Below, one piece after another: positions 1 through 13,313 of a stretch of 13,313 bases of DNA. The notes beneath the pieces are model-generated. The model did not search any database. It saw nothing but the letters and a program-made list of their open reading frames with translations, and had not been told where the DNA came from. Positions within the stretch are counted from its first letter, which is position 1; each line of letters opens with the position of its first letter. The position numbers and the translations under genes were made by a program. This DNA comes from a virus (Duplodnaviria; Heunggongvirae; Uroviricota; Caudoviricetes), in the IMG/VR virus record IMGVR_UViG_2703718794_000005; one strand, 5' to 3'.

Positions 1-160
1 GTTAAGCATCCACAGGCTGGTATCTGCAACCGATTATAACGGATGCTTAACGTAATGCGTGAAGTATGGACATATTTTATCAATTAGTGTTTTTTGCCGT
101 TTCATAATGTTTCAGGTTGTGCGTTATGTTTTTGATTATAAACAGATTTGTGATTTTTCT

Positions 161-230
161 TGTTCCAGCTTGTTTCACGTTGTAGCCCTTTGTGCAACGA
201 TCGGTGTAGTTAATGGTGTAGTTAATTGTG
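161..230. repeat. attL: left copy of island-bounding direct repeat (perfect core cggtgtagttaatggtgtagt at 202-222)
   Basis: Exact 21-mer recurs at 11747-11767 in the same orientation; imperfect similarity (ttgttcca..gtttca..gtgca.cga) extends ~40 bp upstream in both copies; int begins 6 bp after the core. Confidence 0.75.
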
Positions 231-1478
231 ATGACCGGATTCAAAATTATGAGCAGAGCACTTAACAAACTGAGCGATACACAGCTGAGGAAAATCAACG
301 GCACACCCGCCCAAAAAACAGCCTTTCTTAATGACGGTGGAAACCTGAGCGTCAGGCATTCAACCAGTGGCCTTTTAACCTGGTATTTCACTTACAGGGC
401 CGGAACGGGAAGGGGGGCACCACCGGAACGCATTAAGCTGGGAAATTATCCTGATCTGAGCCTGAAATCAGCCAGGGAAAAAGCCGCCCAGTGTCGCGCA
501 TGGCTGGCAGAGGGGAAAAATCCACGTCATGAAATGAATTACACCGTACAGGAAGCGTTAAAGCCGGTAACGGTTGGCGATGCGCTCACCTACTGGCTTG
601 AGTCGTACGCAAAGGAAAACCGTGTGGATTATGACCCACTGAAAAAGCGGCTAAATAATCACGTAATACAGCACATTGGCCCTATGCCGCTGGATAAATG
701 CGAGCTACGGCACTGGCTGGCCTGTTTTGATCGGGTGGCAAAGAAAGCCCCTGTTTCCGCCGGGTTCCTGCTACAGACATGCAAGCAGGCGCTTAAGTTC
801 TGCAGGAAGCGGCGCTATGCAATCAGCAACGTTCTTGATGATATGAGTGTGGCGGACGTTGGGAAAAAACCGGATATAAGTGAGCGTGTCTTAAGTAACA
901 AAGAACTTGGCGAATTATTGCAGGCACTGGACAAAAAAATATTTTCCCCTTACTACGTCGCACTAATCCGCCTCCTGATTGTTTTCGGATGCCGGACAGT
1001 AGAACTGAGGTTATCGGAGATCGGCGAGTGGGATTTTACCGAAATGCTCTGGACCGTTCCGAAGGAGCACAGCAAAACGAAGGTAGCCATATTCCGGCCC
1101 ATACCGGAAGCGATACTGCCGTTCGTCACGCAGCTGGTGGAGCAGAACAGGCACACGGGCTTATTGCTGGGGGAAGTGAAACAGGAAACCAGCGTATCGC
1201 AGTACGGCAGATTGGTGCACAGGAGGCTTAAACACCCTCACTGGTCACTGCATGACATCCGGCGCACCTTTACAACCATGCTGAACGATTTAGGCGTTGA
1301 TCCTCACGTCGTGGAGCAGCTTACAGGCCACCAGATGCCAGGAATGCAACGCGTGTACAACCATTCCCGCTATATTGATGCGAAACGCAATGCGCTTGAT
1401 ATGTGGGTGGAGCGGTTGGAGATACTGGCGGGAACACATGAAAACGTAACCACGCTACCAGTAACCAGAATAAAATAA
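228..1478 (+). CDS. int: Tyrosine recombinase/integrase, P4 family (N-terminal arm-binding domain type)
   Basis: 416-aa ORF beginning at GTG 228; N-terminus (LSDTQLRK..FLNDGGNLSVR..WYFTYR) resembles P4-type integrase arm-binding domain; sits next to attL. True start may be ATG 231 or ATG 249 (MSRALNKLSD...); no clear SD for any of them. Confidence 0.9.
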   Translation: MMTGFKIMSRALNKLSDTQLRKINGTPAQKTAFLNDGGNLSVRHSTSGLLTWYFTYRAGTGRGAPPERIKLGNYPDLSLKSAREKAAQCRAWLAEGKNPRHEMNYTVQEALKPVTVGDALTYWLESYAKENRVDYDPLKKRLNNHVIQHIGPMPLDKCELRHWLACFDRVAKKAPVSAGFLLQTCKQALKFCRKRRYAISNVLDDMSVADVGKKPDISERVLSNKELGELLQALDKKIFSPYYVALIRLLIVFGCRTVELRLSEIGEWDFTEMLWTVPKEHSKTKVAIFRPIPEAILPFVTQLVEQNRHTGLLLGEVKQETSVSQYGRLVHRRLKHPHWSLHDIRRTFTTMLNDLGVDPHVVEQLTGHQMPGMQRVYNHSRYIDAKRNALDMWVERLEILAGTHENVTTLPVTRIK

Positions 1479-1530
1479 TTTTTTTCGTGTTTTTTCAGTA
1501 TGCGCATACTGGATAAGTGCACAGATACAA

Positions 1531-1570
1531 CGTGAAACAATGTGCAACAACGTGACACAATCACGAACAA
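1531..1570 (+). repeat. Four tandem 10-bp-phased repeats cGTGAaACAA / tGTGCAACAA / cGTGACACAA / tCACGAACAA
   Basis: Read directly; exact 10-bp periodicity; just downstream of int stop, preceded by perfect 14-bp palindrome AGTATGCGCATACT (1497-1510). Similar phased GTGAC array at the other end of the island (11301-11340). Confidence 0.5.
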
Positions 1571-1666
1571 GAGGCCAAAAAGAATACAGATTTATAAGTT
1601 ACTGATTTTTAATGCTTAGCTGGTTTTTTATACATTAGTGAATTACGCGTTAAAGCGTGCGAAAAA

Positions 1667-1698
1667 AGGCATAAAACAAGATTTTATGCCTTTGTATT
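1667..1698. terminator. Intrinsic terminator candidate (10-bp stem aggcataaaa/ttttatgcct, 5-nt loop, T-rich tail; A-run upstream so possibly bidirectional)
   Basis: Inverted repeat 1667-1676 / 1682-1691 followed by ttgtatt; lies between int and alpA. Confidence 0.55.
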
Positions 1699-1852
1699 GA
1701 TATGAATTTAAATGATTTTATCCTGATTATTCCTCTTTCTGTAAACCATGCGACACCAACATTTGCCAACTCTGAATCATCCTGACACAATCAGACACAT
1801 CCCAACGCAATAGAACACGAAATAACTCTTTAAGAAACGAAAGGGGGCAATA

Positions 1853-2041
1853 GTGTTAAGCACTGATCGGTTTATACGTGAAAAAGAATGCGAAAAGCTA
1901 ACAGGCCTTAGCCGCTCATGCCGCTACCGCCTGGAAAAGGCCGGACAATTCCCATCACGTCGTAAACTTGGTGGGCGTTCTGTTGGCTGGTCTTTATCTG
2001 AGGTTTTGGCCTGGAAGGATAGCTGCAAGGCAGTTCACTAA
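1853..2041 (+). CDS. alpA: AlpA/Vis-family small HTH regulator (prophage regulatory protein / excision-directionality candidate)
   Basis: 62-aa ORF with GTG start 9 nt after aaaggggg SD; motif RKLGGRSVGWSLSEVLAW typical of AlpA-type MerR-like HTH; positioned directly downstream of int as in P4-like elements. Confidence 0.8.
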   Translation: MLSTDRFIREKECEKLTGLSRSCRYRLEKAGQFPSRRKLGGRSVGWSLSEVLAWKDSCKAVH

Positions 2042-2182
2042 AAAGACTGGCGGCACACAGTCGCCACACATCCACTAATACAGAGATATAACTATGAAGA
2101 TTGAATATGCGCCCGAACGTGGGCGGGGATTCGTTCGCCCTGGTGAAACTGAAAAACAACAAAATTGGGGTTTTTCAGGCAT

Positions 2183-2216
2183 AAAAAAAGCGGCCCCGAT
2201 ATGGAGCCGCCTTTCT
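2183..2216 (-). terminator. Candidate terminator for leftward operon (minus-strand stem GCGGC/GCCGC followed by 7 U)
   Basis: Plus strand aaaaaaagcggccccgatatggagccgcc; on minus strand gives hairpin plus TTTTTTT; located in the convergent gap between alpA and the leftward genes. Loop is long (11 nt), so weak. Confidence 0.35.
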
Positions 2217-2284
2217 GAACAATTAACCTGCTGCGCCTTATGTGTATGTGATCCCAAACATAAGCACGGGAATGATAGCCGCTA

Positions 2285-2488
2285 TCAGGCTGGTGGGCAA
2301 TTACCTTGCTTGTTGGGGCCGTATTGTGCTGCCATTTTCATCCGTTCAGAACGTGAATATTTTTTTAGAAACTCATCAAGGACAAAAGCGCATGGAGCGA
2401 ATCTTTCTGATTCATGCTCGAGCGCCATATTTTCGTGCTCTCTGTTCGTTTTTTGCGATGGTGTATTGGTTGATTCTTTATTGGTCAT
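2285..2488 (-). CDS. Hypothetical small protein (67 aa), paralog of 2946-3173
   Basis: ORF with charged, non-repetitive composition; C-terminal block RFAPCAFVLDEFLKKYSRS resembles EKFALEDFVDKYPRR of the 75-aa ORF; start codon preceded by conserved leader element R1a. Confidence 0.5.
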   Translation of the reverse strand: MTNKESTNTPSQKTNREHENMALEHESERFAPCAFVLDEFLKKYSRSERMKMAAQYGPNKQGNCPPA

Positions 2489-2496
2489 TGTGTGTA

Positions 2497-2540
2497 CCTG
2501 TAAAGCAATGCGCCGGAGTTCCTCACGCCACGGCGCTGAT
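2497..2540 (-). promoter_or_regulatory. Conserved 44-nt intercistronic hairpin element R1a
   Basis: cctgtaaagcaatgcgccggagttcctcacgccacggcgctgat; 41/44 identical to R1b (3182-3225) in my by-eye alignment; contains inverted repeat gcgccg..cggcgc; lies between a minus-strand stop codon and the next minus-strand start. Confidence 0.5.
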
Positions 2541-2545
2541 GTTTT

Positions 2546-2650
2546 TTATTCTTTGGGTTCAATACCGCGTTGCTGTAATTCTTTTCGGATTATTCGTTTT
2601 ATCCAAGCAGCTAAAGAGTCATCACCGTCTTGTTGTTGTGCTTTTTCCAT
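2546..2650 (-). CDS. Possible 34-aa ORF (MEKAQQQDGDDSLAAWIKRIIRKELQQRGIEPKE), truncated paralog of the C-terminus of the 3231-3419 protein
   Basis: ATG (revcomp of 2648-2650) preceded by gggaaaag; C-terminus resembles ..AALKREVEYRQRRKAKESE of the 62-aa ORF; not in supplied ORF track (below size cut-off). Confidence 0.25.
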   Translation of the reverse strand: MEKAQQQDGDDSLAAWIKRIIRKELQQRGIEPKE

Positions 2651-2718
2651 CTTTTCCCGTAAGTCAGGATCTAAACGGAACTGGAAAGGAGGATTACCAC
2701 GCCTTTCATTCTTGTGTG

Positions 2719-2768
2719 TTGACACGTCAATTACACCCCATATAATGTGTTTATGTGTATATACACAT
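2719..2768 (+). promoter_or_regulatory. Consensus sigma70 promoter (TTGACA 2719-2724, 16-bp spacer, TATAAT 2741-2746) with 16-bp perfect palindrome ATGTGTATATACACAT (2753-2768) over the predicted +1
   Basis: Read directly from sequence; both hexamers match consensus 6/6; palindrome immediately downstream is operator-like. Confidence 0.6.
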
Positions 2769-2793
2769 TACACACAACTAGCACAAAAAACAA

Positions 2794-2926
2794 CGCCCCG
2801 CAGTGATGGGAACACATACGGGGCGTCTAACCAAACCATTAATTGAGGTAACGATTATGGTTATAAAAGAGCATAGCTTACTCTTTATACACACACAAAC
2901 GCCCCGGAAACGGAATAATCCGTTTC
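2794..2926 (+). ncRNA. Candidate structured leader / small RNA (R2a) transcribed from the 2719-2746 promoter
   Basis: Hairpin cgccccg(2794-2800)..cggggcg(2819-2825), then tctaaccaa, SD+ATGGTT (2857), tatacacacacaaac; all shared with R2b (3543-3650); second hairpin gaaacgga/tccgtttc at 2907-2926. The long plus-strand ORF through here has junk composition, so the transcript is probably non-coding or encodes only a short peptide. Confidence 0.3.
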
Positions 2927-2945
2927 ATAGTTCGGTTTTGTGCAC

Positions 2946-3173
2946 TCATCCTGGCGGTCGGTTTTTGCCGGATTTAAGCCGCCGTGGGTATTTATCGACA
3001 AAATCTTCAAGGGCAAATTTTTCTGGTGGCACTAAGCGCGGCGCTGGTGGTGGTATTTTTGTTCTGGTTAGTTCTTCCTCAAGTCTGGCGCAGGCTTCTG
3101 ACTGCCTTTGCCGGATGATTTCATCATCTTGCGTTTGCGTGTCTTGTATTGGTGATAGTGTGTTGTTGGTCAT
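2946..3173 (-). CDS. Hypothetical small protein (75 aa), paralog of 2285-2488
   Basis: ORF start MTNN.. mirrors MTNK.. of the paralog; both preceded by the R1 element; shared C-terminal motif; protein-like composition. Confidence 0.55.
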   Translation of the reverse strand: MTNNTLSPIQDTQTQDDEIIRQRQSEACARLEEELTRTKIPPPAPRLVPPEKFALEDFVDKYPRRLKSGKNRPPG

Positions 3174-3181
3174 GATACTGC

Positions 3182-3225
3182 CCTGTAAAGCAATGCGCCG
3201 TAGTACCTCACACCACGGCGCTGAT
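3182..3225 (-). promoter_or_regulatory. Conserved 44-nt intercistronic hairpin element R1b
   Basis: cctgtaaagcaatgcgccgtagtacctcacaccacggcgctgat; on the minus-strand RNA forms a ~9-bp stem GCGCCGUGG/CUACGGCGC with GAGG in the loop; sits between stop of 3231-3419 and start of 2946-3173. Confidence 0.5.
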
Positions 3226-3230
3226 AGTGA

Positions 3231-3419
3231 TTATTCTGATTCTTTGGCCTTGCGACGCTGGCGGTATTCAACTTCCCGCTTTAATGCAGCTGTAACAAAC
3301 TGCCCTGTACTTTCGCCGGGCATTTTTACCGCCTCAACATTGTTCATAACTTCATGTGGAACCCTTGCCGCAACTGTTTGTGATTTTGCGTTTACTGCTT
3401 TTGTCGCCATGTTGAGCAC
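3231..3419 (-). CDS. Small DNA-binding regulator candidate (62 aa; possible ribbon-helix-helix type repressor)
   Basis: GTG start 4 nt after gagggg SD (alternative ATG 9 nt downstream); segment QTVAARVPHEVMNNVEAVK..GQFVTAALKREVE fits a beta-strand/helix/helix pattern; gene diverges from an operator array. Confidence 0.55.
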   Translation of the reverse strand: MLNMATKAVNAKSQTVAARVPHEVMNNVEAVKMPGESTGQFVTAALKREVEYRQRRKAKESE

Positions 3420-3460
3420 CCCTCATAAAAAACAAATGCAGTATGCAGGAAAAAAAATAA

Positions 3461-3537
3461 GTGTTCAACACTTGACGTGTTTAACACCTCGATTTAAATT
3501 GGTGTTCAACACCTTATTTAGGCAAGGTGTTGAAACG
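3461..3537. promoter_or_regulatory. Operator array: GTGTTcAACAC (3461-3471), GTGTTtAACAC (3477-3487), GTGTTcAACAC (3502-3512), GTGTTgAAAC (3527-3536), with divergent promoters
   Basis: Three perfect 5+1+5 palindromes plus a half-site variant, read directly; -35-like TTGACG (3472-3477) between O1 and O2 and -10-like TAAATT (3495-3500) for rightward transcription; leftward TTGAAC/CATACT candidate overlapping O1. Confidence 0.6.
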
Positions 3538-3542
3538 ACGAA

Positions 3543-3650
3543 ACCCCGCACTGTAGGAGCAGTAACGGGGCTTCTAACCAACAACGTAAACGAGGAGCCG
3601 TTATGGTTGCCGTAAATCATATACCACACCTTGTACACACACAAACTGCC
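3543..3650 (+). promoter_or_regulatory. Conserved structured leader R2b of the rightward operon
   Basis: Hairpin ccccg(3544-3548)..cgggg(3566-3570) with AGGAG in loop, tctaaccaa, SD gaggag + ATGGTT at 3603, tgtacacacacaaac; patchwise identical to R2a. Confidence 0.4.
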
Positions 3651-3675
3651 TTTGTGTGGCGTTTTCTGGCCCTGA

Positions 3676-4005
3676 GTGCCGGAGAATCTCAAATCATCCA
3701 CGTCACCGCCTGGACGGAACGCGAAGCGCGTAACCGTTGCCCGTCCGGTTGTGTTGCTGTATTTGCCGCCCGTATTCGTCAGGAGGTGCGCCATTATTAA
3801 TCTGTCACTTACTGACCTTAACCGCATTCAGTTTCGTGAGAAATTCACAGGGCAGCTACTGGTCAATGTGGATAAAGGTCGCGTGGTGTGTAATTACCAC
3901 TTACCAGATGAAGCAATTGTCGCCACAAGGGAATCATTACAGGAAATCACAAAACGTGCCGGAATGATTAACACGAATATTCAGGGGATGCTTTATGCAC
4001 AATAA
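3676..4005 (+). CDS. Hypothetical protein; start uncertain
   Basis: C-terminal two thirds (..LTDLNRIQFREKFTGQLLVNVDKGRVVCNYHLPDEAIVATRESLQEITKRAGM..) looks protein-like; N-terminal part from GTG 3676 is Pro/Arg-rich and overlaps alternative ORF 3603-3800 (65 aa, with SD and conserved ATGGTT start). A strong AGGAGG at 3780-3785 precedes an in-frame ATT (3793). Only one of the overlapping frames is likely translated. Confidence 0.4.
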   Translation: MPENLKSSTSPPGRNAKRVTVARPVVLLYLPPVFVRRCAIINLSLTDLNRIQFREKFTGQLLVNVDKGRVVCNYHLPDEAIVATRESLQEITKRAGMINTNIQGMLYAQ

Positions 4006-4255
4006 AACCACACCGGACGCAGCCGCCGAAGCCATCAAAACGCTGATGCACGCGCTGATTGATATTTCTGTTATCGCGGACAGGGCACATAAGCACGCCA
4101 CCAGCGAAACAGAATATACCGGGGCTTTCGTTCCTCACTCACTGGCTGTTATGCAATTTAGTGCTGATATGGCACTGAATGAGGCTAAAACCATCCTGAT
4201 TACTGATTGTGAAAATGGGGGGGGGTTATGCGTGATGATCGTTTTTATTCCCTGA
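3995..4255 (+). CDS. Hypothetical protein (86 aa)
   Basis: ATG overlaps previous stop (ATGCTTTATGCACAATAA); acidic/helical composition; C-terminus runs through a G9 tract (4217-4225) and overlaps next ORF by 28 nt. Confidence 0.5.
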   Translation: MHNKTTPDAAAEAIKTLMHALIDISVIADRAHKHATSETEYTGAFVPHSLAVMQFSADMALNEAKTILITDCENGGGLCVMIVFIP

Positions 4256-4449
4256 AACAAGAATTTTCCGGCGTTCCTGATGATGCGGCTGATGCGCTTT
4301 CGTCAATATCTGAAATTATGCGGGTGGCTTTTTTCTTTCTTTGCACTGATGAGCACAGAGATACAGGGCTAAATATTCTTGATATTGCCGCTAACTATGC
4401 CGATTTCGTGACAGAAGCTGTTTTAAGAAAAACAACGGACGGTAATTAA
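4228..4449 (+). CDS. Hypothetical protein (73 aa); may be fused to the preceding ORF by a frameshift at the G9 tract
   Basis: ATG 4228 directly after G9 run (acts as SD); begins MRDD like the next ORF (MRDI); frame is open from 4213. Confidence 0.5.
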   Translation: MRDDRFYSLKQEFSGVPDDAADALSSISEIMRVAFFFLCTDEHRDTGLNILDIAANYADFVTEAVLRKTTDGN

Positions 4450-4450
4450 T

Positions 4451-4684
4451 ATGCGTGATATTTACCACGAAACAACAGATCGCGTATTTCTTGCACTTTC
4501 TCACAGTGAAAATATGATGGAAATATTGCGCATATGGCTTGAAACACTTGGCGACAATGAACGCGACAAACAAAAATCAAGAATTGCCACGGCATTAATA
4601 ACGCTTCTTGAGCCTGTAATAAATGAGTTGCAGGAAATAGAGACATTGCACGACAGATATAACGAACAGCACACCGGAGAATAA
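4451..4684 (+). CDS. Hypothetical protein (77 aa)
   Basis: ATG 1 nt after previous stop; helical, charged composition; weak similarity to 4228-4449 product. Confidence 0.55.
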   Translation: MRDIYHETTDRVFLALSHSENMMEILRIWLETLGDNERDKQKSRIATALITLLEPVINELQEIETLHDRYNEQHTGE

Positions 4685-4689
4685 AAATA

Positions 4690-4989
4690 ATGAAACTTAA
4701 ATATTCTGGCTTAACTGCCAGTGGCAACACTCACCCTAAATTTACGCGCGGTGATATTTACCGCGACCAGTACGGCGGCACGGTAATGATTAAGGGCGTG
4801 GCGGGACGGTGCGTAACTTACCGCCGTGAAGGTTACGAATATGATTGCGTGATGCCTGTTTATCAGTTCCGGCGTGATTTTTCTCTGGTACAGACCGCGC
4901 CGCATAACGTGCCCACCAGCAACGCCAGGGCACGGGCAAACATCCAGAAGCTGAAAACCATGATTAACGGATTCAGGGGTAAAAAATGA
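4690..4989 (+). CDS. Hypothetical protein (99 aa), translationally coupled to the replication ATPase
   Basis: Stop overlaps start of next gene (ATGA at 4986-4989); protein-like composition. Confidence 0.6.
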   Translation: MKLKYSGLTASGNTHPKFTRGDIYRDQYGGTVMIKGVAGRCVTYRREGYEYDCVMPVYQFRRDFSLVQTAPHNVPTSNARARANIQKLKTMINGFRGKK

Positions 4990-6395
4990 AACTGGCACTG
5001 AACGTAAAACGATTACCGAAAGATAAATACACCGATGCGATTATTTTTGCGGGTATTGATGCTCACTCATTCGCAGAGCATTACATCATTGCACAGGCCA
5101 AAAAAGCAGGCGATCCAGTCCCTCCCGTTTATCTGGGGCGTTATCAGTTAAGCGAACTGGATAACCTCCAGATTGTTGATGATGGGCGATACAGGGCGAC
5201 GGTGATACGCGCCGGAAATATTGAAGAGCCGCAGCTGTTAACCATCGCCACGAAACTGGCGATCGCCGGAGTCCAGGAGGCGCGGCTACTTTCTGAAAAT
5301 TTCGAATTGCTGGAGGAATGGAGCGACCAGCTTCCACGGCTTAGGGAGGCATGGGAACGCGGGGAAAGCCTGGTCATGAAAAAAATTCCCCAGCGAAAAA
5401 CCACGCTACCGATGAGCGTTGGATCTACCGGATACGACACACAGCTTGATTACGTGGTAAAGGGGATTATTCCGGCATCGTCGCTTTGCAGCATATACGG
5501 GGCGAGCGGTTCCTATAAATCATTCCTTGCCGGATCGTGGGCGTGTCACGTTTCCACGGGCCGCCAGTGGGGAGGCCGCAGGGTGGCGCATGGCGCTGTT
5601 CTCTATGTGGTTGGTGAAGGCGGTATCGGCGTTCCGCGTCGTGTAAAAGCCTGGGAGGTTGTGCACGGTGAGCAGGTGAAAAATCTGTATCTGGTAAACC
5701 GTCCCATCTTTCCGGCGGTCCCGCTTGATGTTGATGAAATGGTTATCGCTGCCAGTCAGGTGGAGAGGGAAACGGGTAAACCTGTACGCATGATTATTCT
5801 GGATACGCTGGCGCGTTGCTTTGGTGGGAATGATGAAAATGATTCCCGTGATATGGGGGCGTTTATCCGTGGTTGTGACGAACTGAAACGGCGCACAGGG
5901 GCCACGGTGCTGGTGGTTCACCATTCCGGCAAGGATGAGACGAAAGGCGCGCGCGGTTCCAGTGCATTTCGTGCTTCGCTGGATGCTGAATACCGGATAC
6001 GCAGAGAGGACGCAGGCAGCGAAGCGCTGGTTATCTCATGCACCAAAATGAAGGACGCGGAGGAACTCAAAGAAGCCGCATATGACTTACGCGTGGTGGA
6101 GCTTTTTACCGACGCTGACGGGGAGTTAATCACGTCGCTGGTGGTGGTGGATAAGCCGCGCCCTCCCGTTGAACTGGAGCGCATCGAGGAGGCAGGGAAC
6201 AAGACGGAGAATCACGCCGCGCTATGGCAGTGCATCAGAACACGAACAGCACACGGGGAGGCGTGCACTATCGCCCTTCTCCGCGACGATATGAAAAAGC
6301 TGGGGTATGAGATGAAGCACTTCCGGCGCTGGCTGTACAAGCTGGAAAATGATGGCGTAATCGTTATTGATGGTGATGACGTGCGCCCGCTGTAA
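4986..6395 (+). CDS. Replication initiator / helicase-type RecA-fold ATPase (RepA/AAA_25-like)
   Basis: 469 aa; Walker A-like GASGSYKS, Walker B-like MIILDTLARC.GGNDEND, VLVVHHSGKD motif typical of RepA-like/DnaB-family ATPases; followed immediately by an iteron array. No primase (TOPRIM/zinc) motif noticed. Confidence 0.85.
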   Translation: MKLALNVKRLPKDKYTDAIIFAGIDAHSFAEHYIIAQAKKAGDPVPPVYLGRYQLSELDNLQIVDDGRYRATVIRAGNIEEPQLLTIATKLAIAGVQEARLLSENFELLEEWSDQLPRLREAWERGESLVMKKIPQRKTTLPMSVGSTGYDTQLDYVVKGIIPASSLCSIYGASGSYKSFLAGSWACHVSTGRQWGGRRVAHGAVLYVVGEGGIGVPRRVKAWEVVHGEQVKNLYLVNRPIFPAVPLDVDEMVIAASQVERETGKPVRMIILDTLARCFGGNDENDSRDMGAFIRGCDELKRRTGATVLVVHHSGKDETKGARGSSAFRASLDAEYRIRREDAGSEALVISCTKMKDAEELKEAAYDLRVVELFTDADGELITSLVVVDKPRPPVELERIEEAGNKTENHAALWQCIRTRTAHGEACTIALLRDDMKKLGYEMKHFRRWLYKLENDGVIVIDGDDVRPL

Positions 6396-6599
6396 AAAGT
6401 GGGGAGTAAAAGTGGGGAGAGCGGGGAATTTAACAAAATTGAAACATAATTACCCACTTTCCCACCTGTATATACCCAAAAAAGTGGGGAGTAAAAAACA
6501 TATTGAAAAACATAACGTTAGAATCACAAAAAAAAGAGGTGTGGAGACGGTGGGTAATTTCAAAAAGTGGGGAGCAAAAGTGGGGAGTAGTGGGGAATG
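6396..6599. repeat. Iteron-type replication origin: AGTGGGGAG x >=6 direct copies plus one inverted partial copy, AT-rich spacers
   Basis: Copies at 6398-6406, 6411-6419, 6420-6428 (degenerate), 6483-6491, 6566-6574, 6579-6587, 6589-6597; inverted cccacttt at 6453-6460; A/T-rich stretches between clusters; directly downstream of rep gene stop (6393-6395). Confidence 0.7.
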
Positions 6600-6848
6600 A
6601 ACAGAAAAACCAGAGATAAGACAGCGCCAAAATATAAAGCGTTAGACATGACAGAGCACGCTTTAAAGGTGGCAATCAGAACGATAGACCGCCACGCGGG
6701 GGAAGGATACGCGAAAGAACATCCCGACCTGATAAGCGCATTCATGACCACAGCAGCGGCAAACTTTGCCACGCTGACAGAACGTGAGATTGCCGAAGCG
6801 GAACAGGTAACAACCATCAACGTTAAAACCGGAGAGGTGGAATCATGA
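6597..6848 (+). CDS. Hypothetical protein (83 aa)
   Basis: ATG 6597 uses last iteron (GGGGA) as SD; stop overlaps SSB start (ATGA); charged helical composition. Confidence 0.55.
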   Translation: MNRKTRDKTAPKYKALDMTEHALKVAIRTIDRHAGEGYAKEHPDLISAFMTTAAANFATLTEREIAEAEQVTTINVKTGEVES

Positions 6849-7267
6849 CAGCACAGATAGCCGCTTACGGGCGGCTGGTGAACGACCCGCAGGTAAAACA
6901 GACCAGCAAGGGCACACCGATGACGCTGGTTCGTATGGCGGTATCGCTGCCATGCAGCCAGGCACAGGACGGACAGGCGACGTTATGGCTGTCCGTCATC
7001 GCATTTGGCAAGCAGGCCGACTTCCTGGCTAAACATCAAAAAGGCGACGTTGCCAGCGTATCCGGCACGATGCAGGTAAGCCAGTGGACAGGCCAGAACG
7101 GCGAAACGCGGCAGGGCTGGCAGGTTATCGCAGACAGCGTAATCAGTGCGAGAACGGCGCGACCGGGCGGCAAAAAAGGCCAGCAGGGGCAGGCTACTGA
7201 CGCACTGAACAGGGCAAAACAACAGGCGGGTAACGATGATCCGTACGGGGATAACATACCGTTTTAA
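6845..7267 (+). CDS. ssb: Single-stranded DNA-binding protein (SSB-like, OB fold with acidic DIPF-type tail)
   Basis: 140 aa; N-terminal OB-fold-like region (AYGRLVNDPQVKQTSKGTPMTLVRMAV..), Gly/Gln-rich linker, C-terminal DDPYGDNIPF resembling the SSB C-terminal DDDIPF tail. Confidence 0.8.
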   Translation: MTAQIAAYGRLVNDPQVKQTSKGTPMTLVRMAVSLPCSQAQDGQATLWLSVIAFGKQADFLAKHQKGDVASVSGTMQVSQWTGQNGETRQGWQVIADSVISARTARPGGKKGQQGQATDALNRAKQQAGNDDPYGDNIPF

Positions 7268-7283
7268 GCAACGAGTGACAGAA

Positions 7284-7305
7284 GCCGGAGCAATCCGGCT
7301 TTTTT
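7284..7305 (+). terminator. Intrinsic terminator (gccgga-gcaa-tccggc + T6)
   Basis: 6-bp GC stem, 4-nt loop, 6 T; 17 nt after SSB stop. Nearly identical hairpin recurs at 9725-9747. Confidence 0.7.
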
Positions 7306-7354
7306 ACGGGTCCTCCTGGCGGGGTGGGCCTGAACACGGGGCGGAGGGGCGCGG
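7306..7354 (+). other. Degenerate cos-like element (cosQ-like ACGGGTCCTCCTGG; cosN analogue GGGCGGAGGGGC at 7339-7350)
   Basis: Aligns with cos1 (9748-9794): terminator hairpin + ACGGGTCCT..GG + ACGGGGCGG; 12-mer differs from GGGCGGCGACCT at 4 positions. Confidence 0.4.
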
Positions 7355-7487
7355 AAAAAAGCGCATTTTTGTGGTTTTATCGTCATCATCATCATGAGCG
7401 TAATTTATTGTTTTTAATTGTTTTGATGCAAAAAAGATGATGGTTGTGGTTAATTTTCGTTCGACATCTTTGCAGGCAGATAAAAAA

Positions 7488-7523
7488 GCCCGATAAGGTC
7501 AGAGGAAACCTATCGGGCTTTTG
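7488..7523. terminator. Hairpin with flanking A-run and T-run (gcccgata..tatcgggc), possible bidirectional terminator
   Basis: 8-bp stem 7488-7495 / 7511-7518, 15-nt loop, aaaaaa upstream and ttttg downstream. Confidence 0.35.
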
Positions 7524-7600
7524 CATATGAGGTTTTTTTGGTGCACTGACACACATGATCGGGATAATCATTTCATAATTTGCAACACAACTCAACATCA

Positions 7601-7661
7601 TTGCACAAAATGCAATCATGATTATAATCATAACTGGATGAACATCCAGTTATGATTTTTT
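7601..7661 (+). promoter_or_regulatory. Candidate promoter of the head operon (TTGCAC 7601-7606, 16 bp, TATAAT 7623-7628) embedded in nested palindromes (7618-7631 and 7628-7655) followed by T6
   Basis: Palindrome atgattataatcat covers the -10; perfect 13-bp-arm palindrome tcataactggatg-aa-catccagttatga spans predicted +1; SD agagga 10 nt before ATG 7685. Confidence 0.45.
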
Positions 7662-7684
7662 AAGTCAAAGAGGAATTTCTGACT

Positions 7685-7891
7685 ATGGCAGAAGAGAAAA
7701 AAGGCGGGGTGACCGTGTACATAAGCCCCGACATCGTGGAGGCGCTCAAGGAACGCCACCAGCAGAACGTAAAAGCAGGCATCGCGGCAGGACTTGATCC
7801 GCTGGCGATGGTTGAGCCGTCAACAGGCTGGCAGGTACGCGCCTATTTACGCGCGGCGCTGGGCATGAATCAGACGCATGGAGGTGAATAA
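7685..7891 (+). CDS. Hypothetical protein (68 aa), translationally coupled to major capsid gene
   Basis: SD agagga; stop TAA overlaps ATG of next gene (TAATG, 7889-7893). Confidence 0.55.
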   Translation: MAEEKKGGVTVYISPDIVEALKERHQQNVKAGIAAGLDPLAMVEPSTGWQVRAYLRAALGMNQTHGGE

Positions 7892-8946
7892 TGGCAGGCA
7901 AAGCAACGGCACTTAACACTAACCAGCTTTTCGCGTACCTGAATCGCGGGGATATTGCGGAATTTAAATTCAGTCCGCTGTTTACCACGCTGTTTTTCCC
8001 GAACGTGGCGACATTCAACACCCAAAACATCATGCTGGACACCCTGGACATTGAAGAGGTTACGATGTCGGCGTTTTGTTCGCCTATGGTGGGTAGTCAG
8101 GTCCAGCGCGATAAAGGGTACGAAACCAGCACGATTAAACCTGGATACATGAAGCCGAAGCACGAAATCGATCCAACGAAAACCATCATGCGCATGGCCG
8201 GAGAAGATCCGGCACAGCTTAACGACCCTACCTATCGCCGTATGCGCCTGATTACTGGCAATATGCGCCGCCAGGTAAACGCCATAAAAGCGCGCGTGGA
8301 ATGGCTGGCGGTAAATGCGGTAACGACCGGAAAAAACATCATTGAGGGCGAAGGCATAGAGCGCTATGAAATCGACTGGAAGATACCGGAAAAAAACATC
8401 ATAGAGCAGGCCAAAGGCCGTAAATGGTCAGAGCAGGACAAAGAAACTCACGATCCAATCTATGATATTGAGCTTTATGCGGATCAGGGCAATTGCCCCG
8501 CAAACGTCATGATTATGGGCGCTGAGGTATGGCGCACGTTACGCAGCTTTAAAAAATTCCGCGAACTGTACGATCTTTCCCGTGGTTCAGAATCCGCCGC
8601 AGAACTGGCCTGCAAAAACCTGGGCGAAGTGGTGAGCTTTAAAGGCTATCTGGGCGATATTGCCCTTATCGTCTATTCCGGCAAATACACTGACAGCGAC
8701 GGCACCGAAAAATATTTCCTTGAGCCTGATTTGCTGGTCCTGGGCAACACCAACAATAAAGGGCTGGTGGCCTATGGTGCGATTATGGAACAGGAAGCGG
8801 TAAGAACGGGCGCAACGCAAAACATGTACTACCCGAAAAACTGGATTGAGGACGGCGATCCGGCGATTGAGTACGTGCAGACACACAGCGCACCGCAGCC
8901 GGTACCGGCAGATATTCGCAAATTTGTTACCGTCAAAATTGGTTAA
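7891..8946 (+). CDS. Major capsid protein, lambda gpE family
   Basis: 351 aa; blocks FKFSPLF..LFF, KPGYMKPKHE, DPTYRRMRLI, HDPIYDIELYA, RSFKKF, RGSESAAE, LGEVVSFKGYLGDIALIVYSGKY, FLEPDLLVLGNT, YPKNWIEDGDPA, SAP..AD..KFVTV align with lambda E protein as I recall it. Confidence 0.9.
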   Translation: MAGKATALNTNQLFAYLNRGDIAEFKFSPLFTTLFFPNVATFNTQNIMLDTLDIEEVTMSAFCSPMVGSQVQRDKGYETSTIKPGYMKPKHEIDPTKTIMRMAGEDPAQLNDPTYRRMRLITGNMRRQVNAIKARVEWLAVNAVTTGKNIIEGEGIERYEIDWKIPEKNIIEQAKGRKWSEQDKETHDPIYDIELYADQGNCPANVMIMGAEVWRTLRSFKKFRELYDLSRGSESAAELACKNLGEVVSFKGYLGDIALIVYSGKYTDSDGTEKYFLEPDLLVLGNTNNKGLVAYGAIMEQEAVRTGATQNMYYPKNWIEDGDPAIEYVQTHSAPQPVPADIRKFVTVKIG

Positions 8947-8957
8947 CGGGGGATTCT

Positions 8958-9293
8958 ATGGACACTCCATACATTGAGTTATTCGCAGGCAGTCAGCAGG
9001 TCGCCACGACGCTGGTACATTTTGCCGCTGATGCTGGCGTTATTCAGGAATTTACCCCGCTGATGCTGGCGGACAATGGCGAGTTTAAGCCGTGGGATGG
9101 TCAGGAATCTGGCAAGGCTGTTTATCTGACTTCGTACCCCGTGGACACGTCGACGCAGAAATCAGCACAGTGTTACAAGACGGGGATATTTAATATCGCT
9201 GCCGTAAACTGGCCTGAGAGCGCCGACACTGACGCGAAAAAATGCGCTGCCTTTGCGGGGTCTGGCGTATCCGTTCAGCCGCTGGCCCGATAA
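8958..9293 (+). CDS. Head decoration protein, lambda gpD-like
   Basis: 111 aa; TPLMLAD..WDG..YKTGIF..WPESADTDAKKCAAFAGSGVS matches remembered lambda D ([36 protein letters not shown]). Gene order E then D is reversed relative to lambda. Confidence 0.8.
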   Translation: MDTPYIELFAGSQQVATTLVHFAADAGVIQEFTPLMLADNGEFKPWDGQESGKAVYLTSYPVDTSTQKSAQCYKTGIFNIAAVNWPESADTDAKKCAAFAGSGVSVQPLAR

Positions 9294-9305
9294 GCAGGGG
9301 GAACG

Positions 9306-9719
9306 ATGGCAACGAATGAAAGCATCATGACGCTACCGCTGGCGAGTAAATTTAAAGCCGAAGCGCGGGCAATGGCTGACAGAGGGTTATCAACCTACGA
9401 GGCCATATATCAACTTAACAAACTGGAAGAGCAGGACAAGCCGCGCGCTGATGCGATTATGGCGCTTGATGAATCTGGCGACTATCAGCCGCTGTTACGT
9501 GCAATGGCAAACGTGCCTTGTATCGATGTTGGTACGGCTAAAAGCATCCTTAGCATGACCATAGAGCAGGAACGTCCGAAGGTTGCGCCGGAGCTTACCG
9601 CAGCCTTTGAAAACTTTATGGACATGCACAGCCCGCAAGCCGTATCAGCTGGCATGGCATACGATGGCAGAAACCCGGGCGATGACGGCGACATCGATCG
9701 CATACTGAAAACCATCTGA
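9306..9719 (+). CDS. Hypothetical protein (137 aa) within head module
   Basis: ORF with SD gggggaacg; acidic C-terminus; no recognisable homolog from memory. Confidence 0.6.
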   Translation: MATNESIMTLPLASKFKAEARAMADRGLSTYEAIYQLNKLEEQDKPRADAIMALDESGDYQPLLRAMANVPCIDVGTAKSILSMTIEQERPKVAPELTAAFENFMDMHSPQAVSAGMAYDGRNPGDDGDIDRILKTI

Positions 9720-9724
9720 GACAG

Positions 9725-9747
9725 GCCGGAGAAATCCGGCTTTTTTT
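9725..9747 (+). terminator. Intrinsic terminator (gccgga-gaaa-tccggc + T7)
   Basis: 6-bp GC stem, GAAA tetraloop, 7 T; 6 nt after stop of 9306-9719. Confidence 0.75.
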
Positions 9748-9830
9748 ACGGGTCCTTTCCGGCATATGGACCCGTTACGGGGCGGCGACCTCGCAGTTTT
9801 TCGCTATTTATGAGCCTTTTTCGGGTGCTG
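9748..9830 (+). other. cos site 1, lambda-type: cosQ-like ACGGGTCCTTTCCGG (9748-9762), cosN GGGCGGCGACCT (9780-9791), partial cosB-like (TTTTCGCTATTTATGA)
   Basis: Near-identical to the remembered lambda cos junction ACGGGTCCTTTCCGGTGATCCGACAGGTTACG|GGGCGGCGACCT|CGCGGGTTTTCGCTATTTATGAAAATTTTCCGG; precedes the Nu1-like gene as in lambda. Confidence 0.8.
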
Positions 9831-9924
9831 GTGGTGGTTTTGTTGTTCGCTCTATCTCTATGAATAAAAAGGGAAAGATAAAAACAATACACCAACCTGA
9901 AACATTACTTAAGTGGGGATATTG

Positions 9925-10467
9925 ATGAAATCGCACCTGATGAACAAAAAAAACATGGCGCAAAGCTGCCGTGTAAGTGCGACAGCGTTCGACAAGTGGC
10001 GAGTGACTCCCGTTGAACGTAAAGGACGCGAGGCTTTTTACGATGTTGCCAGCGTGATAGACAATCGGGTAAGCAATGCAATTAACCAGGTTACAAACGA
10101 CAAAGGCGAGATTGATGATGATGAACTCTTACGAGTCAGGATCAGATTACTGACCGCCCAGGCGGAGGCGCAGGAACTTAAAAACGAGCGCGATCGCGGT
10201 GACGTAATTGATACAGAGTTTTGCATGTACGCGCTTTCAAAACTGGCGAGCCAGATTTCTTCAATCATGGACAGCCTACCGCTTACGATGCAAAGGAGCT
10301 TCCCACAGATTACCCCCGCCATGCTGGATGGGCTTAAAAGGGAAGTGGTTAAAGCCTGTAATGCCAGTGCCAGAGTTGCCGACAACCTTCCGCAGATACT
10401 GGCTGATTACTTGAAAGAAACTACCGGAAACGTACCGGAAAAGTTGCTACAGAAGAAACGTGAGTAA
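9925..10467 (+). CDS. Small terminase subunit, lambda Nu1-like (TerS; could act as a packaging-redirecting TerS homolog)
   Basis: Central block LTAQAEAQELKNERDRGDVIDTEFCMYALSKLASQISSIMDSLPLTMQRSFPQ..LKREVVKACN aligns with lambda Nu1 (LTRAQADAQELKNARDSAEVVETAFCTFVLSRIAGEIASILDGLPLSVQRRFPE..LKRDIIKAMN). ATG 9925 has SD gtgggga; ORF track starts at GTG 9913; ATG 9940 also possible. Confidence 0.85.
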   Translation: MKSHLMNKKNMAQSCRVSATAFDKWRVTPVERKGREAFYDVASVIDNRVSNAINQVTNDKGEIDDDELLRVRIRLLTAQAEAQELKNERDRGDVIDTEFCMYALSKLASQISSIMDSLPLTMQRSFPQITPAMLDGLKREVVKACNASARVADNLPQILADYLKETTGNVPEKLLQKKRE

Positions 10468-10495
10468 CCGCAGCACAATTATTGAACAAAAATGA

Positions 10496-10557
10496 GAAAG
10501 GATCTGATAATGGCATTTTCTGGCTAAAATGCCTCGTGTCAGATCCTTTCTTTTTTT
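10496..10557 (+). terminator. Strong intrinsic terminator after terS (12-bp outer stem gaaaggatctga/tcagatcctttc enclosing an 8-bp inner hairpin, then T7)
   Basis: Read directly; on the minus strand the same inverted repeat corresponds in position to the lambda cosB-region inverted repeat (GAAAGGAAACGACAG..CTGTCGTTTCCTTTC). Confidence 0.7.
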
Positions 10558-10700
10558 AATGTTTTCATTGTTAAACAGTCTGTTACAGAGAAGAAGAACG
10601 GATCTGACTTTTGCCGGAAAATTTTCATAAACAGATAAAAACTGCGAGGTCGCCGCCCCGTAACGGGCCATAATTCCAGGAAGGACCCGACGACACCAGA
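10558..10700 (-). other. cos site 2, lambda-type, inverted relative to cos1: cosN GGGCGGCGACCT on minus strand (10647-10658), cosQ-like GGGTCCTTCCTGG, extended cosB-like region
   Basis: Reverse complement reads ..GGGTCCTTCCTGGAATTATGGCCCGTTACGGGGCGGCGACCTCGCAGTTTTTATCTGTTTATGAAAATTTTCCGG..GTTCTTCTTC..AAAGAAAGGA.., matching remembered lambda left end; 31-bp stretch 10637-10667 is the exact reverse complement of 9771-9801. Confidence 0.75.
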
Positions 10701-10722
10701 CTATCAGAACGATGGGGGCACA

Positions 10723-11004
10723 ATGACAGAAGCCGAACTACTGCGATTAATCCGTCGCGTTGCCGGAATCAGCCAGCAGGCTGACGAACAGGCCACGCAG
10801 CCGGACAGCGTGACCGCCGAAAATTATGCGCGTGTGGTTGCTGAGGTGATGCGCCGTGATGGTATTGAGCTTAACGGCGTGGATATGCGCAACATACGAA
10901 CCAGAGTCCTTGAGTTGCTGGCATACCGTCGCCGCGTGGAGATGTATCGGGAGAAGGAGAAAATCACGTATCACTGGAAGAAGCCGGAGCGGTTACGGCG
11001 GTAA
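10723..11004 (+). CDS. Hypothetical protein (93 aa)
   Basis: ATG after SD gatgggggc; Arg-rich basic C-terminus; no homolog recognised. Confidence 0.55.
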   Translation: MTEAELLRLIRRVAGISQQADEQATQPDSVTAENYARVVAEVMRRDGIELNGVDMRNIRTRVLELLAYRRRVEMYREKEKITYHWKKPERLRR

Positions 11005-11018
11005 CTTGTTGATTAAAA

Positions 11019-11093
11019 GGCGGCTCAATTCTGAGCTGGGTAGCTGACGGCGGTAACTGTTTGATATTCCCGATAACGCAAAATTGCGCTGGC
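11019..11093 (+). repeat. ~75-bp direct repeat, copy 1 (contains near-palindrome ctcaattctgag and palindrome gcgcaaaattgcgc)
   Basis: Closely matches 11206-11276 by eye; partial third copy at 10995-11015. Confidence 0.5.
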
Positions 11094-11205
11094 TACATCC
11101 CTCACATCTGAGGACTGTTAACCAGCAGGCCGGAATATATTCACAAACTACGAAATTTTCGTAGTTTAATTACTCGCCAGTTTATCGTTAACTAGTTGAT
11201 ATTTT

Positions 11206-11276
11206 CGGAAACCTCAATTTGAGGAAGTCGGCGCGGTAACTGTTTTATATTCCCGATAGCGCAAAAATGCGCGGTC
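11206..11276 (+). repeat. ~75-bp direct repeat, copy 2
   Basis: cggaaacctcaatttgaggaagtcggcgcggtaactgttttatattcccgatagcgcaaaaatgcgcggtc aligned to copy 1 by eye. Confidence 0.5.
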
Positions 11277-11300
11277 GGGCAGAATGAGCACCACCTCAAT

Positions 11301-11340
11301 CGTGACGGAGAGTGACAACCAGTGACACACCGTGACAAAA
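11301..11340 (+). repeat. Four 10-bp-phased GTGAC repeats (cGTGACggag aGTGACaacc aGTGACacac cGTGACaaaa)
   Basis: Read directly; exact 10-bp register; resembles the array at 1531-1570 near the other island end. Confidence 0.45.
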
Positions 11341-11389
11341 AGACGGTTTAACCGTTCATTAAAAATCGACGTGATTTTGTGCTTTCCGG

Positions 11390-11413
11390 ATGACGTGGCC
11401 AACGTCATTTTTT
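11390..11413 (+). terminator. Intrinsic terminator candidate (atgacgt-ggcca-acgtcat + T6)
   Basis: 7-bp stem, 5-nt loop, 6 T. Confidence 0.5.
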
Positions 11414-11704
11414 AGCGAAAAATTCTGATTAAGGTCACTGGCTGAATGGTCATAATGACCACGCAGACCATCAAGGCAACCATAGCGATCATCGTTACGG
11501 TTGGAGCTTTTCCGCCATTGGTGGAAAAGGTGCACATCTGGATCATCATTACGGTGATCAAGGGTATGTAAAACCCACCAGCCTGATTAAATGTTAACCG
11601 GAAAAAAATCCGGTAGCCCCGTTATGGGGATCCCCATATCGACATTAACGCCCCTCATGAATTGGTGCGCTTCCCCCTGGAAAGATTACCCGCCTGTATA
11701 TTTC

Positions 11705-11775
11705 TTGTGTCTATTTGTTCCACGTTGTTTCATACAGTGCACCGAACGGTGTAGTTAATGGTGTAGTCAATTTGC
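11705..11775. repeat. attR: right copy of island-bounding direct repeat (perfect core 11747-11767)
   Basis: cggtgtagttaatggtgtagt identical to 202-222; upstream arm ttgttccacgttgtttcatacagtgcaccgaa resembles the attL upstream arm. Confidence 0.75.
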
Positions 11776-11852
11776 GATTTTTGGCACTTTTTTAATGATA
11801 ATTGTTTAATTAAATCAATGACTTGGCCTGGTGTAGTGATAAAAGGACATAT

Positions 11853-13313
11853 TTATTCATCTTTCGGCGCAGAATGCTGGCGACCAAAAATCACCTCCAT
11901 CCGCGCACCGCCCAGCATGCTCTCTCCGGCGACGATTTTACCCTCATATTGCTCGGTGATTTCGCGGGCTACCGCCAGCCCTACACCTTGCCCAGGGCGT
12001 AAAGTATCAACCCGTTGACCACGGTCGAAAATGACCTCTCGCTTGCTTAATGGAATACCGGGGCCATCATCCTCGACCACAATATAGAGATGCTCGTCGG
12101 TTTGCCTTGCAGAAATTTCGACAAACTCGAGGCAATATTTACAGGCATTATCCAGCACGTTGCCCATCACCTCGACAAAATCGTTCTGCTCACCGACAAA
12201 GCTGATCTCTGGCGAAATATCGAGAGAGATATTGACCCCTTTGCGTTGATACACTTTGTTCAGCGCTGAGGTGAGATTGTCCAGCAGTGGGGCGACCGGA
12301 TGCAGCTCGCGGCTGAGCAATGTCCCGCCGCGCATACTGGCACGATGCAGGTAGTAGCCAATTTGCTGTGAAATGCGGCTGATTTGCTCCAGCATTACCG
12401 GCTCAGCATCACTGACGCTCATCTTTTCACTACGCAGAGAACGCAGCGTACTTTGCAGCACCGCCAGTGGCGTTTTCAGACTATGGGTCAGGTCGGTGAG
12501 CGTCGTACGGTATTTGTCGTAACGTTCGCGTTCACTTTTTAACAATCGGTTCAGGTTTCGTACCAGACTGGTCAGTTCTCGCGTTGTGGCTGGATTGAGC
12601 AATTCGCGGTTATGTTCTTCCAGTTCGCGGACTTCTTTTGCCAGGGCTTCAATGGGGCGTAAACTCCACCAGGCGGCGACCCACAGCAGCGGGATCACTA
12701 ACAGCAGATTGGCTGAGAGCACATAGATAAACCAGCTCCAGACCATATAGGAACTTTTTAGCTCCACCGGAATGGTATCCACCACCACAATGGTTAATTT
12801 TGGCATCCGCGATGTTGCCGGGTAGACGTTTACTGCCACCGAGTGGGTCATCTCCGCGTCGTCATCATCTTCCCGCACTTCCTGCAACTGTTGCTGTATC
12901 GAATGATCTCCACTCAGCAAGAGGCTGGTATCGTTAACATCCGCTTCAATTTCATGAAAACCATTCGATTTCAGCCAGTCAGGCTGGATCATCTTCATCA
13001 GCCAGGGCACGTCACGTTGCGCCCATAAAAGCTGCCCGTTCTCATCATAAATTAGCGTCATGGTGGGGCTTTGCTTGTCGATATTTTCGGGTAACTCGAC
13101 ATGCAACTTATTGTTTTCCCACTTCGCAAGGGTATAGAACAGATTGCTCTCGCCACGTAACAGCCGAAACGTAGTTTTATCGAAACTGACGCTATAACCG
13201 ATCAGCGCGACCATTCCGTAGGCAAGCGAAAGCACCAGTACTACCGCAGCCGTTGCCAACAGAAAACGTACCCGCAGTGAGAGCGGGAAAAAAAGACGCA
13301 GTAATTTTTTCAT
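11853..13313 (-). CDS. phoQ: Sensor histidine kinase PhoQ (two-component system PhoP/PhoQ), chromosomal
   Basis: 486-aa ORF; full-length match to remembered E. coli PhoQ ([52 protein letters not shown]...); start codon at window end, so phoP presumably lies just beyond 13313. Confidence 0.97.

Follow-up and report, generated by a model that had tools for sequence, protein, structure and literature searches.

Phage lambda Int is a heterobivalent tyrosine integrase that uses arm-type and core-type sites together with IHF and Xis. P2 Cox and P4 Vis act both as excisionases and as regulators, binding phased repeats within attP as well as at promoters. Among phage-inducible chromosomal islands (PICIs), the Gram-negative prototype is EcCICFT073, for which excision has been published (PMC6092414); Table S1 of that study gives GGACATATTT as the att core of EcCICFT073 at the ycfD-phoQ site. 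For helper-embedded PICIs (HE-PICIs), the sections of PMC10111431 used here describe a doubled motif 81±2 nt upstream and 132±2 nt downstream of the attP centre.

The stretch of DNA analysed here (the window, 13,313 nt) carries an EcCICFT073-family PICI at the ycfD(roxA)-phoQ attachment site; neither the island nor its site is new. Core to core, the integrated island occupies 68-11854 on the plus strand, and the inserted unit amounts to 11,777 bp (window length minus empty-site length). A tyrosine integrase gene at the left end (int, 249-1478, plus strand) is followed by alpA (1853-2041, plus strand) and by a replication module with iteron-like repeats at 6394-6606, a gene set and order found in PICIs of ~10-15 kb. 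Within its 11.8 kb the island encodes the integrase, AlpA, an AAA_25 helicase, SSB, a capsid E, a decoration D and an Nu1-like gene, and it contains two lambda-like cos sites; no tail or lysis genes are annotated in it. The integrase combines an N-terminal arm-DNA-binding domain (Pfam Arm-DNA-bind_3, PF13356, residues 8-95, 7.8e-18) with a catalytic domain (Phage_integrase, PF00589, residues 214-374, 4.7e-17). The small DNA-binding protein AlpA (Phage_AlpA, PF05930, 5e-18) is a PICI regulator and a candidate recombination directionality factor.

The ends of the island were located by comparison with island-free genomes. The empty roxA-phoQ spacer is 75 bp long and unbroken in 4823 of 5426 complete E. 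coli genomes, as is a reconstructed attB of 153 nt, in many of them at 100% identity. In occupied genomes the attB match breaks at the first base of the core (query position 68). Seen from the window, the match to the island-free chromosome runs through 77 at the left and resumes at 11845 at the right, which places the insertion at the phoQ stop codon and not ~85 bp past it, as the first-pass annotation had proposed; 78-202 and 11768-11844 are missing from empty genomes. Exactly two copies of GGACATATTT occur in the window, at 68-77 (attL) and 11845-11854 (attR), both on the plus strand, against 0.02 expected. This 10-bp sequence is the att core, and recombination takes place there rather than at a 21-bp repeat previously taken for the core. 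The empty-site comparison that had been suggested for the 21-bp core went against it, since the empty spacers downstream of phoQ lack the 21-mer.

To the left of the core, 1-67 is native roxA-phoQ spacer from the roxA side (minus strand), identical to the K-12-type empty site (L001, 1501-1567). The roxA start lies directly left of window position 1, and an RNA-fold hairpin with an 11-bp stem (1-51, minus strand) abuts the roxA start codon. To the right, the last two bases of the attR core belong to the stop codon of phoQ (11853-13313, minus strand, 486 aa). The gene stays intact after insertion: its product, WP_000735412.1, is common to the island-bearing 2013C-3181 (99.9% identical) and the island-free ET12567. 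Beyond the attR core all but one base of the native 3' flank is lost, as the displacement proposed earlier had it, and roxA is moved 11.8 kb away by the island. We also concur that the island is a site-specific one at a non-tRNA site by the phoQ 3' end. ARAGORN found no tRNA or tmRNA anywhere in the window, Rfam gave no match at either island end or junction at E-values up to 1, and the att identity block neither contains nor adjoins an RNA gene 3' end; what the island targets is a protein-coding gene, phoQ, at its 3' end.

Within the core, the crossover most likely falls in a predicted 7-bp strand-exchange overlap, GGACATA (68-74 in attL, 11845-11851 in attR), as judged from register and inverted half-sites. 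In attP this heptanucleotide is flanked by TGATAAAA before it and TTTTATCA after it, and three further att types keep this register. The island-borne half-sites, C (TGATAAAA, 11837-11844, plus strand) and C' (TTTTATCA, 75-82, plus strand), form an inverted repeat about GGACATA, both in the attP as reconstructed and in a natural tandem junction, and are putative integrase core-binding sites. C' is followed by a conserved AT-TAGTGTT and is kept in register in phoQ-, cspD-clpS-, IS110- and tqsA-type attP/attL sequences. Their presumed bacterial counterparts are B (TGAAGTAT, 60-67), within the native spacer, and B' (TTTATTCA, 11852-11859, plus strand), which is placed from sequence and from register with other attP cores and takes in the last codon of phoQ together with its stop codon (11853-11855). 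The K-12-type attB reads GGGCATA, one base off GGACATA.

The direct repeat that had drawn attention to this locus is real and non-random, and was recovered at the expected position. A repeat search of the window returned it as family D3, two 75-nt copies at 153-227 and 11698-11772 that are 77% identical and contain the perfect 21-mer CGGTGTAGTTAATGGTGTAGT at 202-222 and 11747-11767. The 12-mer GGTGTAGTTAAT has six matches in the window at up to two mismatches (0.95 expected; six reached in none of 200 shuffles). Matches to TTGTTYCACGTTGT number seven (0.35 expected). The right copy ends 81 nt short of the phoQ stop codon. Both copies are island DNA and neither is target-adjacent chromosome, contrary to the proposal that the island carries a copy of the sequence next to its target: block 140-260 is present in only 869 of the 5426 E. 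coli genomes, the matches listed all overlapping or adjoining an integrase gene, and the 21-mer was not found at the K-12 locus even with up to three mismatches allowed. The ~40 bp of imperfect conservation reported beside the 21-mer does exist, as the heptamers at 160-196, but this too is island sequence in both copies and not a duplicate of the target flank.

Since the integrase carries an arm-DNA-binding domain, the 75-nt repeats are most likely the two attP arms, that is, island-internal protein-binding sites. The putative P' arm holds four TTGTNNC heptamers in 10-bp phase (starts 160, 170, 180 and 190; 160-196, plus strand), followed by the doubled motif GGTGTAGTTAAT x2 (203-226, plus strand), which starts 132 nt from the overlap centre. 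In the P arm, heptamers start at 11705, 11715 and 11725 with a degenerate fourth (11705-11741, plus strand), and the doubled motif GGTGTAGTTAAT-GGTGTAGTCAAT (11748-11771, plus strand) ends 77 nt before the overlap centre. Measured from the predicted crossover GGACATA, the doubled motifs are 77-78 nt away on the upstream side and exactly 132 nt away on the downstream side. A match to the IHF consensus, AATCAATGACTTG (11813-11825, plus strand), falls in the interval from the P arm motif to the core and is a predicted binding site; the O157 and site-4 islands keep this consensus, which has five matches in the window against 0.75 expected. Heptamer arrays like that at 160-196 also occur in the CFT073, O157, cspD-type and lysR-smrA-type islands. 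A third TTGTNNC array, inverted and again in 10-bp phase, lies between int and alpA (1526-1572, with motif matches on the minus strand); it pairs with 158-193 as inverted repeats I2/I4 and is conserved in the O157 island.

Both the arm motif, with one variant, and its geometry are found again in related islands elsewhere on the chromosome. The doubled 12-mer stands at -78 and +132 in phoQ, cspD-clpS, lysR-smrA, tqsA and IS110 contexts and is missing from empty sites. The same arms accompany different cores (phoQ GGACATA, cspD-clpS GATAGTT, lysR-smrA ATCGTGA, tqsA AACAGCA), and across these four core types the gaps from motif to junction stay at 73-74 nt and 132 nt. The P' motif keeps its position in each of the phoQ, cspD-clpS and IS110 contexts, as it does in a tqsA-type tandem junction. 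One island in an unusual context, L057 (probably the IS110 site), has attL and attR overlaps that match at only four of seven positions. A proL-type integrase, only 24% identical, comes with a different doubled motif; on the int side this lies ~135 nt past the end of the tRNA, and at the far side it precedes the tRNA 3' fragment by ~60-75 nt.

Natural attP junctions were also found. NCCP 13894 carries a tandem island dimer between roxA and phoQ, and the junction between its two copies matches the reconstructed attP in a single piece (...GTGATAAAAGGACATATTTTATCAATTAGTG...), arranged as arm, core and arm with the doubled motifs ~211 bp apart. EC444 holds a second tandem PICI dimer, with -78/+132 geometry around the junction core ATAACAGCA, which is the published tqsA-site core, and the IMG/VR contig L018 contains a cspD-clpS-type attP junction. 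A search of IMG/VR and JGI metagenome contigs gave no exact match to the phoQ-type attP string, so that the free circular form of this island type is supported indirectly, by the tandem dimer and the published excision of EcCICFT073. Helper-phage-dependent induction, excision and packaging are likewise suggested indirectly, by the tandem dimers with an attP junction and the two cos sites.

Three other readings of the locus were weighed. According to the first-pass annotation, the 21-bp repeat is the crossover core of an island spanning 161-11772, ~85 bp downstream of phoQ, the left 40 bp being a chromosomal stretch mimicked by the island. In its favour, no perfect direct repeat near the two island ends is longer than the 21-mer, and Table S1 of PMC6092414 gives this sequence under 'att site core' for a different PICI, EcCIDi14. 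We nevertheless consider this almost certainly wrong. Empty sites consist of just the 75-bp spacer without the 21-mer, the segments 78-202 and 11768-11844 are absent from them, and the arm block is confined, among the matches listed, to island carriers. The 24-mer of the doubled motif also flanks islands at other loci, where the junctions lie 73-74 and 132 nt off. Finally, the attP that this core predicts, 11700-11772 joined to 161-230, exists in one piece in none of the 5426 genomes; in the natural tandem dimer ~233 bp, including the true core, separate its two halves. A nested insertion, in which an older element at GGACATATTT decayed to ~210 bp and the present island entered the 21-bp att site of that remnant, would account for the nesting of the direct-repeat pairs (68-77/11845-11854 outside 153-227/11698-11772). 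This is equally hard to credit, because the remnant alone was seen in none of the 5426 genomes, where sites show the 75-bp spacer or else are interrupted at the core. The outer segments also move with the island, keeping their spacing at four other chromosomal sites, and are present in the tandem-dimer and attP junctions.

The third concerns which protein binds which repeat. The doubled 12-mer might be bound by AlpA or by another island or host protein, with the integrase arm domain binding the TTGTNNC heptamers or nothing. The sections of the HE-PICI study used here (PMC10111431) leave the binder of the doubled motif open. Given the third heptamer array between int and alpA, one or both of the repeat types would double as a regulatory site. 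The phoQ-type and cspD-type islands have the 12-mer in common and AlpA proteins of 66% identity, so that AlpA also co-varies acceptably with the motif. Against this, the integrase has a Pfam arm-binding domain, four half-sites at two per arm fit an integrase tetramer, and the 12-mer is unchanged with a 77%-identical integrase of different core specificity and wholly different with the 24%-identical one. We regard this alternative as unlikely, though deserving of consideration; the integrase arm domain would bind the predicted arm repeats, with AlpA or another protein as a possible binder.

We are thus highly confident in the reading of an EcCICFT073-family PICI joined to the chromosome at GGACATATTT, at the phoQ stop codon, with the 75-nt repeats as its attP arms. 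In the mechanism that we propose, an integrase tetramer would bind the four 12-mer half-sites through its N-terminal arm domains while its catalytic domains hold the four core half-sites, the right chromosomal one being built from the last codon and stop codon of phoQ. Bending of the P arm may be aided by the IHF-like site. The phased heptamers, including the inverted ones between int and alpA, would be occupied by a protein with an architectural or regulatory role, for which AlpA is the likeliest candidate. The excised island would carry the attP junction ...TGATAAAAGGACATATTTTATCA...

The island most closely resembles EcCICFT073 (Fillol-Salom et al. 2018, PMC6092414, Table S1), with which it shares the chromosomal site, the 10-bp core GGACATATTT and the positions of the doubled arm motifs; the published CFT073 coordinates run core to core. 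In both, int, alpA, an icd-like gene, DUF4222, a replication gene and ssb are followed by a lambda-E-type capsid gene, a gpD-like decoration gene and two lambda-like cos sites. Over about 56% of its length our island aligns to EcCICFT073 with 81-95% nucleotide identity, and the boundaries coincide. The two differ in that a DNA primase in EcCICFT073 is replaced by a RepA-type AAA_25 helicase (mosaic replacement), and the gene between the cos sites by an Nu1-like small-terminase/Rpp-type gene (9913-10467); no perC is annotated in the island described here. The EcCIEDL933-type capsid-forming PICI of E. coli O157:H7 (bioRxiv 10.1101/2022.09.08.507074) has the same site, core and arm repeats, and its integrase is 95% identical. 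However, it carries a full HK97-type module (capsid, protease, portal, connectors, HNH, TerS and TerL), whereas our island has only the lambda-E-like capsid, decoration and Nu1-like genes.

As far as the sections of PMC10111431 used here describe them, HE-PICIs also have a tandem motif of 12-nt period, once per attP arm and co-oriented, for which the distances in our island are 77-78 and 132 nt. The motifs themselves differ (tgTGTATTGCa x2 against GGTGTAGTTAAT x2), and the 'Attachment sites' section of that paper makes no mention of phased TTGTNNC heptamers.

In the domains of the integrase and in its arm repeats, the system resembles a heterobivalent integrase with its attP. As in lambda, the integrase has separate arm-DNA-binding and catalytic domains, and int adjoins the P' arm, so that attL reads B-O-P'; the predicted 7-bp overlap would likewise lie between putative inverted core half-sites. 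Arm repeats stand on both sides of the core at fixed distances, travel with the element and are absent from attB, and one arm has an IHF-consensus site. In contrast to lambda, the arm domain is of another family (PF13356), the arm sites differ in sequence and spacing, with a doubled site per arm at -78 and +132, and the candidate directionality factor is of the AlpA type; the binding events proposed here are deduced from sequence. An analogy may also be drawn with P2 Cox and P4 Vis, in that short phased repeats lie beside the putative arm sites in both attP arms and recur in an intergenic, probably regulatory region (1526-1572).

In an island-free K-12 derivative the distance from the roxA start to the phoQ stop is only 75 bp (GTTAAGCATCC...CGTAATGCGTGAAGTATGGGCATATTTATTCATC). 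On the left the window follows this empty site as far as position 77, and on the right it rejoins it at 11845; the two are identical over these stretches bar one A/G difference in the core. The block shared by the two junctions, GGACATATTT at 68-77 and 11845-11854 (within repeat family D18), is present in exactly two copies in the window, against 0.02 expected. This comparison sets the inserted unit at 11,777 bp from core to core. The first-pass annotation had placed the island at 161-11772, taking a 21-bp perfect repeat as the att core and its surroundings as a duplication of target-like sequence. However, the 75-bp spacer of the K-12 locus does not contain the 21-mer CGGTGTAGTTAATGGTGTAGT, even with up to three mismatches allowed, and both copies of the repeat lie inside the inserted unit.

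To place the junctions in a wider sample, a 153-nt attB was reconstructed by joining window 1-77 to 11855-11930 and searched in 5426 complete E. coli genomes. It was uninterrupted in 4823 of these, many at 100% identity. In the other ~600 genomes the alignment is interrupted where the core begins, at query position 68, or in a few at 71. The block 140-260, which carries one of the repeat copies, was present in only 869 of the 5426 genomes, lying over or beside an integrase gene among the matches listed, as expected for island DNA rather than for a chromosomal target. The third base of the putative overlap (window 70 and 11847; 1570 in comparison locus L001) is polymorphic in E. coli, K-12-type genomes having GGGCATA where many others have GGACATA. 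A few attL/attR pairs could be read at this base, and in each of them both ends carry the same allele: A/A in the window, in CFT073, in NCCP 13894 and in the capsid-forming phage-inducible chromosomal island (PICI) of E. coli O157:H7 (EcCIEDL933 type; bioRxiv 10.1101/2022.09.08.507074), and G/G in IMG/VR contig L035/L051. Such agreement is consistent with a base lying inside the strand-exchange region.

The right core ends with two bases of the phoQ stop codon (complement of 11853-11855), so that insertion is at the stop itself and not about 85 bp past it, as had been proposed. The gene nevertheless remains intact. phoQ is a 486-aa ORF on the minus strand (11853-13313), and in 2013C-3181, a carrier genome 99.9% identical to the window, its product shares a protein accession with that of the island-free strain ET12567. 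In 2013C-3181 roxA (formerly ycfD) has its start codon directly left of window position 1, and phoP and purB come after phoQ. The earlier view of a non-tRNA site beside phoQ held: ARAGORN detected no tRNA or tmRNA in the window, and Rfam at a permissive E-value gave no match at either junction. Weak Rfam matches elsewhere (tsr24, BSnc120, XIST intron, mir-1284 and GcvB) were far below gathering scores and were dismissed.

The direct repeat itself is real. Its copies, one near int (153-227, the P' arm) and one near phoQ (11698-11772, the P arm), are 77% identical over 75 nt (repeat family D3), and the perfect 21-mer within them is a tandem doublet of the 12-mer GGTGTAGTTAAT. With up to two mismatches this 12-mer has six matches in the window against 0.95 expected, a number reached in 0 of 200 shuffles, and four of the six fall within the two repeat blocks. 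The imperfectly conserved stretch of about 40 bp noted upstream of the 21-mer also exists, but it is island DNA and not a copy of the target: it consists of TTGTNNC heptamers at a 10-bp phase, starting at 160, 170, 180 and 190 and at 11705, 11715 and 11725. The 14-mer TTGTTYCACGTTGT has seven matches in the window (0.35 expected), three of which form an inverted array at 1526-1572 between int (249-1478) and the AlpA-family gene (1853-2041), an intergenic region that aligns poorly with that of a cspD-type island. On the P-arm side, the interval separating the doubled motif from the core includes an IHF-consensus match (11813-11825). A copy of GGTGTAGT at 11830-11837 was considered as a fifth arm site beside the core and rejected, because the O157 island has GCTGTGGT and the copy overlaps the island-borne half-site C.

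The two readings of the junction predict different excised forms. Joining window 11698-11854 to 78-260 gives an attP whose predicted junction is ...GGTGTAGTGATAAAAGGACATATTTTATCAATTAGTG..., whereas the first-pass attP would consist of the P-arm flank, a single 24-mer (the tandem 12-mer pair) and the int flank. Neither junction string had a match in IMG/VR or the JGI metagenomes, a result that favours neither model; complete genomes with tandem dimers decided between the two. Our reconstruction was contiguous in two E. coli genomes, NCCP 13894 and EC444. In NCCP 13894 (L065 5872-28366) it forms the junction between tandem island copies lying between roxA and phoQ (...GTGATAAAAGGACATATTTTATCAATTAGTG...), with the doubled motifs ~211 bp apart. 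In EC444 (L068 ~13001-13303) it is the tandem-dimer junction of a capsid-forming PICI with the core ATAACAGCA, the published tqsA-site core (PMC6092414, Table S1). The single-24-mer attP was not in one piece in any of the 5426 genomes, and its halves are ~233 bp apart in NCCP 13894. Both head-to-tail dimers could be real or could be assembly products of coexisting circular and integrated forms. The EC444 dimer carries an arm-motif variant, GGTGTAGTCACT. A metagenomic contig (L018, IMGVR_UViG_3300019373_000108) begins with an attP of the cspD-clpS type (P arm, core and P' arm at 1-330), continues with the whole island and ends in attR and the clpS flank (10474-10780), a layout implying either a tandem copy or a sample in which excised and integrated forms coexisted.

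We scanned IMG/VR for the doubled motif, which yielded 58 loci; a search of genome contigs for integrase relatives had given a single Shigella locus. When the IMG/VR loci were sorted, several different junctions were found beyond the int-distal doubled motif, at a constant distance. These were the phoQ site (...TGATAAAA GGACATA TTTATTCA), cspD-clpS (...ATATAAAT GATAGTT ATCTATCA) and lysR-smrA (...TTATAAAT ATCGTGA ATGAATAA), the cores of all three being published (PMC6092414, Table S1), together with a fourth context (AAGTTATAGATATATCCC...) and an odd one, L057, probably an IS110 site, with GCTGTGA in attL and ATCGTGA in attR at the overlap position. A gap of 73-74 nt follows the distal doubled motif before the overlap is reached, so that the overlap centre falls at 77-78. 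Measured from that centre, the start of the proximal doubled motif is at exactly 132 nt in the phoQ, cspD-clpS, IS110 and tqsA types. In every attP the variable 7-mer lies between the conserved inverted half-sites T(G/T/A)ATAAA(A/T) and (T/A)TTTAT(C/A)A, followed by nn-TAGTGTT. Inverted half-sites around a strand-exchange overlap are the classical layout of core-type sites.

The integrase has an Arm-DNA-bind_3 domain (PF13356) and a catalytic domain. It is 95% identical to the integrase of the O157 island, which uses the same site, 77% identical to the cspD-clpS-type integrase, whose island has the same 12-mer and a different core, and 24% identical to the proL-type integrase of ATCC 25922. 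We propose that the arm domains of an integrase tetramer would bind the four 12-mer half-sites, with the catalytic domains on the island-borne core half-sites C (11837-11844) and C' (75-82) and the bacterial ones B (60-67) and B' (11852-11859), and that strand exchange would occur within GGACATA. By analogy with Cox/Vis-type proteins, the phased heptamers, which occur in each arm and in reverse orientation between int and alpA, may be sites for a protein with an architectural or regulatory role, AlpA being the likeliest candidate. B' (TTTATTCA) comprises the stop codon and last codon of phoQ, which would explain the conservation of the site.

With the insertion at the stop codon, island DNA starts one base past it, or up to 8 bases according to where crossover took place. 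roxA keeps the native 67 nt that lie on its side of the core. These include a minus-strand hairpin at 1-51 (L001 1501-1551), with an 11-bp stem and a 29-nt loop (GTTAAGCATCC ... GGATGCTTAAC), which ends at the roxA start codon. It has no U-tract, its fold z-score is only -1.4, and no obvious Shine-Dalgarno sequence precedes roxA outside the stem; the hairpin may influence how roxA is translated or act as a 3' structure for phoPQ. Pattern scans for terminators and promoters at both junctions gave nothing convincing. Insertions at the phoQ stop separate roxA from phoPQ in ~11% (roughly one in nine) of E. coli genomes and might alter phoPQ 3'-end formation or roxA transcription and expression. 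The displacement is greater, and the effect could be larger, than the first-pass annotation assumed.

Besides int and the AlpA-family gene, the island carries icd-like and DUF4222 genes, ssb, a RepA-type AAA_25 helicase (4986-6395), a lambda-E-type major capsid gene (7891-8946) and a gpD-like decoration gene (8958-9293). Iteron-like repeats AAAAAGTGGGGAG(T/C)AAAA with ~84 bp spacing directly follow the helicase gene (6394-6606) and probably constitute the origin from which the island replicates. A Nu1-like small-terminase-type gene (9913-10467) is an open 184-aa ORF with a GTG start, whose counterpart in 2013C-3181 is annotated as frameshifted by RefSeq; its product may not be a true TerS but a packaging-redirection protein of the Rpp type. 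On either side of it lies a 76-nt inverted repeat, 82% complementary (9749-9824 and 10614-10689), with a lambda-type cosN/cosQ sequence (GTTACGGGGCGGCGACCTCGC...) in each arm. Such a cos-bearing pair also brackets the corresponding gene in CFT073, ATCC 25922 and NCCP 13894; it is the counterpart of the published cos1 and cos2 of EcCICFT073, the prototype PICI, and the segment between the arms is the part in which the window and CFT073 differ. Near the right end, downstream of a 93-aa ORF (10723-11004), 10982-11272 holds four copies of a ~30-40-nt repeat (GCGGTAACTGTTTGATATTCCCGATAACGC...), three of which contain a minus-strand IHF-consensus match. A 75-nt direct repeat, 80% identical (2478-2552 and 3163-3237, 685 bp spacing), marks a module that has been duplicated in tandem and comprises two small genes on the minus strand, one for a hypothetical protein and one for a YlcI/YnfO-family protein.

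The site and core prove to be already known. EcCICFT073 is listed with the att core GGACATATTT and the att gene ycfD-phoQ (Fillol-Salom et al. 2018, PMC6092414, Table S1), and its published coordinates in the CFT073 genome take in exactly the interval bounded by, and including, the two cores. Inside that interval the doubled 12-mers are placed as they are in the window. The island is a mosaic relative of EcCICFT073 (~56% aligns, at 81-95% identity) with the same site, core and arms, and has its site and integrase in common with the O157 capsid-forming PICI; a tabulation of prophage-like insertion sites in O157 genomes also includes roxA-phoQ. What the window shows is thus an ordinary feature, published already as regards island, attachment site and 10-bp core, and adds no new biology.

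A full-text literature search for the motif sequences returned only unrelated papers; the relevant occurrence is in PMC6092414 Table S1. For EcCIDi14 that table has the window's arm doublet, CGGTGTAGTTAATGGTGTAGTTAATT, under 'att site core', and for the yejM-luxR PICIs it has an analogous doublet, a doubled TTTGTAGTTATACG motif. Both look like arm repeats, not crossover cores, the same misassignment as in the first-pass annotation. In the ATCC 25922 island (L066 2043-2340 and 13500-13620) this second doubled motif, of the TTTAGTTATACG type and different from that of the window, lies inside the island at both ends: near int it is ~135 nt past the tRNA-Pro 3' end, and on the far side ~60-75 nt before a damaged tRNA 3' fragment. 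The real junction there appears to be the tRNA-Pro 3' end (CTCTCGTGCCGACCA), of which the far end carries the damaged copy CTCTCGTGGACCA. PICI-type islands set a recurring trap: the longest perfect direct repeats close to their ends are arm repeats ~80-130 bp inside the element, and when taken as att sites they put boundaries off by ~200 bp and give the wrong attP for excision PCR.

Whether the doubled 12-mer and phased-heptamer block is a portable arm module of one PICI-integrase clade, combined with at least five cores in an invariant -78/+132 geometry, is in our judgement evenly balanced. If it is, several published PICI 'att site cores' (EcCIDi14, the yejM-luxR group) would be arm repeats. 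For helper-embedded PICIs, a published analysis (PMC10111431) describes a doubled tgTGTATTGCa 81±2 nt upstream and 132±2 nt downstream of the attP centre, and leaves open whether it is bound by integrase arm domains or AlpA. The only increment here, one that could aid automated boundary calling, is the extension of this doubled-motif architecture to the EcCICFT073/EcCIEDL933 integrase clade, over at least five target sites: the -78/+132 geometry is that reported for the helper-embedded PICIs, whereas the motif is different.

Follow-up and report, generated by a model that had tools for sequence, protein, structure and literature searches.

A putative immunity region with two heterotypic repressor cassettes in tandem in an Escherichia coli PICI-type satellite

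Results

The window (the whole 13,313-nt stretch of DNA analysed) is matched at 100% in E. coli 2013C-3181, in an island between roxA and phoQ that carries int, alpA, an icd-like gene, a RepA helicase gene, ssb, capsid, and terS. The window is an E. coli PICI-type satellite with int, alpA, a duplicated region, an icd-like gene, replication genes, and capsid genes. The AlpA/Vis-family regulator gene alpA (1853–2041, plus strand; Pfam Phage_AlpA 5e-18; also annotated by PGAP) would be the upstream entry point of rightward transcription; PICI induction requires the activator AlpA (PMC6092414). The icd-like gene (3603–3800, plus strand, 65 aa; NF033153 5e-18, phrog_1743 and phrog_6196) is homologous to P4 kil, the C-terminus of P4 eta. 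It is of the cell-division-inhibitor type.

Two units lie in series across positions 2285–3650, each with a leftward operon made of a ribbon-helix-helix (RHH) gene, a hairpin element (R1), and a small gene, and with a facing rightward promoter. A preliminary description of this DNA had seen two tandem regulatory units; the tandem arrangement holds, but the units are heterotypic repressor/operator cassettes (Arc-like in unit A, YlcI-like in unit B) and not simple duplicates. At the junction, an icd start region with its own leader element (R2a) opens a long frame, ORF2, across unit B. This junction module was found in six IMG/VR loci and in 110 of 5426 complete E. coli genomes at 82–100% identity. 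A strong intrinsic terminator (2184–2216, minus strand; stem plus U7, −21.7 kcal/mol, z −3.6, 0/200 shuffles) closes leftward operon A.

The putative unit-A repressor, RHH-A (2546–2725, minus strand; 2546–2743 in PGAP), is an Arc-like RHH protein of 59 aa with a GTG start (phrog_228 Arc-like repressor 2e-6), and takes the place of a 34-aa ORF described earlier. The putative unit-B repressor, RHH-B (3231–3410, minus strand), belongs to the YlcI/YnfO family by PGAP name and phrog_949 (8e-22). RHH-A and RHH-B gave no BLASTP alignment with each other, but both match NCBIfam NF041551 YlcI_YnfO_N (6.6e-4 for RHH-A, 2.1e-16 for RHH-B). A profile of the RHH family searched against the PDB had P22 Arc as its top match (E = 0.027), a weak structural indication. 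Amino-acid conservation of the RHH genes is highest in the sense frame (0.60, vs 0.57 in the shadow frame and ≤0.49 in the others).

Small gene A (2285–2488, minus strand) encodes 67 aa of an ERFAPCAF-L-xFLK family (phrog_21027 2e-12) with 36 clusters, all from E. coli/Shigella, and its pN/pS is lowest in the sense frame (0.49). Small gene B (2946–3173, minus strand, 75 aa) is of the type that tandem arrays carry in their proximal unit. BLASTP (E = 0.012) and profile–profile alignment (E = 4.4e-5, probability 69%, 20 columns) weakly support the paralogy claimed earlier, with its product as a distant paralogue of the 67-aa protein.

PR-A (2719–2746, plus strand; TTGACA-16-TATAAT) matches the sigma-70 consensus at 12 of 12 positions, as the preliminary description had it, and the same promoter would drive a full icd in the single-unit relatives L041, L049, L078, and L081. 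PR-B (3472–3500, plus strand; TTGACG-17-TAAATT) would be the promoter of the icd/replication operon. Facing it, a promoter-like PL-B was picked out by eye (3440–3468, minus strand; −35 TTGAAC at 3468–3463, 17 nt, −10 CATACT at 3445–3440); other YlcI-type cassettes keep TATACT at the −10 position. In unit A, a repeat search and cassette comparison identified a nested, operator-like palindrome (2744–2778) whose core, ATGTGTATATACACAT at 2753–2768, can be read straight from the sequence. Unit B has operator-like repeats GTGTT(C/T)AACAC (3461–3512; direct-repeat search and cassette comparison) at 3461–3471, 3477–3487, and 3502–3512, which flank and enter PR-B. The repeats that RHH-B may target read GTGTTCAACAC. 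Repeat and repressor co-vary: the 10–12-nt repeat is particular to the cassette type, yet it always occupies the same three places with respect to PR and PL. The RHH protein would probably bind these cassette-specific repeats, which cover PR and PL, and would thereby silence the icd/replication operon and control its own gene. With two heterotypic units in series, the island would carry a double lock.

The pairs of RHH and small protein may instead be primarily type II toxin-antitoxin or addiction modules, with the small basic protein as toxin and R1 as ratio-tuner, a reading we consider unlikely. The gene order (antitoxin-like RHH first, small protein second) fits it, palindromic operators are usual at autoregulated toxin-antitoxin loci, and the small gene has been seen only with an upstream RHH gene, while RHH genes without a small gene exist. 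No PADLOC, Pfam, or NCBIfam defence or toxin-antitoxin model matches either small protein, however, the structure predicted for the small protein is just two low-confidence helices, and the operators overlap the −35/−10 of the icd/replication promoter, a hallmark of an immunity repressor. An addiction function is compatible with the repressor model and not exclusive of it.

R1a (2497–2540) and R1b (3182–3225), both on the minus strand, differ at 3 of 44 positions (41/44 identical, the count given earlier by eye). At 80% identity the repeat can be followed over 75 nt, and the genes alongside scarcely align. In R1a, an intercistronic hairpin (2510–2536) is followed by the Shine-Dalgarno-like AUUGCUUUACAGG and the AUG of the small gene; R1b has a hairpin of 11 pairs including G-U (3195–3221), also followed by AUUGCUUUACAGG. 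Covariance-model scores are 84 bits for R1a and 86 bits for R1b, both copies being in the seed alignment, and the R1a match is on the minus strand only. R1b is terminator-like, passing a terminator scan, and folds with z −3.4 on the minus strand vs −1.1 on the plus strand. R1-like sequence occurs in 1664 of 5426 complete E. coli genomes, and in 80 related loci its orientation is constant and its position is 341–544 nt upstream of icd (975–1216 nt for a second copy); a chance origin of the repeats is therefore excluded. Pairing reaches 87.9% when the element is read as minus-strand RNA and 74.7% as plus-strand RNA, the hairpin is stabler on the minus strand in 17 of 18 variants, and a compensatory double change was found in one pair only. 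The tail is moderately U-rich, and one common variant opens mid-stem. R1 is present together with the small gene; RHH cassettes also exist without both. These patterns place the predicted hairpin on the minus strand, within the putative mRNA of the repressor operon, where it would probably act on the small gene by attenuating or tuning its expression, most likely as a leaky terminator or a translation-control element that sets the ratio of repressor to small protein.

The second conserved element, R2, had been described as a plus-strand leader. The shared blocks listed then are present (GC hairpin and TCTAACCAA, 2809–2834 vs 3556–3581, 81%), with GAGG, TTATGGTT, CATA, and TACACACACAAAC blocks following, and the conservation of both R1 and R2, which extends across the whole family, is indeed at the nucleotide rather than the protein level. 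The folding and covariation analysis suggested with that description supports the hairpin by compensatory changes and assigns the structure to the minus strand, where it resembles a cis-antisense RNA with its own terminator. R2a (2781–2863, minus strand; −33.5 kcal/mol, z −5.4) is predicted to form a stem-loop (SL1) with an anti-Shine-Dalgarno loop, an AGA linker, and a GC hairpin with a UUGUUUUUUG tail, opposite the translation-initiation region of ORF2. R2b (3529–3609, minus strand; −30.6 kcal/mol, z −3.9) is its counterpart opposite the icd Shine-Dalgarno and AUG. The covariance model scores them at 86.6 and 89.8 bits, respectively, with both copies in its seed alignment. It matches the minus strand only, once per icd leader and once per tandem junction, including the non-seed loci L084 and L086; it has no match in P4. 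When both strands of the same stretch are folded, the minus-strand RNA is the stabler one in all 30 distinct leaders (mean difference −10.2 kcal/mol). Pairing holds in 99.2% of the cells of an alignment of 35 distinct sequences; 79 of these cells are G-U pairs, which on the plus strand would be A.C. Double changes occur at two pairs (AU19/CG15 and GC24/CG11), and 0 of 500 shuffles match the observed values; the family is confined to Escherichia/Shigella and recombining, so these related sequences are not independent. RNAalifold on an independent MAFFT alignment returned identical helices. Every type has a U-rich tail 3' of the hairpin; in the window, R2b has a poor one (UUUCGUCGUUUC).

A promoter-like site precedes each R2 copy on the minus strand. 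For R2b it lies inside icd codons 5–14 (3616–3644; −35 TTGTGT at 3644–3639, 17 nt, −10 TATGAT at 3621–3616), as found by leader comparison, and for R2a it was read from the sequence (2870–2898; −35 TTGTGT at 2898–2893, 17 nt, −10 TATGCT at 2875–2870). The −35, which matches the consensus weakly (3/6), is invariant in 18 of 18 leaders of the window's type, with TATGAT or TATGCT as the −10, and the spacer is always 17 nt yet has 12 different sequences. Because the hexamers fall on codons that are conserved in Icd (His6, His-Thr-Gln), part of this conservation could reflect constraint on the protein. R2a keeps the site too, despite replacement of the icd coding sequence there; the CFT073-type allele is missing the −35 and has TGgTATGAT alone. 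R2 is most likely a gene for a minus-strand RNA of ~75–80 nt over the icd ribosome-binding site, judging from these sequence features. The RNA would start within the first icd codons, display an anti-Shine-Dalgarno sequence in its 5' stem-loop, and end at the GC hairpin and U-tail. The predicted RNA is complementary throughout to the ribosome-binding site and start codon of icd, and would thus keep Icd from being translated on basal PR transcripts. By the precedent of P1 and P4, transcripts blocked in this way would also be free to terminate, possibly with Rho involved.

Control resembling that of P4 CI had been proposed for this region, with R2 as a structured leader on the plus strand, a CI-like small RNA (~2753–2926) made from PR-A, and R1 as its partner. 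The P4-like layout is there and RNA-level control of icd is likely, but C4, isrK, and c4-a1b1 were not found in the window with Rfam (E ≤ 1), and we give this specific arrangement very little weight. It can call on the real consensus promoter at 2719–2746, on plus-strand R2 folding better than shuffles (z −3.5 and −2.2), on C4/isrK RNAs beside icd in the relatives L085 and L066, and on R1a, whose best P4 match on the minus strand falls exactly at seqC (score 32, 0/400 shuffles). That likeness is limited to R1a-type variants and is missed by the R1 covariance model, and neither the R1 loop nor TCTAACCAA has a complementary partner elsewhere in the window. The margin of 10 kcal/mol in favor of the minus strand, seen in every R2 variant with many G-U pairs, also argues against it. 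The proposed RNA would end at an 8-bp hairpin between about codon 17 of ORF2 and the end of small gene B (2907–2926; z about −2 on both strands), which is a poor terminator candidate on either strand, with a good U-tract absent. Finally, the conserved "leader" ATG of R2a (2857) is no stump: it opens a 252-codon ORF to 3615 and not a short RNA.

R1 and R2 could also be conserved linker DNA with no RNA function, bordering an exchangeable immunity cassette and homogenised by satellite recombination. The limits of the variable block (RHH gene and operators) coincide exactly with R1 and R2, one small gene can follow RHH genes of different types and vice versa, the family is young and narrow, and compensatory changes in R1 are few. 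We still think this improbable: it leaves unexplained why substitutions in R1 and R2 are nearly all transitions that preserve G-U pairs on one strand, why R2 has compensatory double changes and allele-specific SL1 stems that preserve structure, the U-rich tail, and the loss of R1 together with the small gene. An antisense RNA at R2 and an expression-tuning hairpin at R1 remain our preferred reading.

The plus strand is open almost throughout both units. ORF1 (2094–2846), an eta-like frame of 250 codons identified by open-frame statistics, runs antisense through all of unit A, and its TGA (2844–2846) overlaps the GAGG Shine-Dalgarno 11 nt ahead of ATG 2857. From there ORF2 (2857–3615, 252 codons; also seen at the junction in tandem loci and the 110 genomes) joins an icd-type Shine-Dalgarno/ATG and 15 icd-like codons to an open frame that crosses unit B in antisense orientation and stops 12 nt beyond the icd ATG. 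Across loci, one plus frame has 0–2 stops over 750–1400 nt, with 9–44 in the other plus frames and 3–32 in the minus frames, and the longest open span exceeds 100/100 shuffles in 41 of 44 loci. This frame is stop-free in 38 of 38 RHH variants and 33 of 34 small-gene variants, vs 34% and 66% expected from synonymous resampling. Even in cassettes unrelated to one another it remains open between alpA and icd, and it ends at −26 (TAA of TCTAACC), −9 (TAG of CTAGGAG), or +12, or in an in-frame icd fusion.

Such frames might encode functional Eta/Bro-like proteins, with the minus-strand "genes" as by-products. In-frame icd fusion in ~40% of loci, openness far beyond chance, the name "Icd-like protein with long N-terminal extension" in PGAP and a preprint, and the assignment of P4 eta to the Pfam family Phage_ASH all suit this view. 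We find it hard to credit, since the minus-strand proteins are recognisable RHH families best conserved in their own frame, plus-strand translations are unrelated among cassette types, and the R1-to-icd distance takes all three values modulo 3. Outside the Icd domain, ORF1, ORF2, and the 428-aa CFT073 ORF have no Pfam or NCBIfam match. Selection on plus-frame amino acids is inseparable from that on the minus-strand genes because the frame shares third codon positions with them; it could encode a real protein rather than be just a translated spacer. The preliminary description had set conservation of a long plus-strand protein against RNA control. The frame is open beyond chance but its amino-acid sequence differs among cassette types, and in our analysis it appears to add a P4-eta-like layer without refuting RNA control. 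Once translated, as with P4 eta, the frame would allow helper-induced transcripts that start at the alpA promoter to cross the antisense-oriented repressor genes and continue into icd and the replication genes.

Discussion

Each unit looks, from its sequence, like an immunity cassette. Region 2285–3650 is probably the immunity or early-control (on/off) zone of the island, with two different cassettes in tandem, and we think it fairly likely that each unit combines a gene for a small RHH repressor, a promoter overlain by operators, and what appears to be a gene for an antisense RNA across the icd start. This bears on how PICI-type islands stay silent in Gram-negative bacteria. Literature and supplement searches on this locus found nothing.

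As the earlier comparison held, the layout is that of the P4 vis-eta/kil immunity region. Shared features are the order and orientation of an AlpA-family gene, a long ORF starting just after it, a 65-aa Icd/Kil-like end (in P4, eta is ORF 8168–8812 and kil its last 65 codons), and replication genes, together with a promoter internal to the long ORF and RNA-level control centred on the kil/icd ribosome-binding site, predicted in our case. In P4, termination is prevented when eta is translated, and eta is coupled to the homologue of alpA (PMC10111431). We propose here that immunity is escaped by translation of the long ORF. Such an escape in P4 was reportedly described by Forti et al. in 1999. 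The window differs in being without C4/CI RNA, isrK, or a seqA element; its RNA would be cis-encoded antisense, on the opposite strand; specificity would reside in RHH protein repressors with genes antisense inside the eta-like ORF; and the resemblance of R1 to seqC is not robust.

In P22 immI, the small RHH repressors Mnt and Arc act on palindromic operators, and sar, an antisense RNA of ~70 nt, starts inside the 5' end of ant, covers the ribosome-binding site, and ends at an intrinsic terminator. The same combination of RHH repressors, palindromic operators, and antisense RNA over a ribosome-binding site is predicted here, the Arc-like assignment coming from phrog_228 and the P22 Arc profile match. 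The target in the window is an Icd/Kil-like gene and the replication operon and not an antirepressor, an eta-like read-through ORF and exchangeable cassettes are added, and no sequence or Rfam relationship between P22 immI and the window was found. In P1/P7 immI, an icd-family gene is translated first, an antisense RNA targets its ribosome-binding site, and its translation is coupled to downstream gene expression. The window likewise has an icd-family gene (the NF033153 match) with a ribosome-binding site apparently targeted by antisense RNA. The C4 RNA of P1/P7, however, is of trans type and processed from the same strand upstream of icd, whereas the RNA here would be encoded opposite icd, and tblastn gave no P1 Icd match at 1e-3.

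In Gram-negative PICIs the "Bro zone" lies where this region does, with the integration zone (int, alpA) on one side and the replication zone on the other. Eta-like genes and C4/isrK matches are reported in some PICIs (Mageeney et al. 2023, PMC10111431), and CFT073 and L086 have Bro-like N-terminal or neighbouring genes. The description in PMC10111431 differs in having no leftward RHH/operator cassettes, R1, or antisense RNA opposite icd; its text uses "antisense" 0 times and "repressor" four times, never for the RHH genes. As in the lambdoid cI-OR-cro region, a variable repressor/operator block lies between conserved flanks, with many immunity types on one backbone and divergent promoters covered by operators. 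Here, however, the repressor fold is RHH and not HTH, the cassette lies inside an antisense ORF, and two heterotypic cassettes can stand in tandem.

Genomic context of the region

The region of interest lies between alpA (1853-2041; Pfam Phage_AlpA, 5e-18) and icd (3603-3800). The genome of E. coli 2013C-3181 is 100% identical over 2.5 kb around this region and carries it in an ~11-kb island between roxA and phoQ. Genes annotated by PGAP at the identical locus code for a tyrosine integrase, an AlpA-type HTH regulator, an Icd-like protein, a DUF4222 protein, a RepA-family helicase, an SSB, a major capsid protein, a decoration protein, and a frameshifted small terminase (terS). The integrase and alpA genes stand at the left end, the replication genes are co-oriented, and the island is small, as is characteristic of phage-inducible chromosomal islands (PICIs). 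Judged by its gene set and chromosomal site, the island is a Gram-negative PICI/capsid-forming PICI. Helper-phage dependence of induction and transfer is documented in the literature on EcCICFT073 and EcCIEDL933. A search of a phage database brought up neither a related phage region nor, at 1e-3, a match to P1 Icd, models of defence systems produced zero matches, and an Rfam scan of the window (E<=1) returned chance-level matches only, none of them within the region.

Three features lie outside the region of interest. The small terminase gene (9913-10467) is frameshifted according to the annotation of the identical RefSeq locus, so the island in the window may be defective for its own packaging. 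Near the right end, 10489-10644 is AT-rich (33% GC), contains a long inverted repeat, and has several weak, unrelated Rfam matches (tsr24, E=0.0014, under the gathering score); it could be a terminator, an att-proximal structure, or an sRNA. An int-alpA RNA motif (Rfam RF02996, 55 bits) occurs between int and alpA in one relative (L078:1116-1182); in the corresponding spacer of the window (1479-1852) RF02996 was not found at E<=1, and the only match was a chance-level one to BSnc120 (1629-1707).

Exchangeable predicted repressor/operator cassettes

The two tandem units, A and B, each contain a leftward gene for a small ribbon-helix-helix (RHH)-type protein, a 44-nt hairpin repeat (R1), a second small gene, and a facing rightward promoter (PR-A, 2719-2746; PR-B, 3472-3500). 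Upstream of R1 there is always an RHH-type gene, with about 16 sequence types in total in two sub-families, one YlcI/YnfO-like (C-terminus RRQRRKAKESE) and one Arc-like (C-terminus RGIEPKG/E). The small protein downstream of R1 has the motif ERFAPCAF-L-x-FLK or a distant FALEDFV version of it; its predicted structure, two helices with a pLDDT of 65, is too poor for a fold search. The NCBIfam model NF041551 (YlcI_YnfO_N) matches the unit B protein above its cutoff (2.1e-16) and the unit A protein below it (6.6e-4), and PHROG assigns them to phrog_949 and to an Arc-like repressor (2e-6), respectively. A joint RHH profile aligns as strand-helix-helix, with weak PDB matches to P22 Arc (E=0.027) and the CopG family (E=0.11); a search of the RHH proteins against Pfam gave no match. 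Amino-acid conservation is highest in the RHH frame among the six frames. We found no paper on YlcI/YnfO function in satellites.

Every cassette type has its own 10-12-nt repeats at three fixed places between the RHH start and the R2 hairpin: beside the leftward -10, between the rightward -35 and -10, and directly past the rightward -10. The operator-like repeat is GTGTTCAACA in unit B of the window and GGTGGCTGAC, GGTGTGTTTC, GGTGCGATTC, GGTGTAAGAC, GTGTCCGACA, ATGGTAATTACCAT, or AAGTGGTCACC in other cassette types. Putative targets are GTGTTCAACAC for the unit B protein (RHH-B) and ATGTGTATATACACAT for the unit A protein (RHH-A). Repeats of this kind that change in step with the protein type are characteristic of immunity repressors, and on this pattern each unit is a predicted repressor/operator cassette. 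The leftward genes are real. Small-gene types combine with any RHH type (Sakai Sp7 and CFT073, for example, have the same small gene and different RHH genes), so that R1 and R2 mark the two limits of the variable cassette.

The start of RHH-A differs between annotation and homologues. The RefSeq coding sequence (2546-2743) would begin with ATA (2741-2743). The homologues begin at a (M/V/L)ST position, which corresponds to GTG 2725 in the window, between the hexamers of PR-A and immediately past the -35.

A candidate antisense RNA over the icd start

The sequence blocks reported as common to the icd-leader elements R2a and R2b are real and comprise the hairpin with TCTAACCAA, GAGG, TTATGGTT, CATA, and TACACACACAAAC; the leader allele of R2a is GAGGTAACGATTATGG. 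The preliminary description took R2 for a plus-strand leader, and here the strand has to be reversed. The minus-strand fold is more stable in 30/30 distinct leaders, by a mean of 10.2 kcal/mol, and all imperfections of the plus-strand hairpin are A.C, which would be G-U on the minus strand. Minus-strand z-scores against shuffles are -3.9 for R2b and -5.4 for R2a. In 35 distinct minus-strand sequences 99.2% of cells are paired, 79 as G-U, and two pairs have double changes while six vary on one side only, values reached by 0/500 shuffles. Compensatory changes in the hairpin are visible on the plain alignment (CG8/AU8 and GC11/CG6), and RNAalifold produced the same helices on an independent MAFFT alignment. 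The folding and covariation analysis that had been proposed as a check on the structured elements thus yielded compensatory pairs for R2, and a single pair with double changes for R1.

The predicted minus-strand RNA begins with a stem-loop (SL1) whose 5' arm (AACCA or AGCCA) is complementary to the region around the icd start codon and whose 3' arm (UGGUU) complements AACCA, an invariant part of TCTAACCA. The SL1 loop bears an anti-Shine-Dalgarno CUCCU, and its inner stem is allele-specific between icd leaders and always paired. An AGA linker, a GC-rich hairpin (SL2), and a tail that is U-rich in all types (e.g., UUGAUUUUUG, UUUGCUUUUUU, UUGUUUUUUG) follow. Upstream of the RNA, within icd codons 5-14, is a promoter-like TTGTGT-17 nt-TATGAT/TATGCT. 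This site is under the threshold of a consensus promoter scan and overlaps conserved codons; its hexamers and spacing are invariant in 18/18 leaders of the window's type with 12 different spacer sequences, and it is kept in R2a, where the icd frame is replaced after codon 15. The parts previously assigned to a plus-strand leader take new roles in this model: the GC hairpin becomes the terminator, TCTAACCAA the 3' arm of SL1 together with the linker, the Shine-Dalgarno sequence with ATGGTT the loop and 5' arm of SL1, and TACACACACAAAC the -35 of the promoter-like site.

A covariance model of R2 matches the minus strand only, with one match at each icd leader and one at each tandem junction, also in loci that were not part of its seed. 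It never matches P4 or a P4-type relative, and R2 matches no Rfam family. By these comparisons R2 has a conserved structure specific to the antisense strand, and we read it as a gene-like unit for a candidate ~75-80-nt cis-antisense RNA over the icd Shine-Dalgarno sequence and AUG, whose transcription and function we infer. The R2b RNA would have its 5' end near 3609 +/- 2 and its 3' end near 3534, and the R2a RNA would extend from about 2863 to 2785. Transcript evidence for the locus was not found in EHEC sRNA papers and their supplements.

A terminator-like hairpin inside icd (3638-3658) was also considered and rejected. It is no more stable than shuffled sequences (z = 0.04), and its conservation is explained by the Icd codons and the proposed -35.

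A plus-strand frame kept open across the cassettes

Protein-level conservation of the long plus-strand ORF had been named as evidence that would speak against RNA-based control. The frame is indeed kept open, and its translations in one cassette type bear no relation to those in another. In each of 63 non-redundant units, one and the same frame gives the longest plus-strand stretch across R1 without a stop (615-1389 nt). Across the alpA-to-icd interval this frame has 0-2 stops, compared with 9-44 in the other two plus frames and 3-32 in the minus frames, and the open span exceeds 100/100 dinucleotide shuffles in 41/44 loci. The third codon positions of the open frame coincide with those of the leftward genes. 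This accounts for its intermediate dN/dS (0.57, vs 0.49 for the RHH frame), a comparison that for the same reason does not discriminate between the two frames. Sharing of third positions does not explain the openness: no stop interrupts the plus frame in 38/38 variants of the RHH gene and 33/34 of the small gene, vs 34% and 66% expected under synonymous codon resampling.

The open frame starts directly after alpA and ends at the TAA of TCTAACC (-26), at the TAG of CTAGGAG (-9), 12 nt past the icd ATG, or in an in-frame fusion with icd. In the window it is split. ORF1 (2094-2846, plus strand) ends with a TGA that overlaps GAGG, 11 nt before ATG 2857. ORF2 (2857-3615, 252 codons, plus strand) begins with an icd-type ribosome-binding site and 15 icd-like codons and runs through unit B to a stop over the icd start. 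ORF1, ORF2, and the 428-aa ORF of CFT073 have no match to PF10554 (Pfam Phage_ASH), which P4 Eta matches at 4.5e-23, and the plus-strand translations have no family matches. Since they also lack any relationship from one cassette type to the next, it is apparently the openness of the frame, not its protein sequence, that is under selection. In P4, transcripts that start at the upstream late promoter are reportedly protected from termination by the translation of eta (work attributed to Forti et al. in 1999). Stop-codon avoidance, together with the P4 precedent, suggests that translation of the open frame would prevent Rho-dependent termination, and the frame may thus offer a translated bypass to transcription that starts at the helper-induced alpA promoter.

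The first ~15 codons of the plus-strand ORF past alpA are conserved between islands as M-x-x-x-Y-x-PE-x-GRGFVRP (window 2094-2180; L003:1843-2550; L086:1159-1656). By eye, the ORF of CFT073 continues through a Bro-N-type-like stretch, which Pfam does not confirm, and in L086 a separate 165-aa gene, antirepressor-like by eye, precedes the ORF. A Bro-network gene may be the ancestor of the open frame. PGAP labels it "host cell division inhibitor Icd-like protein" in O157:H7 genomes.

The R1 hairpin

The near-identity noted between R1a (2497-2540) and R1b (3182-3225) holds: they differ at 3/44 positions within a 75-nt repeat, and the flanking genes are barely alignable. A 56-nt R1 query occurs at 2712 places in 1664/5426 complete E. 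coli genomes. In the 80 IMG/VR loci retrieved via the Icd protein, R1 has a constant orientation 341-544 nt upstream of icd, with a second copy 975-1216 nt upstream in seven. The space from the RHH stop codon to the small-gene AUG is a constant 57 nt and is filled by R1, which is followed by AUUGCU(U/A)U(A/G)CAGG, a probable Shine-Dalgarno sequence. R1 co-occurs with the small gene; RHH cassettes without both exist. In a variant (L028-L032, around 2443-2505) R1 is kept and the small gene behind it is lost (ATTGCTATGTAAATACTGG...), indicating that R1 can persist for some time without a downstream gene.

The 27-nt hairpin has 87.9% paired cells on the minus strand vs 74.7% on the plus strand, with 31 G-U cells, and in 17/18 variants its minus-strand form is the more stable one, by 3.5 kcal/mol on average. 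Covariation is not demonstrable for R1 because only one pair has double changes and members of the small-protein family come from E. coli/Shigella only; a scan of genome contigs returned three loci. R1b satisfies a terminator scan (12 pairs, tail AUUGCUUUAC), and the stem of R1a is weaker. The tail, with five U in 8-9 nt, also bears the small-gene Shine-Dalgarno sequence. We tentatively propose that R1 is a leaky terminator or a translation-control hairpin that sets small-gene expression.

Two other roles were considered. On the minus strand the best P4 match of R1a is at seqC (0/400 shuffles), comprising a GCGTGAG(G)AACTCCGGCG hairpin followed by TTGCT..ACAGG and AUG. Variants other than the R1a type have no significant likeness to seqC by local alignment, a covariance model of R1 recovers neither seqA nor seqC of P4, and R1 is on the strand opposite icd; a relationship to these elements is no more than a lead. 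The plus-strand R1 loop as an anti-Shine-Dalgarno RNA against icd was rejected, because the icd Shine-Dalgarno alleles are highly variable and the R1 loops do not change along with them. Pattern and duplex scans of the window for a trans partner of the R1 loop or of TCTAACCAA recovered only plus-strand R1 itself and the two R2 copies.

Tandem units and a proposed control of icd

PR-A has the perfect consensus ascribed to it (TTGACA-16-TATAAT). All two-unit loci have one junction in common, consisting of the R2a RNA unit, an icd-type start fused to ORF2, a hairpin (2907-2926), the 75-aa small gene, and R1b, and the RHH cassettes that flank it differ between loci. The junction is present in 110/5426 genomes at 82-100% identity. 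CFT073, Sakai, and EDL933 have single units. Its divergence and the swapped cassettes indicate that the architecture is old enough for both and not a recent accident. The arrangement would place two repressor-controlled promoters in series, PR-A and then PR-B, each with its own antisense RNA, and transcripts from PR-A would need translation through ORF2, antisense to operon B, to reach icd.

Taken together, these patterns could reflect a so-far undescribed three-layer immunity system in Gram-negative PICI satellites, a reading that we put at somewhat below even chances and whose functional steps we all infer from sequence. The first layer would be exchangeable RHH repressor/operator cassettes, with genes antisense inside a translated eta-like spacer ORF. 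A conserved cis-antisense sRNA gating the Icd/Kil-like gene would form the second, and the third would be a helper-induced, translation-protected read-through from the alpA promoter that overrides the other two. In tandem islands like that of the window, the R2a RNA and the second repressor would make the lock a double one, and they might in addition provide trans-acting immunity against competing satellites with the other icd-leader allele.

The proposed elements are candidates for the missing negative control of PICIs in roughly 30% of complete E. coli genomes: allele-specific RHH repressors with operators, an antisense RNA over the start of a toxic cell-division inhibitor, and a P4-eta-like translated bypass. 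They are relevant to specialists in phage satellites and sRNAs. The bypass is an unusually clear case of an open frame antisense to real genes, with 0-2 stops over about 1 kb across unrelated cassettes. Annotation and genetic screens are affected as well: transposon hits in an Icd-like "extension" (10.1101/2023.04.06.535777) may strike repressor genes, and insertions in the PGAP "Icd-like" open frame would also disrupt the leftward RHH and small genes.

Relation to known immunity systems

The resemblance to P4 CI RNA immunity suggested in the preliminary description extends to the ground plan of the region, which is that of P4, and not to membership in the C4/CI class: C4 (RF01695), isrK (RF01394), and c4-a1b1 (RF03163) have no match anywhere in the window at E<=1, while the C4 model scores 74.9 bits in P4 and 77.7 and 71.5 bits in the relatives L085 and L066. 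In P4, the eta ORF (197-199 codons) opens where vis ends and encompasses the immunity region; kil, Icd-like by a PHROG link, makes up its last 65 codons. The window likewise has a long frame from alpA across the immunity region to icd; here it consists of two parts, ORF1 and ORF2, and each of them stops at the start region that follows. The proposed combination of RHH repressors and a short antisense RNA starting inside the controlled gene resembles P22 immI (Arc/Mnt and sar), and the target gene resembles that of P1 immI (c4-icd). A 2018 PICI paper called the existence of a repressor unclear (PMC6092414). Eta-like genes and C4/isrK matches are mentioned in the 2023 account of the PICI "Bro zone", which also holds that translation of P4 eta keeps transcripts of the upstream late promoter from terminating; the cassettes, R1, and the antisense RNA are not in it (PMC10111431).

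Some relatives carry P4-type elements. An Escherichia albertii locus with an Icd 65% identical to that of the window (L085:2247-2500) has an isrK leader, a C4 RNA, a seqC hairpin, a Shine-Dalgarno sequence, and icd, a P4-type set in the place of the window's RHH cassette and R2. A second icd paralogue lies a few hundred bases downstream of the first in nine loci (L066, L041, L044, L048, L049, L051, L054, L065, and L082). Between the two paralogues of L066 is a bona fide C4 (2717-2804; Rfam, 71.5 bits) with its own target boxes (GTTTAGCAG), indicating that one island can combine R2-type and C4-type controls.

Follow-up and report, generated by a model that had tools for sequence, protein, structure and literature searches.

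In the family of satellite islands typified by EcCICFT073, AlpA is the only regulator that has been established experimentally: a helper phage induces alpA, and over-expression of alpA without a helper suffices for excision and replication of EcCICFT073 (PMC6092414). The capsid (c1499) and decoration (c1500) genes of this island have also been described (PMC6092414). Later satellite literature on the regulatory zone deals with AlpA, Bro-N proteins and immunity RNAs, the last of these noted in the "Bro zones" of Gram-negative PICIs (PMC10111431); we found no protein repressor in that literature, and for EcCICFT073 itself none has been described so far. In SaPIs and Gram-positive PICIs, the gene of the Stl (Rpr) repressor lies on the integrase side and diverges from the satellite's excision/replication operon, which the repressor keeps silent (PMC6092414). 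We analysed a stretch of DNA of 13.3 kb, referred to below as the window, and consider it likely that this is an EcCICFT073-type PICI whose replication operon is silenced by a 59-aa ribbon-helix-helix (RHH) repressor of a diversifying immunity type, together with an antisense RNA.

The island and its small divergent gene

A RefSeq locus that is 100% identical to the window carries, between roxA and phoQ, genes annotated as integrase, AlpA-type HTH, RepA helicase, SSB, major capsid, decoration and terS, and by this annotation the window holds an EcCICFT073-type PICI seated between roxA and phoQ. The terS gene is annotated as frameshifted in that record. In CFT073, EcCICFT073 has the same site and the same gene order. 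The window also contains a match to Pfam AlpA (E 5e-18), and its layout is that of a Gram-negative PICI, i.e. int, alpA, a regulatory zone, replication genes and capsid/decoration/terS within ~10-15 kb and at a specific att. The initial annotation, which was made from the sequence of the window alone, had called the element a satellite. The switch region is matched in 1366 of 5426 complete E. coli genomes (about a quarter), and the module occurs also in Salmonella, Klebsiella, Edwardsiella, Pectobacterium, Serratia, Proteus, Xenorhabdus and others, and a single genome can contain up to 6 islands. The same repressor-operator module is present in EcCICFT073, the laboratory model satellite. The small genes of the module bear late RefSeq locus tags in that island; the repressor gene is C_RS30120 there, and the operon under its presumed control is of an Icd-like/primase type.

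The genes that flank the regulatory zone are the following:
3231 to 3410, minus strand: gene of a 59-aa YlcI/YnfO-family protein, a predicted RHH repressor with a strand at residues ~11-17 and helices at 19-28 and 35-58
3419 to 3424, minus strand: Shine-Dalgarno sequence GAGGGG of the repressor gene, 8 nt before the ATG at 3410, as read from the sequence
2946 to 3173, minus strand: 75-aa gene downstream of the repressor gene in the leftward operon, with no family match
3603 to 3800, plus strand: first gene of the rightward operon, coding for a 65-aa Icd-like protein (NCBIfam phage_ICD_like, E 5e-18; annotated identically in RefSeq)

Further along, the rightward operon contains a DUF4222 gene (4690-4989) and a gene for a RepA-type helicase (4986-6395). 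On the minus strand, a protein of 62 aa had initially been proposed as the repressor candidate. The open reading frame (3231-3419) is present, but its GTG start at 3419 was dropped in favour of the ATG at 3410, since this is the start in the RefSeq annotation and every homologue begins with MATK or MATG; the protein therefore has 59 residues. It belongs to NCBIfam NF041551 (YlcI/YnfO), with a score of 59.7 bits where the cutoff is 30 (E 2e-16), and its identical RefSeq counterpart is called "YlcI/YnfO family protein". A possible RHH pattern had been suspected as well, with structure prediction proposed as one way of checking it, and the predicted fold is indeed the beta-alpha-alpha arrangement of RHH proteins (~45 residues), not HTH. 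The monomer model has no strand in DSSP, as expected for an unpaired strand in a single-chain prediction, and the closest predicted folds are CopG (pMV158), omega (pSM19035) and AmrZ of Pseudomonas. At the sequence level, Pfam RHH families gave no match at E <= 1 (48 members), with weak hints only to CB_ParB_C and PSK_trans_fac, and phmmer and hmmsearch against the PDB gave nothing relevant to the repressor family, i.e. these Pfam and PDB searches linked it significantly neither with a curated RHH family nor with an RHH protein of solved structure. An hhalign comparison of the repressor family with a neighbouring Arc-like paralogue (E 0.13) likewise left RHH membership unsupported at that level. 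The 59-aa product is a previously uncharacterised protein that is predicted, from its modelled fold, to bind DNA as an RHH protein. In the family alignment S10, R16, H19 and G32-E33-S34 are invariant and residues 11-15 are hypervariable. Since a tblastn search of 50,697 phage records returned no homologue, the repressor subfamily looks satellite-specific rather than phage-borne.

For a small RHH gene that is followed by a small ORF, as in toxin-antitoxin (TA) operons, one may also consider that the protein is the antitoxin of a type II TA pair with the downstream gene, and that its sites serve TA autoregulation only and not the replication operon. The RHH antitoxins TacA, ParD, MazE4 and CopA are among the structural neighbours of the protein, and a paralogue at 2546-2725 weakly matches VapB antitoxin (E 0.012). 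However, the downstream ORFs match no toxin family, so that no adjacent, translationally linked toxin of a known family was found, and a gap of 57 nt with a conserved hairpin (3195-3221) parts the RHH gene from the 75-aa gene, which is absent in one of the related loci (L005). Moreover, two of the three sites described below lie on the -35, -10 and +1 of the opposing promoter, a position conserved in all relatives. We therefore regard a TA pair as improbable, even if slightly less so than the other alternatives considered below.

Promoters, proposed operators and their covariation with the protein

Between the divergent genes we find three palindromic sites, two promoters and a hairpin:
3461 to 3471: operator O3, GTGTTCAACAC, overlapping the -35 of the leftward promoter (P_L) and abutting the -35 of the rightward promoter (P_R)
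3477 to 3487: operator O1, GTGTTTAACAC, within the P_R spacer, its first G being the last base of the -35
3502 to 3512: operator O2, GTGTTCAACAC, beginning 2 nt past the P_R -10 and covering the expected P_R start (~3507)
3472 to 3500, plus strand: P_R, sigma-70-like, TTGACG (3472-3477), 17 nt, TAAATT (3495-3500)
3441 to 3468, minus strand: putative P_L, TTGAAC (3468-3463), 16 nt, CATACT (3446-3441), with a start expected at ~3434
3505 to 3534: hairpin (inverted repeat) TTCAACACCTT-N8-AAGGTGTTGAA, with arms of 11 nt at 3505-3515 and 3524-3534 that are 100% complementary

The three sites are the only exact matches to GTGTTNAACAC in the 13.3 kb, as compared with a mean of 0.01 in shuffled sequences, where three or more sites never occurred (0 of 200 shuffles); the three perfect 11-bp palindromes of the initial annotation are therefore well beyond chance. 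The fourth, variant operator that it had added (~3527-3537, GTGTTGAAACG) was discarded, as it has three mismatches, is missed even in a search that allows two, and represents the 3' arm of the inverted repeat, the partner arm of which is the right half of the third site. A hairpin exists at this place in most relatives, although its sequences differ and its strand preference is unclear, and relatives with other site sequences keep it at the position of the supposed variant site without any resemblance to their own sites. A match with two mismatches at 3409-3419 (ATGTTGAGCAC) was put down to chance, as it shares bases with the start codon and is not kept in locus L006.

Promoter hexamers in both directions had been said to interleave with the sites. 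This holds for P_R, whose -35 keeps its distance to the repressor ATG (62 nt) in 25 of 29 related loci and is displaced by no more than 3 nt in the other four, with a -10 of the form TAnnnT at a spacing of 16-18 nt. P_L is weaker than had been implied, having 8 of 12 matches, under the threshold of the promoter scan, and its placement is suggested by the -10 (TATACT or TATATT) that relatives conserve at the same offset. The position of O3 is common only to L006 and L010 among the relatives, in most of which a site covers the P_L start instead, at +22 relative to the repressor ATG. A protein that occupies such sites might in principle be an activator or an architectural factor for P_R or for excision, RHH/Xis-like, rather than a repressor. 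A site within a 17-nt spacer and another over the +1 of a near-consensus promoter represent the classic geometry of occlusion, and neither att nor int is anywhere near the sites, which makes such a role very unlikely.

More informative than the window by itself is a comparison of 29 related loci with intact architecture (~30 islands from about a dozen enterobacterial genera). Counted from the repressor ATG, the site offsets in these 29 loci are fixed at ~+22, +67 and +88-93 (+102 in one case). Within each locus all copies of the site change together, and they change with residues 11-16, the predicted beta-strand, which gives at least 11 specificity classes, although these are not phylogenetically independent samples. 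Classes by strand and site include:
QT[VIL]AAR with GTGTTcAACAC
[KR]KLEAR with GTGGCTGACAC
QS[VL]TAR with GTGTAAGACAC
KRFDVR with GTGTC[CG]GACAC
QK[LV]Q[AT]R with GTGGAGTCCAC
QKMSAR with TGGGTGCCAG
QMTTVR with GTGTATTTCAC
QALKAR, that of EcCICFT073 itself, with GTGGGCCACAC

Exact GTGTTNAACAC is restricted, among 40 loci, to the four whose strand is QT[VIL]AAR. Distances between strands and between sites are correlated (Mantel r = 0.40, p <= 0.0002), and remain so given the rest of the protein (partial Mantel 0.32, p = 0.002), whereas the rest of the protein given the strand is not (0.07, p = 0.24). O1 and O2 differ on average at 0.63 of 11 positions within a locus, as against 3.63 between loci that differ at residues 12/14. 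A natural chimera (P0027) combines an N-terminal half of the type found in locus L002 with a C-terminal half of the window type, and its sites are of the L002 type. Thus, as in RHH proteins generally, changes of specificity map to the N-terminal strand, residues 11-15 tracking the operators on this comparative evidence. A simple recognition code based on residues 12 and 14 is out, since K12/S14 occurs with two site types (L011 as opposed to L025/L030). Part of the covariation could come from the linkage of adjacent repressor and operators; against this speak the joint change of the three copies in a locus, the partial Mantel test and the chimera. We regard covariation as the decisive comparative evidence for the proposed repressor-operator pairing; together with the predicted fold, it strongly supports the early suggestion of a small repressor candidate diverging from an operator array, across ~30 islands. 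Conservation of the sites in related islands had also been named as a check, and what is conserved is their architecture, whereas their sequence varies and tracks the protein strand.

The same comparison bears on two further explanations. The palindromes might be bound by another regulator, encoded by the island (AlpA, some rightward-operon product or the small protein downstream) or by host or helper, with the 59-aa protein being unrelated to them; the regulatory role of AlpA is after all the experimentally established one in this island family (PMC6092414), and binding by the small protein is inferred. Yet neither AlpA nor the small downstream gene nor the first gene of the rightward operon predicts the sequence of the sites. 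The AlpA of L002 is that of the window (WP_000953271.1), and leader and first-gene start are near-identical in the two, but L002 carries GTGTAAGACAC sites, so that AlpA was rejected as the site-binding protein. The small leftward protein WP_000182306.1 is found beside two distinct repressors with distinct site sets. The paralogous partner at 2285-2488 is found in L002 with a different repressor and different sites, and is therefore not the specificity determinant. First-gene type is dissociated from site type, L010 and L012 having the same type of first gene and different sites, and a host or helper factor could not explain why at least 11 classes of site each go with a particular strand variant of the neighbouring protein. 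We give such a regulator about as little credence as an activator role. Alternatively, the repeats could serve replication (as iterons) or packaging instead of transcription, as clustered short repeats are typical of origins and PICI origins do contain iterons (PMC6092414). Published PICI origins, however, lie 3' of the rep gene and not at the operator array (PMC6092414), the sites here are locked to promoter hexamers at fixed offsets, and they covary with the adjacent RHH protein, while replication proteins (RepA helicase, primase, DUF927) vary freely with the same or different sites. Of all the explanations considered this is the least probable, and we read the palindromes as operators of the 59-aa repressor.

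A candidate opposite-strand RNA over the first rightward gene

The initial annotation did not include a putative second regulatory layer, a structured RNA on the opposite strand over the translation start of the first rightward gene:
3531 to 3610, minus strand: candidate cis-antisense RNA of ~70-80 nt, with putative ends
3616 to 3621, minus strand: candidate antisense -10, TATGAT, in codons 5-7 of the first rightward gene

The 5' part of the candidate RNA is complementary to the ATG (3603-3605) and the Shine-Dalgarno sequence (3591-3596) of the first rightward gene, and its 3' part forms a terminator-like hairpin (3540-3574) that is followed by a U-rich tail. In the alignment of relatives the consensus fold has -25.3 kcal/mol on the minus strand as opposed to -2.7 on the plus strand. 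The minus-strand model pairs 96.9% of the cells, as against 36-47% when it is slid along the alignment, with compensatory changes in 14 of 21 pairs; the outer stem has 27 non-standard cells, 25 of which read A.C on the plus strand and hence G.U on the minus strand. For the window sequence alone the values are -32.5 kcal/mol (z -3.9) on the minus strand and -22.8 (z -1.5) on the plus strand. A hairpin in the plus-strand leader was thus rejected in favour of the minus-strand model, its fold by RNAalifold being weak (the -2.7 kcal/mol above) and its mismatches almost all A.C. In 28 of 28 aligned relatives TAnnnT is invariant (columns 30, 31 and 35) and two of these three invariant bases are third codon positions, although the candidate promoter has a poor -35 (TTGTGT) and this conservation overlaps coding sequence. 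On this comparative evidence the structured minus-strand RNA is probably a cis-antisense RNA, and a candidate for the sar or OOP kind.

Rfam gave no match in the window at the gathering threshold, and nothing relevant in 3150-3900 at E <= 10, neither C4 nor isrK, and hence a leader RNA like P1 c4 or P4 CI was rejected for the window. In two relatives with the same leader, L002 and L003, Rfam C4 (77.6 bits) and isrK (66 bits) are matched farther downstream, past that leader and ahead of the icd-like gene.

Proposed control and comparison with known systems

We suggest that repressor dimers would insert their N-terminal beta-strands (residues ~10-16, S-Q-T-V-A-A-R) in the major groove of GTGTTnAACAC. 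Occupancy of O1, in the P_R spacer, and of O2, at the start site, would shut the rightward operon with its Icd-like gene, small genes and replication helicase, and thereby silence the island in its integrated state; O3, on the -35 of P_L, would provide negative autoregulation of the repressor. Recognition strand and operators may have diversified together into many specificities that act like immunity groups, so that co-resident or incoming islands of other types would not be cross-regulated. As a second lock, the short opposite-strand RNA, if expressed, would pair with the translation start of the first rightward gene (ribosome-binding site and start codon). At induction both locks might be overridden by AlpA, by a helper-encoded anti-repressor, or by AlpA-dependent read-through; the namesake of AlpA in Pseudomonas, to which the island AlpA is likened by name, is a processive antiterminator (PMC7969949, PMC9371919).

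The initial annotation saw in this region the satellite's master switch, at which a helper cue would act, which is a conjecture. Since the helper induces alpA and alpA alone suffices (PMC6092414), the published helper cue enters upstream of, or parallel to, the repressor-operator switch, and the existing data do not require that a helper inactivate the repressor, AlpA alone being able to induce EcCICFT073 (PMC6092414). One may go further and propose that YlcI/YnfO-type RHH proteins are the long-missing maintenance or immunity repressors of Gram-negative PICIs, EcCICFT073 included, that they form a double lock with an undescribed cis-antisense RNA, that at least a dozen mutually orthogonal types exist, and that AlpA overrides or bypasses this lock rather than simply activating a promoter. 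We put this larger proposal forward tentatively, leaning slightly towards doubt about it as a whole. In any case, the silencing of satellites, its override by AlpA or a helper, and the coexistence of several related islands in one cell (heteroimmunity) become testable, and the natural strand/operator pairs provide both a ready-made panel of small, probably orthogonal repressors and a natural data set for the recognition code of RHH proteins.

Among known systems, Stl resembles the present one in gene arrangement alone. Stl is a larger repressor of the helix-turn-helix type, and helper proteins inactivate it when it binds them; the present protein has 59 aa and is predicted to be RHH and not HTH, the proven inducer pathway runs through AlpA, and we know of no helper anti-repressor for the 59-aa protein. 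Among the library matches there was no Stl-type repressor. E. coli K-12 has two prophage proteins of the same NCBIfam family (NF041551), YlcI in DLP12 and YnfO in Qin, both uncharacterised, for which we found no function in the literature. Their genes lie beside nohD/nohA, in late regions of cryptic lambdoid prophages, and are not known to form part of a divergent switch. The immI region of P1 (c4 RNA, icd, ant) and the CI RNA immunity of P4 are similar in that an Icd-like gene comes first in the controlled operon, whereas here the structured RNA, without a match in Rfam, belongs to the opposite strand, and primary control would be exerted by a protein repressor. CopG, omega and AmrZ are small dimeric RHH proteins, and their targets are short repeats in arrays that overlap promoters, but they belong to other sequence families and differ in repeat geometry and biological context. 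Finally, immI of P22 combines the RHH repressors Arc and Mnt with the sar antisense RNA. The present proteins have no sequence similarity to that system that is detectable in Pfam and PDB searches; P22 immI controls an antirepressor, whereas the target here would be the Icd-like/replication operon of a satellite, and in place of a 21-bp operator there are three 11-bp sites, with extensively diversified specificity.

The island and its repressor candidate

The window is 100% identical to the stretch between roxA and phoQ in E. coli 2013C-3181, and in CFT073 the same site is occupied by the element that Fillol-Salom et al. (PMC6092414) named EcCICFT073, whose capsid and decoration genes are c1499 and c1500. 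Gene order runs from an integrase and an AlpA-type HTH protein (Pfam E 5e-18) through four small leftward genes to the rightward genes, namely Icd-like (NCBIfam E 5e-18), small genes, DUF4222, RepA helicase, SSB, major capsid, head decoration and terS. This order, together with the CFT073 element at the same site, identifies the window as an EcCICFT073-type Gram-negative PICI (phage-inducible chromosomal island). The lambda-E-like capsid and D-like decoration homologues lie at 7891-9293 and ~9913-10467, as in EcCICFT073 (c1499, c1500). The identical RefSeq record marks terS as frameshifted, so packaging may be impaired in this copy.

In these islands AlpA is an activator, helper phage induces its expression, and alpA over-expression by itself sets off EcCICFT073 excision and replication (PMC6092414). 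A ~21-nt repeat, in three copies upstream of alpA (1523-1563, 1773-1793; core ACAACGTGACACAATCA / CCTGACACAATCA), is a candidate AlpA-binding or promoter element for the known positive autoregulation. The Rfam int-alpA RNA (RF02996) occurs at 39-42 bits in three related loci (L007 5853-5921, L011 5966-6038, L025 5519-5587), and an Rfam search gave no match to it in the window. A survey places Bro-N proteins and immunity RNAs in the zone from alpA to the replication genes (PMC10111431); in the literature on these islands we found no mention of the 59-aa protein considered here, and a literature search for YlcI/YnfO returned the annotation label only. The features of the switch region are as follows.

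3231-3410, minus strand: repressor candidate, 59 aa, YlcI/YnfO family
3411-3602: intergenic, with a minus-strand ORF on one side and a plus-strand ORF on the other
3472-3500, plus strand: promoter P_R, TTGACG(3472)-17-TAAATT(3500), from the promoter scan
3477: site O1; its first base is the last base of the P_R -35, and it occupies the spacer
3502: site O2; begins 2 nt past the -10 and spans the expected P_R start point
3461: site O3; adjoins the P_R -35 on its other flank and also overlaps the weaker promoter for leftward transcription
3603-3800, plus strand: first rightward gene, Icd-like

The three perfect 11-bp palindromes of the initial annotation are borne out, exact GTGTTNAACAC occurring three times in the 13.3-kb window against a mean of 0.01 in dinucleotide shuffles, which never reached three copies. 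Its interleaving with promoters on both strands holds well for the rightward one, called by the scan, and less well for the leftward one, TTGAAC-16-CATACT, which matches 8/12 positions and falls under the scan threshold. The supposed variant site at ~3527 has no match to the motif within 2 mismatches; instead, this sequence and the right half of site 3502 form the two arms of a perfect 11-nt inverted repeat, the supposed variant being the 3' one. The proposed 62-aa protein should be shortened: the ORF translation begins VLNMATKAVN..., and RefSeq and all homologues start at ATG 3410, giving 59 aa.

The protein matches NCBIfam YlcI/YnfO (59.7 bits, cutoff 30) and PHROG 949, a group without assigned function. 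The suspected ribbon-helix-helix (RHH) pattern agrees with a predicted Arc/Mnt/CopG-type fold, for which scores are modest, while no Pfam family or PDB sequence was matched. Homologues occur in E. coli, Salmonella, Klebsiella, Pectobacterium, Serratia, Proteus, Xenorhabdus, Edwardsiella and others, with none among 50,697 phage records. Invariant in the family alignment are S10, R16, H19, G32-E33-S34 and F38, and residues 11-15 are hypervariable.

Covariation of protein and sites in related loci

The comparison set comprised E. coli loci of falling identity, 33 other-species loci and two loci encoding a natural chimera; architecture was analysed in the 29 structurally intact loci. There, the distance between the repressor ATG and a -35 TTGAnn is 62 nt in 25 loci and within 3 nt of this in the other four, an 11-bp site begins on the last base of the P_R -35, a TAnnnT -10 follows at 16-18 nt spacing, and a second site comes immediately after it. 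The third site is usually at +22, just 3' of a repressor-strand -10, TATACT. Site copies agree inside each locus and vary among loci, and this variation maps one-to-one onto residues 11-16 of the neighbouring protein.

Table. Residues 11-16, site sequence and loci
QT[VIL]AAR; GTGTTcAACAC; window, Edwardsiella L006, Pectobacterium L007, Kosakonia L010
[KR]KLEAR; GTGGCTGACAC; 12 loci
QS[VL]TAR; GTGTAAGACAC; takes in 101-aa long variants of Nissle 1917
KRFDVR; GTGTC[CG]GACAC; L016, L023
QK[LV]Q[AT]R; GTGGAGTCCAC; L013, L015, L029
QKIQAR; TGTACTCCAC / TGGAATCCAG; L031, L033
QKMSAR; TGGGTGCCAG; L025, L030
QKTSVR; GTGTCCgxCAC; L011
QMTTVR; GTGTATTTCAC; L005
QALKAR; GTGGGCCACAC; EcCICFT073 itself

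Among 40 loci, exact GTGTTNAACAC is confined to the four QT[VIL]AAR loci. O1 and O2 of one locus differ at 0.63 of 11 positions, and sites of different loci at 1.07 when residues 12/14 are shared and 3.63 otherwise. Strand and site distances are correlated (Mantel r = 0.40, p <= 0.0002), also given the rest of the protein (r = 0.32, p = 0.002), although the classes are not independent samples; with the strand controlled, the rest of the protein has little relation to the site (0.07, p = 0.24). That three separate copies change in concert is not accounted for by linkage alone. AlpA and the sites come apart in L002, a relative whose AlpA has the window's accession and whose leader and start of the first gene are nearly identical, but whose sites differ. 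The small protein encoded downstream, WP_000182306.1, is found with two different repressor/site sets, and L010 and L012 share the type of first rightward gene and not the sites. P0027, a natural chimera, joins an L002-type N-terminal half to a window-type C-terminal half; the adjoining sites are of L002 type, as forecast beforehand. From these comparative data we infer that the 59-aa protein binds the sites via its N-terminal strand. The invariant outer GTG/CAC would fit invariant S10/R16, and the variable centre the variable residues; the code is not simple, as K12/S14 is found with two site types.

EcCICFT073 (L044, NC_004431.1 1380242-1381052) carries the same module, with strand QALKAR and sites GTGGGCCACAC twice plus GTGGGGGACAG. 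Its small genes C_RS30120, C_RS30125 and C_RS30800 have late RefSeq locus tags, which suggests that they were absent from the original annotation used in PICI papers. In Edwardsiella hoshinae (L006, NZ_BAUC01000010.1) residues 1-57 of the repressor are unchanged from the window and the three GTGTTNAACAC sites recur at the same offsets, with a different leader and first rightward gene, which indicates spread of the switch across genera and modular exchange.

The 101-aa long variants (L041/L042 2600-2905; E. coli Nissle 1917, 2014C-3050) have strand QSLTAR, degenerate GTGTAAG-type sites, and ~40 extra residues between the second helix and the shared basic C-terminal tail, which could be a sensor or oligomerisation domain.

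Candidate opposite-strand RNA and a second module

In the stretch from O2 to the first gene, the relatives have in common a hairpin, then CTTCTAACCA, then a small hairpin around the SD. The plus-strand consensus fold is poor (-2.7 kcal/mol), and 25 of 27 non-standard cells of its outer stem are A.C and none G.U, an excess that is the signature of G.U pairs on the opposite strand. The minus-strand consensus folds at -25.3 kcal/mol with 21 pairs, 14 with compensatory changes, and 96.9% of cells paired against 36-47% with partners slid; in the window the minus strand reaches -32.5 kcal/mol (z -3.9) and the plus strand -22.8 (z -1.5). A 3' hairpin (3540-3574) followed by a U-rich tail resembles an intrinsic terminator. 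The SD and ATG have their complement in the 5' part, with the anti-SD in a loop, and an invariant TAnnnT (TATGAT, 3621-3616) sits at the expected -10 spot, two of its three invariant bases being third codon positions. We read this as a candidate cis-antisense RNA of ~70-80 nt; it matched no Rfam family.

A second, stacked switch module lies at 2546-2860:

2546-2725, minus strand: Arc-like RHH gene, 59 aa (PHROG 'Arc-like repressor' E 1.5e-6; weak YlcI match E 5e-4)
2719-2746: perfect 12/12 promoter TTGACA-16-TATAAT, diverging from the Arc-like gene
2753-2768: perfect 16-bp palindrome ATGTGTATATACACAT, directly after the promoter
~2790-2830: copy of the conserved leader hairpin
2857: truncated ORF start

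The unit of small gene, RHH gene and leader is repeated at 685-bp spacing (75-nt repeat, 80% identity), and the perfect promoter, if active, aims antisense into the YlcI operon. The 75-nt repeat includes a conserved G+C-rich hairpin, GCGCCGTGGTGTGAGGTACTACGGCGC (minus strand; 3195-3221 and 2510-2536), separating each RHH gene from the small gene downstream of it; being terminator-like with a weak U tail, it may be an attenuator within the leftward operon.

Proposed mechanism and known systems

Binding, repression, autoregulation, RNA expression and induction are all inferred here. Sites in the spacer and at +1 of a near-consensus P_R have an occlusion geometry that would give repression, and the site on the repressor's own promoter, at the -35 in the window and at +1 in most relatives, would give autoregulation. 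Since the repressed operon would begin with the Icd-like gene and run on into the replication genes, the protein would keep the island silent while it is integrated. The numerous specificity classes may be immunity groups; with up to six such places per genome, heteroimmune types would be favoured.

The initial annotation had a helper cue acting at this switch, which present knowledge does not support, because alpA over-expression alone induces EcCICFT073. The lock might be opened by an anti-repressor from the helper or from Bro-N/AntA genes, which occupy this zone in L004 and L005, by AlpA acting at P_R, or, more speculatively, by AlpA-dependent read-through from P_alpA, the Pseudomonas AlpA being a processive antiterminator (PMC7969949, PMC9371919). 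Hairpins at 2186-2215 and 2045-2067 lie between the convergent alpA (end 2041) and leftward operon (end 2285), with minus-strand terminators scan-called at 2067-2045; they bear on whether such read-through could reach the switch.

The module places an uncharacterised regulator where the field has no repressor, and its presence in the standard model element EcCICFT073 makes it directly testable. In L002 (3002-3187) and L003 (3004-3189), the same P_R leader is separated from the icd-like gene by Rfam matches to C4 antisense RNA (77.6 bits) and isrK (66 bits), a layout that recalls P1 immI; the window is without this ~360-bp segment, and in its Icd-like ORF the Icd-like domain follows straight on from the upstream N-terminus. 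The candidate cis-antisense RNA is similar to sar in P22 immI, a region whose Arc and Mnt proteins are likewise of RHH type. The system is of the Arc/Mnt/CopG repressor-operator type in its logic and predicted fold, and takes the place held by Stl in Gram-positive PICIs; the 59-aa protein falls into neither of these sequence families.

Follow-up and report, generated by a model that had tools for sequence, protein, structure and literature searches.

Phage-inducible chromosomal islands (PICIs) of the EcCICFT073 type are found in Gram-negative bacteria and carry a putative capsid protein, c1499, as well as a head decoration protein, c1500 (Fillol-Salom et al. 2018, PMC6092414). We analyzed a stretch of DNA of 13,313 bp, which in its entirety is referred to as the window. 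The island that it contains shares with the EcCICFT073 type an integrase, AlpA, a replication module, genes similar to c1499 and c1500, a Nu1-type small-terminase-like gene, a size of about 11 kb and a dedicated chromosomal site. It differs in having a RepA/AAA_25 helicase, while some of its relatives have D5_N primases. In its early operon, a run of nine G (G9) lies at the junction of two small genes, here called ORF1 and ORF2. The literature that we searched on the tract, on DUF4222 and on these ORFs contained nothing relevant, and the PICI papers are silent on the tract and on ORF1 and ORF2.

Outside the PICI literature, the junction resembles several described systems. The homopolymeric-tract contingency loci of Neisseria, Haemophilus, Campylobacter and Bordetella likewise have poly-G runs of 7 to 13 within coding regions, in which single-G changes on otherwise identical backgrounds shift the reading frame. 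The run described here is also at least about 7 nt long, lies within ORF1 and 2 nt 5' of ORF2, and differs in length among close isolates. In contrast to these loci, however, a change in length would not truncate or silence a protein, but would convert two proteins into one tethered protein or back again, with a downstream half that has its own start and with the run itself as a predicted Shine-Dalgarno (SD) site. To our knowledge, E. coli has few hypermutable simple-repeat loci, and those of the poly-G contingency type are rare. A second resemblance is to coupled overlapping genes with ATGNNTGA or ATGA junctions, as seen in the ATGCGTGA overlap of the G8 state and in the G-rich putative SD site within the final ORF1 codons; other junctions of the operon and tract-less relatives are built in the same way. 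Here, the SD site appears to have grown into a homopolymer of 7 to 13 nt, giving an unstable junction and in-frame fusions. Finally, the programmed -1 frameshift sites of dnaX, IS elements and the phage tail assembly chaperones G/GT also combine a slippery heptamer with an overlapping -1 ORF, whereas here there is no stimulator and no fixed frame relation, and the downstream ORF carries initiation signals of its own. By analogy, the tract may be described as contingency-like in its mutational behavior and as a coupled-gene SD junction in its expression logic.

The island, its early operon and the G9 run

Positions 3900-4700 of the window, which span the tract, are 100% identical to E. coli 2013C-3181, and the window matches that genome (NZ_CP027312) with 99.94% identity over 10.7 kb. 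In NZ_CP027312, the element is located between roxA/pepT and phoQ/phoP. Annotation, Pfam and PHROGs together give an integrase, AlpA, a replication module, phage-morphogenesis homologues, a partial set of virion genes and a dedicated site, and by this content the window is identified as an EcCICFT073-type PICI between roxA and phoQ. Related DNA occurs in about 920-950 of 5,426 complete E. coli genomes, and a DNA search of the phage collection with the island returned no match. The island begins with a tyrosine integrase, an AlpA-type regulator and small leftward genes, among which is a YlcI/YnfO-family gene. The rightward operon then runs from an Icd-like gene through a 70-aa ORF, ORF1, ORF2, ORF3, DUF4222, the RepA/AAA_25 helicase and an 83-aa ORF to SSB, and is followed by homologues of a major capsid protein and a head-decoration protein, a 137-aa ORF and the Nu1-type small-terminase-like gene. 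The features around the junction are the following:

3793..4005, plus strand: upstream small ORF, 70 aa, phrog_340, WP_000609225.1, from the PGAP annotation of the 100%-identical stretch; overlaps the start of ORF1 by 11 nt
3995..4255, plus strand: ORF1, 86 aa in the G9 state, ending ...DCENGGGLCVMIVFIP*; stop TGA at 4253-4255
4210..4212, plus strand: TGA that closes the ORF2 frame upstream; the frame is open from 4213
4217..4225, plus strand: G9 homopolymer, Gly codons at the ORF1 C-terminus; doubles as the predicted SD element of ORF2
4228..4449, plus strand: ORF2, 73 aa, starting MRDDRFYSLKQEF...; own ATG 2 nt 3' of the run; -1 frame relative to ORF1
4451..4684, plus strand: ORF3, 77 aa, phrog_2196, the next small gene
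4690-4989, plus strand: DUF4222 gene, Pfam PF13973
4986-6395, plus strand: RepA-type helicase, Pfam PF13481; with the DUF4222 gene, the replication module that closes the tightly packed early operon

The junctions of this operon are tight (overlaps of 8 and 11 nt, ATGA, or gaps of 1-5 nt), which suggests that its genes are translationally coupled. For the 70-aa ORF, the start chosen by PGAP, 3793, is ATT in the window and lies behind a very strong SD site, AGGAGGT (-14 kcal/mol), and its homologue in other islands begins with ATG (MHNLSISDLN...). This ORF may use non-canonical AUU initiation. Further along, L088 (5850-6122) and some other relatives have a PerC-family gene 3' of the helicase, where window-type islands have SSB.

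Inspection of the sequence places nine consecutive G at 4217-4225, in agreement with the sequence-only reading made before this analysis, which had located the run in the 3' end of ORF1, just before the ATG of ORF2 at 4228. It is the sole run of at least 7 G or C across the 13,313 bp. Considering that at least one G9 or C9 arose in 17 of 200 shuffles that preserved the dinucleotides of the window, the mere presence of the run is not significant; it goes beyond chance because a pure run of G7 to G13 occupies the homologous position in dozens of diverged haplotypes. In the ORF1 frame of the G9 allele, the run is translated as Gly-Gly-Gly. Residues 1-77 of ORF1 make up a conserved helical-hairpin protein, and its last 9 residues (LCVMIVFIP, 4226-4252) are an out-of-frame tail set by the length of the tract. 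ORF2 had been read as lying in the -1 frame and open from 4213, and the TGA at 4210-4212 is indeed its boundary, so that ORF2 in the window allele cannot start before ATG 4228. Alleles with ATTGCTGAT in place of ATTACTGAT lack this TGA, and gene callers lengthen their ORF2 to 89 aa (P0139, 163 contigs). Another ATG, at 4215-4217, is formed by AAAATGGGG directly 5' of the run; it is in frame with ORF2 only in G8 and G11, adding MGGV. The true start of ORF2 may vary with the state of the tract.

In silico addition of one G gives a fusion of 151 aa (...DCENGGGVMRDDRF...), and removal of one G gives an ORF1 of 79 aa (...GGGYA*) with a TGA that overlaps the ORF2 start as ATGCGTGA. BLASTP of ORF1 against ORF2, as a test for tandem duplication, found no similarity. 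Two other candidates at this site were dismissed: a G-quadruplex, since one G run alone cannot make one, and a minus-strand ORF at 4135-4260 (41 aa, TTG start), which was taken to be a chance ORF.

Tract length is polymorphic

For the window's allele, exact protein look-ups were counted as contigs in public assemblies, counts that are inflated by clonal oversampling (STEC surveillance), so that the frame frequencies do not reflect independent events:

G8: ORF1 of 79 aa (P0122), 123 contigs
G9: ORF1 of 86 aa (P0121), 220 contigs
G10: 151-aa fusion, exactly as predicted (P0140), 141 contigs
G11: ORF1 of 80 aa (P0128), 42 contigs
Any split state: ORF2 alone (P0136), 369 contigs

In other words, the fusion of about 150 aa that one extra G had been proposed to create exists in nature, and G7 and G13 create fusions as well. 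The fusion junctions read ENGG-VMRDD (G7), ENGGG-VMRDD (G10) and ENGGGG-VMRDD (G13), and DNA from NCBI draft assemblies and Logan assemblies bears out both G10 and G13. A protein search with the hypothetical G10 fusion found 488 E. coli proteins, many of which are single proteins of 150-155 aa. Five near-identical islands in complete genomes have G9 (n = 2) or G8 (n = 3), and the PGAP annotation of each shows two separate hypothetical proteins.

To relate these lengths to background divergence, the latter was measured over 2,784 bp (window 3603-6395) with the tract masked. One identical 2,784-bp haplotype occurs with G8 (L090), G9 (L001, L075), G10 (L060) and G11 (L093), a second with G8, G10 and G11, and a third with G10 and G11. 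The G9, G10 and G11 loci are 1-4 SNPs per 6.2 kb apart, and 1-2 SNPs over 4.1 kb from the G8 locus. L060 (G10) and L093 (G11) are separated by 1 SNP and the tract over 6,243 bp and have the same starting contig coordinate in two assemblies; they are therefore very probably one clone. Variation among G8, G9 and G10 in homologous islands, which the sequence-only reading had named as the check on its proposal, is thus present and extends from G7 to G13 overall. The idea of a length-variable site of the slipped-strand type holds up too, given that G8, G9, G10 and G11 sit on identical 2.8-kb haplotypes. Tract length is a possible fast-evolving marker within STEC clones.

A pattern scan of metagenome contigs and the five complete genomes found G7 10 times, G8 30 times, G9 14 times and G10 once, as well as three interrupted runs. 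The scanned tracts cover 42 distinct flanking haplotypes, in a DNA-pattern sample that is biased towards conserved junctions. A less biased sample was formed by complete genomes picked by overall similarity, together with the species representative of Shigella flexneri:

G7: O157:H7 (two), 2013C-3252, 2013C-3513, NCTC9112
G8: ATCC 25922 (two), O55:H7, Shigella flexneri
G9: TUM1886, strain 042, E300082
G8T, in frame: PSS-15

In a spread sample of complete genomes, the locus was annotated as a single CDS in about 27 cases and as split in about 18. All three relative frames of ORF1 and ORF2 are common among homologues, which argues against strong selection on frame. When contigs of species-representative genomes were scanned with the DNA pattern, Shigella flexneri was the sole match, and the tract-bearing junction therefore appears to be confined to Escherichia/Shigella.

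We considered whether the tract could really have one length, with the calls of G8 to G11 being homopolymer errors. Several of the family's complete genomes were assembled from long reads and are thus liable to indels in homopolymers, and such an error may have affected a second homopolymer of the island. This A8 run (9946-9953) falls early in the Nu1-type small-terminase-like gene (9913-10467), which is intact in the window (184 aa); NZ_CP027312 has A7 at this position and PGAP flags its gene as 'frameshifted', a difference that can be either a real polymorphism or a long-read error. For the G tract, however, G8, G9, G10 and G11 each occur on 42-220 contigs, and the draft assemblies carrying them are presumably mostly short-read. 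G13 is found in an NCBI assembly and in a Logan assembly, two independent assemblies of ATCC 25922 both have G8, and two O157:H7 strains both have G7. In the spread sample, 15 related rows of the O157:H7/O145 type share one of two aligned lengths, and all are annotated as a single CDS. O55:H7, the ancestral lineage of O157:H7, has G8, with one further SNP over 1,541 bp compared to O157:H7. Members of one clone repeatedly give the same length, which makes random sequencing error improbable, and we give very little credence to a tract of one fixed length. Single length calls, including the G9 of the window, could be off by one, but the polymorphism itself is real. The narrower suggestion that a sequencing or assembly error had split one gene in the window fares no better, as it also conflicts with the stand-alone halves and the shared ORF2 Met of distant relatives.

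Relatives and ancestry of the two ORFs

Among 1.84 billion representatives, searched exhaustively and without a profile, no more than 46 clusters proved to be related. The divergent ORF1-like proteins are stand-alone, measure 77-84 aa and end ...ADIQ/K... without a Gly run (P0170, P0173, P0184, P0186, P0188). The divergent ORF2-like proteins are stand-alone as well, with 75-77 aa and a first Met equivalent to ATG 4228 (query residue 79; P0171, P0172, P0190, P0196). Because the distant relatives are stand-alone halves and the ORF2 homologues share their starting Met, we reasoned that the two-gene layout is probably ancestral and the fusions derived. In tract-less islands, an ORF3-like gene lies directly 3' of ORF1. 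In one of these, L072, ORF1 ends ...IQGAHHA* and overlaps this ORF3-like gene as ATGCATGA, preceded by CAAGGGGCG, a GGGG SD site. In L110, ORF2 instead lies behind a 121-aa gene that is unrelated and overlaps it by 8 nt, with AGGGGGGTAAAC-ATG as a G6 SD site. Based on the stand-alone homologues and on the arrangements in L072 and L110, ORF1 and ORF2 can be regarded as independent modules, and the frame of G8 and G11 would match the ancestral coupled layout of the tract-less relatives. Other combinations also occur: three proteins of 224 aa (P0064, P0075, P0094) join an upstream ORF, which in P0064 is the 70-aa one, to ORF1-ORF2, and P0167 (167 aa) joins an orfU-like N-terminus straight to an ORF2 homologue. 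The small genes of the operon seem to have been repeatedly shuffled and fused.

All three forms are present in PHROGs, with ORF1 as phrog_5146, ORF2 as phrog_24341 and the full-length form as phrog_2512. Due to the variation in tract length, one gene is thereby filed as three phrog families and as one or two RefSeq 'hypothetical proteins'. Pfam has no family for ORF1, ORF2 or the fusion. Both halves are under purifying selection, with a dN/dS of about 0.22 (ORF1) and about 0.25 (ORF2), or of 0.22-0.24 when only split alleles are used. An AF2 model of the fusion, of moderate quality (pLDDT 66, pTM 0.42), has two helical hairpins (H9-37/H45-73 and H96-116/H119-147) linked by the low-confidence residues 76-94, which include the Gly run. 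A fusion that does no more than tether two small helical proteins, each autonomous, would be expected to look like this. A Foldseek search of the PDB with the model gave nothing below E = 2, with just generic helical hairpins and bundles.

These data bear on whether the single gene of 150 aa is the functional form, in which case the G8 and G9 alleles would be frameshift-inactivated pseudogenes of a dispensable accessory gene in decay. Fused single-CDS alleles do outnumber split ones among the complete genomes of the spread sample (about 27 of 45), a full-length PHROGs family exists, and the copy in Shigella flexneri (L102, 2770-2790) has an additional frameshift inside ORF2 (STGLMY*), suggesting decay of that copy. 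The distant relatives, however, are separate genes whose ORF2 homologues share a Met, and the G8 layout matches the ATGNNTGA coupling of tract-less islands. In addition, the low dN/dS holds for the split alleles, and by contig count the window's exact allele is split on 385 contigs versus fused on 141. We consider it improbable that the split alleles are broken genes, and caution that neither the fused nor the split form should be taken as an annotation error or a pseudogene.

Possible initiation, recoding and switching at the tract

For the 20 nt 5' of ATG 4228, the predicted pairing with the 3' end of 16S rRNA amounts to -12.7 kcal/mol. Predicted anti-SD pairing ranges from -11.6 to -12.7 kcal/mol for G7-G12 and is -5.9 kcal/mol for G4. 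Within the island, stronger sites are predicted only for the capsid gene and the 70-aa ORF, and GGGG(G) SD sites also precede alpA, ORF1, repA, the decoration gene and the 9306 ORF. The junction has the layout of a coupled pair, with ATG 4228 set against the stop at 4253-4255 in G9, the ATGCGTGA overlap in G8 and an anti-SD match upstream, and ORF2 is found as an independent gene with the same Met. This Met is kept in every fusion allele examined. What counts against the SD reading is the short gap of 2 nt between the run and the ATG, which leaves optimal SD spacing only for the 5' part of the run. From these features, we infer that the run probably functions as an SD element, that ORF2 is likely to be translated in split alleles, and that the fused and split forms may be equivalent.

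As ORF2 retains its ATG and a strong predicted SD site at every length, a change in tract length would act as a switch between fused and separate, rather than between on and off. The run had been proposed as a phase-variation site. The part of this proposal that stands is the change of length on near-identical backgrounds; at the level of sequence, the classical ON/OFF behavior of contingency loci is not found, since no length state removes an ORF and residues 1-77 of ORF1 are constant.

The G9 allele could in principle also make the fusion itself, by programmed -1 frameshifting on G GGG GGG or by RNA-polymerase slippage. Read in the frame of ORF1, the heptamer has the form X XXY YYZ, and no stop codon interrupts the -1 frame along the run. 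Homopolymers of at least 9 can provoke transcriptional slippage, which is mostly established for A/T runs. Among three hallmarks of programmed frameshifting, we found only the heptamer, and neither the stimulator nor a conserved frame relation. Folds of 80 and 121 nt gave no support for a downstream stimulatory structure, as the RNA folds no better than shuffles (4226-4305, z = +0.58; 4170-4290, z = +1.83). Programmed frameshift sites keep a fixed frame relation, whereas here it varies among homologues: G8 would need +1, G9 would need -1, and G7 and G10 would need none. Both results speak against the earlier suggestion that a -1 ribosomal slip yields the fusion, and recoding of either kind seems to us highly improbable.

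A further reading is that of an adaptive contingency locus, in which stochastic switching between tethered and separate forms, or an altered dosage of ORF2, changes the interaction with the helper phage or the host as a form of bet-hedging. In line with this, the run is pure at 56 of the 59 loci, which represent 42 diverged haplotypes, and in eight of the nine tract-bearing junctions from the less biased complete genomes and the Shigella flexneri representative. The range from G7 to G13 and the recurrent change on identical backgrounds resemble classical phase-variable loci, and fused and split states are both abundant in nature. On the other hand, nothing is switched off, as the ORF2 start and its predicted SD site are there in all states, and the distribution of frames has no obvious preference. 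Tethering is not required either, because the halves occur independently in other islands, and G7 is stable within large clones such as O157:H7. We hold an adaptive switch to be unlikely. If true, it would amount to bet-hedging by an E. coli PICI that is driven by a simple sequence repeat and works via fusion and fission instead of ON/OFF, diversifying the response to helper phages or the interference with them.

On balance, we lean towards an over-extended G-rich SD element of ORF2 in a coupled early operon, which is a hotspot of slipped-strand mispairing and whose lengths are near-neutral. Ordinary homopolymer instability, rather than sequencing error or programmed frameshifting, is the best reading of the variation. 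A G-rich SD site within the last ORF1 codons would have expanded into a homopolymer, in which slipped-strand mispairing would alter the number of G far faster than substitutions accrue around it; rapid gain and loss of G is to be expected because the run is a long homopolymer. The comparisons of identical haplotypes and the general mutability of homopolymers both point to this mechanism. With G8 or G11, the two genes are separate, and their stop and start overlap canonically as ATGCGTGA. With G9, as in the window, the two genes are likewise separate, and ORF1 has a 9-residue out-of-frame tail. With G7, G10 or G13, there is one protein of 150-152 aa, in which Gly2-4-Val tethers the two helical-hairpin halves. 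ORF2 would be initiated independently from its own ATG at every length, so both polypeptides are expected, either separate or tethered. Considering that ORF2 can be initiated in all states and that all frames are abundant, a tolerated near-neutral polymorphism is the simplest reading, and changes in length are presumably neutral. The persistence of a pure G run across haplotypes with a dS of 0.3-0.8 could instead reflect selection for mutability, and not for SD strength.

The locus represents a well-documented hypermutable simple repeat, with gene fusion and fission as its effect, in a widespread E. coli phage satellite; about 920 of 5,426 complete genomes, O157:H7 included, carry a member of the island family. 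It offers a convenient natural system for homopolymer instability and for the question of contingency switching in satellites. One genome, NZ_CP024289 (strain 2012C-4431), contains two related islands, L076 and L085, that carry one ORF1/ORF2 allele with G9 and G8, respectively, and that differ in their replication modules (D5_N primase versus RepA helicase).

What the first reader, a model, noticed from the sequence alone, without database searches (positions are those of the whole stretch)
6396..6599. Iteron origin downstream of the Rep ATPase gene; last iteron doubles as ribosome-binding site
At least six direct copies of AGTGGGGAG plus an inverted partial copy, with AT-rich spacers, start 3 nt after the rep stop codon. 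This is the classic arrangement of satellite and plasmid origins. The final copy (6589-6597) supplies the GGGGA Shine-Dalgarno for the next gene, which could couple Rep occupancy to downstream translation or transcription.
Basis: partly seen in the sequence, partly recalled or inferred. Interest (0 to 1): 0.5.

Follow-up and report, generated by a model that had tools for sequence, protein, structure and literature searches.

The report
Replication origin of a phage satellite
The repeats are almost certainly the replication origin of an E. coli phage satellite (an EcCICFT073-type PICI), read by the winged-helix tail of the helicase gene just upstream; this kind of origin is already known, so the finding is real but fairly ordinary.

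Summary
AGTGGGGAG occurs five times exactly in 6396-6599, against 0.07 expected in the whole window. There is also one 8/9 copy, three degenerate direct copies and two inverted half-copies, with AT-rich spacers of 80-88% AT.

The window is an 11.8-kb phage-inducible chromosomal island at the published EcCICFT073 attachment site (roxA/ycfD-phoQ). In PICIs the origin lies immediately 3' of rep, as two iteron sets flanking an AT-rich region.

Comparative evidence strongly supports a Rep-cognate origin. In 79 of 86 Rep homologues across Enterobacterales the same architecture follows the stop codon. The fourth base of the GTG-N-GG core tracks one Rep residue (H445 here): H goes with G, N with A, S with C and K with G, in 76 of 77 scorable loci. 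That residue caps the recognition helix of a predicted C-terminal winged-helix domain. CFT073 itself carries a different rep with different iterons at the same position.

The ribosome-binding claim needs correction. The penultimate copy is the credible Shine-Dalgarno (8-9 nt spacer). The last copy ends on the A of the ATG. Coupling of Rep occupancy to expression is untested.

Novelty: a new member of a known kind.

The parts
68..11854 (+). Whole element: an EcCICFT073-type phage-inducible chromosomal island (PICI), bounded by the direct repeat GGACATATTT at 68-77 and 11845-11854.
   Evidence: The att core was found at both ends and equals the published EcCICFT073 att core at ycfD-phoQ. The gene content is int, DUF4222, Rep, SSB, capsid E, decoration D and a Nu1-like TerS, with phoQ outside. 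Synteny matches CFT073.
4986..6395 (+). rep: a 469-aa RepA-family (RecA-fold, AAA_25) helicase-initiator.
   Evidence: Pfam AAA_25 at E 1.3e-43 over residues 151-318. RefSeq names it 'helicase RepA family protein'. Weak similarity to RSF1010 RepA 1G8Y, E 0.008. Matches phrog_2850.
6198..6392 (+). Rep C-terminal winged-helix domain (about residues 405-469). The recognition helix is 446-455.
   Evidence: The AF2 model of residues 398-469 has pLDDT 87.4 and topology H-H-H-beta-beta. Foldseek matches DtxR/IdeR, Fur, PcaR, LexA, histone H1 and the MCM C-terminal WH domain, with probability 0.96-0.99 and TM 0.6-0.7.
6315..6323 (+). Codons K444-H445-F446, at the N-cap of the recognition helix. They are the predicted specificity determinant for bases 4-6 of the iteron core.
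   Evidence: Residue 445 against base 4 of GTG-N-GG: H with G in 13/13 loci, N with A in 27/27, S with C in 7/7, K with G in 29/30. In E. coli L086, H445N goes with GTGAGG iterons.
6398..6428 (+). Left iteron set: AGTGGGGAG at 6398 and 6411 (13-nt spacing), plus the degenerate AGCGGGGAA at 6420.
6429..6452 (.). AT-rich spacer 1 (88% AT), a zone of low duplex stability.
6453..6465 (-). Two inverted half-iterons: CCCAC-TTT-CCCAC, which reads GTGGG-AAA-GTGGG on the minus strand.
   Evidence: They are conserved and change in concert with the direct copies (CTCACTTTCTCAC in A-type origins).
6466..6475 (.). Conserved core CTGTATATAC between the divergent iterons. It is a candidate nucleation or melting site.
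   Evidence: TGTATA is invariant across the 10 E. coli origins, and a tgtata/catata core recurs in other genera. The functional role is inferred.
6483..6491 (+). Central direct iteron AGTGGGGAG.
6492..6537 (.). AT-rich spacer 2 (80% AT), the second low-stability zone. It is the probable DNA-unwinding element between the two iteron sets.
   Evidence: It matches the published PICI origin layout.
6538..6557 (+). Two degenerate direct copies: GGTGTGGAG (6538-6546) and GGTGGGTAA (6549-6557).
6566..6597 (+). Right iteron set: AGTGGGGAG at 6566 and 6579, and AGTGGGGAA at 6589. The last A of the final copy is the A of the ATG.
6581..6588 (+). Probable Shine-Dalgarno of the next gene (UGGGGAGU), inside the penultimate iteron.
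   Evidence: Pairing with the 16S 3' end is -7.5 to -8.0 kcal/mol with an 8-9 nt spacer. The last copy gives -4.5 to -5.5 with a 1-nt spacer.
6597..6848 (+). Downstream 83-aa gene of unknown function (phrog_1231), followed by ssb (6845-7267).
   Evidence: PGAP calls the same start. Matches phrog_1231. It is 84% identical to the CFT073 counterpart from residue 14 onward.

Best explanation
Positions 6396-6597 are the vegetative replication origin of an EcCICFT073-type PICI.

Proposed mechanism. After the island is induced, the Rep encoded just upstream binds the iterons through its C-terminal winged-helix domain. Rep has an N-terminal domain, a RecA-fold RepA-type hexameric helicase and this winged-helix domain. 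The iterons are AAAAGTGGGGAG-type repeats: three on the left, two inverted plus one direct around a conserved CTGTATATAC core, and about five on the right. Residue H445, at the start of the recognition helix, reads the fourth base (G) of the GTG-G-GG core. Clustered binding on both sides of the AT-rich spacers melts the DNA and lets Rep load itself as the replicative helicase, without DnaA boxes. The ssb gene lies two genes downstream.

The origin lies inside the rightward operon. The last iterons therefore also appear in the mRNA, where the penultimate copy serves as the Shine-Dalgarno of the next gene.

Shown here:
- the repeats and their statistics;
- the PICI identity of the element;
- conservation of the origin architecture;
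- covariation between Rep and the iterons;
- the winged-helix prediction.

Inferred, not shown: Rep binding, DNA melting, helicase loading and Rep-dependent replication.
For: 1. Context. The att core GGACATATTT flanks the island at 68 and 11845, which is the published EcCICFT073 site. Gene order matches CFT073.

2. Published rule. In PICIs the origin lies immediately 3' of rep, as two iteron sets flanking an AT-rich region. Deleting the EcCICFT073 ori or rep impairs plasmid maintenance (PMC6092414). SaPI Reps bind iterons through a C-terminal winged helix (PMC9371898).

3. Conservation. The cognate core occurs 6.6 times per 260 nt after the rep stop, against 0.26 elsewhere. 79 of 86 loci have at least 3 copies. 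The same order of elements is seen from E. coli to Xenorhabdus, Pectobacterium, Morganella and Kosakonia.

4. Covariation. Rep residue 445 against core base 4 is H/G in 13/13 loci, N/A in 27/27, S/C in 7/7 and K/G in 29/30. All copies in a locus change together, including the inverted ones.

5. Independence from overall Rep relatedness.
- The L086 Rep tail differs from the window's tail at four positions, including H445N, and all its iterons are GTGAGG.
- L029 versus L040/L041 are near-identical in the N-terminus and helicase, but differ in the tail and in their iterons.

6. The C-terminal domain is a confident winged helix, with residue 445 at the N-cap of helix 3.

7. Module swap. CFT073 has an unrelated primase-type rep and CTGTCTACC iterons between the same flanking genes.

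8. There is no promoter, terminator, Rfam family, DnaA box or IHF site in the region.

9. A 17-kb circular Klebsiella 'plasmid' is a related island with the S-type Rep and GTGCGGCA origin.
Against: - There is no experimental evidence for this Rep/origin pair. Origin function was tested only for the non-homologous EcCICFT073 module.
- Covariation shows that Rep's tail and the repeats co-evolve. It does not show that binding initiates replication.
- Covariation partly reflects co-inheritance of tail and origin as one recombination module, so the counts are not independent events.
- The iterons on the two sides of the large AT-rich spacer point the same way, unlike the opposed arrangement reported for SaPIs. 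Only the small central pair is divergent.
- The AT-rich spacers are not the least stable DNA in the window.
- The whole-protein model is poor in the helicase region (pLDDT 68.8), and Foldseek E-values for the 72-aa domain are weak (0.03-0.1).
Confidence: 0.85

Rival explanations
1. The repeats are Rep-binding sites with a mainly regulatory role. Rep bound at 6566-6597 would act as a roadblock or gate for transcription into the downstream hyp-ssb-capsid genes, or would titrate Rep. The true origin would lie elsewhere.
For: The array lies within a unidirectional operon, with no promoter or terminator of its own. In most E. coli relatives examined the last iteron abuts the start codon of the next gene. 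The Rep/iteron covariation fits any Rep-binding function equally well.
Against: The position and layout match the published PICI origin rule. No other iteron cluster exists in the island: GTGGG cores outside 6396-6599 are scattered. In other genera the array is not adjacent to the next gene's start. A regulatory role could also coexist with origin function rather than replace it.
Confidence: 0.07
2. The repeats act at the RNA level. They would be an array of Shine-Dalgarno-like purine motifs, serving as ribosome standby or pausing sites, or a structured leader controlling translation of the downstream gene.
For: AAAGUGGGGAG pairs with the 16S 3' end at about -7 to -8 kcal/mol. The ribosome-binding site of the next gene is built from iteron sequence in the window and in E. 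coli relatives.
Against: S-type relatives use GTGCGGCA iterons, which are not Shine-Dalgarno-like, in the same architecture. Inverted copies are conserved and co-vary, which is not expected of Shine-Dalgarno-like motifs read from a single RNA strand. The base change tracks a residue of a DNA-binding helix. There is no Rfam hit.
Confidence: 0.03
3. The repeats bind a protein other than Rep, for example as a partition centromere, a packaging site or a host-factor array. Their linkage to rep would be only positional.
For: No binding data exist. Short repeat arrays also serve as centromeres or terminase-binding sites in other elements (general knowledge).
Against: The covariation is with a residue of Rep itself, across different N-terminal architectures and genera. 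cos/terS-type repeats lie elsewhere in the window, at about 11.0-11.26 kb. There are no DnaA or IHF consensus sites in the region.
Confidence: 0.03

Closest known systems
EcCICFT073 pri-rep-ori replicon (Gram-negative PICI; Fillol-Salom et al. 2018, PMC6092414)
   Same: It uses the same att site and the same island synteny. The origin sits in the same slot, between rep and the small hyp-ssb genes. The layout is the same: iteron sets around an AT-rich region. The first ~126 residues of Rep are 45% identical.
   Different: The CFT073 Rep is a 584-aa primase-family protein, unrelated beyond the N-terminal domain. Its iterons are CTGTCTACC/GGTAGACAG. The next gene has its own Shine-Dalgarno about 45 nt past the last iteron. 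Origin function was tested experimentally only for that module.
EcCI11128, a PICI catalogued in the same paper (AP010960 2855234-2864550)
   Same: It carries an origin 98.8% identical to window 6380-6620, next to a RepA-family helicase (hit H25; coordinates).
   Different: It is integrated at a different att site (yejM-luxR). I found no text describing or testing its origin.
SaPI origins and Rep / PriRep self-loading helicases (PMC9371898 and the references cited there)
   Same: The origin lies immediately 3' of rep. It holds 6-12 short iterons around an AT-rich centre. Rep combines a helicase with a C-terminal winged-helix domain that reads the iterons, and no DnaA boxes or separate loader are involved.
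   Different: SaPI Reps are placed among AAA+ helicases (the SF3/MCM groups) and translocate 3'-5'. This Rep has a RecA-fold AAA_25 core like RSF1010 RepA. Most iterons here are co-oriented on both sides of the large spacer.
RSF1010 (IncQ) RepA helicase, PDB 1G8Y
   Same: It is the only solved structure detectable by sequence for the ATPase core (E 0.008, residues 153-323).
   Different: By established knowledge, which I did not test here, IncQ RepA has no winged-helix tail and does not recognise iterons, and a separate RepC does that job.
PLE RepA / ori of Vibrio cholerae satellites (PMC7145576)
   Same: It is a satellite-encoded initiator that binds iterons in a non-coding region required for satellite replication.
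   Different: It is a RepA_N-family initiator without helicase activity, and it depends on phage helicases. It is an unrelated protein with a different iteron structure.

Membership tests
PICI/SaPI-type replication origin | It resides in a phage-inducible chromosomal island, with an integrase, a specific att site, a satellite-sized genome and hijacking genes. | tested here: met
   The att core lies at 68 and 11845 and equals the published EcCICFT073 core. int, capsid E, decoration D and a Nu1-like TerS are present in an 11.8-kb island.
PICI/SaPI-type replication origin | It lies immediately 3' of the replication initiator gene. | tested here: met
   The first iteron starts 2 nt after the rep stop. 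The same is true in 79 of 86 homologous loci.
PICI/SaPI-type replication origin | Two sets of short iterons flank an AT-rich region. | tested here: met
   The left set is at 6398-6428 and the right set at 6538-6597. The AT-rich spacers are 6429-6452 (88% AT) and 6492-6537 (80% AT).
PICI/SaPI-type replication origin | Iterons point in opposite directions on the two sides of the AT-rich region (reported for SaPIs). | tested here: inconclusive
   Only the central pair is divergent: CCCAC x2 at 6453-6465 against the direct copy at 6483, around CTGTATATAC. The outer sets are co-oriented.
PICI/SaPI-type replication origin | The initiator combines a helicase with a C-terminal winged-helix domain that specifies the iteron. 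| tested here: met
   AAA_25 helicase core. A winged-helix model with pLDDT 87.4 and WH fold matches. Residue 445 co-varies with iteron base 4 in 76 of 77 scorable loci. Physical binding was not tested.
PICI/SaPI-type replication origin | rep plus ori drive autonomous replication, and deleting the origin abolishes it. | not testable with these tools
   Only indirect support exists: a related island with the same Rep/origin type is deposited as a 16,971-bp circular molecule.
Classical iteron plasmids (pSC101, R6K, RK2, F, P1; Rep_3-type initiators) | A Rep_3 / WH1-WH2 initiator with no helicase activity. | tested here: not met
   Pfam finds only AAA_25 in Rep.
Classical iteron plasmids (pSC101, R6K, RK2, F, P1; Rep_3-type initiators) | DnaA boxes and IHF sites lie next to iterons of about 17-22 bp. 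| tested here: not met
   No DnaA-box or IHF match (up to 1 mismatch) lies in 6396-6599. The conserved repeat unit is about 12 nt, at 9-13 nt spacing.
P4 satellite ori/crr with the alpha primase-helicase | An alpha-type primase-helicase initiator, with two separated sets of binding repeats (ori and crr). | tested here: not met
   Rep has no primase domain. A single compact array abuts rep. PMC6092414 also separates E. coli PICIs from P4.

The most novel reading that the evidence does not exclude
The terminal iterons may be dual-use in the E. coli lineage. As DNA they would be Rep sites. As mRNA they would be the ribosome-binding site and the first codon of the next gene. Rep loading at the origin would then gate transcription and translation of the downstream hyp-ssb-capsid genes, tying structural-gene expression to the onset of replication. 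A related, better supported novelty is that a single N-cap residue (H/N/S/K445) sets one iteron base. That would give a simple, re-programmable specificity code for orthogonal satellite replicons.
Probability: 0.15. Interest if true: 0.5.

Novelty: new member of a known kind. Interest (0 to 1): 0.33.

Why it matters
The result fixes the origin and the probable DNA-recognition determinant of a widespread satellite replicon. The rep region matches 1,759 of 5,426 complete E. coli genomes, and this origin type matches 373.

The Rep/iteron covariation gives a directly testable prediction. A single H445N change should switch origin preference from GTGGGG to GTGAGG. Such a switch would be useful for building orthogonal PICI-based delivery vectors and for typing satellite replicons.

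The work also shows that helicase, winged helix and origin move between PICIs as one cassette.

It does not overturn anything. It extends the PICI origin rule to an RSF1010 RepA-like helicase family.

Tried and rejected
- Rfam at a permissive threshold gave only two chance-level hits, Y RNA and a lncRNA, both far below their gathering scores.
- The sigma-70 promoter and intrinsic terminator scan found nothing in the repeat region.
- DnaA-box and IHF consensus searches found no site within 6396-6599.
- A full-text search for AGTGGGGAG returned only unrelated eukaryotic and aptamer papers.
- A literature search for PICIs with iterons and helicase found no description of this replicon type.
- The fold search with the whole-Rep model was uninformative: weak Rad51/RadA and T7 gp4 hits at E above 0.01. 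I therefore modelled the C-terminal domain on its own.
- Iteron classes as strict incompatibility groups: rejected. Two islands with the same GTGAGG type coexist in one genome, for example Xenorhabdus sp. TCT-1 (L007 and L011) and X. bakwenae (L012 and L015).
- The exact iteron inside rep (5566-5574) as a functional site: probably a coding coincidence. It encodes Q-W-G-G with W195 invariant, and it could not change to the A-type core without creating a stop codon.
- ORFs overlapping the array (6367-6600 on +, 6430-6675 on -) as genes: rejected. RefSeq annotates none in the 99.9%-identical record. Origin alignments show indels that are not multiples of three, and conservation is confined to the iterons.

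Full report
**Observation**

Window 6396-6599 was read directly.
- Exact AGTGGGGAG occurs at 6398, 6411, 6483, 6566 and 6579, plus once inside the rep ORF at 5566. That is 6 matches in the window against 0.07 expected, and none of 200 dinucleotide-preserving shuffles reached 6.
- Three degenerate direct copies lie at 6420, 6538 and 6549.
- Two inverted half-copies (CCCAC at 6453 and 6461) complete the array.
- Counting the GTGGG core on both strands, 9 of the window's 31 occurrences fall in these 204 nt. About 0.48 would be expected (binomial p about 7e-10).
- The two spacers are 88% AT (6429-6452) and 80% AT (6492-6537), against 51% for the window. They coincide with local minima of duplex stability, although they are not the least stable DNA in the window.

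Three details need correcting: there are five exact copies, two inverted copies, and the array starts 2 nt after the stop codon.

**What the element is**

The upstream gene (4986-6395) is a 469-aa protein with a strong AAA_25 domain (E 1.3e-43). RefSeq calls it 'helicase RepA family protein'. Its only detectable solved relative is the RSF1010 RepA hexameric helicase, and that match is weak (E 0.008).

The window carries, in order:
- a tyrosine integrase;
- small regulatory genes;
- DUF4222;
- rep;
- the repeat array;
- an 83-aa gene;
- ssb;
- a lambda-E-type capsid gene;
- a D-type decoration gene;
- a Nu1-like small terminase;
- chromosomal phoQ, outside the island.

The 10-bp repeat GGACATATTT lies at 68-77 and 11845-11854. 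Fillol-Salom et al. list exactly this att core for EcCICFT073 at ycfD-phoQ.

The CFT073 genome shows the same synteny at the same site. The window is therefore an 11.8-kb EcCICFT073-type phage-inducible chromosomal island.

**What is published about such islands**

PMC6092414 states that the region immediately 3' of the replication initiator gene is the origin in PICIs. [quoted passage not shown] For EcCICFT073, plasmids lacking rep or ori lose maintenance at the restrictive temperature.

For SaPIs, PMC9371898 summarises that Rep is a self-loading helicase. Its C-terminal winged-helix domain recognises 6-12 short iterons immediately downstream of rep, around an AT-rich centre.

**Test 1: conservation**

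A scan of one genome per species returned 80 loci encoding Rep relatives (52-73% identity), from Citrobacter, Xenorhabdus, Pantoea, Kosakonia, Pectobacterium, Serratia, Morganella and others. I added nine divergent E. coli loci.

In nearly all of them the stop codon is followed by the same order of parts:
- 2-3 tandem direct repeats;
- a spacer of about 25 nt;
- an inverted copy (attCCCCACttt);
- a conserved tgTATAta core;
- one direct copy;
- an AT-rich stretch of about 50 nt;
- 3-4 direct copies.

The cognate core occurs 6.6 times per 260 nt after the stop, against 0.26 per 260 nt elsewhere in the loci. 79 of 86 loci have at least three copies.

In an alignment of ten E. coli origins the invariant columns are the AAAAGTG heads of the iterons, CACTTT, TGTATA and a GAAACA motif. 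The spacers drift and carry indels. That pattern fits protein-binding DNA, not coding sequence.

**Test 2: covariation with Rep**

The iteron core differs between lineages but is uniform within a locus, inverted copies included:
- GTGGGG in the window and in Pantoea;
- GTGAGG in Xenorhabdus and some E. coli;
- GTGCGGCA in Kosakonia, Phytobacter, Enterobacter and Klebsiella;
- GTGGGGGA in Pectobacterium, Serratia and Morganella.

The last ~70 residues of Rep contain a conserved motif, K-X-F-x-R-W-L-x-K-L. Residue X (H445 in the window) tracks the fourth base of GTG-N-GG:

| Residue X | Base 4 | Loci |
|---|---|---|
| H | G | 13 of 13 |
| N | A | 27 of 27 |
| S | C | 7 of 7 |
| K | G | 29 of 30 |

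Pooled core counts tell the same story: 117 G against 12 other bases for H, 235 A against 3 for N, and 36 C against 1 for S.

The association is not just phylogenetic inertia.
- The E. coli L086 Rep tail differs from the window's tail at four positions, including H445N, and every iteron there is GTGAGG.
- L029 (GTGGGG) and L040/L041 (GTGCGG) share near-identical N-terminal and helicase regions. They differ in this tail and in their iterons.
- In alignments and by Rep length, the H, N and S classes each occur with more than one Rep N-terminal or length class.
- Where F446 is L or M, the sixth base becomes variable (L087, L089, L090 and L092).

One caveat applies. Tail and origin may travel together as a recombination unit, so the counts are loci, not independent events. 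Even so, such linkage is itself what a cognate pair predicts.

**Test 3: structure**

The whole-protein AF2 model is mediocre (pLDDT 68.8), but it is confident at both ends.

Residues 398-469 modelled alone reach pLDDT 87.4. The elements are helix 408-422, helix 429-438, helix 446-455 and a beta hairpin at 459-468.

Foldseek matches winged-helix DNA-binding domains:
- the targets are DtxR/IdeR, Fur, PcaR, LexA, linker histone H1 and the MCM C-terminal WH domain;
- probability is 0.96-0.99 and TM 0.6-0.7;
- rmsd is typically 2.5-3 Å over about 63-70 residues;
- E-values are weak because the domain is small.

K444-H445 sit at the N-cap of the third helix, the recognition helix. That is a plausible position for base contact; the contact itself is inferred.

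**Test 4: module swap**

CFT073 carries a 584-aa primase-family Rep between the same DUF4222 and hyp-ssb genes. Its origin is built from CTGTCTACC/GGTAGACAG repeats.
- The two Reps share only their first ~126 residues, at 45% identity.
- The downstream 83-aa proteins are 84% identical from residue 14 onward.

The exchanged cassette is therefore helicase + winged helix + origin + the first ~13 codons of the next gene.

An origin 98.8% identical to the window's lies in the catalogued PICI EcCI11128, at another att site.

True phages hold only helicase-core relatives (up to 40% identity, without the tail; one 54% hit is a Salmonella chromosomal contig, not a phage).

A 16,971-bp circular Klebsiella 'plasmid' is in fact a capsid-encoding island of this kind. 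It has an S-type Rep and a GTGCGGCA origin, which is weak natural support for episomal replication.

**Other readings**

The region has no sigma-70 promoter match, no terminator, no Rfam family above chance, no DnaA box and no IHF site.

An RNA-level or Shine-Dalgarno-array reading fails for three reasons. GTGCGGCA iterons are not Shine-Dalgarno-like. Inverted copies are conserved. The variable base follows a residue of a DNA-binding helix.

A purely regulatory Rep-binding array cannot be excluded. It is less economical than the origin reading, and it could coexist with it.

**The ribosome-binding claim**

PGAP and the ORF scan agree on ATG 6597 as the start. Homology to the CFT073 protein begins upstream of the next in-frame ATG.

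| Copy | Position of the G-rich stretch | Distance to ATG | Pairing with 16S 3' end |
|---|---|---|---|
| Final copy | GGGG 6592-6595 | 1 nt | -4.5 to -5.5 kcal/mol |
| Penultimate copy | UGGGGAGU 6581-6588 | 8-9 nt | -7.5 to -8.0 kcal/mol |

They are comparable with other genes of the island.

In E. coli relatives the site is again built from terminal iteron sequence, for example GAGGTGA at a 3-4 nt spacer. In CFT073 and in the GTGCGGCA lineages the next gene has a separate canonical Shine-Dalgarno beyond the array.

So iteron sequence is co-opted as the ribosome-binding site here. This looks like genome compaction in one lineage rather than a conserved control device.

Rep binds duplex DNA and cannot occlude an mRNA site. 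A transcriptional roadblock remains possible but untested.

**Verdict**

The repeats are real and far beyond chance. They are, with about 0.85 confidence, the Rep-cognate origin of a Gram-negative PICI.

The kind is known, and a near-identical origin sits in a catalogued PICI. The added value here has three parts:
- assignment of the origin to an RSF1010 RepA-like (RecA-fold) helicase-winged-helix initiator family;
- the detailed architecture, with a divergent iteron pair around CTGTATATAC;
- a one-residue/one-base specificity correlation that can be tested directly.

Interest is modest.

Noticed in passing
L003:4250-4470 (Xenorhabdus beddingii): A second complete origin-like array lies directly after the first. 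It has the same architecture but GTGGGG/ATGGGG cores, whereas the first array is GTGAGG and matches the adjacent N-type Rep. This may be tandem origins of different specificity or a recombination scar.
   Followed up: partly
L091:1855-2010 (E. coli L7_E1373_ETEC): A second, partial iteron array (CCTCAC-ttt...tatatata...aaaaagtgagt...GTGAGG) follows the first origin, within a 686-nt gap before the next annotated gene.
   Followed up: no
window 4986-5365 (Rep residues 1-126): The N-terminal domain of Rep is 45% identical to the N-terminus of the otherwise unrelated EcCICFT073 primase-type Rep. It is predicted as a confident alpha/beta domain (pLDDT about 73-92). Other genera replace it with a different short domain or a long primase-like extension. 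Its function is unknown.
   Followed up: partly
window 5566-5574: An exact AGTGGGGAG copy lies inside the rep ORF, encoding Q194-W195-G196-G197. W195 is invariant among homologues, so this is probably a coding coincidence rather than an extra iteron.
   Followed up: partly
window 203-226 and 11748-11759: GGTGTAGTTAAT occurs as a tandem pair just upstream of the int start codon, and once more about 90 nt before the right att core. These may be integrase arm-type binding sites.
   Followed up: no
window 10996-11260: Repeats of about 25 nt (CGGTAACTGTTTGATATTCCCGATA-like) lie at about 11049 and 11232, with a weaker copy at about 10998. Three perfect IHF-consensus matches on the minus strand (11002, 11054, 11189) fall in the same stretch: two overlap these repeat copies and the third lies between them. 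This may be the island's cos/terminase-binding region, just after the last island ORF (10723-11004), about 0.5 kb downstream of the Nu1-like gene.
   Followed up: no
window 4217-4225: A G9 homopolymer lies 2 nt upstream of the ATG at 4228 and inside the overlapping ORF 3995-4255. It is a potential slippage or phase-variation tract.
   Followed up: no
L093 (CP018459.1, Klebsiella pneumoniae pKp_Goe_795-4, 16,971 bp, circular): This record is deposited as a plasmid. It encodes an integrase, a Rep of this family, a capsid, a head-tail adaptor, terminase subunits and a gene annotated as a tail tape-measure protein. It therefore looks like a capsid-forming PICI captured as a circular episome.
   Followed up: partly
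L092:1812 (E. coli FORC_041): Where the window has the ATG of the 83-aa gene, this relative has ATA, which PGAP still uses as the start. An in-frame ATG lies three codons downstream.
   Followed up: no
L084/L085 last iteron (aligned to window 6589-6597): These two relatives have H-type Rep and GTGGGG origins, yet their final copy next to the ATG is GTGAGG. The last copy may be under a different, ribosome-binding-related constraint.
   Followed up: no

Follow-up and report, generated by a model that had tools for sequence, protein, structure and literature searches.

A third cos site of Stx-prophage type in an EcCICFT073-family island, a probable packaging signal for a second class of helper phage

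Introduction

Why should a phage satellite that has packaging signals of its own carry a further cos-like block in the spacer between its replication and its capsid genes? The question is raised by the window analyzed here, that is, the whole stretch of 13,313 nt from IMG/VR record IMGVR_UViG_2703718794_000005, which is a phage-inducible chromosomal island (PICI) of the EcCICFT073 family of Escherichia coli, adjoining phoQ. [quoted passage not shown] A third cos site in islands of this type found no mention in the literature searched. The initial annotation of the window took the block at 7284-7354 for a degenerate copy of the lambda-type cos of the island, with a mutated cosN, either as a relic or as a decoy or termination signal. 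The analysis presented here points instead to positions 7306-7475 being a complete and intact lambda-family cos of a second packaging specificity, a third and functional site that would widen the range of helpers, a reading to which we assign a probability of roughly 0.6.

Results and Discussion

The island and its two lambda-type cos sites

The island is bounded by imperfect direct repeats (∼153-227 and 11698-11772), and phoQ lies to its right, the same as in E. coli CFT073. It carries genes for an integrase (228-1478), an AAA_25 replication protein (4986-6395), and SSB (6845-7267, with the stop codon at 7265-7267), followed by a head module (7685-9719, plus strand), which was recognized by Pfam and PHROG matches and is enclosed by two direct cos sites. 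The module begins with p68, upstream of the capsid gene, and comprises genes for a capsid protein resembling gpE of lambda (7891-8946) and a gpD-like decoration protein (8958-9293), both on the plus strand and assigned via Pfam/PHROG, and, after these, for the 137-aa protein p137 (9306-9719, plus strand). Over its residues 45-119, p137 matches the C-terminal part of PHROG53, a family of head-maturation proteases (profile positions 494-567 out of 583); possibly, it is a scaffold-like protein. More than 500 complete E. coli genomes, including those of Nissle 1917 and ATCC 25922, carry at least 80% of positions 6800-10800.

One lambda-type cos (9725-9900, plus strand; terminator 9725-9747, cosQ 9750-9756, cosN 9780-9791) is situated upstream of a gene for a Nu1-family small-terminase-like (TerS-like) protein (9913-10467, plus strand; Pfam/PHROG); without its terminator (9748-9900) it probably corresponds to the published cos1. 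The other (10490-10689, minus strand; cosQ 10682-10688, cosN 10647-10658) is inverted and probably corresponds to the published cos2. The exact 12-mer GGGCGGCGACCT is present in both. The cosB of the 9725-9900 site bears no resemblance to that of either of the other two cos sites of the window. The inverted site presumably has a lambda-style cosB (R3, AT-rich I1-like spacer, inverted R2, R1, with GATC-type cores); past I2, its sequence is unlike EcCICFT073 cos2 and unlike the cos of CFT073 prophage 4. The TerS-like protein, which occupies the position of Rpp, is 184 aa long and matches the Nu1 and PHROG57 small-terminase profiles over nearly their full length, whereas published Rpps have 139-154 aa (144 aa in CFT073). 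It may be a true TerS or another kind of redirecting protein.

Likeness of the block to the 9725-9791 unit is confined to common elements

All the elements that had been claimed for the block, a hairpin, a T-run, a cosQ, and a left half of cosN, are present and parallel those at 9725-9791, in the same orientation as the cos at 9750-9791, so that a third cos-like unit does exist. The hairpin GCCGGAGCAATCCGGC (7284-7299) with six Ts (7300-7305) corresponds to GCCGGAGAAATCCGGC (9725-9740) with seven Ts; ACGGGTCCT is found at both 7306-7314 and 9748-9756, and ACGGGGCGG (ACG, then GGGCGG) at both 7336-7344 and 9777-9785. The string TTTTTACGGGTCCT has two exact copies in the window (0.10 expected; none of 200 shuffles gave two). 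The 12-mers differ, GGGCGGAGGGGC at 7339-7350 versus GGGCGGCGACCT at 9780-9791. Pairwise alignment of 7280-7360 with 9720-9800 yielded a score of 52, which none of 1,000 shuffles reached (15.2 ± 2.3, maximum 26), and which stems from hairpin, T-run, and cosQ only (31 of 32 positions). The cos bodies proper (7306-7480 and 9749-9920) showed no likeness above that of shuffled sequences, 96 of 1,000 of which matched the score, and the same was true when the body at 7306-7480 was compared with the inverted cos (91 of 1,000).

The hairpin itself has an explanation independent of cos. Being GC-rich, followed by a T-run, and located 3′ of the SSB stop codon, the element at 7284-7305 (plus strand) has the properties of an intrinsic terminator of the SSB gene. 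It was not listed by a simple consensus terminator scan and was therefore folded directly, resulting in −18.3 kcal/mol (z = −5.8); the copy at 9725 folds with −15.6 kcal/mol. Hairpins of the GCCGGAGCAATCCGGC type also follow PerC, a 74-aa gene, and p137 in related islands. Because of this recurrence, the likeness of the hairpins in the two units reflects reuse of a module-end terminator; the one at 7284-7305 is a recurrent module-boundary terminator and not part of a duplicated cos unit. [quoted passage not shown] Duplication of the cos at 9725-9794, followed by degeneration and mutation of cosN, would account for the common hairpin, T-run, cosQ (31/32), and ACGGGGCGG, but is a highly improbable origin of the block considering the shuffle-level likeness outside these elements (96/1,000), the hairpins at other module ends, and two properties of the block described below, its strong conservation and its likeness to the cos of another phage lineage (∼90% identity along 166 nt).

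The spacer around the block was also inspected for other features. A second hairpin, GCCCGATAAGG...CCTATCGGGC (7477-7529; −22 kcal/mol), marks the point where homology to EcCICFT073 resumes. Scanning 7150-7950 for sigma-70 promoters found none. Two ORFs were rejected as genes: that at 7236-7397 (plus strand) has no PHROG match and no annotated CDS in the Nissle record, and that at 7392-7631 (minus strand) has neither a PHROG or Pfam match nor a Nissle CDS and is broken in islands without the block.

The block belongs to the cos lineage of VT1-Sakai and Stx prophages

When 6845-7900 was compared with E. coli genomes by BLAST, short matches emerged that begin at cosQ and have no annotated gene beneath them. 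Two of these are located between lysis genes and a gene for a DUF1441-family protein, followed by those for a GpA-type large terminase (TerL) and the portal, which identifies the cos position of a lambdoid prophage. The third is in another PICI, downstream of a gene for a ClpP-protease/capsid fusion. The alignment with prophage cos extends from cosQ to ∼7471. In a phage collection, the block matched VT1-Sakai (the Stx1 phage Sp15), where the site lies between Rz and H0025/terminase, eight Stx2-converting phages, and, more distantly, mEp460 and its relatives. The cos regions of VT1-Sakai and of prophage L002 are ∼90% identical to the block over 166 nt (scores 227-233, with 227 for VT1-Sakai; shuffles 19 ± 3, 0 of 1,000). 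The DUF1441 protein belongs to PHROG141 (“terminase small subunit”), a different family from PHROG57 (Nu1-like), to which the TerS-like protein of the island belongs. A pattern scan of IMG/VR retrieved at least 120 stretches with such a site; among the matches listed, ∼89 were in prophage and ∼31 in PICI context.

Sites of this family, referred to as type A, consist of cosQ, a G-rich spacer, CACG followed by GGGCGG, a variable center of 4-6 nt, CGCGGAAAAA.GC, a T-rich segment, and CATCATC-type repeats arranged as R3, inverted R2, and R1. At practically every conserved column within cos, the window copy has the base of the prophage consensus. Prophages have centers of 4 nt as well as of 5 nt; AGGGG itself was found in islands only and in no prophage among the matches listed.

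[quoted passage not shown] It is not of the Rpp-dependent type represented by EcCICFT073 cos1, because its cosB differs from that island-specific one. As judged from these sequence comparisons, 7306-7475 is a lambda-family cos of the VT1-Sakai/Stx-prophage lineage. It is, thus, no degenerate copy of the island's lambda-type cos, to which the initial annotation had traced it, but ∼90% identical to the cos of another lambdoid lineage. The end of the span originally proposed, 7284-7354, was set too early, as the homologous unit reaches ∼7471-7475.

Anatomy of the site

The complete type A cos (7306-7475, plus strand; cosQ, cosN, I2-like, and cosB-like segments) is homologous to the cos of VT1-Sakai-, Stx2-, and mEp460-type lambdoid prophages. 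Its cosQ, GGGTCCT (7308-7314, plus strand), is identical to the lambda heptamer and invariant in eight islands (see below). The top strand is predicted to be nicked before G7339, with cosQ 31 nt upstream; the natural sites found here have a spacing of 29-31 nt between cosQ and cosN. The cosN (7337-7352, plus strand) is composed of CG, the conserved left half GGGCGG, the right half AGGGGC, and GC, with a predicted 12-mer at 7339-7350 and the variable center at 7345-7349; its left part (ACG, then GGGCGG; 7336-7344) is likewise invariant in the eight islands. Then follow an I2-like spacer, GGAAAAAAGCGCATTTTTGTGGTTTTA (7353-7379, plus strand), located between cosN and the first R-like repeat and conserved in type A prophage cos, and three CATCATC-type repeats, each conserved with prophage cos: an R3-like repeat, TCGTCATCATCATCATG (7380-7396, plus strand), an inverted R2-like repeat, reading AAGATGATGGTTGTGG on the plus strand (7434-7449, minus strand), and an R1-like repeat, GTTCGACATCTTTG (7459-7472, plus strand), at which the prophage-cos homology ends. 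By analogy with cosB of lambda, these repeats are putative binding sites for a DUF1441-type TerS. An AT-rich spacer (7397-7433, plus strand), none of whose 36 columns varies among the eight islands, takes the place of I1 of lambda.

The 7-bp cosQ is highly conserved among lambda-like phages, where cosQ and base pairs 1-6 of cosN are maintained by selection; base pairs 7-12 vary naturally (N15, phiD326, Gifsy-1), and TerL nicks such sites efficiently (Feiss and colleagues, PMC4669245). The window copy has retained all 7 bases of cosQ, the CG preceding the nick, and GGGCGG. Its cosN, GGGCGGAGGGGCGCGG, has the same length as that of VT1-Sakai, GGGCGGGCGGGCGCGG, and as those of at least six type A prophages of the sample. 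The earlier reading of it as mutated is not supported, variation in the right half being normal in natural lambda-like sites (PMC4669245). One irregularity concerns the right-hand nick: the 12-mer GGGCGGAGGGGC is followed by GC, and a flanking CG would result from a stagger of 11 or 13 nt, not from one of 12 nt, such that with a 5-nt center, a 12-nt stagger and a flanking CG cannot be combined.

In the window copy, the nick is predicted at ∼7338/7339. The deposited genome of the inducible phage cdtI starts with GGGCGGGAGCGT and ends with ...GGCCTGCCACG, which amounts to a lambda-register nick in a site of the type A family, and the first G of this record is equivalent to the nick predicted for the window. 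The assembly of mEp460 is broken 5 nt from the cdtI-equivalent point. Among phage records and contigs, none was found to end at a type A1 cosN; only the type A2 record of cdtI starts there. Scanning genome contigs with a cosQ-proximal pattern gave mostly chance matches in GC-rich Actinobacteria, and only those in Pluralibacter and Leclercia seemed relevant.

The window-type site is conserved, but not universal

Eight window-type islands were aligned over 6845-7900. Third codon positions of SSB and p68 were variable in 36% and 46% of the columns, respectively (81/208, or 39%, together), first and second positions of both genes in ∼19% (78/416), the cos block (7306-7475) in only 3.5% (6/170), and the adjacent noncoding stretch (7476-7684) in 8% (17/209). 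Three of the six variable cos columns are in the center of cosN (7345, 7347, 7348), the others being 7374, 7443, and 7458. The block is, thus, ∼10-fold less variable than neighboring third codon positions (Fisher's test, 5e-18) and also differs from first and second positions (2e-7), whereas the difference from 7476-7684 is slight (p = 0.08). As 7476-7684 is rather conserved too, the low diversity could also reflect a recent spread of the whole intergenic segment instead of selection on cos. Across E. coli genomes, identity to the block is bimodal, with 157 at or above 95% (islands), ∼720 at 80-90% (prophages and other islands), and 20 in between, which indicates that the island allele is a distinct, conserved lineage not homogenized with prophage copies. 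One genome with an identical island has two further type A matches, which may represent resident helpers, whereas many carriers, e.g., Nissle 1917, have no second type A site in the same genome.

EcCICFT073 itself lacks the block. There, SSB and PerC are followed by the hairpin GCCGGAGCAATCCGGC with six Ts, GCGCCC, and the second hairpin (AAAAAAAGCCCGATAAGG...), such that exactly window positions 7306 to ∼7482 are missing. The model island has cos1 and cos2 as its sole cos sites, which accounts for these two having been published and a third one not. The block is also absent from the O157:H7 island and two others. Deleting both cos1 and cos2 of EcCICFT073 abolished its transfer by lambda and phi80 (PMC6092414). 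A related island that functions without the copy had been named beforehand as an observation that would make it incidental, and EcCICFT073 is such a case: the block is dispensable for transfer by lambda and phi80 and is also not needed for that by CFT073 prophage 4.

Related islands differ in architecture around cos

Comparison of related islands had been suggested as a means to see whether the head module is a variable insertion between two cos copies, and this was borne out. In the arrangement of the window, SSB and the type A cos are followed by p68, gpE, gpD, and p137, the lambda-type cos, the TerS-like gene, the inverted cos, and p93. In a second, SSB is followed by two type A cos sites that enclose a gene for a ClpP-MCP fusion, with the TerS-like gene (not in all cases) and p93 downstream. 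A third has SSB, the head module, and a cos, without an upstream cos; in a fourth, SSB, a type A cos, and p93 follow each other without a head module. Since one architecture lacks the head module and others lack the upstream copy, the module between the cos positions is a variable cassette. The fourth arrangement is represented by L161 (IMGVR_UViG_2703718800_000016; 7,358 nt), which has an integrase, SSB, a single type A cos, and a 93-aa terminal gene, but no head genes; its sole cos carries the 12-mer of the window, GGGCGGAGGGGC, and the island is possibly the product of a deletion between two direct cos copies.

A scan anchored on the 3′ end of SSB, and thus unbiased for or against cos, collected 47 junctions, ∼13 of which have a cos with consensus cosQ, ∼20 a type A cos whose cosQ reads AGGTACT instead of GGGTCCT, and ∼14 none. 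All copies of the AGGTACT clade (L170, 6440-6620, and ∼20 IMG/VR loci, e.g., L055, L077, L125, and L135) are upstream of the ClpP-MCP gene, with a second cos of intact cosQ beyond it wherever the contig reaches far enough. In this clade, 15% of the columns of the cos body vary, compared with 8% in SSB, 5% in ClpP-MCP, and 20% in intergenic DNA. These copies drift, evolving about as fast as intergenic DNA, which is the opposite of the window-type copy; what does not fit is the near-invariance from the mutated cosQ to the left half of cosN (1 of 38 columns). The position can, thus, hold relics.

Whether the window copy is one of them was weighed on these data. According to this alternative, cos sites are the junctions at which islands exchange head and packaging cassettes, and the block is a passenger or relic, without a role, that arrived with the SSB module or was left behind by a cassette exchange. 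The patchy presence among the 47 junctions, the efficient transfer of EcCICFT073 without the block (PMC6092414), the drift of the cosQ-mutant clade, and the resemblance of L161 to a deletion between direct copies all agree with it. [quoted passage not shown] This conservation, far stronger than in the flanking genes and unlike that expected of a relic, is the main argument against neutrality.

In the right part of the island, the TerS-like/Rpp gene is flanked by inverted cos repeats (9749-9824, plus strand, and 10614-10689, minus strand) of 76 nt and 82% complementarity. In L169 (NZ_CM151361.1, 8990-9800), compared with CFT073 (L167, 13029-13839), the RppA gene, whose product has the same protein accession in both, is on the opposite strand, and the sequences following cosN are swapped, which suggests that the segment inverts via recombination between the cos sites.

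A candidate packaging signal for a second class of helper

If 7306-7475 is indeed a functional cos of second specificity, the DUF1441-type TerS of a matching phage growing in the cell would bind the R-like repeats, and its TerL would nick at ∼7338/7339 and ∼12 nt downstream. Island concatemers would then be packaged rightwards, with about four units of 11.5 kb per phage-sized head and independently of the TerS-like/Rpp protein of the island. With three cos sites, each having a cosB unlike the others (7306-7475, 9748-9900, and the inverted 10490-10689), the island would have a wider helper range. In a subset of EcCICFT073-family islands, the additional site is accommodated in the spacer between the replication module, ending in the SSB terminator, and the capsid-gene operon.

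This reading is favored because the homologous prophage sites occupy the canonical position Rz-cos-TerS-TerL; because of the ∼90% identity over 166 nt, the VT1-Sakai length of cosN, and the agreement with the prophage consensus; because variation is limited to 6 of 170 cos columns, with three in the center of cosN; because the island allele stays distinct from prophage copies (157 genomes at or above 95%); and because a genome with the identical island has two further type A matches and the only cos of L161 bears the GGGCGGAGGGGC 12-mer. It draws, in addition, on the natural variation of cosN (PMC4669245), on the packaging of Sp15 (VT1-Sakai) DNA into particles (PMC2669165), on the start of the cdtI record, and on the description of a PICI with ∼90% of the cos of its presumed helper (PMC10111431). 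Counting against it are the islands without the block (EcCICFT073, that of O157:H7, and others), the drifting cosQ mutants of the sister clade, the comparable conservation of 7476-7684 (p = 0.08), the absence of the AGGGG center from the prophages listed, the 12-nt stagger without a flanking CG, and the many carriers without a second type A site.

A termination or processivity element for terminases that started at a lambda-type cos, which is close to the earlier idea of a decoy or termination signal, is a further alternative. The site is 2.44 kb upstream of cos1, and a terminase coming round the concatemer would encounter it first; the cosQ and left cosN half of the site could end packaging, or modulate cutting in dependence of headful. 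Orientation as in cos1 and the intact cosQ are compatible with such a role, as is the frequent destruction of the upstream cosQ in islands with two direct type A cos sites, which would be expected if upstream termination were harmful. [quoted passage not shown] As no matching cosB is needed, the site could also be cut by terminases begun at cos1, with mismatched ends resulting. A cut here would, however, produce ends with six mismatches and deprive the last unit of the head module; the whole cosB-like region, which termination alone does not require, is conserved as well; and the I2-like segment is unlike that of lambda. Taken together, termination is an improbable role for the site.

A broader proposal, speculative and with rather little probability as a whole, is that the cos sites of these islands form an array of exchangeable cassettes, by which the helper phages exploited are set and can be switched. 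Its members would be a phage-type cos (Stx/VT1-Sakai-like), an inverted cos, likewise of phage type, and an island-specific cos served by the TerS-like/Rpp protein; recombination would flip the segment between the inverted sites, and the upstream cosQ of two direct cos sites would be selectively knocked out, leaving a site that starts packaging but cannot end it. Were this so, Stx-converting phages would mobilize the islands of strains such as Nissle 1917.

Relation to known packaging systems

The cos sites of VT1-Sakai (Sp15), Stx2 prophages, cdtI, and mEp460, which go with a DUF1441/PHROG141 TerS and a GpA-type TerL, have the order of elements and the R-like repeats in common with 7306-7475; VT1-Sakai, the ∼90% identity over 166 nt aside, also has the same cosQ-cosN spacing and cosN length. 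In contrast to these sites, that of the window is placed between the SSB and capsid genes of a satellite, has no terS and terL downstream, and bears the AGGGG center, which is absent from the prophages among the matches listed. Compared with lambda (cosQ-cosN-I2-R3-I1-R2-R1), the architecture, the cosQ heptamer, and the left half with CG and GGGCGG are alike, and the first R-like repeat is likewise ∼42-58 bp from the predicted end, whereas all six bases of the right half of cosN, I2, and the R sequences differ, for which reason a different TerS specificity would be expected.

Several cos sites per island, as in the window, are already known from EcCICFT073 (Fillol-Salom 2018, 2019; Murialdo and Feiss 2022). 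Whereas cos1 of that island has an island-specific cosB read by the Rpp-TerS heterodimer, the site described here has a phage-type cosB of another lineage, lies 2.4 kb upstream of cos1, and is absent from EcCICFT073 itself. The helper-embedded PICI 11capE and SaPIbov5 are satellites with a near-copy of the helper cos; like the window island, 11capE has ∼90% of a phage cos region (258 bp; PMC10111431). Unlike in these two, the window site is an additional, third cos, and its lineage differs from that of the other cos sites and of the lambda-type capsid genes of the island. Satellites with a near-copy of a helper cos and islands with two cos sites were, thus, known before; what is new is a third cos that belongs to another phage lineage, occupies another position, and is widespread, though absent from the model island.

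Islands with three cos sites are present in at least 157 complete E. coli genomes, Nissle 1917 and ATCC 25922 among them, which bears on the open question of why EcCICFT073-family islands possess several. The island can probably be packaged by more than one kind of helper, and the prediction is that a second helper class would mobilize such islands, or suffer interference from them, independently of Rpp. Cos-flanked head cassettes, the cosQ-mutant clade, and the cos-flanked invertible segment provide a comparative framework for the assembly of packaging modules in satellites.

Other repeats in the window

A search of the whole window against Rfam gave no match. Directly after the replication gene, at 6394-6606, AAAAAGTGGGGAG(T/C)AAAA occurs three times at intervals of 83-85 nt; these copies are probably the iterons of the island's replication origin; with these at 6394-6606, an ori role considered for the 7306-7475 block was rejected. 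The adjacent ORFs 2094-2846 and 2803-3615 have no Pfam match but contain a 75-nt direct repeat of 80% identity (2478-2552 and 3163-3237) and are likely paralogous genes. Finally, the stretch that separates the right att repeat from the last island gene contains a 40-nt repeat three times (11050-11089, 11185-11224, and 11233-11272), the latter two copies being 93% and 65% identical to the first.

Follow-up and report, generated by a model that had tools for sequence, protein, structure and literature searches.

The head genes of the satellite described here are preceded by a promoter whose predicted start lies within a long perfect palindrome followed by a run of T residues, and the question arises what this palindrome is for. 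The initial annotation had considered that it could be an operator for a repressor or for a helper-encoded activator, or alternatively a terminator or attenuator for read-through from upstream, and had taken either case as a hint that the head genes are tightly gated. Here we weigh these readings using the sequence of the element, its conservation in related islands and published expression data.

The satellite and its head unit

The window, that is, the whole stretch of 13,313 nucleotides that was analysed, is an EcCICFT073-type phage-inducible chromosomal island (PICI), a chromosomal phage satellite. According to Pfam and PHROG matches, its genes code in this order for an integrase, an AlpA-type HTH protein, a RepA-type helicase, an SSB, a 68-aa protein, an E-like capsid protein, a D-like decoration protein, a 137-aa protein and a Nu1-like (Rpp-type) protein. 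The integration site roxA/phoQ is common to the window and to EcCICFT073, the prototype of the Gram-negative PICIs, which belongs to the same island family and in which the genes of the head unit are c1498–c1501. EcCICFT073 has a primase and a PerC gene, whereas the window has instead the RepA-type helicase and a cos-like segment. Islands of this family are found in hundreds of genomes, for example, in CFT073, Nissle-derived strains, ATCC 25922 and O157:H7. E. coli 2013C-3181 is 100% identical to the window, and over 700 complete genomes of E. coli contain the block from position 7482 onward. CFT073 is identical to the window from 7608 to 7685, and the sequence of the promoter, the box and the hairpin described below is the same in both islands. 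The coordinates of the features are collected in Table 1.

Table 1. Features of the head unit and of its upstream region (positions in the window)
Feature	Position	Strand	Remarks
T1, intrinsic terminator downstream of SSB, GAAGCCGGA-GCAA-TCCGGCTTTTTT	7281–7306	+	Fold -19.3 kcal/mol, z = -4.5; found in relatives
cos-like segment between T1 and T2	7301–7471		86–90% identity to phage DNA
Intrinsic terminator T2, A6-GCCCGATA...TATCGGGC-T4	7484–7524	+	Inverted repeat; bidirectional in shape
Distal repeat TTTCA-N5-TGCAA, degenerate copy of the proximal dyad	7571–7585		Direct repeat; centre at about -58
Proximal dyad TTGCA-N5-TGCAA	7601–7615		Single occurrence in the window; overlaps -35 and spacer; centre at about -27.5
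-35 element TTGCAC	7601–7606	+	3/6 match to consensus, TTG kept
14-nt perfect palindrome ATGATTATAATCAT around TATAAT	7618–7631		Probably incidental
-10 element TATAAT	7623–7628	+	6/6; no change among 50 E. coli-type variants
Extended inverted repeat, 15-nt arms, terminator-like hairpin in this lineage	7626–7657	+	
Candidate LexA (SOS) box AACTGGATGAACATCCAGTT, core of the large palindrome	7632–7651		HI 6.98
Predicted transcription start	7635–7637	+	7–9 nt past -10; from geometry only
T6 run TTTTTT (U-rich tract of the leader or terminator tail)	7656–7661	+	Kept in all lineages except L096/L097
Ribosome-binding site AAGAGGA	7668–7674	+	Invariant across alignments
Head unit, corresponding to c1498–c1501	7685–9719	+	4 genes; Pfam/PHROG matches; co-regulated in CFT073
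68-aa protein, first gene of the head unit	7685–7891	+	
Lambda E-like capsid protein	7891–8946	+	
D-like decoration protein	8958–9293	+	
137-aa protein	9306–9719	+	

The 68-aa product (PHROG 3255) is restricted to these islands. Its AF2 model consists of a beta-hairpin and two helices (pLDDT 77), and searches with this product gave no match to a PDB structure with E < 1 and no Pfam match. For the 137-aa protein (PHROG 1999) a weak match was obtained with profiles of head maturation proteases, namely with their C-terminal part (phrog_53, positions 494–567), which by analogy with lambda Nu3 we suspect to be scaffold-like. If this is the case, the island would carry genes for a capsid protein, a decoration protein and perhaps a scaffold, with neither a portal nor a large terminase. 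In RefSeq the Nu1-like gene (9913–10467) carries the annotation of a pseudogene, a small terminase with a frameshift; its counterpart in CFT073 is c1503, which is not co-regulated with c1498–c1501. No Rfam family matches anywhere in the window. An open reading frame on the minus strand (7392–7631, 79 aa) was discarded, as it crosses the terminator T2 and DNA that is replaced in related islands.

Upstream of the head unit, the cos-like segment is similar to unannotated DNA of Stx-converting phages that immediately precedes their small terminase gene. In a similarity search against phage DNA this segment gave matches and the promoter block did not. The PerC-type islands (CFT073, O157, O145) lack the cos-like segment; here T1 and T2 abut and are preceded by a gene of the PerC family. 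T2 is conserved throughout the E. coli variants, and the distant relatives have a comparable GC-rich terminator at the same position. Within the cos-like segment there are two direct repeats (7355–7376 and 7430–7451), 75 bp apart and both ending in TTGTGGTT, which are possible satellite-specific cosB (R) elements.

The promoter and the candidate LexA box

A scan of the region 6800–8000 for sigma-70 promoters called no promoter, because the -35 element TTGCAC matches the consensus at only three of six positions. The comparison with relatives is more informative. The spacer between TTGCAC and TATAAT is 16 bp long, and TTGCNN is found exactly 16 bp upstream of the -10 element in all eight lineages despite the drift of the spacer sequence; the -10 element itself reads TATAAT in five of the distant lineages and TAAAAT in two. 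This fixed spacing is good evidence for a genuine sigma-70 promoter. In addition, the Shine–Dalgarno sequence upstream of the head unit is kept in all lineages.

Both palindromes that had been noted at this promoter are present. The second one is even larger than noted: the 13-nt arms TCATAACTGGATG and CATCCAGTTATGA (7628–7640 and 7643–7655) are perfectly complementary and can be extended to arms of 15 nt (7626–7640 and 7643–7657), which are 2 nt apart and form a 32-bp palindrome followed by the T6 run. No other perfect inverted repeat in the window has arms as long, and in 100 random 13.3-kb sequences generated with a Markov-1 model the longest arm was 8.4 nt on average and 13 nt at most. The placement of the predicted start within this palindrome is likewise supported, and the promoter is conserved.

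The smaller palindrome around the -10 element is a different case. A palindrome of at least the same length occurs in 59% of the random sequences; when only the 121-nt AT-rich region is considered the probability is about 0.02, and the self-complementarity of ATTATAAT helps to explain the palindrome. Its outer pair varies freely among the E. coli-type variants, it is not conserved in the lineages L089, L093 and L100, and Salmonella, Edwardsiella and further relatives have lost it. This palindrome is probably incidental and appears to be a side effect of the -10 hexamer and the bases next to it. Three perfect palindromes of 16 nt are found elsewhere in the window (1496–1511, 2753–2768 and 11623–11638).

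The core of the large palindrome resembles the binding site of the SOS repressor. LexA boxes of Enterobacteria have the consensus TACTG(TA)5CAGTA (PMC6590174), and the importance of the CTG and CAG triplets has been described (PMC9621596). The candidate box has a CTG-N10-CAG core (7634–7649, CTGGATGAACATCCAG) and shares the half-sites CTGGAT...ATCCAG with the ruvA box CGCTGGATATCTATCCAGCA (PMC3009722 Table 4). We calculated the heterology index (HI) with a matrix derived from 18 published E. coli boxes of one table (PMC3009722) and not with the original Lewis matrix. The HI of the candidate box is within the range of proven boxes, as the 18 known boxes have leave-one-out values of 0.6–12.8 (ruvA 8.5, cho 7.9, recA 7.4). 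None of 200 random 13.3-kb sequences contained a site as good as HI 6.98, and the expected number of sites per random 13.3 kb is 0.01 at HI ≤ 7 and 0.05 at HI ≤ 10. When 49 kb of CFT073 DNA were scanned, the box was the sole site with HI ≤ 10. With respect to the TTGCAC-16-TATAAT promoter and its predicted start the box spans approximately positions -4 to +16. The box is comparable to those of ruvAB and cho in its 16-bp core, in its half-sites, which are identical to those of ruvA, and in its HI, and it overlaps the predicted start. On the other hand, the ruvAB and cho boxes control repair genes, whereas the candidate box belongs to a mobile satellite and in this lineage lies within a perfect palindrome of 32 bp followed by a T-run.

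Further LexA-like sites are found near the integrase gene. One of them lies in the spacer between int and alpA (1618–1637, AGCTGGTTTTTTATACATTA, HI 6.66) and has the form CTG...CAT; the homologous position in CFT073 (L103, 6789–6808) reads TACTGTTTTTTTATACACTG with HI 5.66, and the flanks are diverged. A terminator hairpin (1665–1693) is located downstream, and the arrangement might mark a short SOS-controlled transcript. A third site with CTG-N10-CAG is found just past the integrase gene (1507–1526, TACTGGATAAGTGCACAGAT); its HI of 12.4 is borderline, with 0.41 sites of HI ≤ 12.5 expected per 13.3 kb, and it is deleted in CFT073.

Upstream of the candidate box the promoter region contains the two TGCAA repeats. 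The proximal dyad is nearly invariant in the 50 variants, and TGCAAT within the spacer is invariant in all eight lineages. The distal repeat is kept in most distant relatives, and the conservation starts here where the DNA upstream is unrelated. This onset at about position 7566 is abrupt even when the DNA further upstream is unrelated, so that the regulatory block belongs to the head module. The conservation of both repeats, which are located at about -27 and -57, implies that a further regulator acts on the promoter.

Several candidates for the TGCAA repeats were considered. The motif was searched for in the whole window including the region upstream of alpA, and it was not found elsewhere. 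Lambda CII (TTGC-N6-TTGC) does not fit: on inspection of the aligned relatives the second repeat reads (A/G)TGC in every case, and the distance between the repeats is not the required one. CytR operators have the published half-sites AYGTGCAAC-N10-13-GTTRCATT, to which the arrangement ATTTGCAAC-N13-ATTGCACA found here is similar, and Pluralibacter has the exact half-site GTTGCATT. The likeness of the half-sites is real. However, a CytR operator needs flanking CRP sites, and near the promoter no CRP site with fewer than three mismatches is present, which is the chance level; in addition, the proximal dyad is oppositely oriented and there is no obvious biological rationale, so that we take the likeness to CytR operators as a lead only. 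A role of the 68-aa protein as a ribbon–helix–helix autoregulator acting on the repeats is unsupported, as its AF2 model has no recognisable DNA-binding fold. It is also unlikely that the repeats are cosB R elements for Rpp-TerS, because the block travels with the head genes also where PerC and not cos is found upstream.

Operator or terminator

In order to follow the element in relatives we used three sets of sequences. The first set comprises 80 IMG/VR loci and seven loci from complete E. coli genomes, which yield 50 distinct versions of the region 7530–7700; the second set consists of six variants from E. coli genomes; and the third set contains islands whose 68-aa protein is 55–88% identical (Salmonella, Pluralibacter, Edwardsiella and other assemblies). 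A scan of genome contigs with the capsid protein yielded no confirmed relative, and the IMG/VR loci and look-ups of exact proteins were used instead. The metagenome contig L101 was left out, as it is apparently riddled with indels.

The LexA box is kept in 87 of the 88 E. coli-type loci (HI 5.2–9.2) and in four of the six informative diverged lineages. In each of the loci of about 5 kb from Salmonella, Pluralibacter, L095 and L096 the box is the sole site with HI ≤ 10.5, and it is always located 47–56 nt before the ATG. The box of L096 and L097 (CTGTATATAAATTCAG) is nearer to the consensus (HI 5.5 and 4.4), contains a T.T mismatch and is no longer self-complementary, and the T-run is lost. The variants with C7646A have a broken stem pair and have gained the consensus ACAG, and in L102 the box is kept and the lower stem is destroyed. 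Among the 20 positions of the box, those that carry more information in the LexA motif tend to vary less (Spearman rho = -0.65, p = 0.0017). The conservation of the element follows the rules of a LexA site and not those of a hairpin. In two lineages, Edwardsiella L093 and L100, the promoter is kept and the LexA box is absent, which means that LexA does not control this promoter throughout the family. A peculiarity is found in Pluralibacter gergoviae (L091, 2420–2480), where an insertion of 16 nt, apparently a partial duplication (AACTGAATTTTT before AACTGGAT), shifts the LexA box and the T-run wholly downstream of the predicted start and leaves the promoter intact.

Alternatively, intrinsic termination or attenuation on the plus strand could be the main function of the large palindrome and the T-run, directed against transcription from the replication, SSB and cos side or from the PerC side, so that the head genes would be read only from their own promoter or only by an antiterminated polymerase. 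This proposal fits only the E. coli lineage. A terminator scan called 7626–7657 terminator-like on the plus strand (14 pairs, a loop of 4 nt, a T-rich tail), the RNA folds with -17.7 kcal/mol (z = -5) and the T-run is present in seven of eight lineages. Moreover, the lower stem outside the LexA core shows pair-preserving changes: the pair 7631/7652 occurs as T-A, C-G, G-C and T.G and the pair 7632/7651 as A-T, G.T and G-C, and every wobble fits the RNA of the plus strand. The covariation score is 0.083 compared to 0.068 for shuffles, and 6 of 500 shuffles score as high. However, this level is in the range that the tool documents for related, unconstrained sequences, and template-switch correction in quasi-palindromes could mimic compensatory change. 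Of the 14 pairs of the stem only 4 are G-C; the U-tract consists of six U, two of which are within the stem. A G.A mismatch at 7631/7652 is found in 21 of the 50 E. coli variants, and two strong GC-rich terminators are already present upstream. Outside the E. coli lineage the proposal fails: the hairpins of distant relatives are about as stable as shuffled sequences (z = -1.5, -1.5, +0.3, -0.1 and -1.8), and in L102 and L096 the stem is lost but the LexA box is kept; in L096 and L097 the lost T-run and broken stem go along with an improved box. We consider it unlikely that the element is mainly a terminator; it appears to be mainly a repressor operator, for which termination, if it occurs at all, would be a secondary role confined to one lineage.

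It has also to be considered that the palindromes and the TGCAA repeats are operators for a regulator encoded by the satellite or by the helper, either a repressor or a late activator, and that the likeness to LexA boxes is coincidental. The conservation of the dyad and of its upstream copy across lineages at about -27 and -57 points to such a regulator, as do the weak -35 element, which suggests factor dependence, and the temperature induction in CFT073 without an SOS response (see below), which requires another input. But the repeats are separate from the large palindrome, which would be left unexplained; the motif is present nowhere else in the island including the region upstream of the autoregulated alpA; and the head module is found in combination with unrelated modules for replication and regulation, which speaks against a regulator whose gene lies elsewhere in the island. 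The 68-aa product, for its part, shows no recognisable DNA-binding fold. The helper-encoded activator proposed initially finds no support; to our knowledge, lambdoid helpers use Q antitermination and not late activators. In addition, the statistics of the LexA box make a coincidence very unlikely, and we give this explanation little credence. Even less probable, to the point of being nearly negligible, is that the locus mimics a lambdoid late promoter (pR'-tR') with a promoter followed by a terminator and read-through by a polymerase that is modified by the Q protein of the helper or by a similar factor. In favour of this, the promoter is followed by a hairpin and a T-run with late-type (head) genes immediately behind them, in Pluralibacter (L091) the predicted start precedes hairpin and T-run entirely, and the helper is lambdoid judging from the cos similarity. 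Antitermination of the Q/AlpA type needs a factor-binding element between -35 and -10, a -10-like pause element and a downstream terminator (PMC9371919). In E. coli, however, the predicted start is inside the stem and the transcript would lack the left arm, no -10-like pause element is conserved early in the transcript, as the sequence past the -10 element varies more than any other part of the region, and at the DNA level the promoter block is not similar to late promoters of phages. The AlpA of P. aeruginosa is structurally similar to the Q protein of phage 21 (PMC9371919); the AlpA of the satellite was dismissed as a Q-like antiterminator, as it is a 62-aa excisionase-type HTH protein unlike P. 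aeruginosa AlpA and no pause element is conserved.

Thus, of the functions that had been proposed for the palindrome the operator for a repressor is the best reading, and sequence and evolution point to the host LexA protein. We consider it likely that the operon of the capsid homologue is transcribed from its own sigma-70 promoter and that the core of the large palindrome is an operator for LexA. The exact start site, the binding of LexA and the induction by the SOS response are inferred by us from these observations.

Expression of the head unit and its proposed control

Published RNA-seq data of CFT073 after a shift from 23 to 37°C (PMC12890032 supplement) allow the head unit to be compared with its neighbours. 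The log2 fold changes are +2.24 for c1498, +2.05 for c1499, +1.45 for c1500 and +1.17 for c1501, whereas the primase (+0.31), c1496 (+0.36), the SSB (+0.24) and the downstream gene c1503 (+0.33) hardly respond. As c1498–c1501 change together and the flanking genes do not, these data support that the four genes are a separate transcription unit which starts in the intergenic region before c1498. The PerC gene that adjoins the head unit of CFT073 (L098, 463–2497) shows a similar rise, which is non-significant.

In the same data sulA, dinI and umuD are unchanged, and the head unit is induced 4-fold. Induction without a change of SOS genes means that LexA is not the sole control and that repression is not absolute. 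Candidates for the input that is independent of LexA would be the TGCAA repeats or an H-NS-type silencing of the region, which has 69% A+T. The suggestion that the head genes are tightly gated is plausible; however, the unit of CFT073 is expressed and rises at 37°C without SOS induction.

According to our proposal, in an undamaged cell a LexA dimer would sit on the start site (approximately -4 to +16) and would block RNA polymerase. Upon DNA damage RecA is activated and LexA cleaves itself, which is the same signal that induces the lambdoid helper prophage. With LexA cleaved the operon for the 68-aa protein, the E-like capsid protein, the D-like decoration protein and the 137-aa protein would be transcribed. 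In this lineage the T-run and the additional arms of the palindrome may have the further effect of halting transcription that comes from upstream. It is conceivable, if rather doubtful, that the 32-bp palindrome has two full jobs, namely as DNA the LexA operator and as RNA, together with the T-run, the terminator of upstream transcription, and that a second regulator at the TGCAA repeats adds a temperature or physiological input. The capsid genes would then have a two-key gate which is independent of the AlpA switch triggered by the helper, and the capsid genes of the satellite would be readable from the SOS-gated promoter only.

A similar logic is known from the staphylococcal islands: LexA controls operon I of the SaPIs, the module for packaging and capsid morphogenesis (PMC5052747). 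By analogy, the satellite described here may also have an operon of the head and packaging side under direct SOS control. In both cases the helper activates replication functions of the satellite by a separate route, which involves Stl in the SaPIs and AlpA here. Nevertheless, host, LexA motif and genes are unrelated, with cpmAB and terS in the SaPIs and lambda E-, D- and possibly Nu3-like proteins here, and the Rpp gene, which is located downstream of the head unit, appears to be outside of the unit. The likeness is convergent logic and not homology.

The induction of the EcCICFT073 family has so far been attributed to AlpA that is triggered by the helper and has been described as independent of SOS. 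In the published work on EcCICFT073 the expression of alpA was independent of SOS, and c1499 and c1500 were without phenotype. In the accessible literature on EcCICFT073 neither this promoter nor its control by LexA is described, and LexA appears only in the title of a SaPI reference; as far as we can tell, LexA control of this promoter has apparently not been described before. If the LexA operator is real, it would predict the timing of head-gene production and would provide a handle on the function of these genes by means of lexA(Def) strains, mitomycin C and operator mutations. Furthermore, antibiotics that induce the SOS response would affect gene expression of the satellite even without a helper phage, and satellites of Gram-negative bacteria would sense the SOS response directly as the SaPIs do, having arrived at the same regulatory logic by convergence.

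Follow-up and report, generated by a model that had tools for sequence, protein, structure and literature searches.

The 13,313-nucleotide stretch of DNA analyzed here (the window) carries an ordinary member of the EcCICFT073-type PICIs, phage satellites of E. coli that form a well-known family. We propose that this island probably combines packaging through its own TerS and cosB with a set of shell genes kept by selection, and that its DNA travels as a tetramer in lambda-size heads. Its gene content is already-known PICI biology, as a lambda-like capsid, a decoration protein and a small terminase are standard for the EcCICFT073-type set. New here are the dN/dS constraint on the capsid and decoration genes, their satellite-only clade, the linkage of terS to its own cosB at cos1, and a caveat that attaches to the published knock-outs.

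Identity and relatives of the island

Measured between the published att cores, the island is 11,777 bp long and is inserted between roxA and phoQ. Its ends and its integration, regulation and replication features are as follows.

68..77, plus strand: attL core GGACATATTT, identical to the ycfD-phoQ att core published for EcCICFT073/EcCIRM12579
249..1478, plus strand: tyrosine integrase (Arm-DNA-bind_3 and Phage_integrase; Pfam, PHROG, RefSeq annotation of a 99.9% identical locus)
1853..2041, plus strand: AlpA-family regulator/excisionase (Pfam Phage_AlpA, 5e-18; PHROG excisionase/regulator)
4690-4989: DUF4222 gene, 5' of the helicase (Pfam DUF4222, 2.1e-23)
4986..6395, plus strand: RepA-family replicative helicase (Pfam AAA_25, 1.3e-43)
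6394..6606, plus strand: probable origin of replication, with three AAAAAGTGGGGAG iterons at intervals of 83-85 bp (repeat families D5/D7)
6845..7267, plus strand: single-strand DNA-binding protein (Pfam SSB, 5.1e-17)
11845..11854, plus strand: attR core GGACATATTT, the published att core, overlapping the phoQ stop codon

The layout is that of an EcCICFT073-type PICI, with an integrase at one end, flanking att direct repeats, an AlpA-family regulator 3' of int in the orientation of most genes, and a replication module of its own with a putative origin immediately 3'. The iterons at 6394-6606 probably mark this origin, as published PICI origins likewise lie just 3' of the replication gene. A 75-nt repeat (153-227 and 11698-11772) was dropped as the att site in favor of the published core, and probably holds integrase arm sites. 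The element belongs to the small (about 10-15 kb) class, and its packaging module consists of a TerS and two cos sites accompanied by a gpE-type capsid gene. When all island ORFs were scanned against Pfam and PHROGs, none matched portal, protease, TerL, tail or lysis families, none of the scanned ORFs supplied complete head genes, and the longest ORFs apart from the head genes were the 469-aa helicase and the integrase; an Rfam search returned no RNA family. A preliminary description of this DNA, made from the sequence by eye, had proposed a helper-dependent satellite of about 11.6 kb with a partial lambda-type head module and no portal, protease or large terminase, and these results bear it out, the size being close to that between the att cores. 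Its further proposal of a form intermediate between classic and capsid-forming PICIs does not hold, because the published definition of proteobacterial PICIs already treats both the capsid gene and terS as belonging to the core, and 21 of 29 reference Gram-negative PICIs carry capsid genes.

The closest characterized relative is EcCICFT073, the prototype Gram-negative PICI of strain CFT073 and the only ortholog for which helper-dependent induction, packaging and high-frequency transfer have been demonstrated experimentally. Both islands share the ycfD/roxA-phoQ site and att core, the order of 68-aa gene, capsid gene (96% identical), decoration gene, 137-aa c1501 and 93-aa gene, and two inverted lambda-type cos sites at equal positions. 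They differ in one slot, which holds the 144-aa RppA in EcCICFT073 and a 180-aa full-length Nu1-type TerS in the window, and the cos1 cosB differs accordingly; EcCICFT073 additionally carries perC. According to the literature, EcCIIHE3034 and EcCI18098 encode TerS as the window does, some of these islands lying at other integration sites, and the O157/O55-lineage islands at ycfD-phoQ, such as EcCIRM12579, probably belong with them. The helper-embedded PICIs (11capE and relatives) have the same gene organization, including a gpE-family capsid gene, and three of them (L008, L012, L018) carry the window's capsid clade, but they sit inside helper late genes whereas the window island is chromosomal.

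Other satellites are less alike. The capsid-forming PICI EcCIEDL933 resembles the window in its int-alpA-rep backbone and in having its own capsid protein. Capsid-forming PICIs, however, carry every gene of an HK97-type head and packaging set (TerS, TerL, HNH, portal, protease, connectors) and produce small capsids themselves; in the window, by contrast, the capsid protein belongs to the lambda gpE type and no ORF encodes TerL, a portal, a protease or connectors. Satellite P4 has a similar size (about 11.6-11.8 kb), an integrase of the P4-type family and cos packaging by helper terminase, but encodes neither a capsid protein nor a terminase, and no window ORF matched Sid, Psu, Delta or the alpha primase in Pfam or PHROGs.

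Capsid, decoration and scaffold-like genes

The right half of the island is a conserved late module, running from a 68-aa gene through the capsid, decoration and mini-scaffold genes to cos1 with its cosB, TerS, an optional inverted cos2 and a 93-aa gene. The part that precedes cos1 comprises these features.

7570..7657, plus strand: putative regulatory block 5' of the capsid genes, kept across eight islands, divergent ones included (alignment A6)
7600-7616: palindrome ATTGCA-N5-TGCAAT, within the block
7623-7628: TATAAT, within the block
7626-7657: hairpin formed by a perfect 14-bp inverted repeat, with a T-run after it, within the block
7685..7891, plus strand: 68-aa conserved protein (phrog_3255), its stop codon overlapping the capsid gene start
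7891..8946, plus strand: major capsid protein, a satellite-specific lineage within the lambda gpE type (Pfam, PHROG, gpE comparison)
8958..9293, plus strand: head decoration protein of the lambda gpD/phage 21 SHP type (Pfam, PHROG, structures)
9306..9719, plus strand: mini-scaffold, homologous to lambda Nu3/gpC over their C-terminal ~90-135 residues, equivalent to EcCICFT073 c1501
9723..9742, plus strand: terminator-like hairpin and T-run 3' of the capsid block (repeat D8)

The capsid assignment rests on a full-length match in both sequence and fold, with a Pfam Phage_cap_E (PF03864) hit of 1.2e-50 covering profile positions 14-328 of 329, 43% identity to lambda gpE (3e-93) and TM scores of 0.83-0.88 between the AF2 model and gpE structures. 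The protein is also 96% identical to EcCICFT073 c1499, whose crystal structure exists as PDB 3BQW; our literature searches found no paper that gives PICI capsid genes a function or treats 3BQW functionally. The decoration protein matches Pfam HDPD (1.8e-17), is 38% identical to lambda gpD and matches the solved SHP/gpD structures. Both genes had thus been named correctly in the preliminary description, and the order of E before D to which it drew attention is real and common to all 10 satellites examined.

Where that description saw no scaffold, however, the 137-aa ORF that follows the decoration gene, itself within the 7685-10467 interval that the description covered, proved homologous to the C-terminal domain of Nu3. 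It matches phrog_1999 at 7.8e-65 and phrog_53 at 1.3e-8; lambda Nu3 matches phrog_1999 at 2.7e-26 over Nu3 residues 117-200, and gpC at 1.5e-25. Alignment A2 places the protein against the C-terminal ends of gpC/Nu3 proteins, whose repeat motif and tail there it shares, and it has neither a protease domain nor the N-terminal ~115 residues of Nu3. Whereas Nu3 (~200 aa) is encoded in frame inside the protease gene, the 137-aa gene stands alone; c1501 of EcCICFT073 is likewise 137 aa long, the same slot holds a full-length S49 gpC in a Lelliottia satellite, and the mini-scaffold gene is missing from some satellites of the capsid clade. Lambda Nu3 itself interacts with E, B and C. A Nu3-type mini-scaffold is newly identified as the third member of the head block, formerly labelled "hypothetical" or "head-tail connector"; we prefer the Nu3/gpC homology to the RefSeq name "phage head-tail connector protein", which has no NCBIfam or Pfam support, and found no resemblance of this ORF to lambda FI. 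A related copy of the hairpin at 9723-9742 occurs at 7276-7305.

In satellites of five genera, an ortholog of the 68-aa protein is encoded immediately 5' of the capsid gene, and the protein evolves at a dN/dS of 0.26. Its AF2 model, of moderate confidence, consists of strands and two helices with no significant Foldseek match, so that we do not claim the ribbon-helix-helix fold suggested by its sequence pattern; despite equal length, it does not resemble gpW.

The dN/dS was 0.11 for the capsid gene and, in close comparisons, 0.05-0.12 for the decoration gene, compared with 0.20 for the helicase and 0.19 for the integrase, making the capsid and decoration genes, at about 0.1, the most constrained on the island; both are of constant length with zero stop codons. 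The capsid proteins of 10 satellites from five genera form one clade with 50-97% mutual identity and 39-46% identity to phage gpE, the best phage match to the window protein among 50,697 genomes being 46%, and the decoration proteins show the same satellite-only pattern. These relatives were gathered by contig look-ups of graded homologues; a capsid protein scan of species-representative genomes found nothing. The capsid/decoration block occurs in 598 of 5,426 complete E. coli genomes (about one in nine), and the head block is complete in 594 of the 598 with any part of it. A widespread, satellite-specific block that outranks the island's own replication and integration genes in conservation makes its role worth testing.

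Small terminase and cos sites

The packaging region continues 3' of the capsid block.

9780..9791, plus strand: cos1 cosN, the exact lambda 12-mer GGGCGGCGACCT; the cos alignment with lambda and EcCICFT073 extends past the 12-mer
9792..9924, plus strand: cos1 cosB of the TerS-linked type, with a G/T tract at 9824-9847 and a distal element at 9885-9900
9925..10467, plus strand: full-length Nu1-type small terminase, not Rpp (Pfam, PHROG, BLASTP)
10480..10658, minus strand: cos2, an inverted second cos site with cosN at 10647-10658 and a cosB of lambda architecture
10595-10606, 10540-10551 and 10495-10506: three R-like elements of cos2, CAGATCC(G/T)TTCT
10723..11004, plus strand: 93-aa conserved protein (phrog_1561), always 3' of the TerS/Rpp slot, dN/dS 0.17

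As the preliminary description had supposed, the small terminase is Nu1-like. It matches Pfam Phage_Nu1 (PF07471) at 2.3e-23 and positions 8-195 of the 199 in the TerS PHROG profile, and its 180 aa align to Nu1 residues 3-180, with an N-terminal wHTH, a C-terminal region of the TerL-binding type and 36% identity across residues 6-166, the C-terminal part included; lambda Nu1 binds the N-terminus of gpA through its own C-terminus. Rpp proteins, of 144-153 aa, are TerS-like in the wHTH only and are related to RppA/B/C; RppA matches the TerS profile only over this N-terminal domain (residues 7-47), whereas the window TerS matches it over its full length, and BLASTP found no similarity between the window TerS and RppA. 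The dN/dS of terS is 0.10-0.20. Frameshifts in UM146 and in a 99.9% identical strain show that the gene can be lost.

The island TerS very probably directs packaging to the island's own cos, as also suggested in the preliminary description, because a specific cosB (type a) lies between cosN and terS in all seven TerS-type islands, while Rpp-type islands have another cosB there. The first three of these islands were ambiguous, with both cosB types alongside TerS, and four further islands decided the assignment for cos1. The second site is optional, being absent or of a different type in other TerS-type islands, and a search of 50,697 phage genomes gave no close match to its type of cosB, so that no candidate helper could be named. 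The 93-aa gene was present in every E. coli island compared. O157:H7 and UM146-type islands share the window TerS (93-95% nucleotide identity) and the capsid block, and across the E. coli genomes the TerS-type slot is about seven times commoner than the Rpp type (717 vs 97). This commoner slot is still without a named helper, in contrast to the well-studied Rpp type: catalogued TerS-encoding E. coli PICIs have been characterized only by a transfer test with resident prophages, and no helper is known for the variant because IHE3034 and 18098 transferred poorly in that setting.

Packaging and the role of the shell genes

From the homologies, gene content, purifying selection, satellite-specific lineage and cosB-terS linkage observed here we infer each biochemical step of the following explanation, which we favor overall. 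A lambdoid helper would induce the island, which, judging from its family, would excise and then replicate as concatemers. As homology and the cosB-terS linkage suggest, the N-terminal DNA-binding domain of TerS would bind the island-specific cosB at cos1, and the Nu1-like C-terminal domain would recruit the helper large terminase; given these two activities, the helper small terminase should be dispensable, unlike in Rpp-type islands. Cutting at the lambda-type cosN would lead to packaging into lambda-size heads, most likely of four tandem copies, which at 47.1 kb amount to 97% of the lambda genome. The preliminary argument that a single island would leave a lambdoid head underfilled overlooks such concatemer packaging. 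E. coli PICIs measure 10.5-11.9 kb (42-48 kb for four copies), and sizes near one quarter of a lambdoid genome suit it, as does the phage-sized DNA packaged from EcCICFT073. The capsid, decoration and mini-scaffold proteins would be a functional, selected and co-evolved shell kit that works only with the portal, protease, large terminase and tail of the helper, and that most likely supplies shells or shell subunits for satellite packaging. A contribution of this kind would have gone undetected in published assays, since deletion of c1499 or c1500 from EcCICFT073 changed neither transfer nor interference with lambda, yet those strains carried c1501::tetA. The loss of terS in some strains, the poor transfer of the TerS-type PICIs so far tried and the missing mini-scaffold of some satellites in the clade also weigh against the favored explanation. 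Judged by their names (c1501::tetA, c1499::cat), both marked EcCICFT073 derivatives had their capsid block already disrupted, and so the lack of a knock-out phenotype is weak evidence. Together, the mini-scaffold, the already-broken knock-out islands and the common TerS-type slot make the question of the capsid block more testable.

A bolder version, possible though doubtful, is that the shell kit, from an old satellite-only lineage, builds satellite-specific and perhaps small capsids on a stolen helper portal. If true, such a kit would represent a third strategy, lying between capsid theft alone and the formation of complete capsids, and satellite capsids would have been overlooked because every tested marked EcCICFT073 derivative had a disrupted kit. 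We consider it unlikely that the three proteins specifically steer assembly toward small capsids, of about T=3 or T=4, that hold one 11.8-kb copy and use the helper portal, protease, TerL and tail. The mini-scaffold, which retains only the C-terminal part of Nu3, would then be the counterpart of SaPI1 CpmB, serving as an alternative internal scaffold that shares the capsid-binding end of the helper scaffold. CpmB and the SaPIbov5 capsid homologue Ccm remodel helper capsids and demonstrably give small ones; they are unrelated in sequence to the window proteins. Strong purifying selection on the block, the small capsids of the Pasteurella PICI PmCI172, which encodes a capsid protein homologue, and the conserved decoration protein, which in light of gpD function suggests a satellite lattice filled to high pressure, all favor such remodeling. 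Against it, EcCICFT073 DNA packaged by lambda was all phage-sized, no PICI-monomer band appeared on CFT073 induction, transfer of the c1499::cat island, which has no capsid gene, reached 10^6 per ml, and the clustering of E. coli PICI sizes at a quarter of a lambdoid genome suits concatemers. The small capsids built from the island's own protein that the preliminary description envisaged are thus contradicted by the phage-sized DNA and absent deletion phenotype of EcCICFT073, but, given the disrupted derivatives, are unproven rather than refuted.

The capsid-like proteins might instead be interference weapons that co-assemble with or titrate helper head proteins to the detriment of helper capsids, with no share in satellite particles. 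This would accord with the view in the SatelliteFinder paper that the PICI capsid component modifies hijacked capsids and blocks encapsidation of phage DNA, and with the TerS-type islands lacking Rpp, the family's known interference factor, so that another gene may supply interference. Yet lambda plaques were not restored on EcCICFT073 cells by deleting c1499 or c1500 (though Rpp was present and c1501 disrupted), and a pure inhibitor needs neither a matched decoration protein nor a whole HK97 fold kept at a dN/dS of 0.1, leaving this role quite improbable. A backup for helper late genes interrupted by helper-embedded relatives, passively carried in chromosomal islands, is suggested by related islands that integrate into prophage E, B and C genes, with L008, L012, L013 and L018 sitting within prophages. 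This is very improbable, as the L008 satellite interrupts the portal gene and not the capsid gene and shares only 46% capsid protein identity with its helper, and most copies are chromosomal yet equally constrained. Decaying, functionless remnants of a phage ancestor would account for the absent phenotypes of c1499 and c1500, but we find this scarcely credible: it is already contradicted by the selection analysis, with a dN/dS of 0.05-0.12 in genes of constant length without stops, kept across five genera and nearly always as a complete block in E. coli.

Placement of the element among known PICIs

The window is bounded by the end of roxA on one side and by phoQ (11853-13313, minus strand) on the other. 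To the element integrated between them we assign a length of 11,777 bp, because exact copies of the published ycfD-phoQ att core GGACATATTT lie at 68-77 and 11845-11854. The left end encodes a tyrosine integrase and then an AlpA regulator; our family and profile scan of the ORFs gave no head-related matches for the small early genes, and a DUF4222 protein, a RepA-family helicase and an SSB are encoded between these and the late region, with three iterons directly 3' of the helicase gene. At least 80% of the window was held by 357 of 5,426 complete E. coli genomes in a whole-window search, and one strain was 99.9% identical to it. The element belongs to the family of EcCICFT073, the prototype Gram-negative PICI, which has an identical integration site, an identical gene string and a capsid protein (c1499) 96% identical to that of the window. 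Published surveys place capsid genes in 21 of 29 reference Gram-negative PICIs, the SatelliteFinder definition counts capsid morphogenesis and small terminase among its five core PICI components, and TerS-encoding E. coli PICIs are explicitly mentioned. Such a gene content has thus been described before, and the element is a canonical PICI of a kind already known, and not the intermediate between classic and capsid-forming PICIs for which the preliminary description had taken it.

Just inside each island end is a 75-nt imperfect direct repeat (153-227 and 11698-11772) with tandem GGTGTAGTTAAT units; its sequence is, according to the literature, the att core of another PICI, EcCIDI14, and the two copies are probably integrase arm-binding sites. 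A different 75-nt direct repeat (80%), at 2478-2552 and 3163-3237, marks a duplicated early-region cassette of small minus-strand genes (YlcI/YnfO-like plus hypothetical), while the gene-poor right arm carries three copies of a 40-nt repeat (GCGGTAACTGTTTGATATTCCCGATAACGCAAAATTGCGC) at 11050-11272, for which no RNA family match was found.

Small terminase and the two cos sites

The ORF at 9925-10467, previously described as a Nu1-like TerS, is indeed 36% identical to lambda Nu1 over about its full length, including the C-terminal region, and spans the entire small-terminase PHROG profile. Its identity to lambdoid small terminases is 33-36% end to end, and the closest phage TerS, that of N15, reaches only 44%. 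Whereas this slot holds a 180-aa TerS in the window, it is filled in EcCICFT073 by the 144-aa RppA; similarity between the two proteins was not detectable, and RppA matches the TerS profile over the wHTH only (residues 7-47). Window-type TerS occurs in 717 complete E. coli genomes and rppA-type genes in 97, which makes the Rpp mechanism, the one that has been characterised, the less common of the two.

On either side of terS lies an exact lambda cosN 12-mer, in a layout identical to that of EcCICFT073:

9780-9791, plus strand: cos1
10647-10658, minus strand: cos2

Likeness to lambda cos reaches well past the 12-mer, and cos2 has a cosB of lambda architecture, with three R-like elements, CAGATCC(G/T)TTCT, in R3/R2/R1 arrangement. 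The sequence from cos1 to terS is of one type in all 7 of 7 islands examined that encode a full-length Nu1-type small terminase, and differs in islands with an RppA-like protein; three of the TerS-type islands lack cos2, and a fourth has a different type of it. From these sequence comparisons we conclude that cos1 is the TerS-linked site, whereas cos2 is phage-type and optional. The linkage of cos1 and terS across islands also supports the earlier suggestion that the Nu1-like protein would direct packaging to the island cos.

Whichever protein occupies the TerS/Rpp slot, a 93-aa ORF (10723-11004, phrog_1561) always lies 3' of it and is under purifying selection (dN/dS 0.17). TerS is intact in the window and carries independent 1-bp frameshifts in the islands of strains 2013C-3181 (L001 15925-16466; island 99.9% identical to the window) and UM146 (L019 3001-3542). 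Another island at this chromosomal site shows a third variant of the slot, a 69-aa ORF with no family match (L004 11274-11483), and its cos1 has a cosB of phage type. In the window, an 88% identical copy of the G/T-rich tract at 9824-9848, part of the cosB at cos1, is found at 3040-3064, inside a minus-strand early-region ORF, which may be due to chance.

Capsid, decoration and scaffold genes

Both lambda-type head proteins reported previously were confirmed. The ORF at 7891-8946 matches Pfam Phage_cap_E (1.2e-50), is 43% identical to lambda gpE, and has a predicted structure that superposes on gpE with TM 0.83-0.88 and has as its top structural match 3BQW, the c1499 crystal structure (in the PDB since 2008); for the ORF at 8958-9293, matches were obtained both to the lambda gpD family and to solved structures of SHP and gpD. 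Pfam/PHROG-type scans of the element ORFs returned no match to portal, protease or large terminase families, in agreement with their reported absence. The further claim that a scaffold is lacking was wrong: a homologue of one is encoded at 9306-9719 (137 aa). This protein was assigned to phrog_1999, which lambda Nu3 and gpC match at 2.7e-26 and 1.5e-25 over Nu3 residues 117-200, and has a weak match to the C-terminal end of the head-maturation-protease family; a Nu3-like protein from an exhaustive search links the two families. Two 'IMxLxEAxG...PGMT...A..LL' units and a 'FExFM..HSP' tail are common to this mini-scaffold and the gpC/Nu3 C-termini in alignment, and in a Lelliottia satellite the slot 3' of the capsid and decoration genes is occupied by a full-length S49 gpC, residues 311-413 of which align with the 137-aa protein. 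The RefSeq label 'head-tail connector', attached to this ORF in some genomes, has no underlying model.

Pairwise dN/dS over seven or eight islands

Capsid protein (7891-8946): 0.11
Decoration protein (8958-9293): 0.05-0.12 (close pairs)
TerS (9925-10467): 0.10-0.20
93-aa gene (10723-11004): 0.17
Integrase: 0.19
Helicase: 0.20
68-aa gene (7685-7891): 0.26
Mini-scaffold (9306-9719): 0.31

Across the islands compared, none of these genes contains an internal stop codon and the capsid protein is 351 aa throughout; of the 598 E. coli genomes with any part of the four-gene capsid block, 594 have all of it. Capsid proteins 51-69% identical to that of the window, whose contexts we looked up in Salmonella, Edwardsiella, Lelliottia, Serratia and E. 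coli, all sit in satellites in E-then-D order, without portal or large terminase. Satellite capsid proteins share 50-97% identity with one another versus 39-46% with phage gpE, the best phage match to the window capsid among 50,697 phage genomes is 46%, and where one satellite lies inside its own helper, the capsid proteins of the two share just 46% identity. Decoration proteins divide in the same way. Capsid and decoration protein therefore form an old, satellite-specific, co-evolving pair, and neither of the two genes is a recent capture or a remnant.

A second satellite capsid lineage (346-aa capsid, 113-aa decoration, AlpA-like HTH gene in the mini-scaffold slot) is paired with the window-type TerS and cos1 cassette in the comparison loci L007 and L016-L018, so packaging and capsid sub-modules recombine. 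Each border of the capsid block bears a near-identical hairpin terminator plus TTTTTTACGGGTCCT (7276-7314 and 9717-9756); the latter copy continues into the cosQ-side sequence of cos1, and other islands have perC and further genes inserted at the former. Modules may be exchanged by recombination at these repeats. The stretch 7570-7657, which precedes the capsid genes and is kept even in divergent islands, has a perfect ATTGCA-N5-TGCAAT palindrome and a perfect TATAAT, the latter overlapped by a 14-bp perfect inverted repeat with a T-run after it; no sigma-70 consensus match was scored for this block, which could act either as a promoter regulated through an operator or as a leader terminator. 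The stop of the 68-aa ORF overlaps the capsid start, and satellites of five genera have this gene immediately 5' of their capsid gene; its product has a strand-helix-helix pattern, for which no significant fold match was found.

Possible role of the shell proteins

The preliminary description was largely right in what it observed and only partly in its interpretation; what interest is left attaches to the role that this satellite capsid module, so widespread and so strongly conserved, may have, and to the leads given above. We propose that the element, as a canonical PICI, would recruit the helper large terminase via its own TerS and cos1, that its capsid, decoration and mini-scaffold proteins would constitute a functional shell kit reliant on the helper's portal, protease and tail, and that lambda-size heads would hold four island copies.

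Small capsids have precedents in PmCI172 and the Ccm of SaPIbov5, and the mini-scaffold can be likened in principle to CpmB of SaPI1. Published work on EcCICFT073, however, found that its DNA packaged by lambda was phage-sized and that deletion of c1499 or c1500 left transfer and lambda interference unchanged; these results count against the small-capsid proposal, which we regard as unlikely. In the supplement to that work, however, c1501 is the 137-aa protein, and the two markers in the tests were c1501::tetA and c1499::cat. Judged by these names, each marked island carried an interrupted capsid-decoration-scaffold block, so the deletions may have been assayed in a background that was null from the start. 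It is less likely still that the capsid genes serve pure interference, the activity that persisted in those deletions, that they are a backup copy, or that they are remnants of a block so rarely found incomplete.

One island copy amounts to 24% of the lambda genome, three to 73% and four to 97%. Lambda heads take DNA of roughly 75-105% of the genome length and require gpD only when nearly full; the retention of a matched decoration protein therefore fits capacity-filled shells. Given that E. coli PICIs of the EcCICFT073 family are 10.5-11.9 kb long, four copies come to 42-48 kb, and four copies in a head are a better fit than three, the number put forward in earlier papers.

Follow-up and report, generated by a model that had tools for sequence, protein, structure and literature searches.

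The closest described system to the locus analysed here is the PICI EcCICFT073, whose cos sites were deleted, cloned and swapped experimentally in two studies by Fillol-Salom et al. (2018 ISME J and 2019 Mol Cell; PMC6092414, PMC6739421), and for which alone helper-phage-dependent induction, packaging and transfer have been demonstrated. Terminase cleavage and use in packaging were shown for its cos arms, which are homologous to those described below (PMC6092414). Deletion of cos1 lowered transfer and deletion of both sites abolished it, and each site, once cloned, rendered a plasmid transferable, cos1 thus being functional in both deletion and cosmid assays (PMC6092414, PMC6739421). RppA, when bound to the phage TerS, redirects packaging to cos1 via the cosB of this site, and cos1 is RppA-dependent (PMC6092414, PMC6739421). 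With lambda or phi80 as helper, transfer rose when cos2 was deleted, and no stimulation of this site by RppA was seen (PMC6092414), which together indicate that cos2 can cost the island with non-matching helpers. The original authors found no match of the EcCICFT073 cosB2 to lambda, phi80 or phage 4, and they left open why the island has two cos sites (PMC6092414, PMC6739421). Among the Gram-positive SaPIs, those of the SaPI1/SaPIbov1 type have a gene for a TerS of their own and those of the SaPIbov5 type bear the cos of their helper, and two putative cos sites were reported for SaPIbov4 (PMC6092414).

The window, i.e. the whole stretch of 13,313 nucleotides that was analysed (IMG/VR record IMGVR_UViG_2703718794_000005), matches, with 100% identity, an island that lies between roxA and phoQ in the chromosome of E. 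coli P15-385 (record NZ_CP075627). The island spans ~11 kb from roxA to phoQ, against ~10–15 kb taken as the size criterion for PICIs, and is organised unidirectionally, with genes for an integrase, AlpA, a RepA helicase and SSB, and with virion genes limited to a capsid E-like and a D-like gene. By its gene set and sequence, the window is assigned to the Gram-negative cos-type PICIs of the EcCICFT073 / O-island-51 family, to which O-island 51 of O157:H7 also belongs. Pathogenic E. coli frequently harbour islands of the family, uropathogenic strains having EcCICFT073 and O157:H7 having O-island 51, and virulence regulators are moved with the islands from strain to strain. The features of the window relevant here are as follows:

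228–1478, plus strand: tyrosine integrase at the left end, adjoining roxA (Pfam Phage_integrase and Arm-DNA-bind_3; annotated as integrase in NZ_CP075627).
1853–2041, plus strand: AlpA-family activator, a hallmark of Gram-negative PICIs (Pfam Phage_AlpA, E=5e-18).
4986–6395, plus strand: RepA-type replicative helicase (Pfam AAA_25, E=1e-43; annotated as RepA family helicase).
7891–8946, plus strand: lambda E-like major capsid gene (Pfam Phage_cap_E, E=1e-50; homolog pair c1499/c1500 in EcCICFT073).
8958–9293, plus strand: D-like decoration gene (Pfam HDPD, E=2e-17; gene order as in CFT073).
9306–9719, plus strand: 137-aa conserved island protein, fixed left flank of the cassette (PHROG 1999, E=8e-65).
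9723–9748, plus strand: intrinsic-terminator-like hairpin and T run directly upstream of cosQ1 (terminator scan: 8-pair stem at 9723–9742, then a T tail).
9745–9813, plus strand: conserved arm of cos1, with cosQ at 9750–9756, cosN at 9780–9791 and the proximal cgcagtttttcgctatttatga segment (cosN and cosQ both identical to lambda).
9814–9924, plus strand: cosB1, presumed to be a private cosB, with a GGTGGTGGTTTTGTTGTT box at 9830–9847 and its inverted partner ACACCAACC at 9889–9897, then the terS ribosome-binding site.
9925–10467, plus strand: small terminase of 180 aa, full-length Nu1 family (Pfam Phage_Nu1, E=2e-23; PHROG 57, E=8e-51).
10489–10646, minus strand: cosB2, a complete cosB of lambda architecture, with inverted repeats I2 and I3 and R3/R2/R1 in the lambda register. 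Its parts are R1 (10489–10507), hairpin (10512–10533), R2 (10538–10557), AT-rich spacer (10558–10589), R3 (10590–10608) and I2-like segment (10610–10646).
10647–10698, minus strand: conserved arm of cos2, with cosN at 10647–10658 and a cosQ-like GGGTCCTTCCTGG at 10676–10688 (arm identical in EcCICFT073 cos2).
10723–11004, plus strand: 93-aa conserved island protein, fixed right flank of the cassette (PHROG 1561, E=8e-57).

The exact lambda cosN 12-mer GGGCGGCGACCT occurs at two places in the window, namely 9780–9791 on the plus strand and 10647–10658 on the minus strand, with an interval of 855 bp between them. Dinucleotide-preserving shuffles (n=200) gave 0.07 expected matches, and two matches were obtained in 0/200. 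On both arms, a cosQ-like GGGTCCT is found 30 nt upstream of cosN (9750–9756 and, as reverse complement, 10682–10688), which is the spacing of lambda. The preliminary description of this DNA had proposed a pair of lambda-type cos sites in inverted orientation around a Nu1-like terS, and the exact 12-mers, the lambda-spaced cosQ elements and the Nu1-family gene between them bear this out. The perfect 31-bp inverted repeat it reported was recovered as well, the 31-mer CCCGTTACGGGGCGGCGACCTCGCAGTTTTT at 9771–9801 being exactly reverse-complemented at 10637–10667, with each copy unique in the window; it is the core of a wider inverted repeat of 76 nt with 82% identity (9749–9824 / 10614–10689). 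With cosN, cosQ and, at a set interval from cosN, predicted cosB boxes at either end, both sites have the make-up of lambdoid cos sites residing in a satellite, which agrees with the layout cosQ-cosN-cosB > terS < cosB-cosN-cosQ that had been suggested. Chance or an assembly artefact as the source of the repeat was considered and excluded, given that flipped forms were found in independent complete genomes and at two integration sites.

The arrangement had been thought undescribed, which does not hold, as the same inverted pair flanks rppA at the same chromosomal site in EcCICFT073. There, the cosN 12-mer occurs at 7558–7569 on the plus strand and 8297–8308 on the minus strand (locus L002), around rppA at 7659–8093; this pair corresponds to the published cos1 and cos2, with which the sequences in Figure S1A of PMC6739421 agree. 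Neither 'inverted' nor 'orientation' is applied to the cos pair in PMC6092414, PMC6739421 or the review by Murialdo & Feiss 2022 (PMC9026076), and a literature search on satellites for cos pairs that are inverted or can invert yielded nothing beyond the two EcCICFT073 papers. The symmetric double cos is therefore known from a validated sibling, though its geometry and purpose were not discussed. The window and EcCICFT073 have in common the site next to phoQ, the flanking genes (capsid E-like, D-like, 137-aa and 93-aa), the near-identical cosQ-cosN arms, that of cos1 included, and the inverted cos pair around one specificity gene. They differ in that EcCICFT073 has rppA in place of the 180-aa TerS, Rpp proteins being 135–153 aa long and dependent on the phage TerS, in that both its cosB1 and its cosB2 are of other types than those of the window, and in that it encodes a DNA primase family protein where the window has the RepA helicase. 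New here are the full-length TerS replacing Rpp, a cos2 that copies a phage-type site, and the occurrence of the cassette in both orientations in nature.

Lambda Nu1 and N15 gp1 align with the island TerS over its full length, and the alignment takes in the C-terminal segment with which the lambda protein binds the large terminase. The Pfam Phage_Nu1 match spans residues 37–152, and the remaining C-terminal region aligns with the TerS of lambda and N15, so that a winged-helix N-terminus, a central oligomerisation region and a C-terminal TerL-binding segment, as in the Nu1 family, are all predicted. The closest phage relative is N15 gp1, with 44% identity (tblastn), and the DNA-binding regions are very close (VSATAFDKWRVTPVERKGREAFYDV vs ISVQAFDKWGVQPVEKRGREVFFDV, and SATAFDKW in the island TerS vs SVQAFDKW in N15 gp1), with a nearly identical recognition helix. 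Towards the C-terminus, the stretch LPQILADYL resembles the TerL-binding ends of lambda, N15 and PhiR5_1, and it is followed by an island-specific tail. The protein shares 16% identity with RppA, which itself has no Nu1 match. Assignment as an Rpp, a class with a winged-helix domain and a dimerisation domain but no TerL-binding C-terminus, was ruled out on the basis of length (180 aa vs 135–153 aa), the TerL-binding-like C-terminus and the low identity to RppA. A sequence search of the PDB with the island TerS returned nothing useful and recovered neither RppC nor the lambda Nu1 domain. From these alignments, we infer that the island TerS binds cosB1 and recruits the helper TerL directly, which would predict a hijacking route that, unlike that of Rpp, needs just the large terminase of the helper.

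Consistent with such a role, cos1 contains one N15-like box and an inverted partner as candidate TerS-binding boxes. The cosB1 box aligns with the R3 region of N15 and with the N15-type cos2 of strain AREA_492, its GGTGGTGGTTT lying at ~bp 51–61 from cosN vs bp 50–60 for the GGTTGTTGTTT of N15 R3, and it is kept in all islands examined that encode an N15-like TerS; the window cosB1 is unlike the RppA-type cosB1 (GGTGACACCACCACCAC). In comparison with the cos–gene 1 unit of N15, the window thus shares a DNA-binding domain closest to that of gp1 and a GT-rich R3-like box, whereas its cosN is the lambda 12-mer and not the N15 variant, terS is not followed by terL, cosB1 has a second, inverted box, and the spacer before terS measures 146 bp vs 89 bp in N15. 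In a second, independent case, the island of MB06102 encodes a TerS with a phage-21/phage-4-type recognition helix (CFT073 phage-4/21 type) and has 21-type R boxes in its cos1. As the N15-like box goes with an N15-like TerS and the 21-type boxes go with a 21-like TerS, cos1 and the gene behave as a cognate unit. A promoter scan gave only weak matches inside cosB2 and none upstream of terS.

The second site resembles a phage cos throughout. Counted on the sequences from cosN, its boxes lie at bp 53–69 (R3, CAGATCCGTTCTTCTTC), 108–122 (R2) and 152–165 (R1), compared with 53–70, 109–124 and 151–166 in lambda; every element of the lambda order cosQ-cosN-I2-R3-I1-R2-R1 is found in the same register, and the place of the Nu1 start in lambda (~bp 191–192) is occupied in the island by the terS stop codon, terS being convergent. 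The earlier suggestion of a diverged cos1, and of a cos2 in which R boxes of lambda type and a hairpin are kept, is correct. Of the extent then given for cos2, the site itself stands and the left limit does not, since cosB2 reaches ~10489 (R1), which leaves 22 bp to the stop codon of terS. Identical R cores, TCAGATCC(G/T)TTCT, occur in strain ML35, in a prophage that has the canonical order cos-terS-terL; unlike in lambda and the ML35-type prophage, no terminase genes follow the window cos2 in the packaging direction. Likewise, the EcCICFT073 cosB2 shares ~89% identity with a canonical cosB that lies ahead of a terS-like ORF in an EDL933 prophage. We infer from this likeness that a matching helper can make use of cos2.

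A cosB-terS of the ML35 type occurs in ~210 genomes. In the genomes of O157, O26 and 2013C-4282, whose islands have a CAGATCC-type cos2, the conserved central piece of terS alone was matched by megablast, which would miss diverged relatives, so that co-residence of the islands with a prophage matching their cos2 is not supported. The matching helpers may be infecting phages, or prophages too diverged for megablast. The preliminary description had considered compatibility with two helpers; the idea of two terminase specificities behind it fits the comparative data, the two cosB regions differing in specificity, with cos1 matching the island's own N15-like TerS and cos2 an ML35-prophage cosB.

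The combinations of specificity gene, cosB1 and cosB2 found among the related islands are as follows:

N15-like TerS; cosB1 with the GGTGGTGG box; cosB2 of the CAGATCC type: window, O157, O26.
N15-like TerS; cosB1 with the GGTGGTGG box; cosB2 of the 21/phage-4 type: SF-166, PM4-5.
N15-like TerS; cosB1 with the GGTGGTGG box; no cosB2, cos2 deleted: GIMC1410.
RppA; cosB1 with GGTGACACCACCACCAC; cosB2 of the ATGTCCGG type: CFT073, CU568-3.
RppA-like protein (146 aa); cosB1 with GGTGACACCACCACCAC; cosB2 of the N15 type: AREA_492.
21-like TerS; cosB1 with 21-type R boxes; cosB2 of the CAGATCC type: MB06102.

Judged from these combinations, cosB1 travels with the specificity gene, and cosB2 assorts independently of it among at least four phage-type cosB classes. 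In MB06102, cosN differs from that of the other islands (GGGCGGCAGACG) and the same variant is present on both arms. The module is common, as 487/5426 complete E. coli genomes match that of the window over at least 80% of its length, and both flanks of the cassette lie <1 kb apart in 575 genomes.

To account for these observations, we regard it as probable, and as the most economical reading, that 9745–10698 constitutes a packaging module of the EcCICFT073 family, consisting of a cos1 + terS unit and a phage-type cos2, with the cos arms serving as recombination sites. The island TerS would bind the N15-like boxes of cosB1 and recruit the large terminase of the helper via its C-terminus, and packaging would then start rightward. 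A helper of the ML35 class would package the island from cos2 with its own, unmodified terminase, starting leftward. Provided that the island is circular or concatemeric, a start at either cos would yield the island genome in full. At the cosQ-cosN arms, which are near-identical, cassettes and cosB2 modules would be swapped between islands and the cassette flipped, the flip arising either by homologous recombination in the perfect core of 25–48 bp or by double cutting at cosN and rejoining.

A more specific version of this proposal, which we advance tentatively, holds that the cassette carries two keys to packaging: a private cos operated by TerS or Rpp, and a copy of a phage-class cos operated by the unmodified terminase of the helper, with terminase cutting or recombination of the arms re-pairing satellites with helpers. 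In either form, the proposal would apparently join in one module two strategies each known from SaPIs, namely a small terminase of the island's own and imitation of the helper cos; SaPIs are unrelated in sequence, and neither the combination nor the inverted geometry is described for them in the literature found. If correct, this version would answer the published question of why these PICIs have two cos sites, and swaps of cassettes and cosB2 would continually re-pair satellites with new helpers.

The main rival to it is that cos2 is a functionless by-product of recombination between island and helper at a cos hot spot, neutral or mildly harmful, and repeatedly lost. Losses of cos2 were indeed found. 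In GIMC1410, a deletion at CCGC microhomology extends from just past the terS stop codon to the middle of cosN, thereby removing cosB2 and half of cosN. In a survey of IMG/VR, which covered 69 scoreable loci encoding the N15-like island TerS family, an inverted cos2 is present in 28/69; a gap of 20–76 nt that lacks cos2 occurs in 31/69, ten of these 31 keeping a cosQ2/half-cosN remnant, and the other 10/69 have a longer gap that lacks a canonical cosN. cos2 is dispensable. The rival would explain these natural remnants (GIMC1410 and the 76-nt-gap class of IMG/VR loci) and the many TerS-type islands without any cos2, together with the rise in EcCICFT073 transfer on cos2 deletion and the search result for O157 and O26, in which no matching resident prophage was recovered. 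The case for a functionless by-product is, however, weakened by cosQ, cosN and R3/R2/R1 being intact and in the lambda register across several unrelated cosB specificities, by arms that are matched even where cosN differs (MB06102), and by a double-cos arrangement present in hundreds of genomes. In EcCICFT073, moreover, a cloned cos2 functions in the cosmid assay, and transfer suffers more from loss of both sites than from loss of cos1 alone. We therefore consider the by-product reading unlikely, though it is the alternative to be taken most seriously.

The orientation of the cassette was assessed with a query in which 9792–10646 was reversed between fixed flanks, a match being a single piece with 100% coverage in a complete genome. 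The flipped terS cassette was found in five complete genomes. The island of 2013C-4282 likewise occupies the phoQ site; its TerS and 93-aa proteins are those of the window, with terS on the opposite strand, and its 855-bp interior, once reversed, is 100% identical to that of the window, and its right flank is identical, while its left flank differs at 26/232 positions. In PM4-5, an SF-166-type cassette is flipped at another chromosomal site. By the same test, the rppA cassette of the CFT073 type is flipped in 15 genomes, set against ~63 genomes that carry the island-type cosB2 of that class, and the flipped interior of WP4-S17-ESBL-08 matches CFT073 with 100% identity. The crossover falls within the perfect core of the inverted repeat, which measures 25–48 nt depending on the island. 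After a double cut at cosN, the two ends of the cassette would bear the same overhang, and rejoining could occur in either orientation; the flips are accordingly compatible with homologous recombination between the arms and equally with cutting at both cosN sites followed by rejoining.

These flips might also be read as the work of an invertible switch, through which inversion would regulate terS/rpp expression or select the cos that fires co-directionally with island transcription. Such a switch would fit the inversions seen for terS (5 genomes) and rppA (15 genomes), in which the flanks are fixed and the interior is 100% identical, and the terminator just upstream of cos1 means that the orientation of the cassette relative to the operon could matter. 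There is, however, no dedicated invertase of the kind that accompanies Hin/Gin/Fim-type switches in or beside the cassette, which holds terS alone and whose neighbouring genes lack a recombinase domain, and the flipped forms are a minority (5 vs ~487 terS cassettes, and 15/~63 of the CFT type); a dedicated inversion switch is improbable for both reasons. In addition, all 69 scoreable IMG/VR loci are unflipped, and inversion is the expected passive outcome for an inverted repeat of 25–48 bp that is also cut by terminase.

That terminase cuts both sites to free a ~0.87-kb terS segment as a functional molecule, as had been suggested for a segment of ~0.9 kb, is hardly credible even with both cosN intact and 855 bp apart, because the inverted geometry would produce two identical, non-complementary 5'-GGGCGGCGACCT overhangs that preclude circularisation, the segment is far below the capsid size limit for packaging, the rest of the island would be left without a packaging gene, and no such product was reported for EcCICFT073 (PMC6092414, PMC6739421). 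Within the packaging module favoured here, double cutting could have at most a share in producing the inverted cassettes of other genomes.

As regards the fixed flanks, a scan of genome contigs with the 137-aa protein gave no confirmed loci. In the related EcCICFT073-type E. coli islands fetched, this protein is kept beside cos1 throughout, and the 93-aa protein is kept downstream of cos2 in related islands. The 137-aa protein also matches, weakly, the C-terminal part of a head maturation protease family.

The window was compared with the 2013C-4282 island (L011), in which the cassette is reversed. Allowing for that reversal, identity was 100% from cos1 rightwards, whereas 26 of 232 positions (about 11%) differed left of cosN1 over the compared stretch, 9560–9791. 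Given this jump from about 11% difference to none, the cos1 arm is, as judged from sequence comparison, the place of a recombination breakpoint between the two islands.

CosN itself varied among related islands. In the O26:H11 11368 island, the cosN of cos1 carried an internal point change (GGGCGGAGACCT; L017 1075) and that of cos2 was the canonical 12-mer, so the cohesive-end sequences of its two cos sites would differ. The MB06102 island had the non-canonical cosN GGGCGGCAGACG on both arms (L009 2489–2500 and about 3450), together with a TerS of 194 aa whose DNA-binding domain was 21-like, and an F4 fimbrial subunit gene adjoined its cos-terS module. Some divergent islands of the TerS type, represented by IMG/VR loci encoding the island TerS family (L063, L075, L090, L092–L094, L096 and L097), contained a gap of 272–308 nt 3′ of terS. 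This gap held an inverted cos-like element with a differing putative cosN (…CCACGGGGCGGGAGCATCGCGG…, reverse strand), adjoining GGGTCCTCC.

Two further features were located in the window as follows:

10420–10464, plus strand: island TerS tail TTGNVPEKLLQKKRE, TerS residues about 166–180, from the protein alignment
10982–11272: direct-repeat family with core CGGCGGTAACTnnTTGATATT, corresponding to families D1 and D2 of the repeat scan

In the alignment, the island TerS proteins ended in this tail of about 12–13 aa, which was common to those with differing DNA-binding domains and was missing from the TerS of lambda, N15, 21-type and ML35-type phages. The direct repeats, present in 3–4 copies at a spacing of ~50–190 nt, lay between the 93-aa gene and phoQ, close to the right end of the island, and could serve as integrase arm-type sites or iterons.

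Upstream of cos1, the 137-aa protein (PHROG 1999; 9306–9719, plus strand) weakly resembled a family of head maturation proteases over their C-terminal portion (E = 1e-8), a region whose lambda counterpart is the Nu3 scaffold. Taken with the E-like and D-like genes, the protease-family match hints at a capsid-assembly role for this protein.

The sibling island EcCICFT073 encoded a primase-family protein (L002, the CFT073 locus, 2241–3995) in place of the RepA-type helicase of the window (4986–6395), the islands being otherwise syntenic. Its helper, prophage 4 of CFT073, was inserted at icd; no prophage was found at the icd site of E. coli P15-385, the window's own strain. EcCICFT073 cos1 (L002 7558) and the prophage 4 cos (L002 44744) shared the same orientation and lay 37.2 kb apart, a distance close to the smallest length that lambda packages. 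In CFT073, the phoPQ-purB-icd segment could conceivably be packaged in situ from cos to cos.
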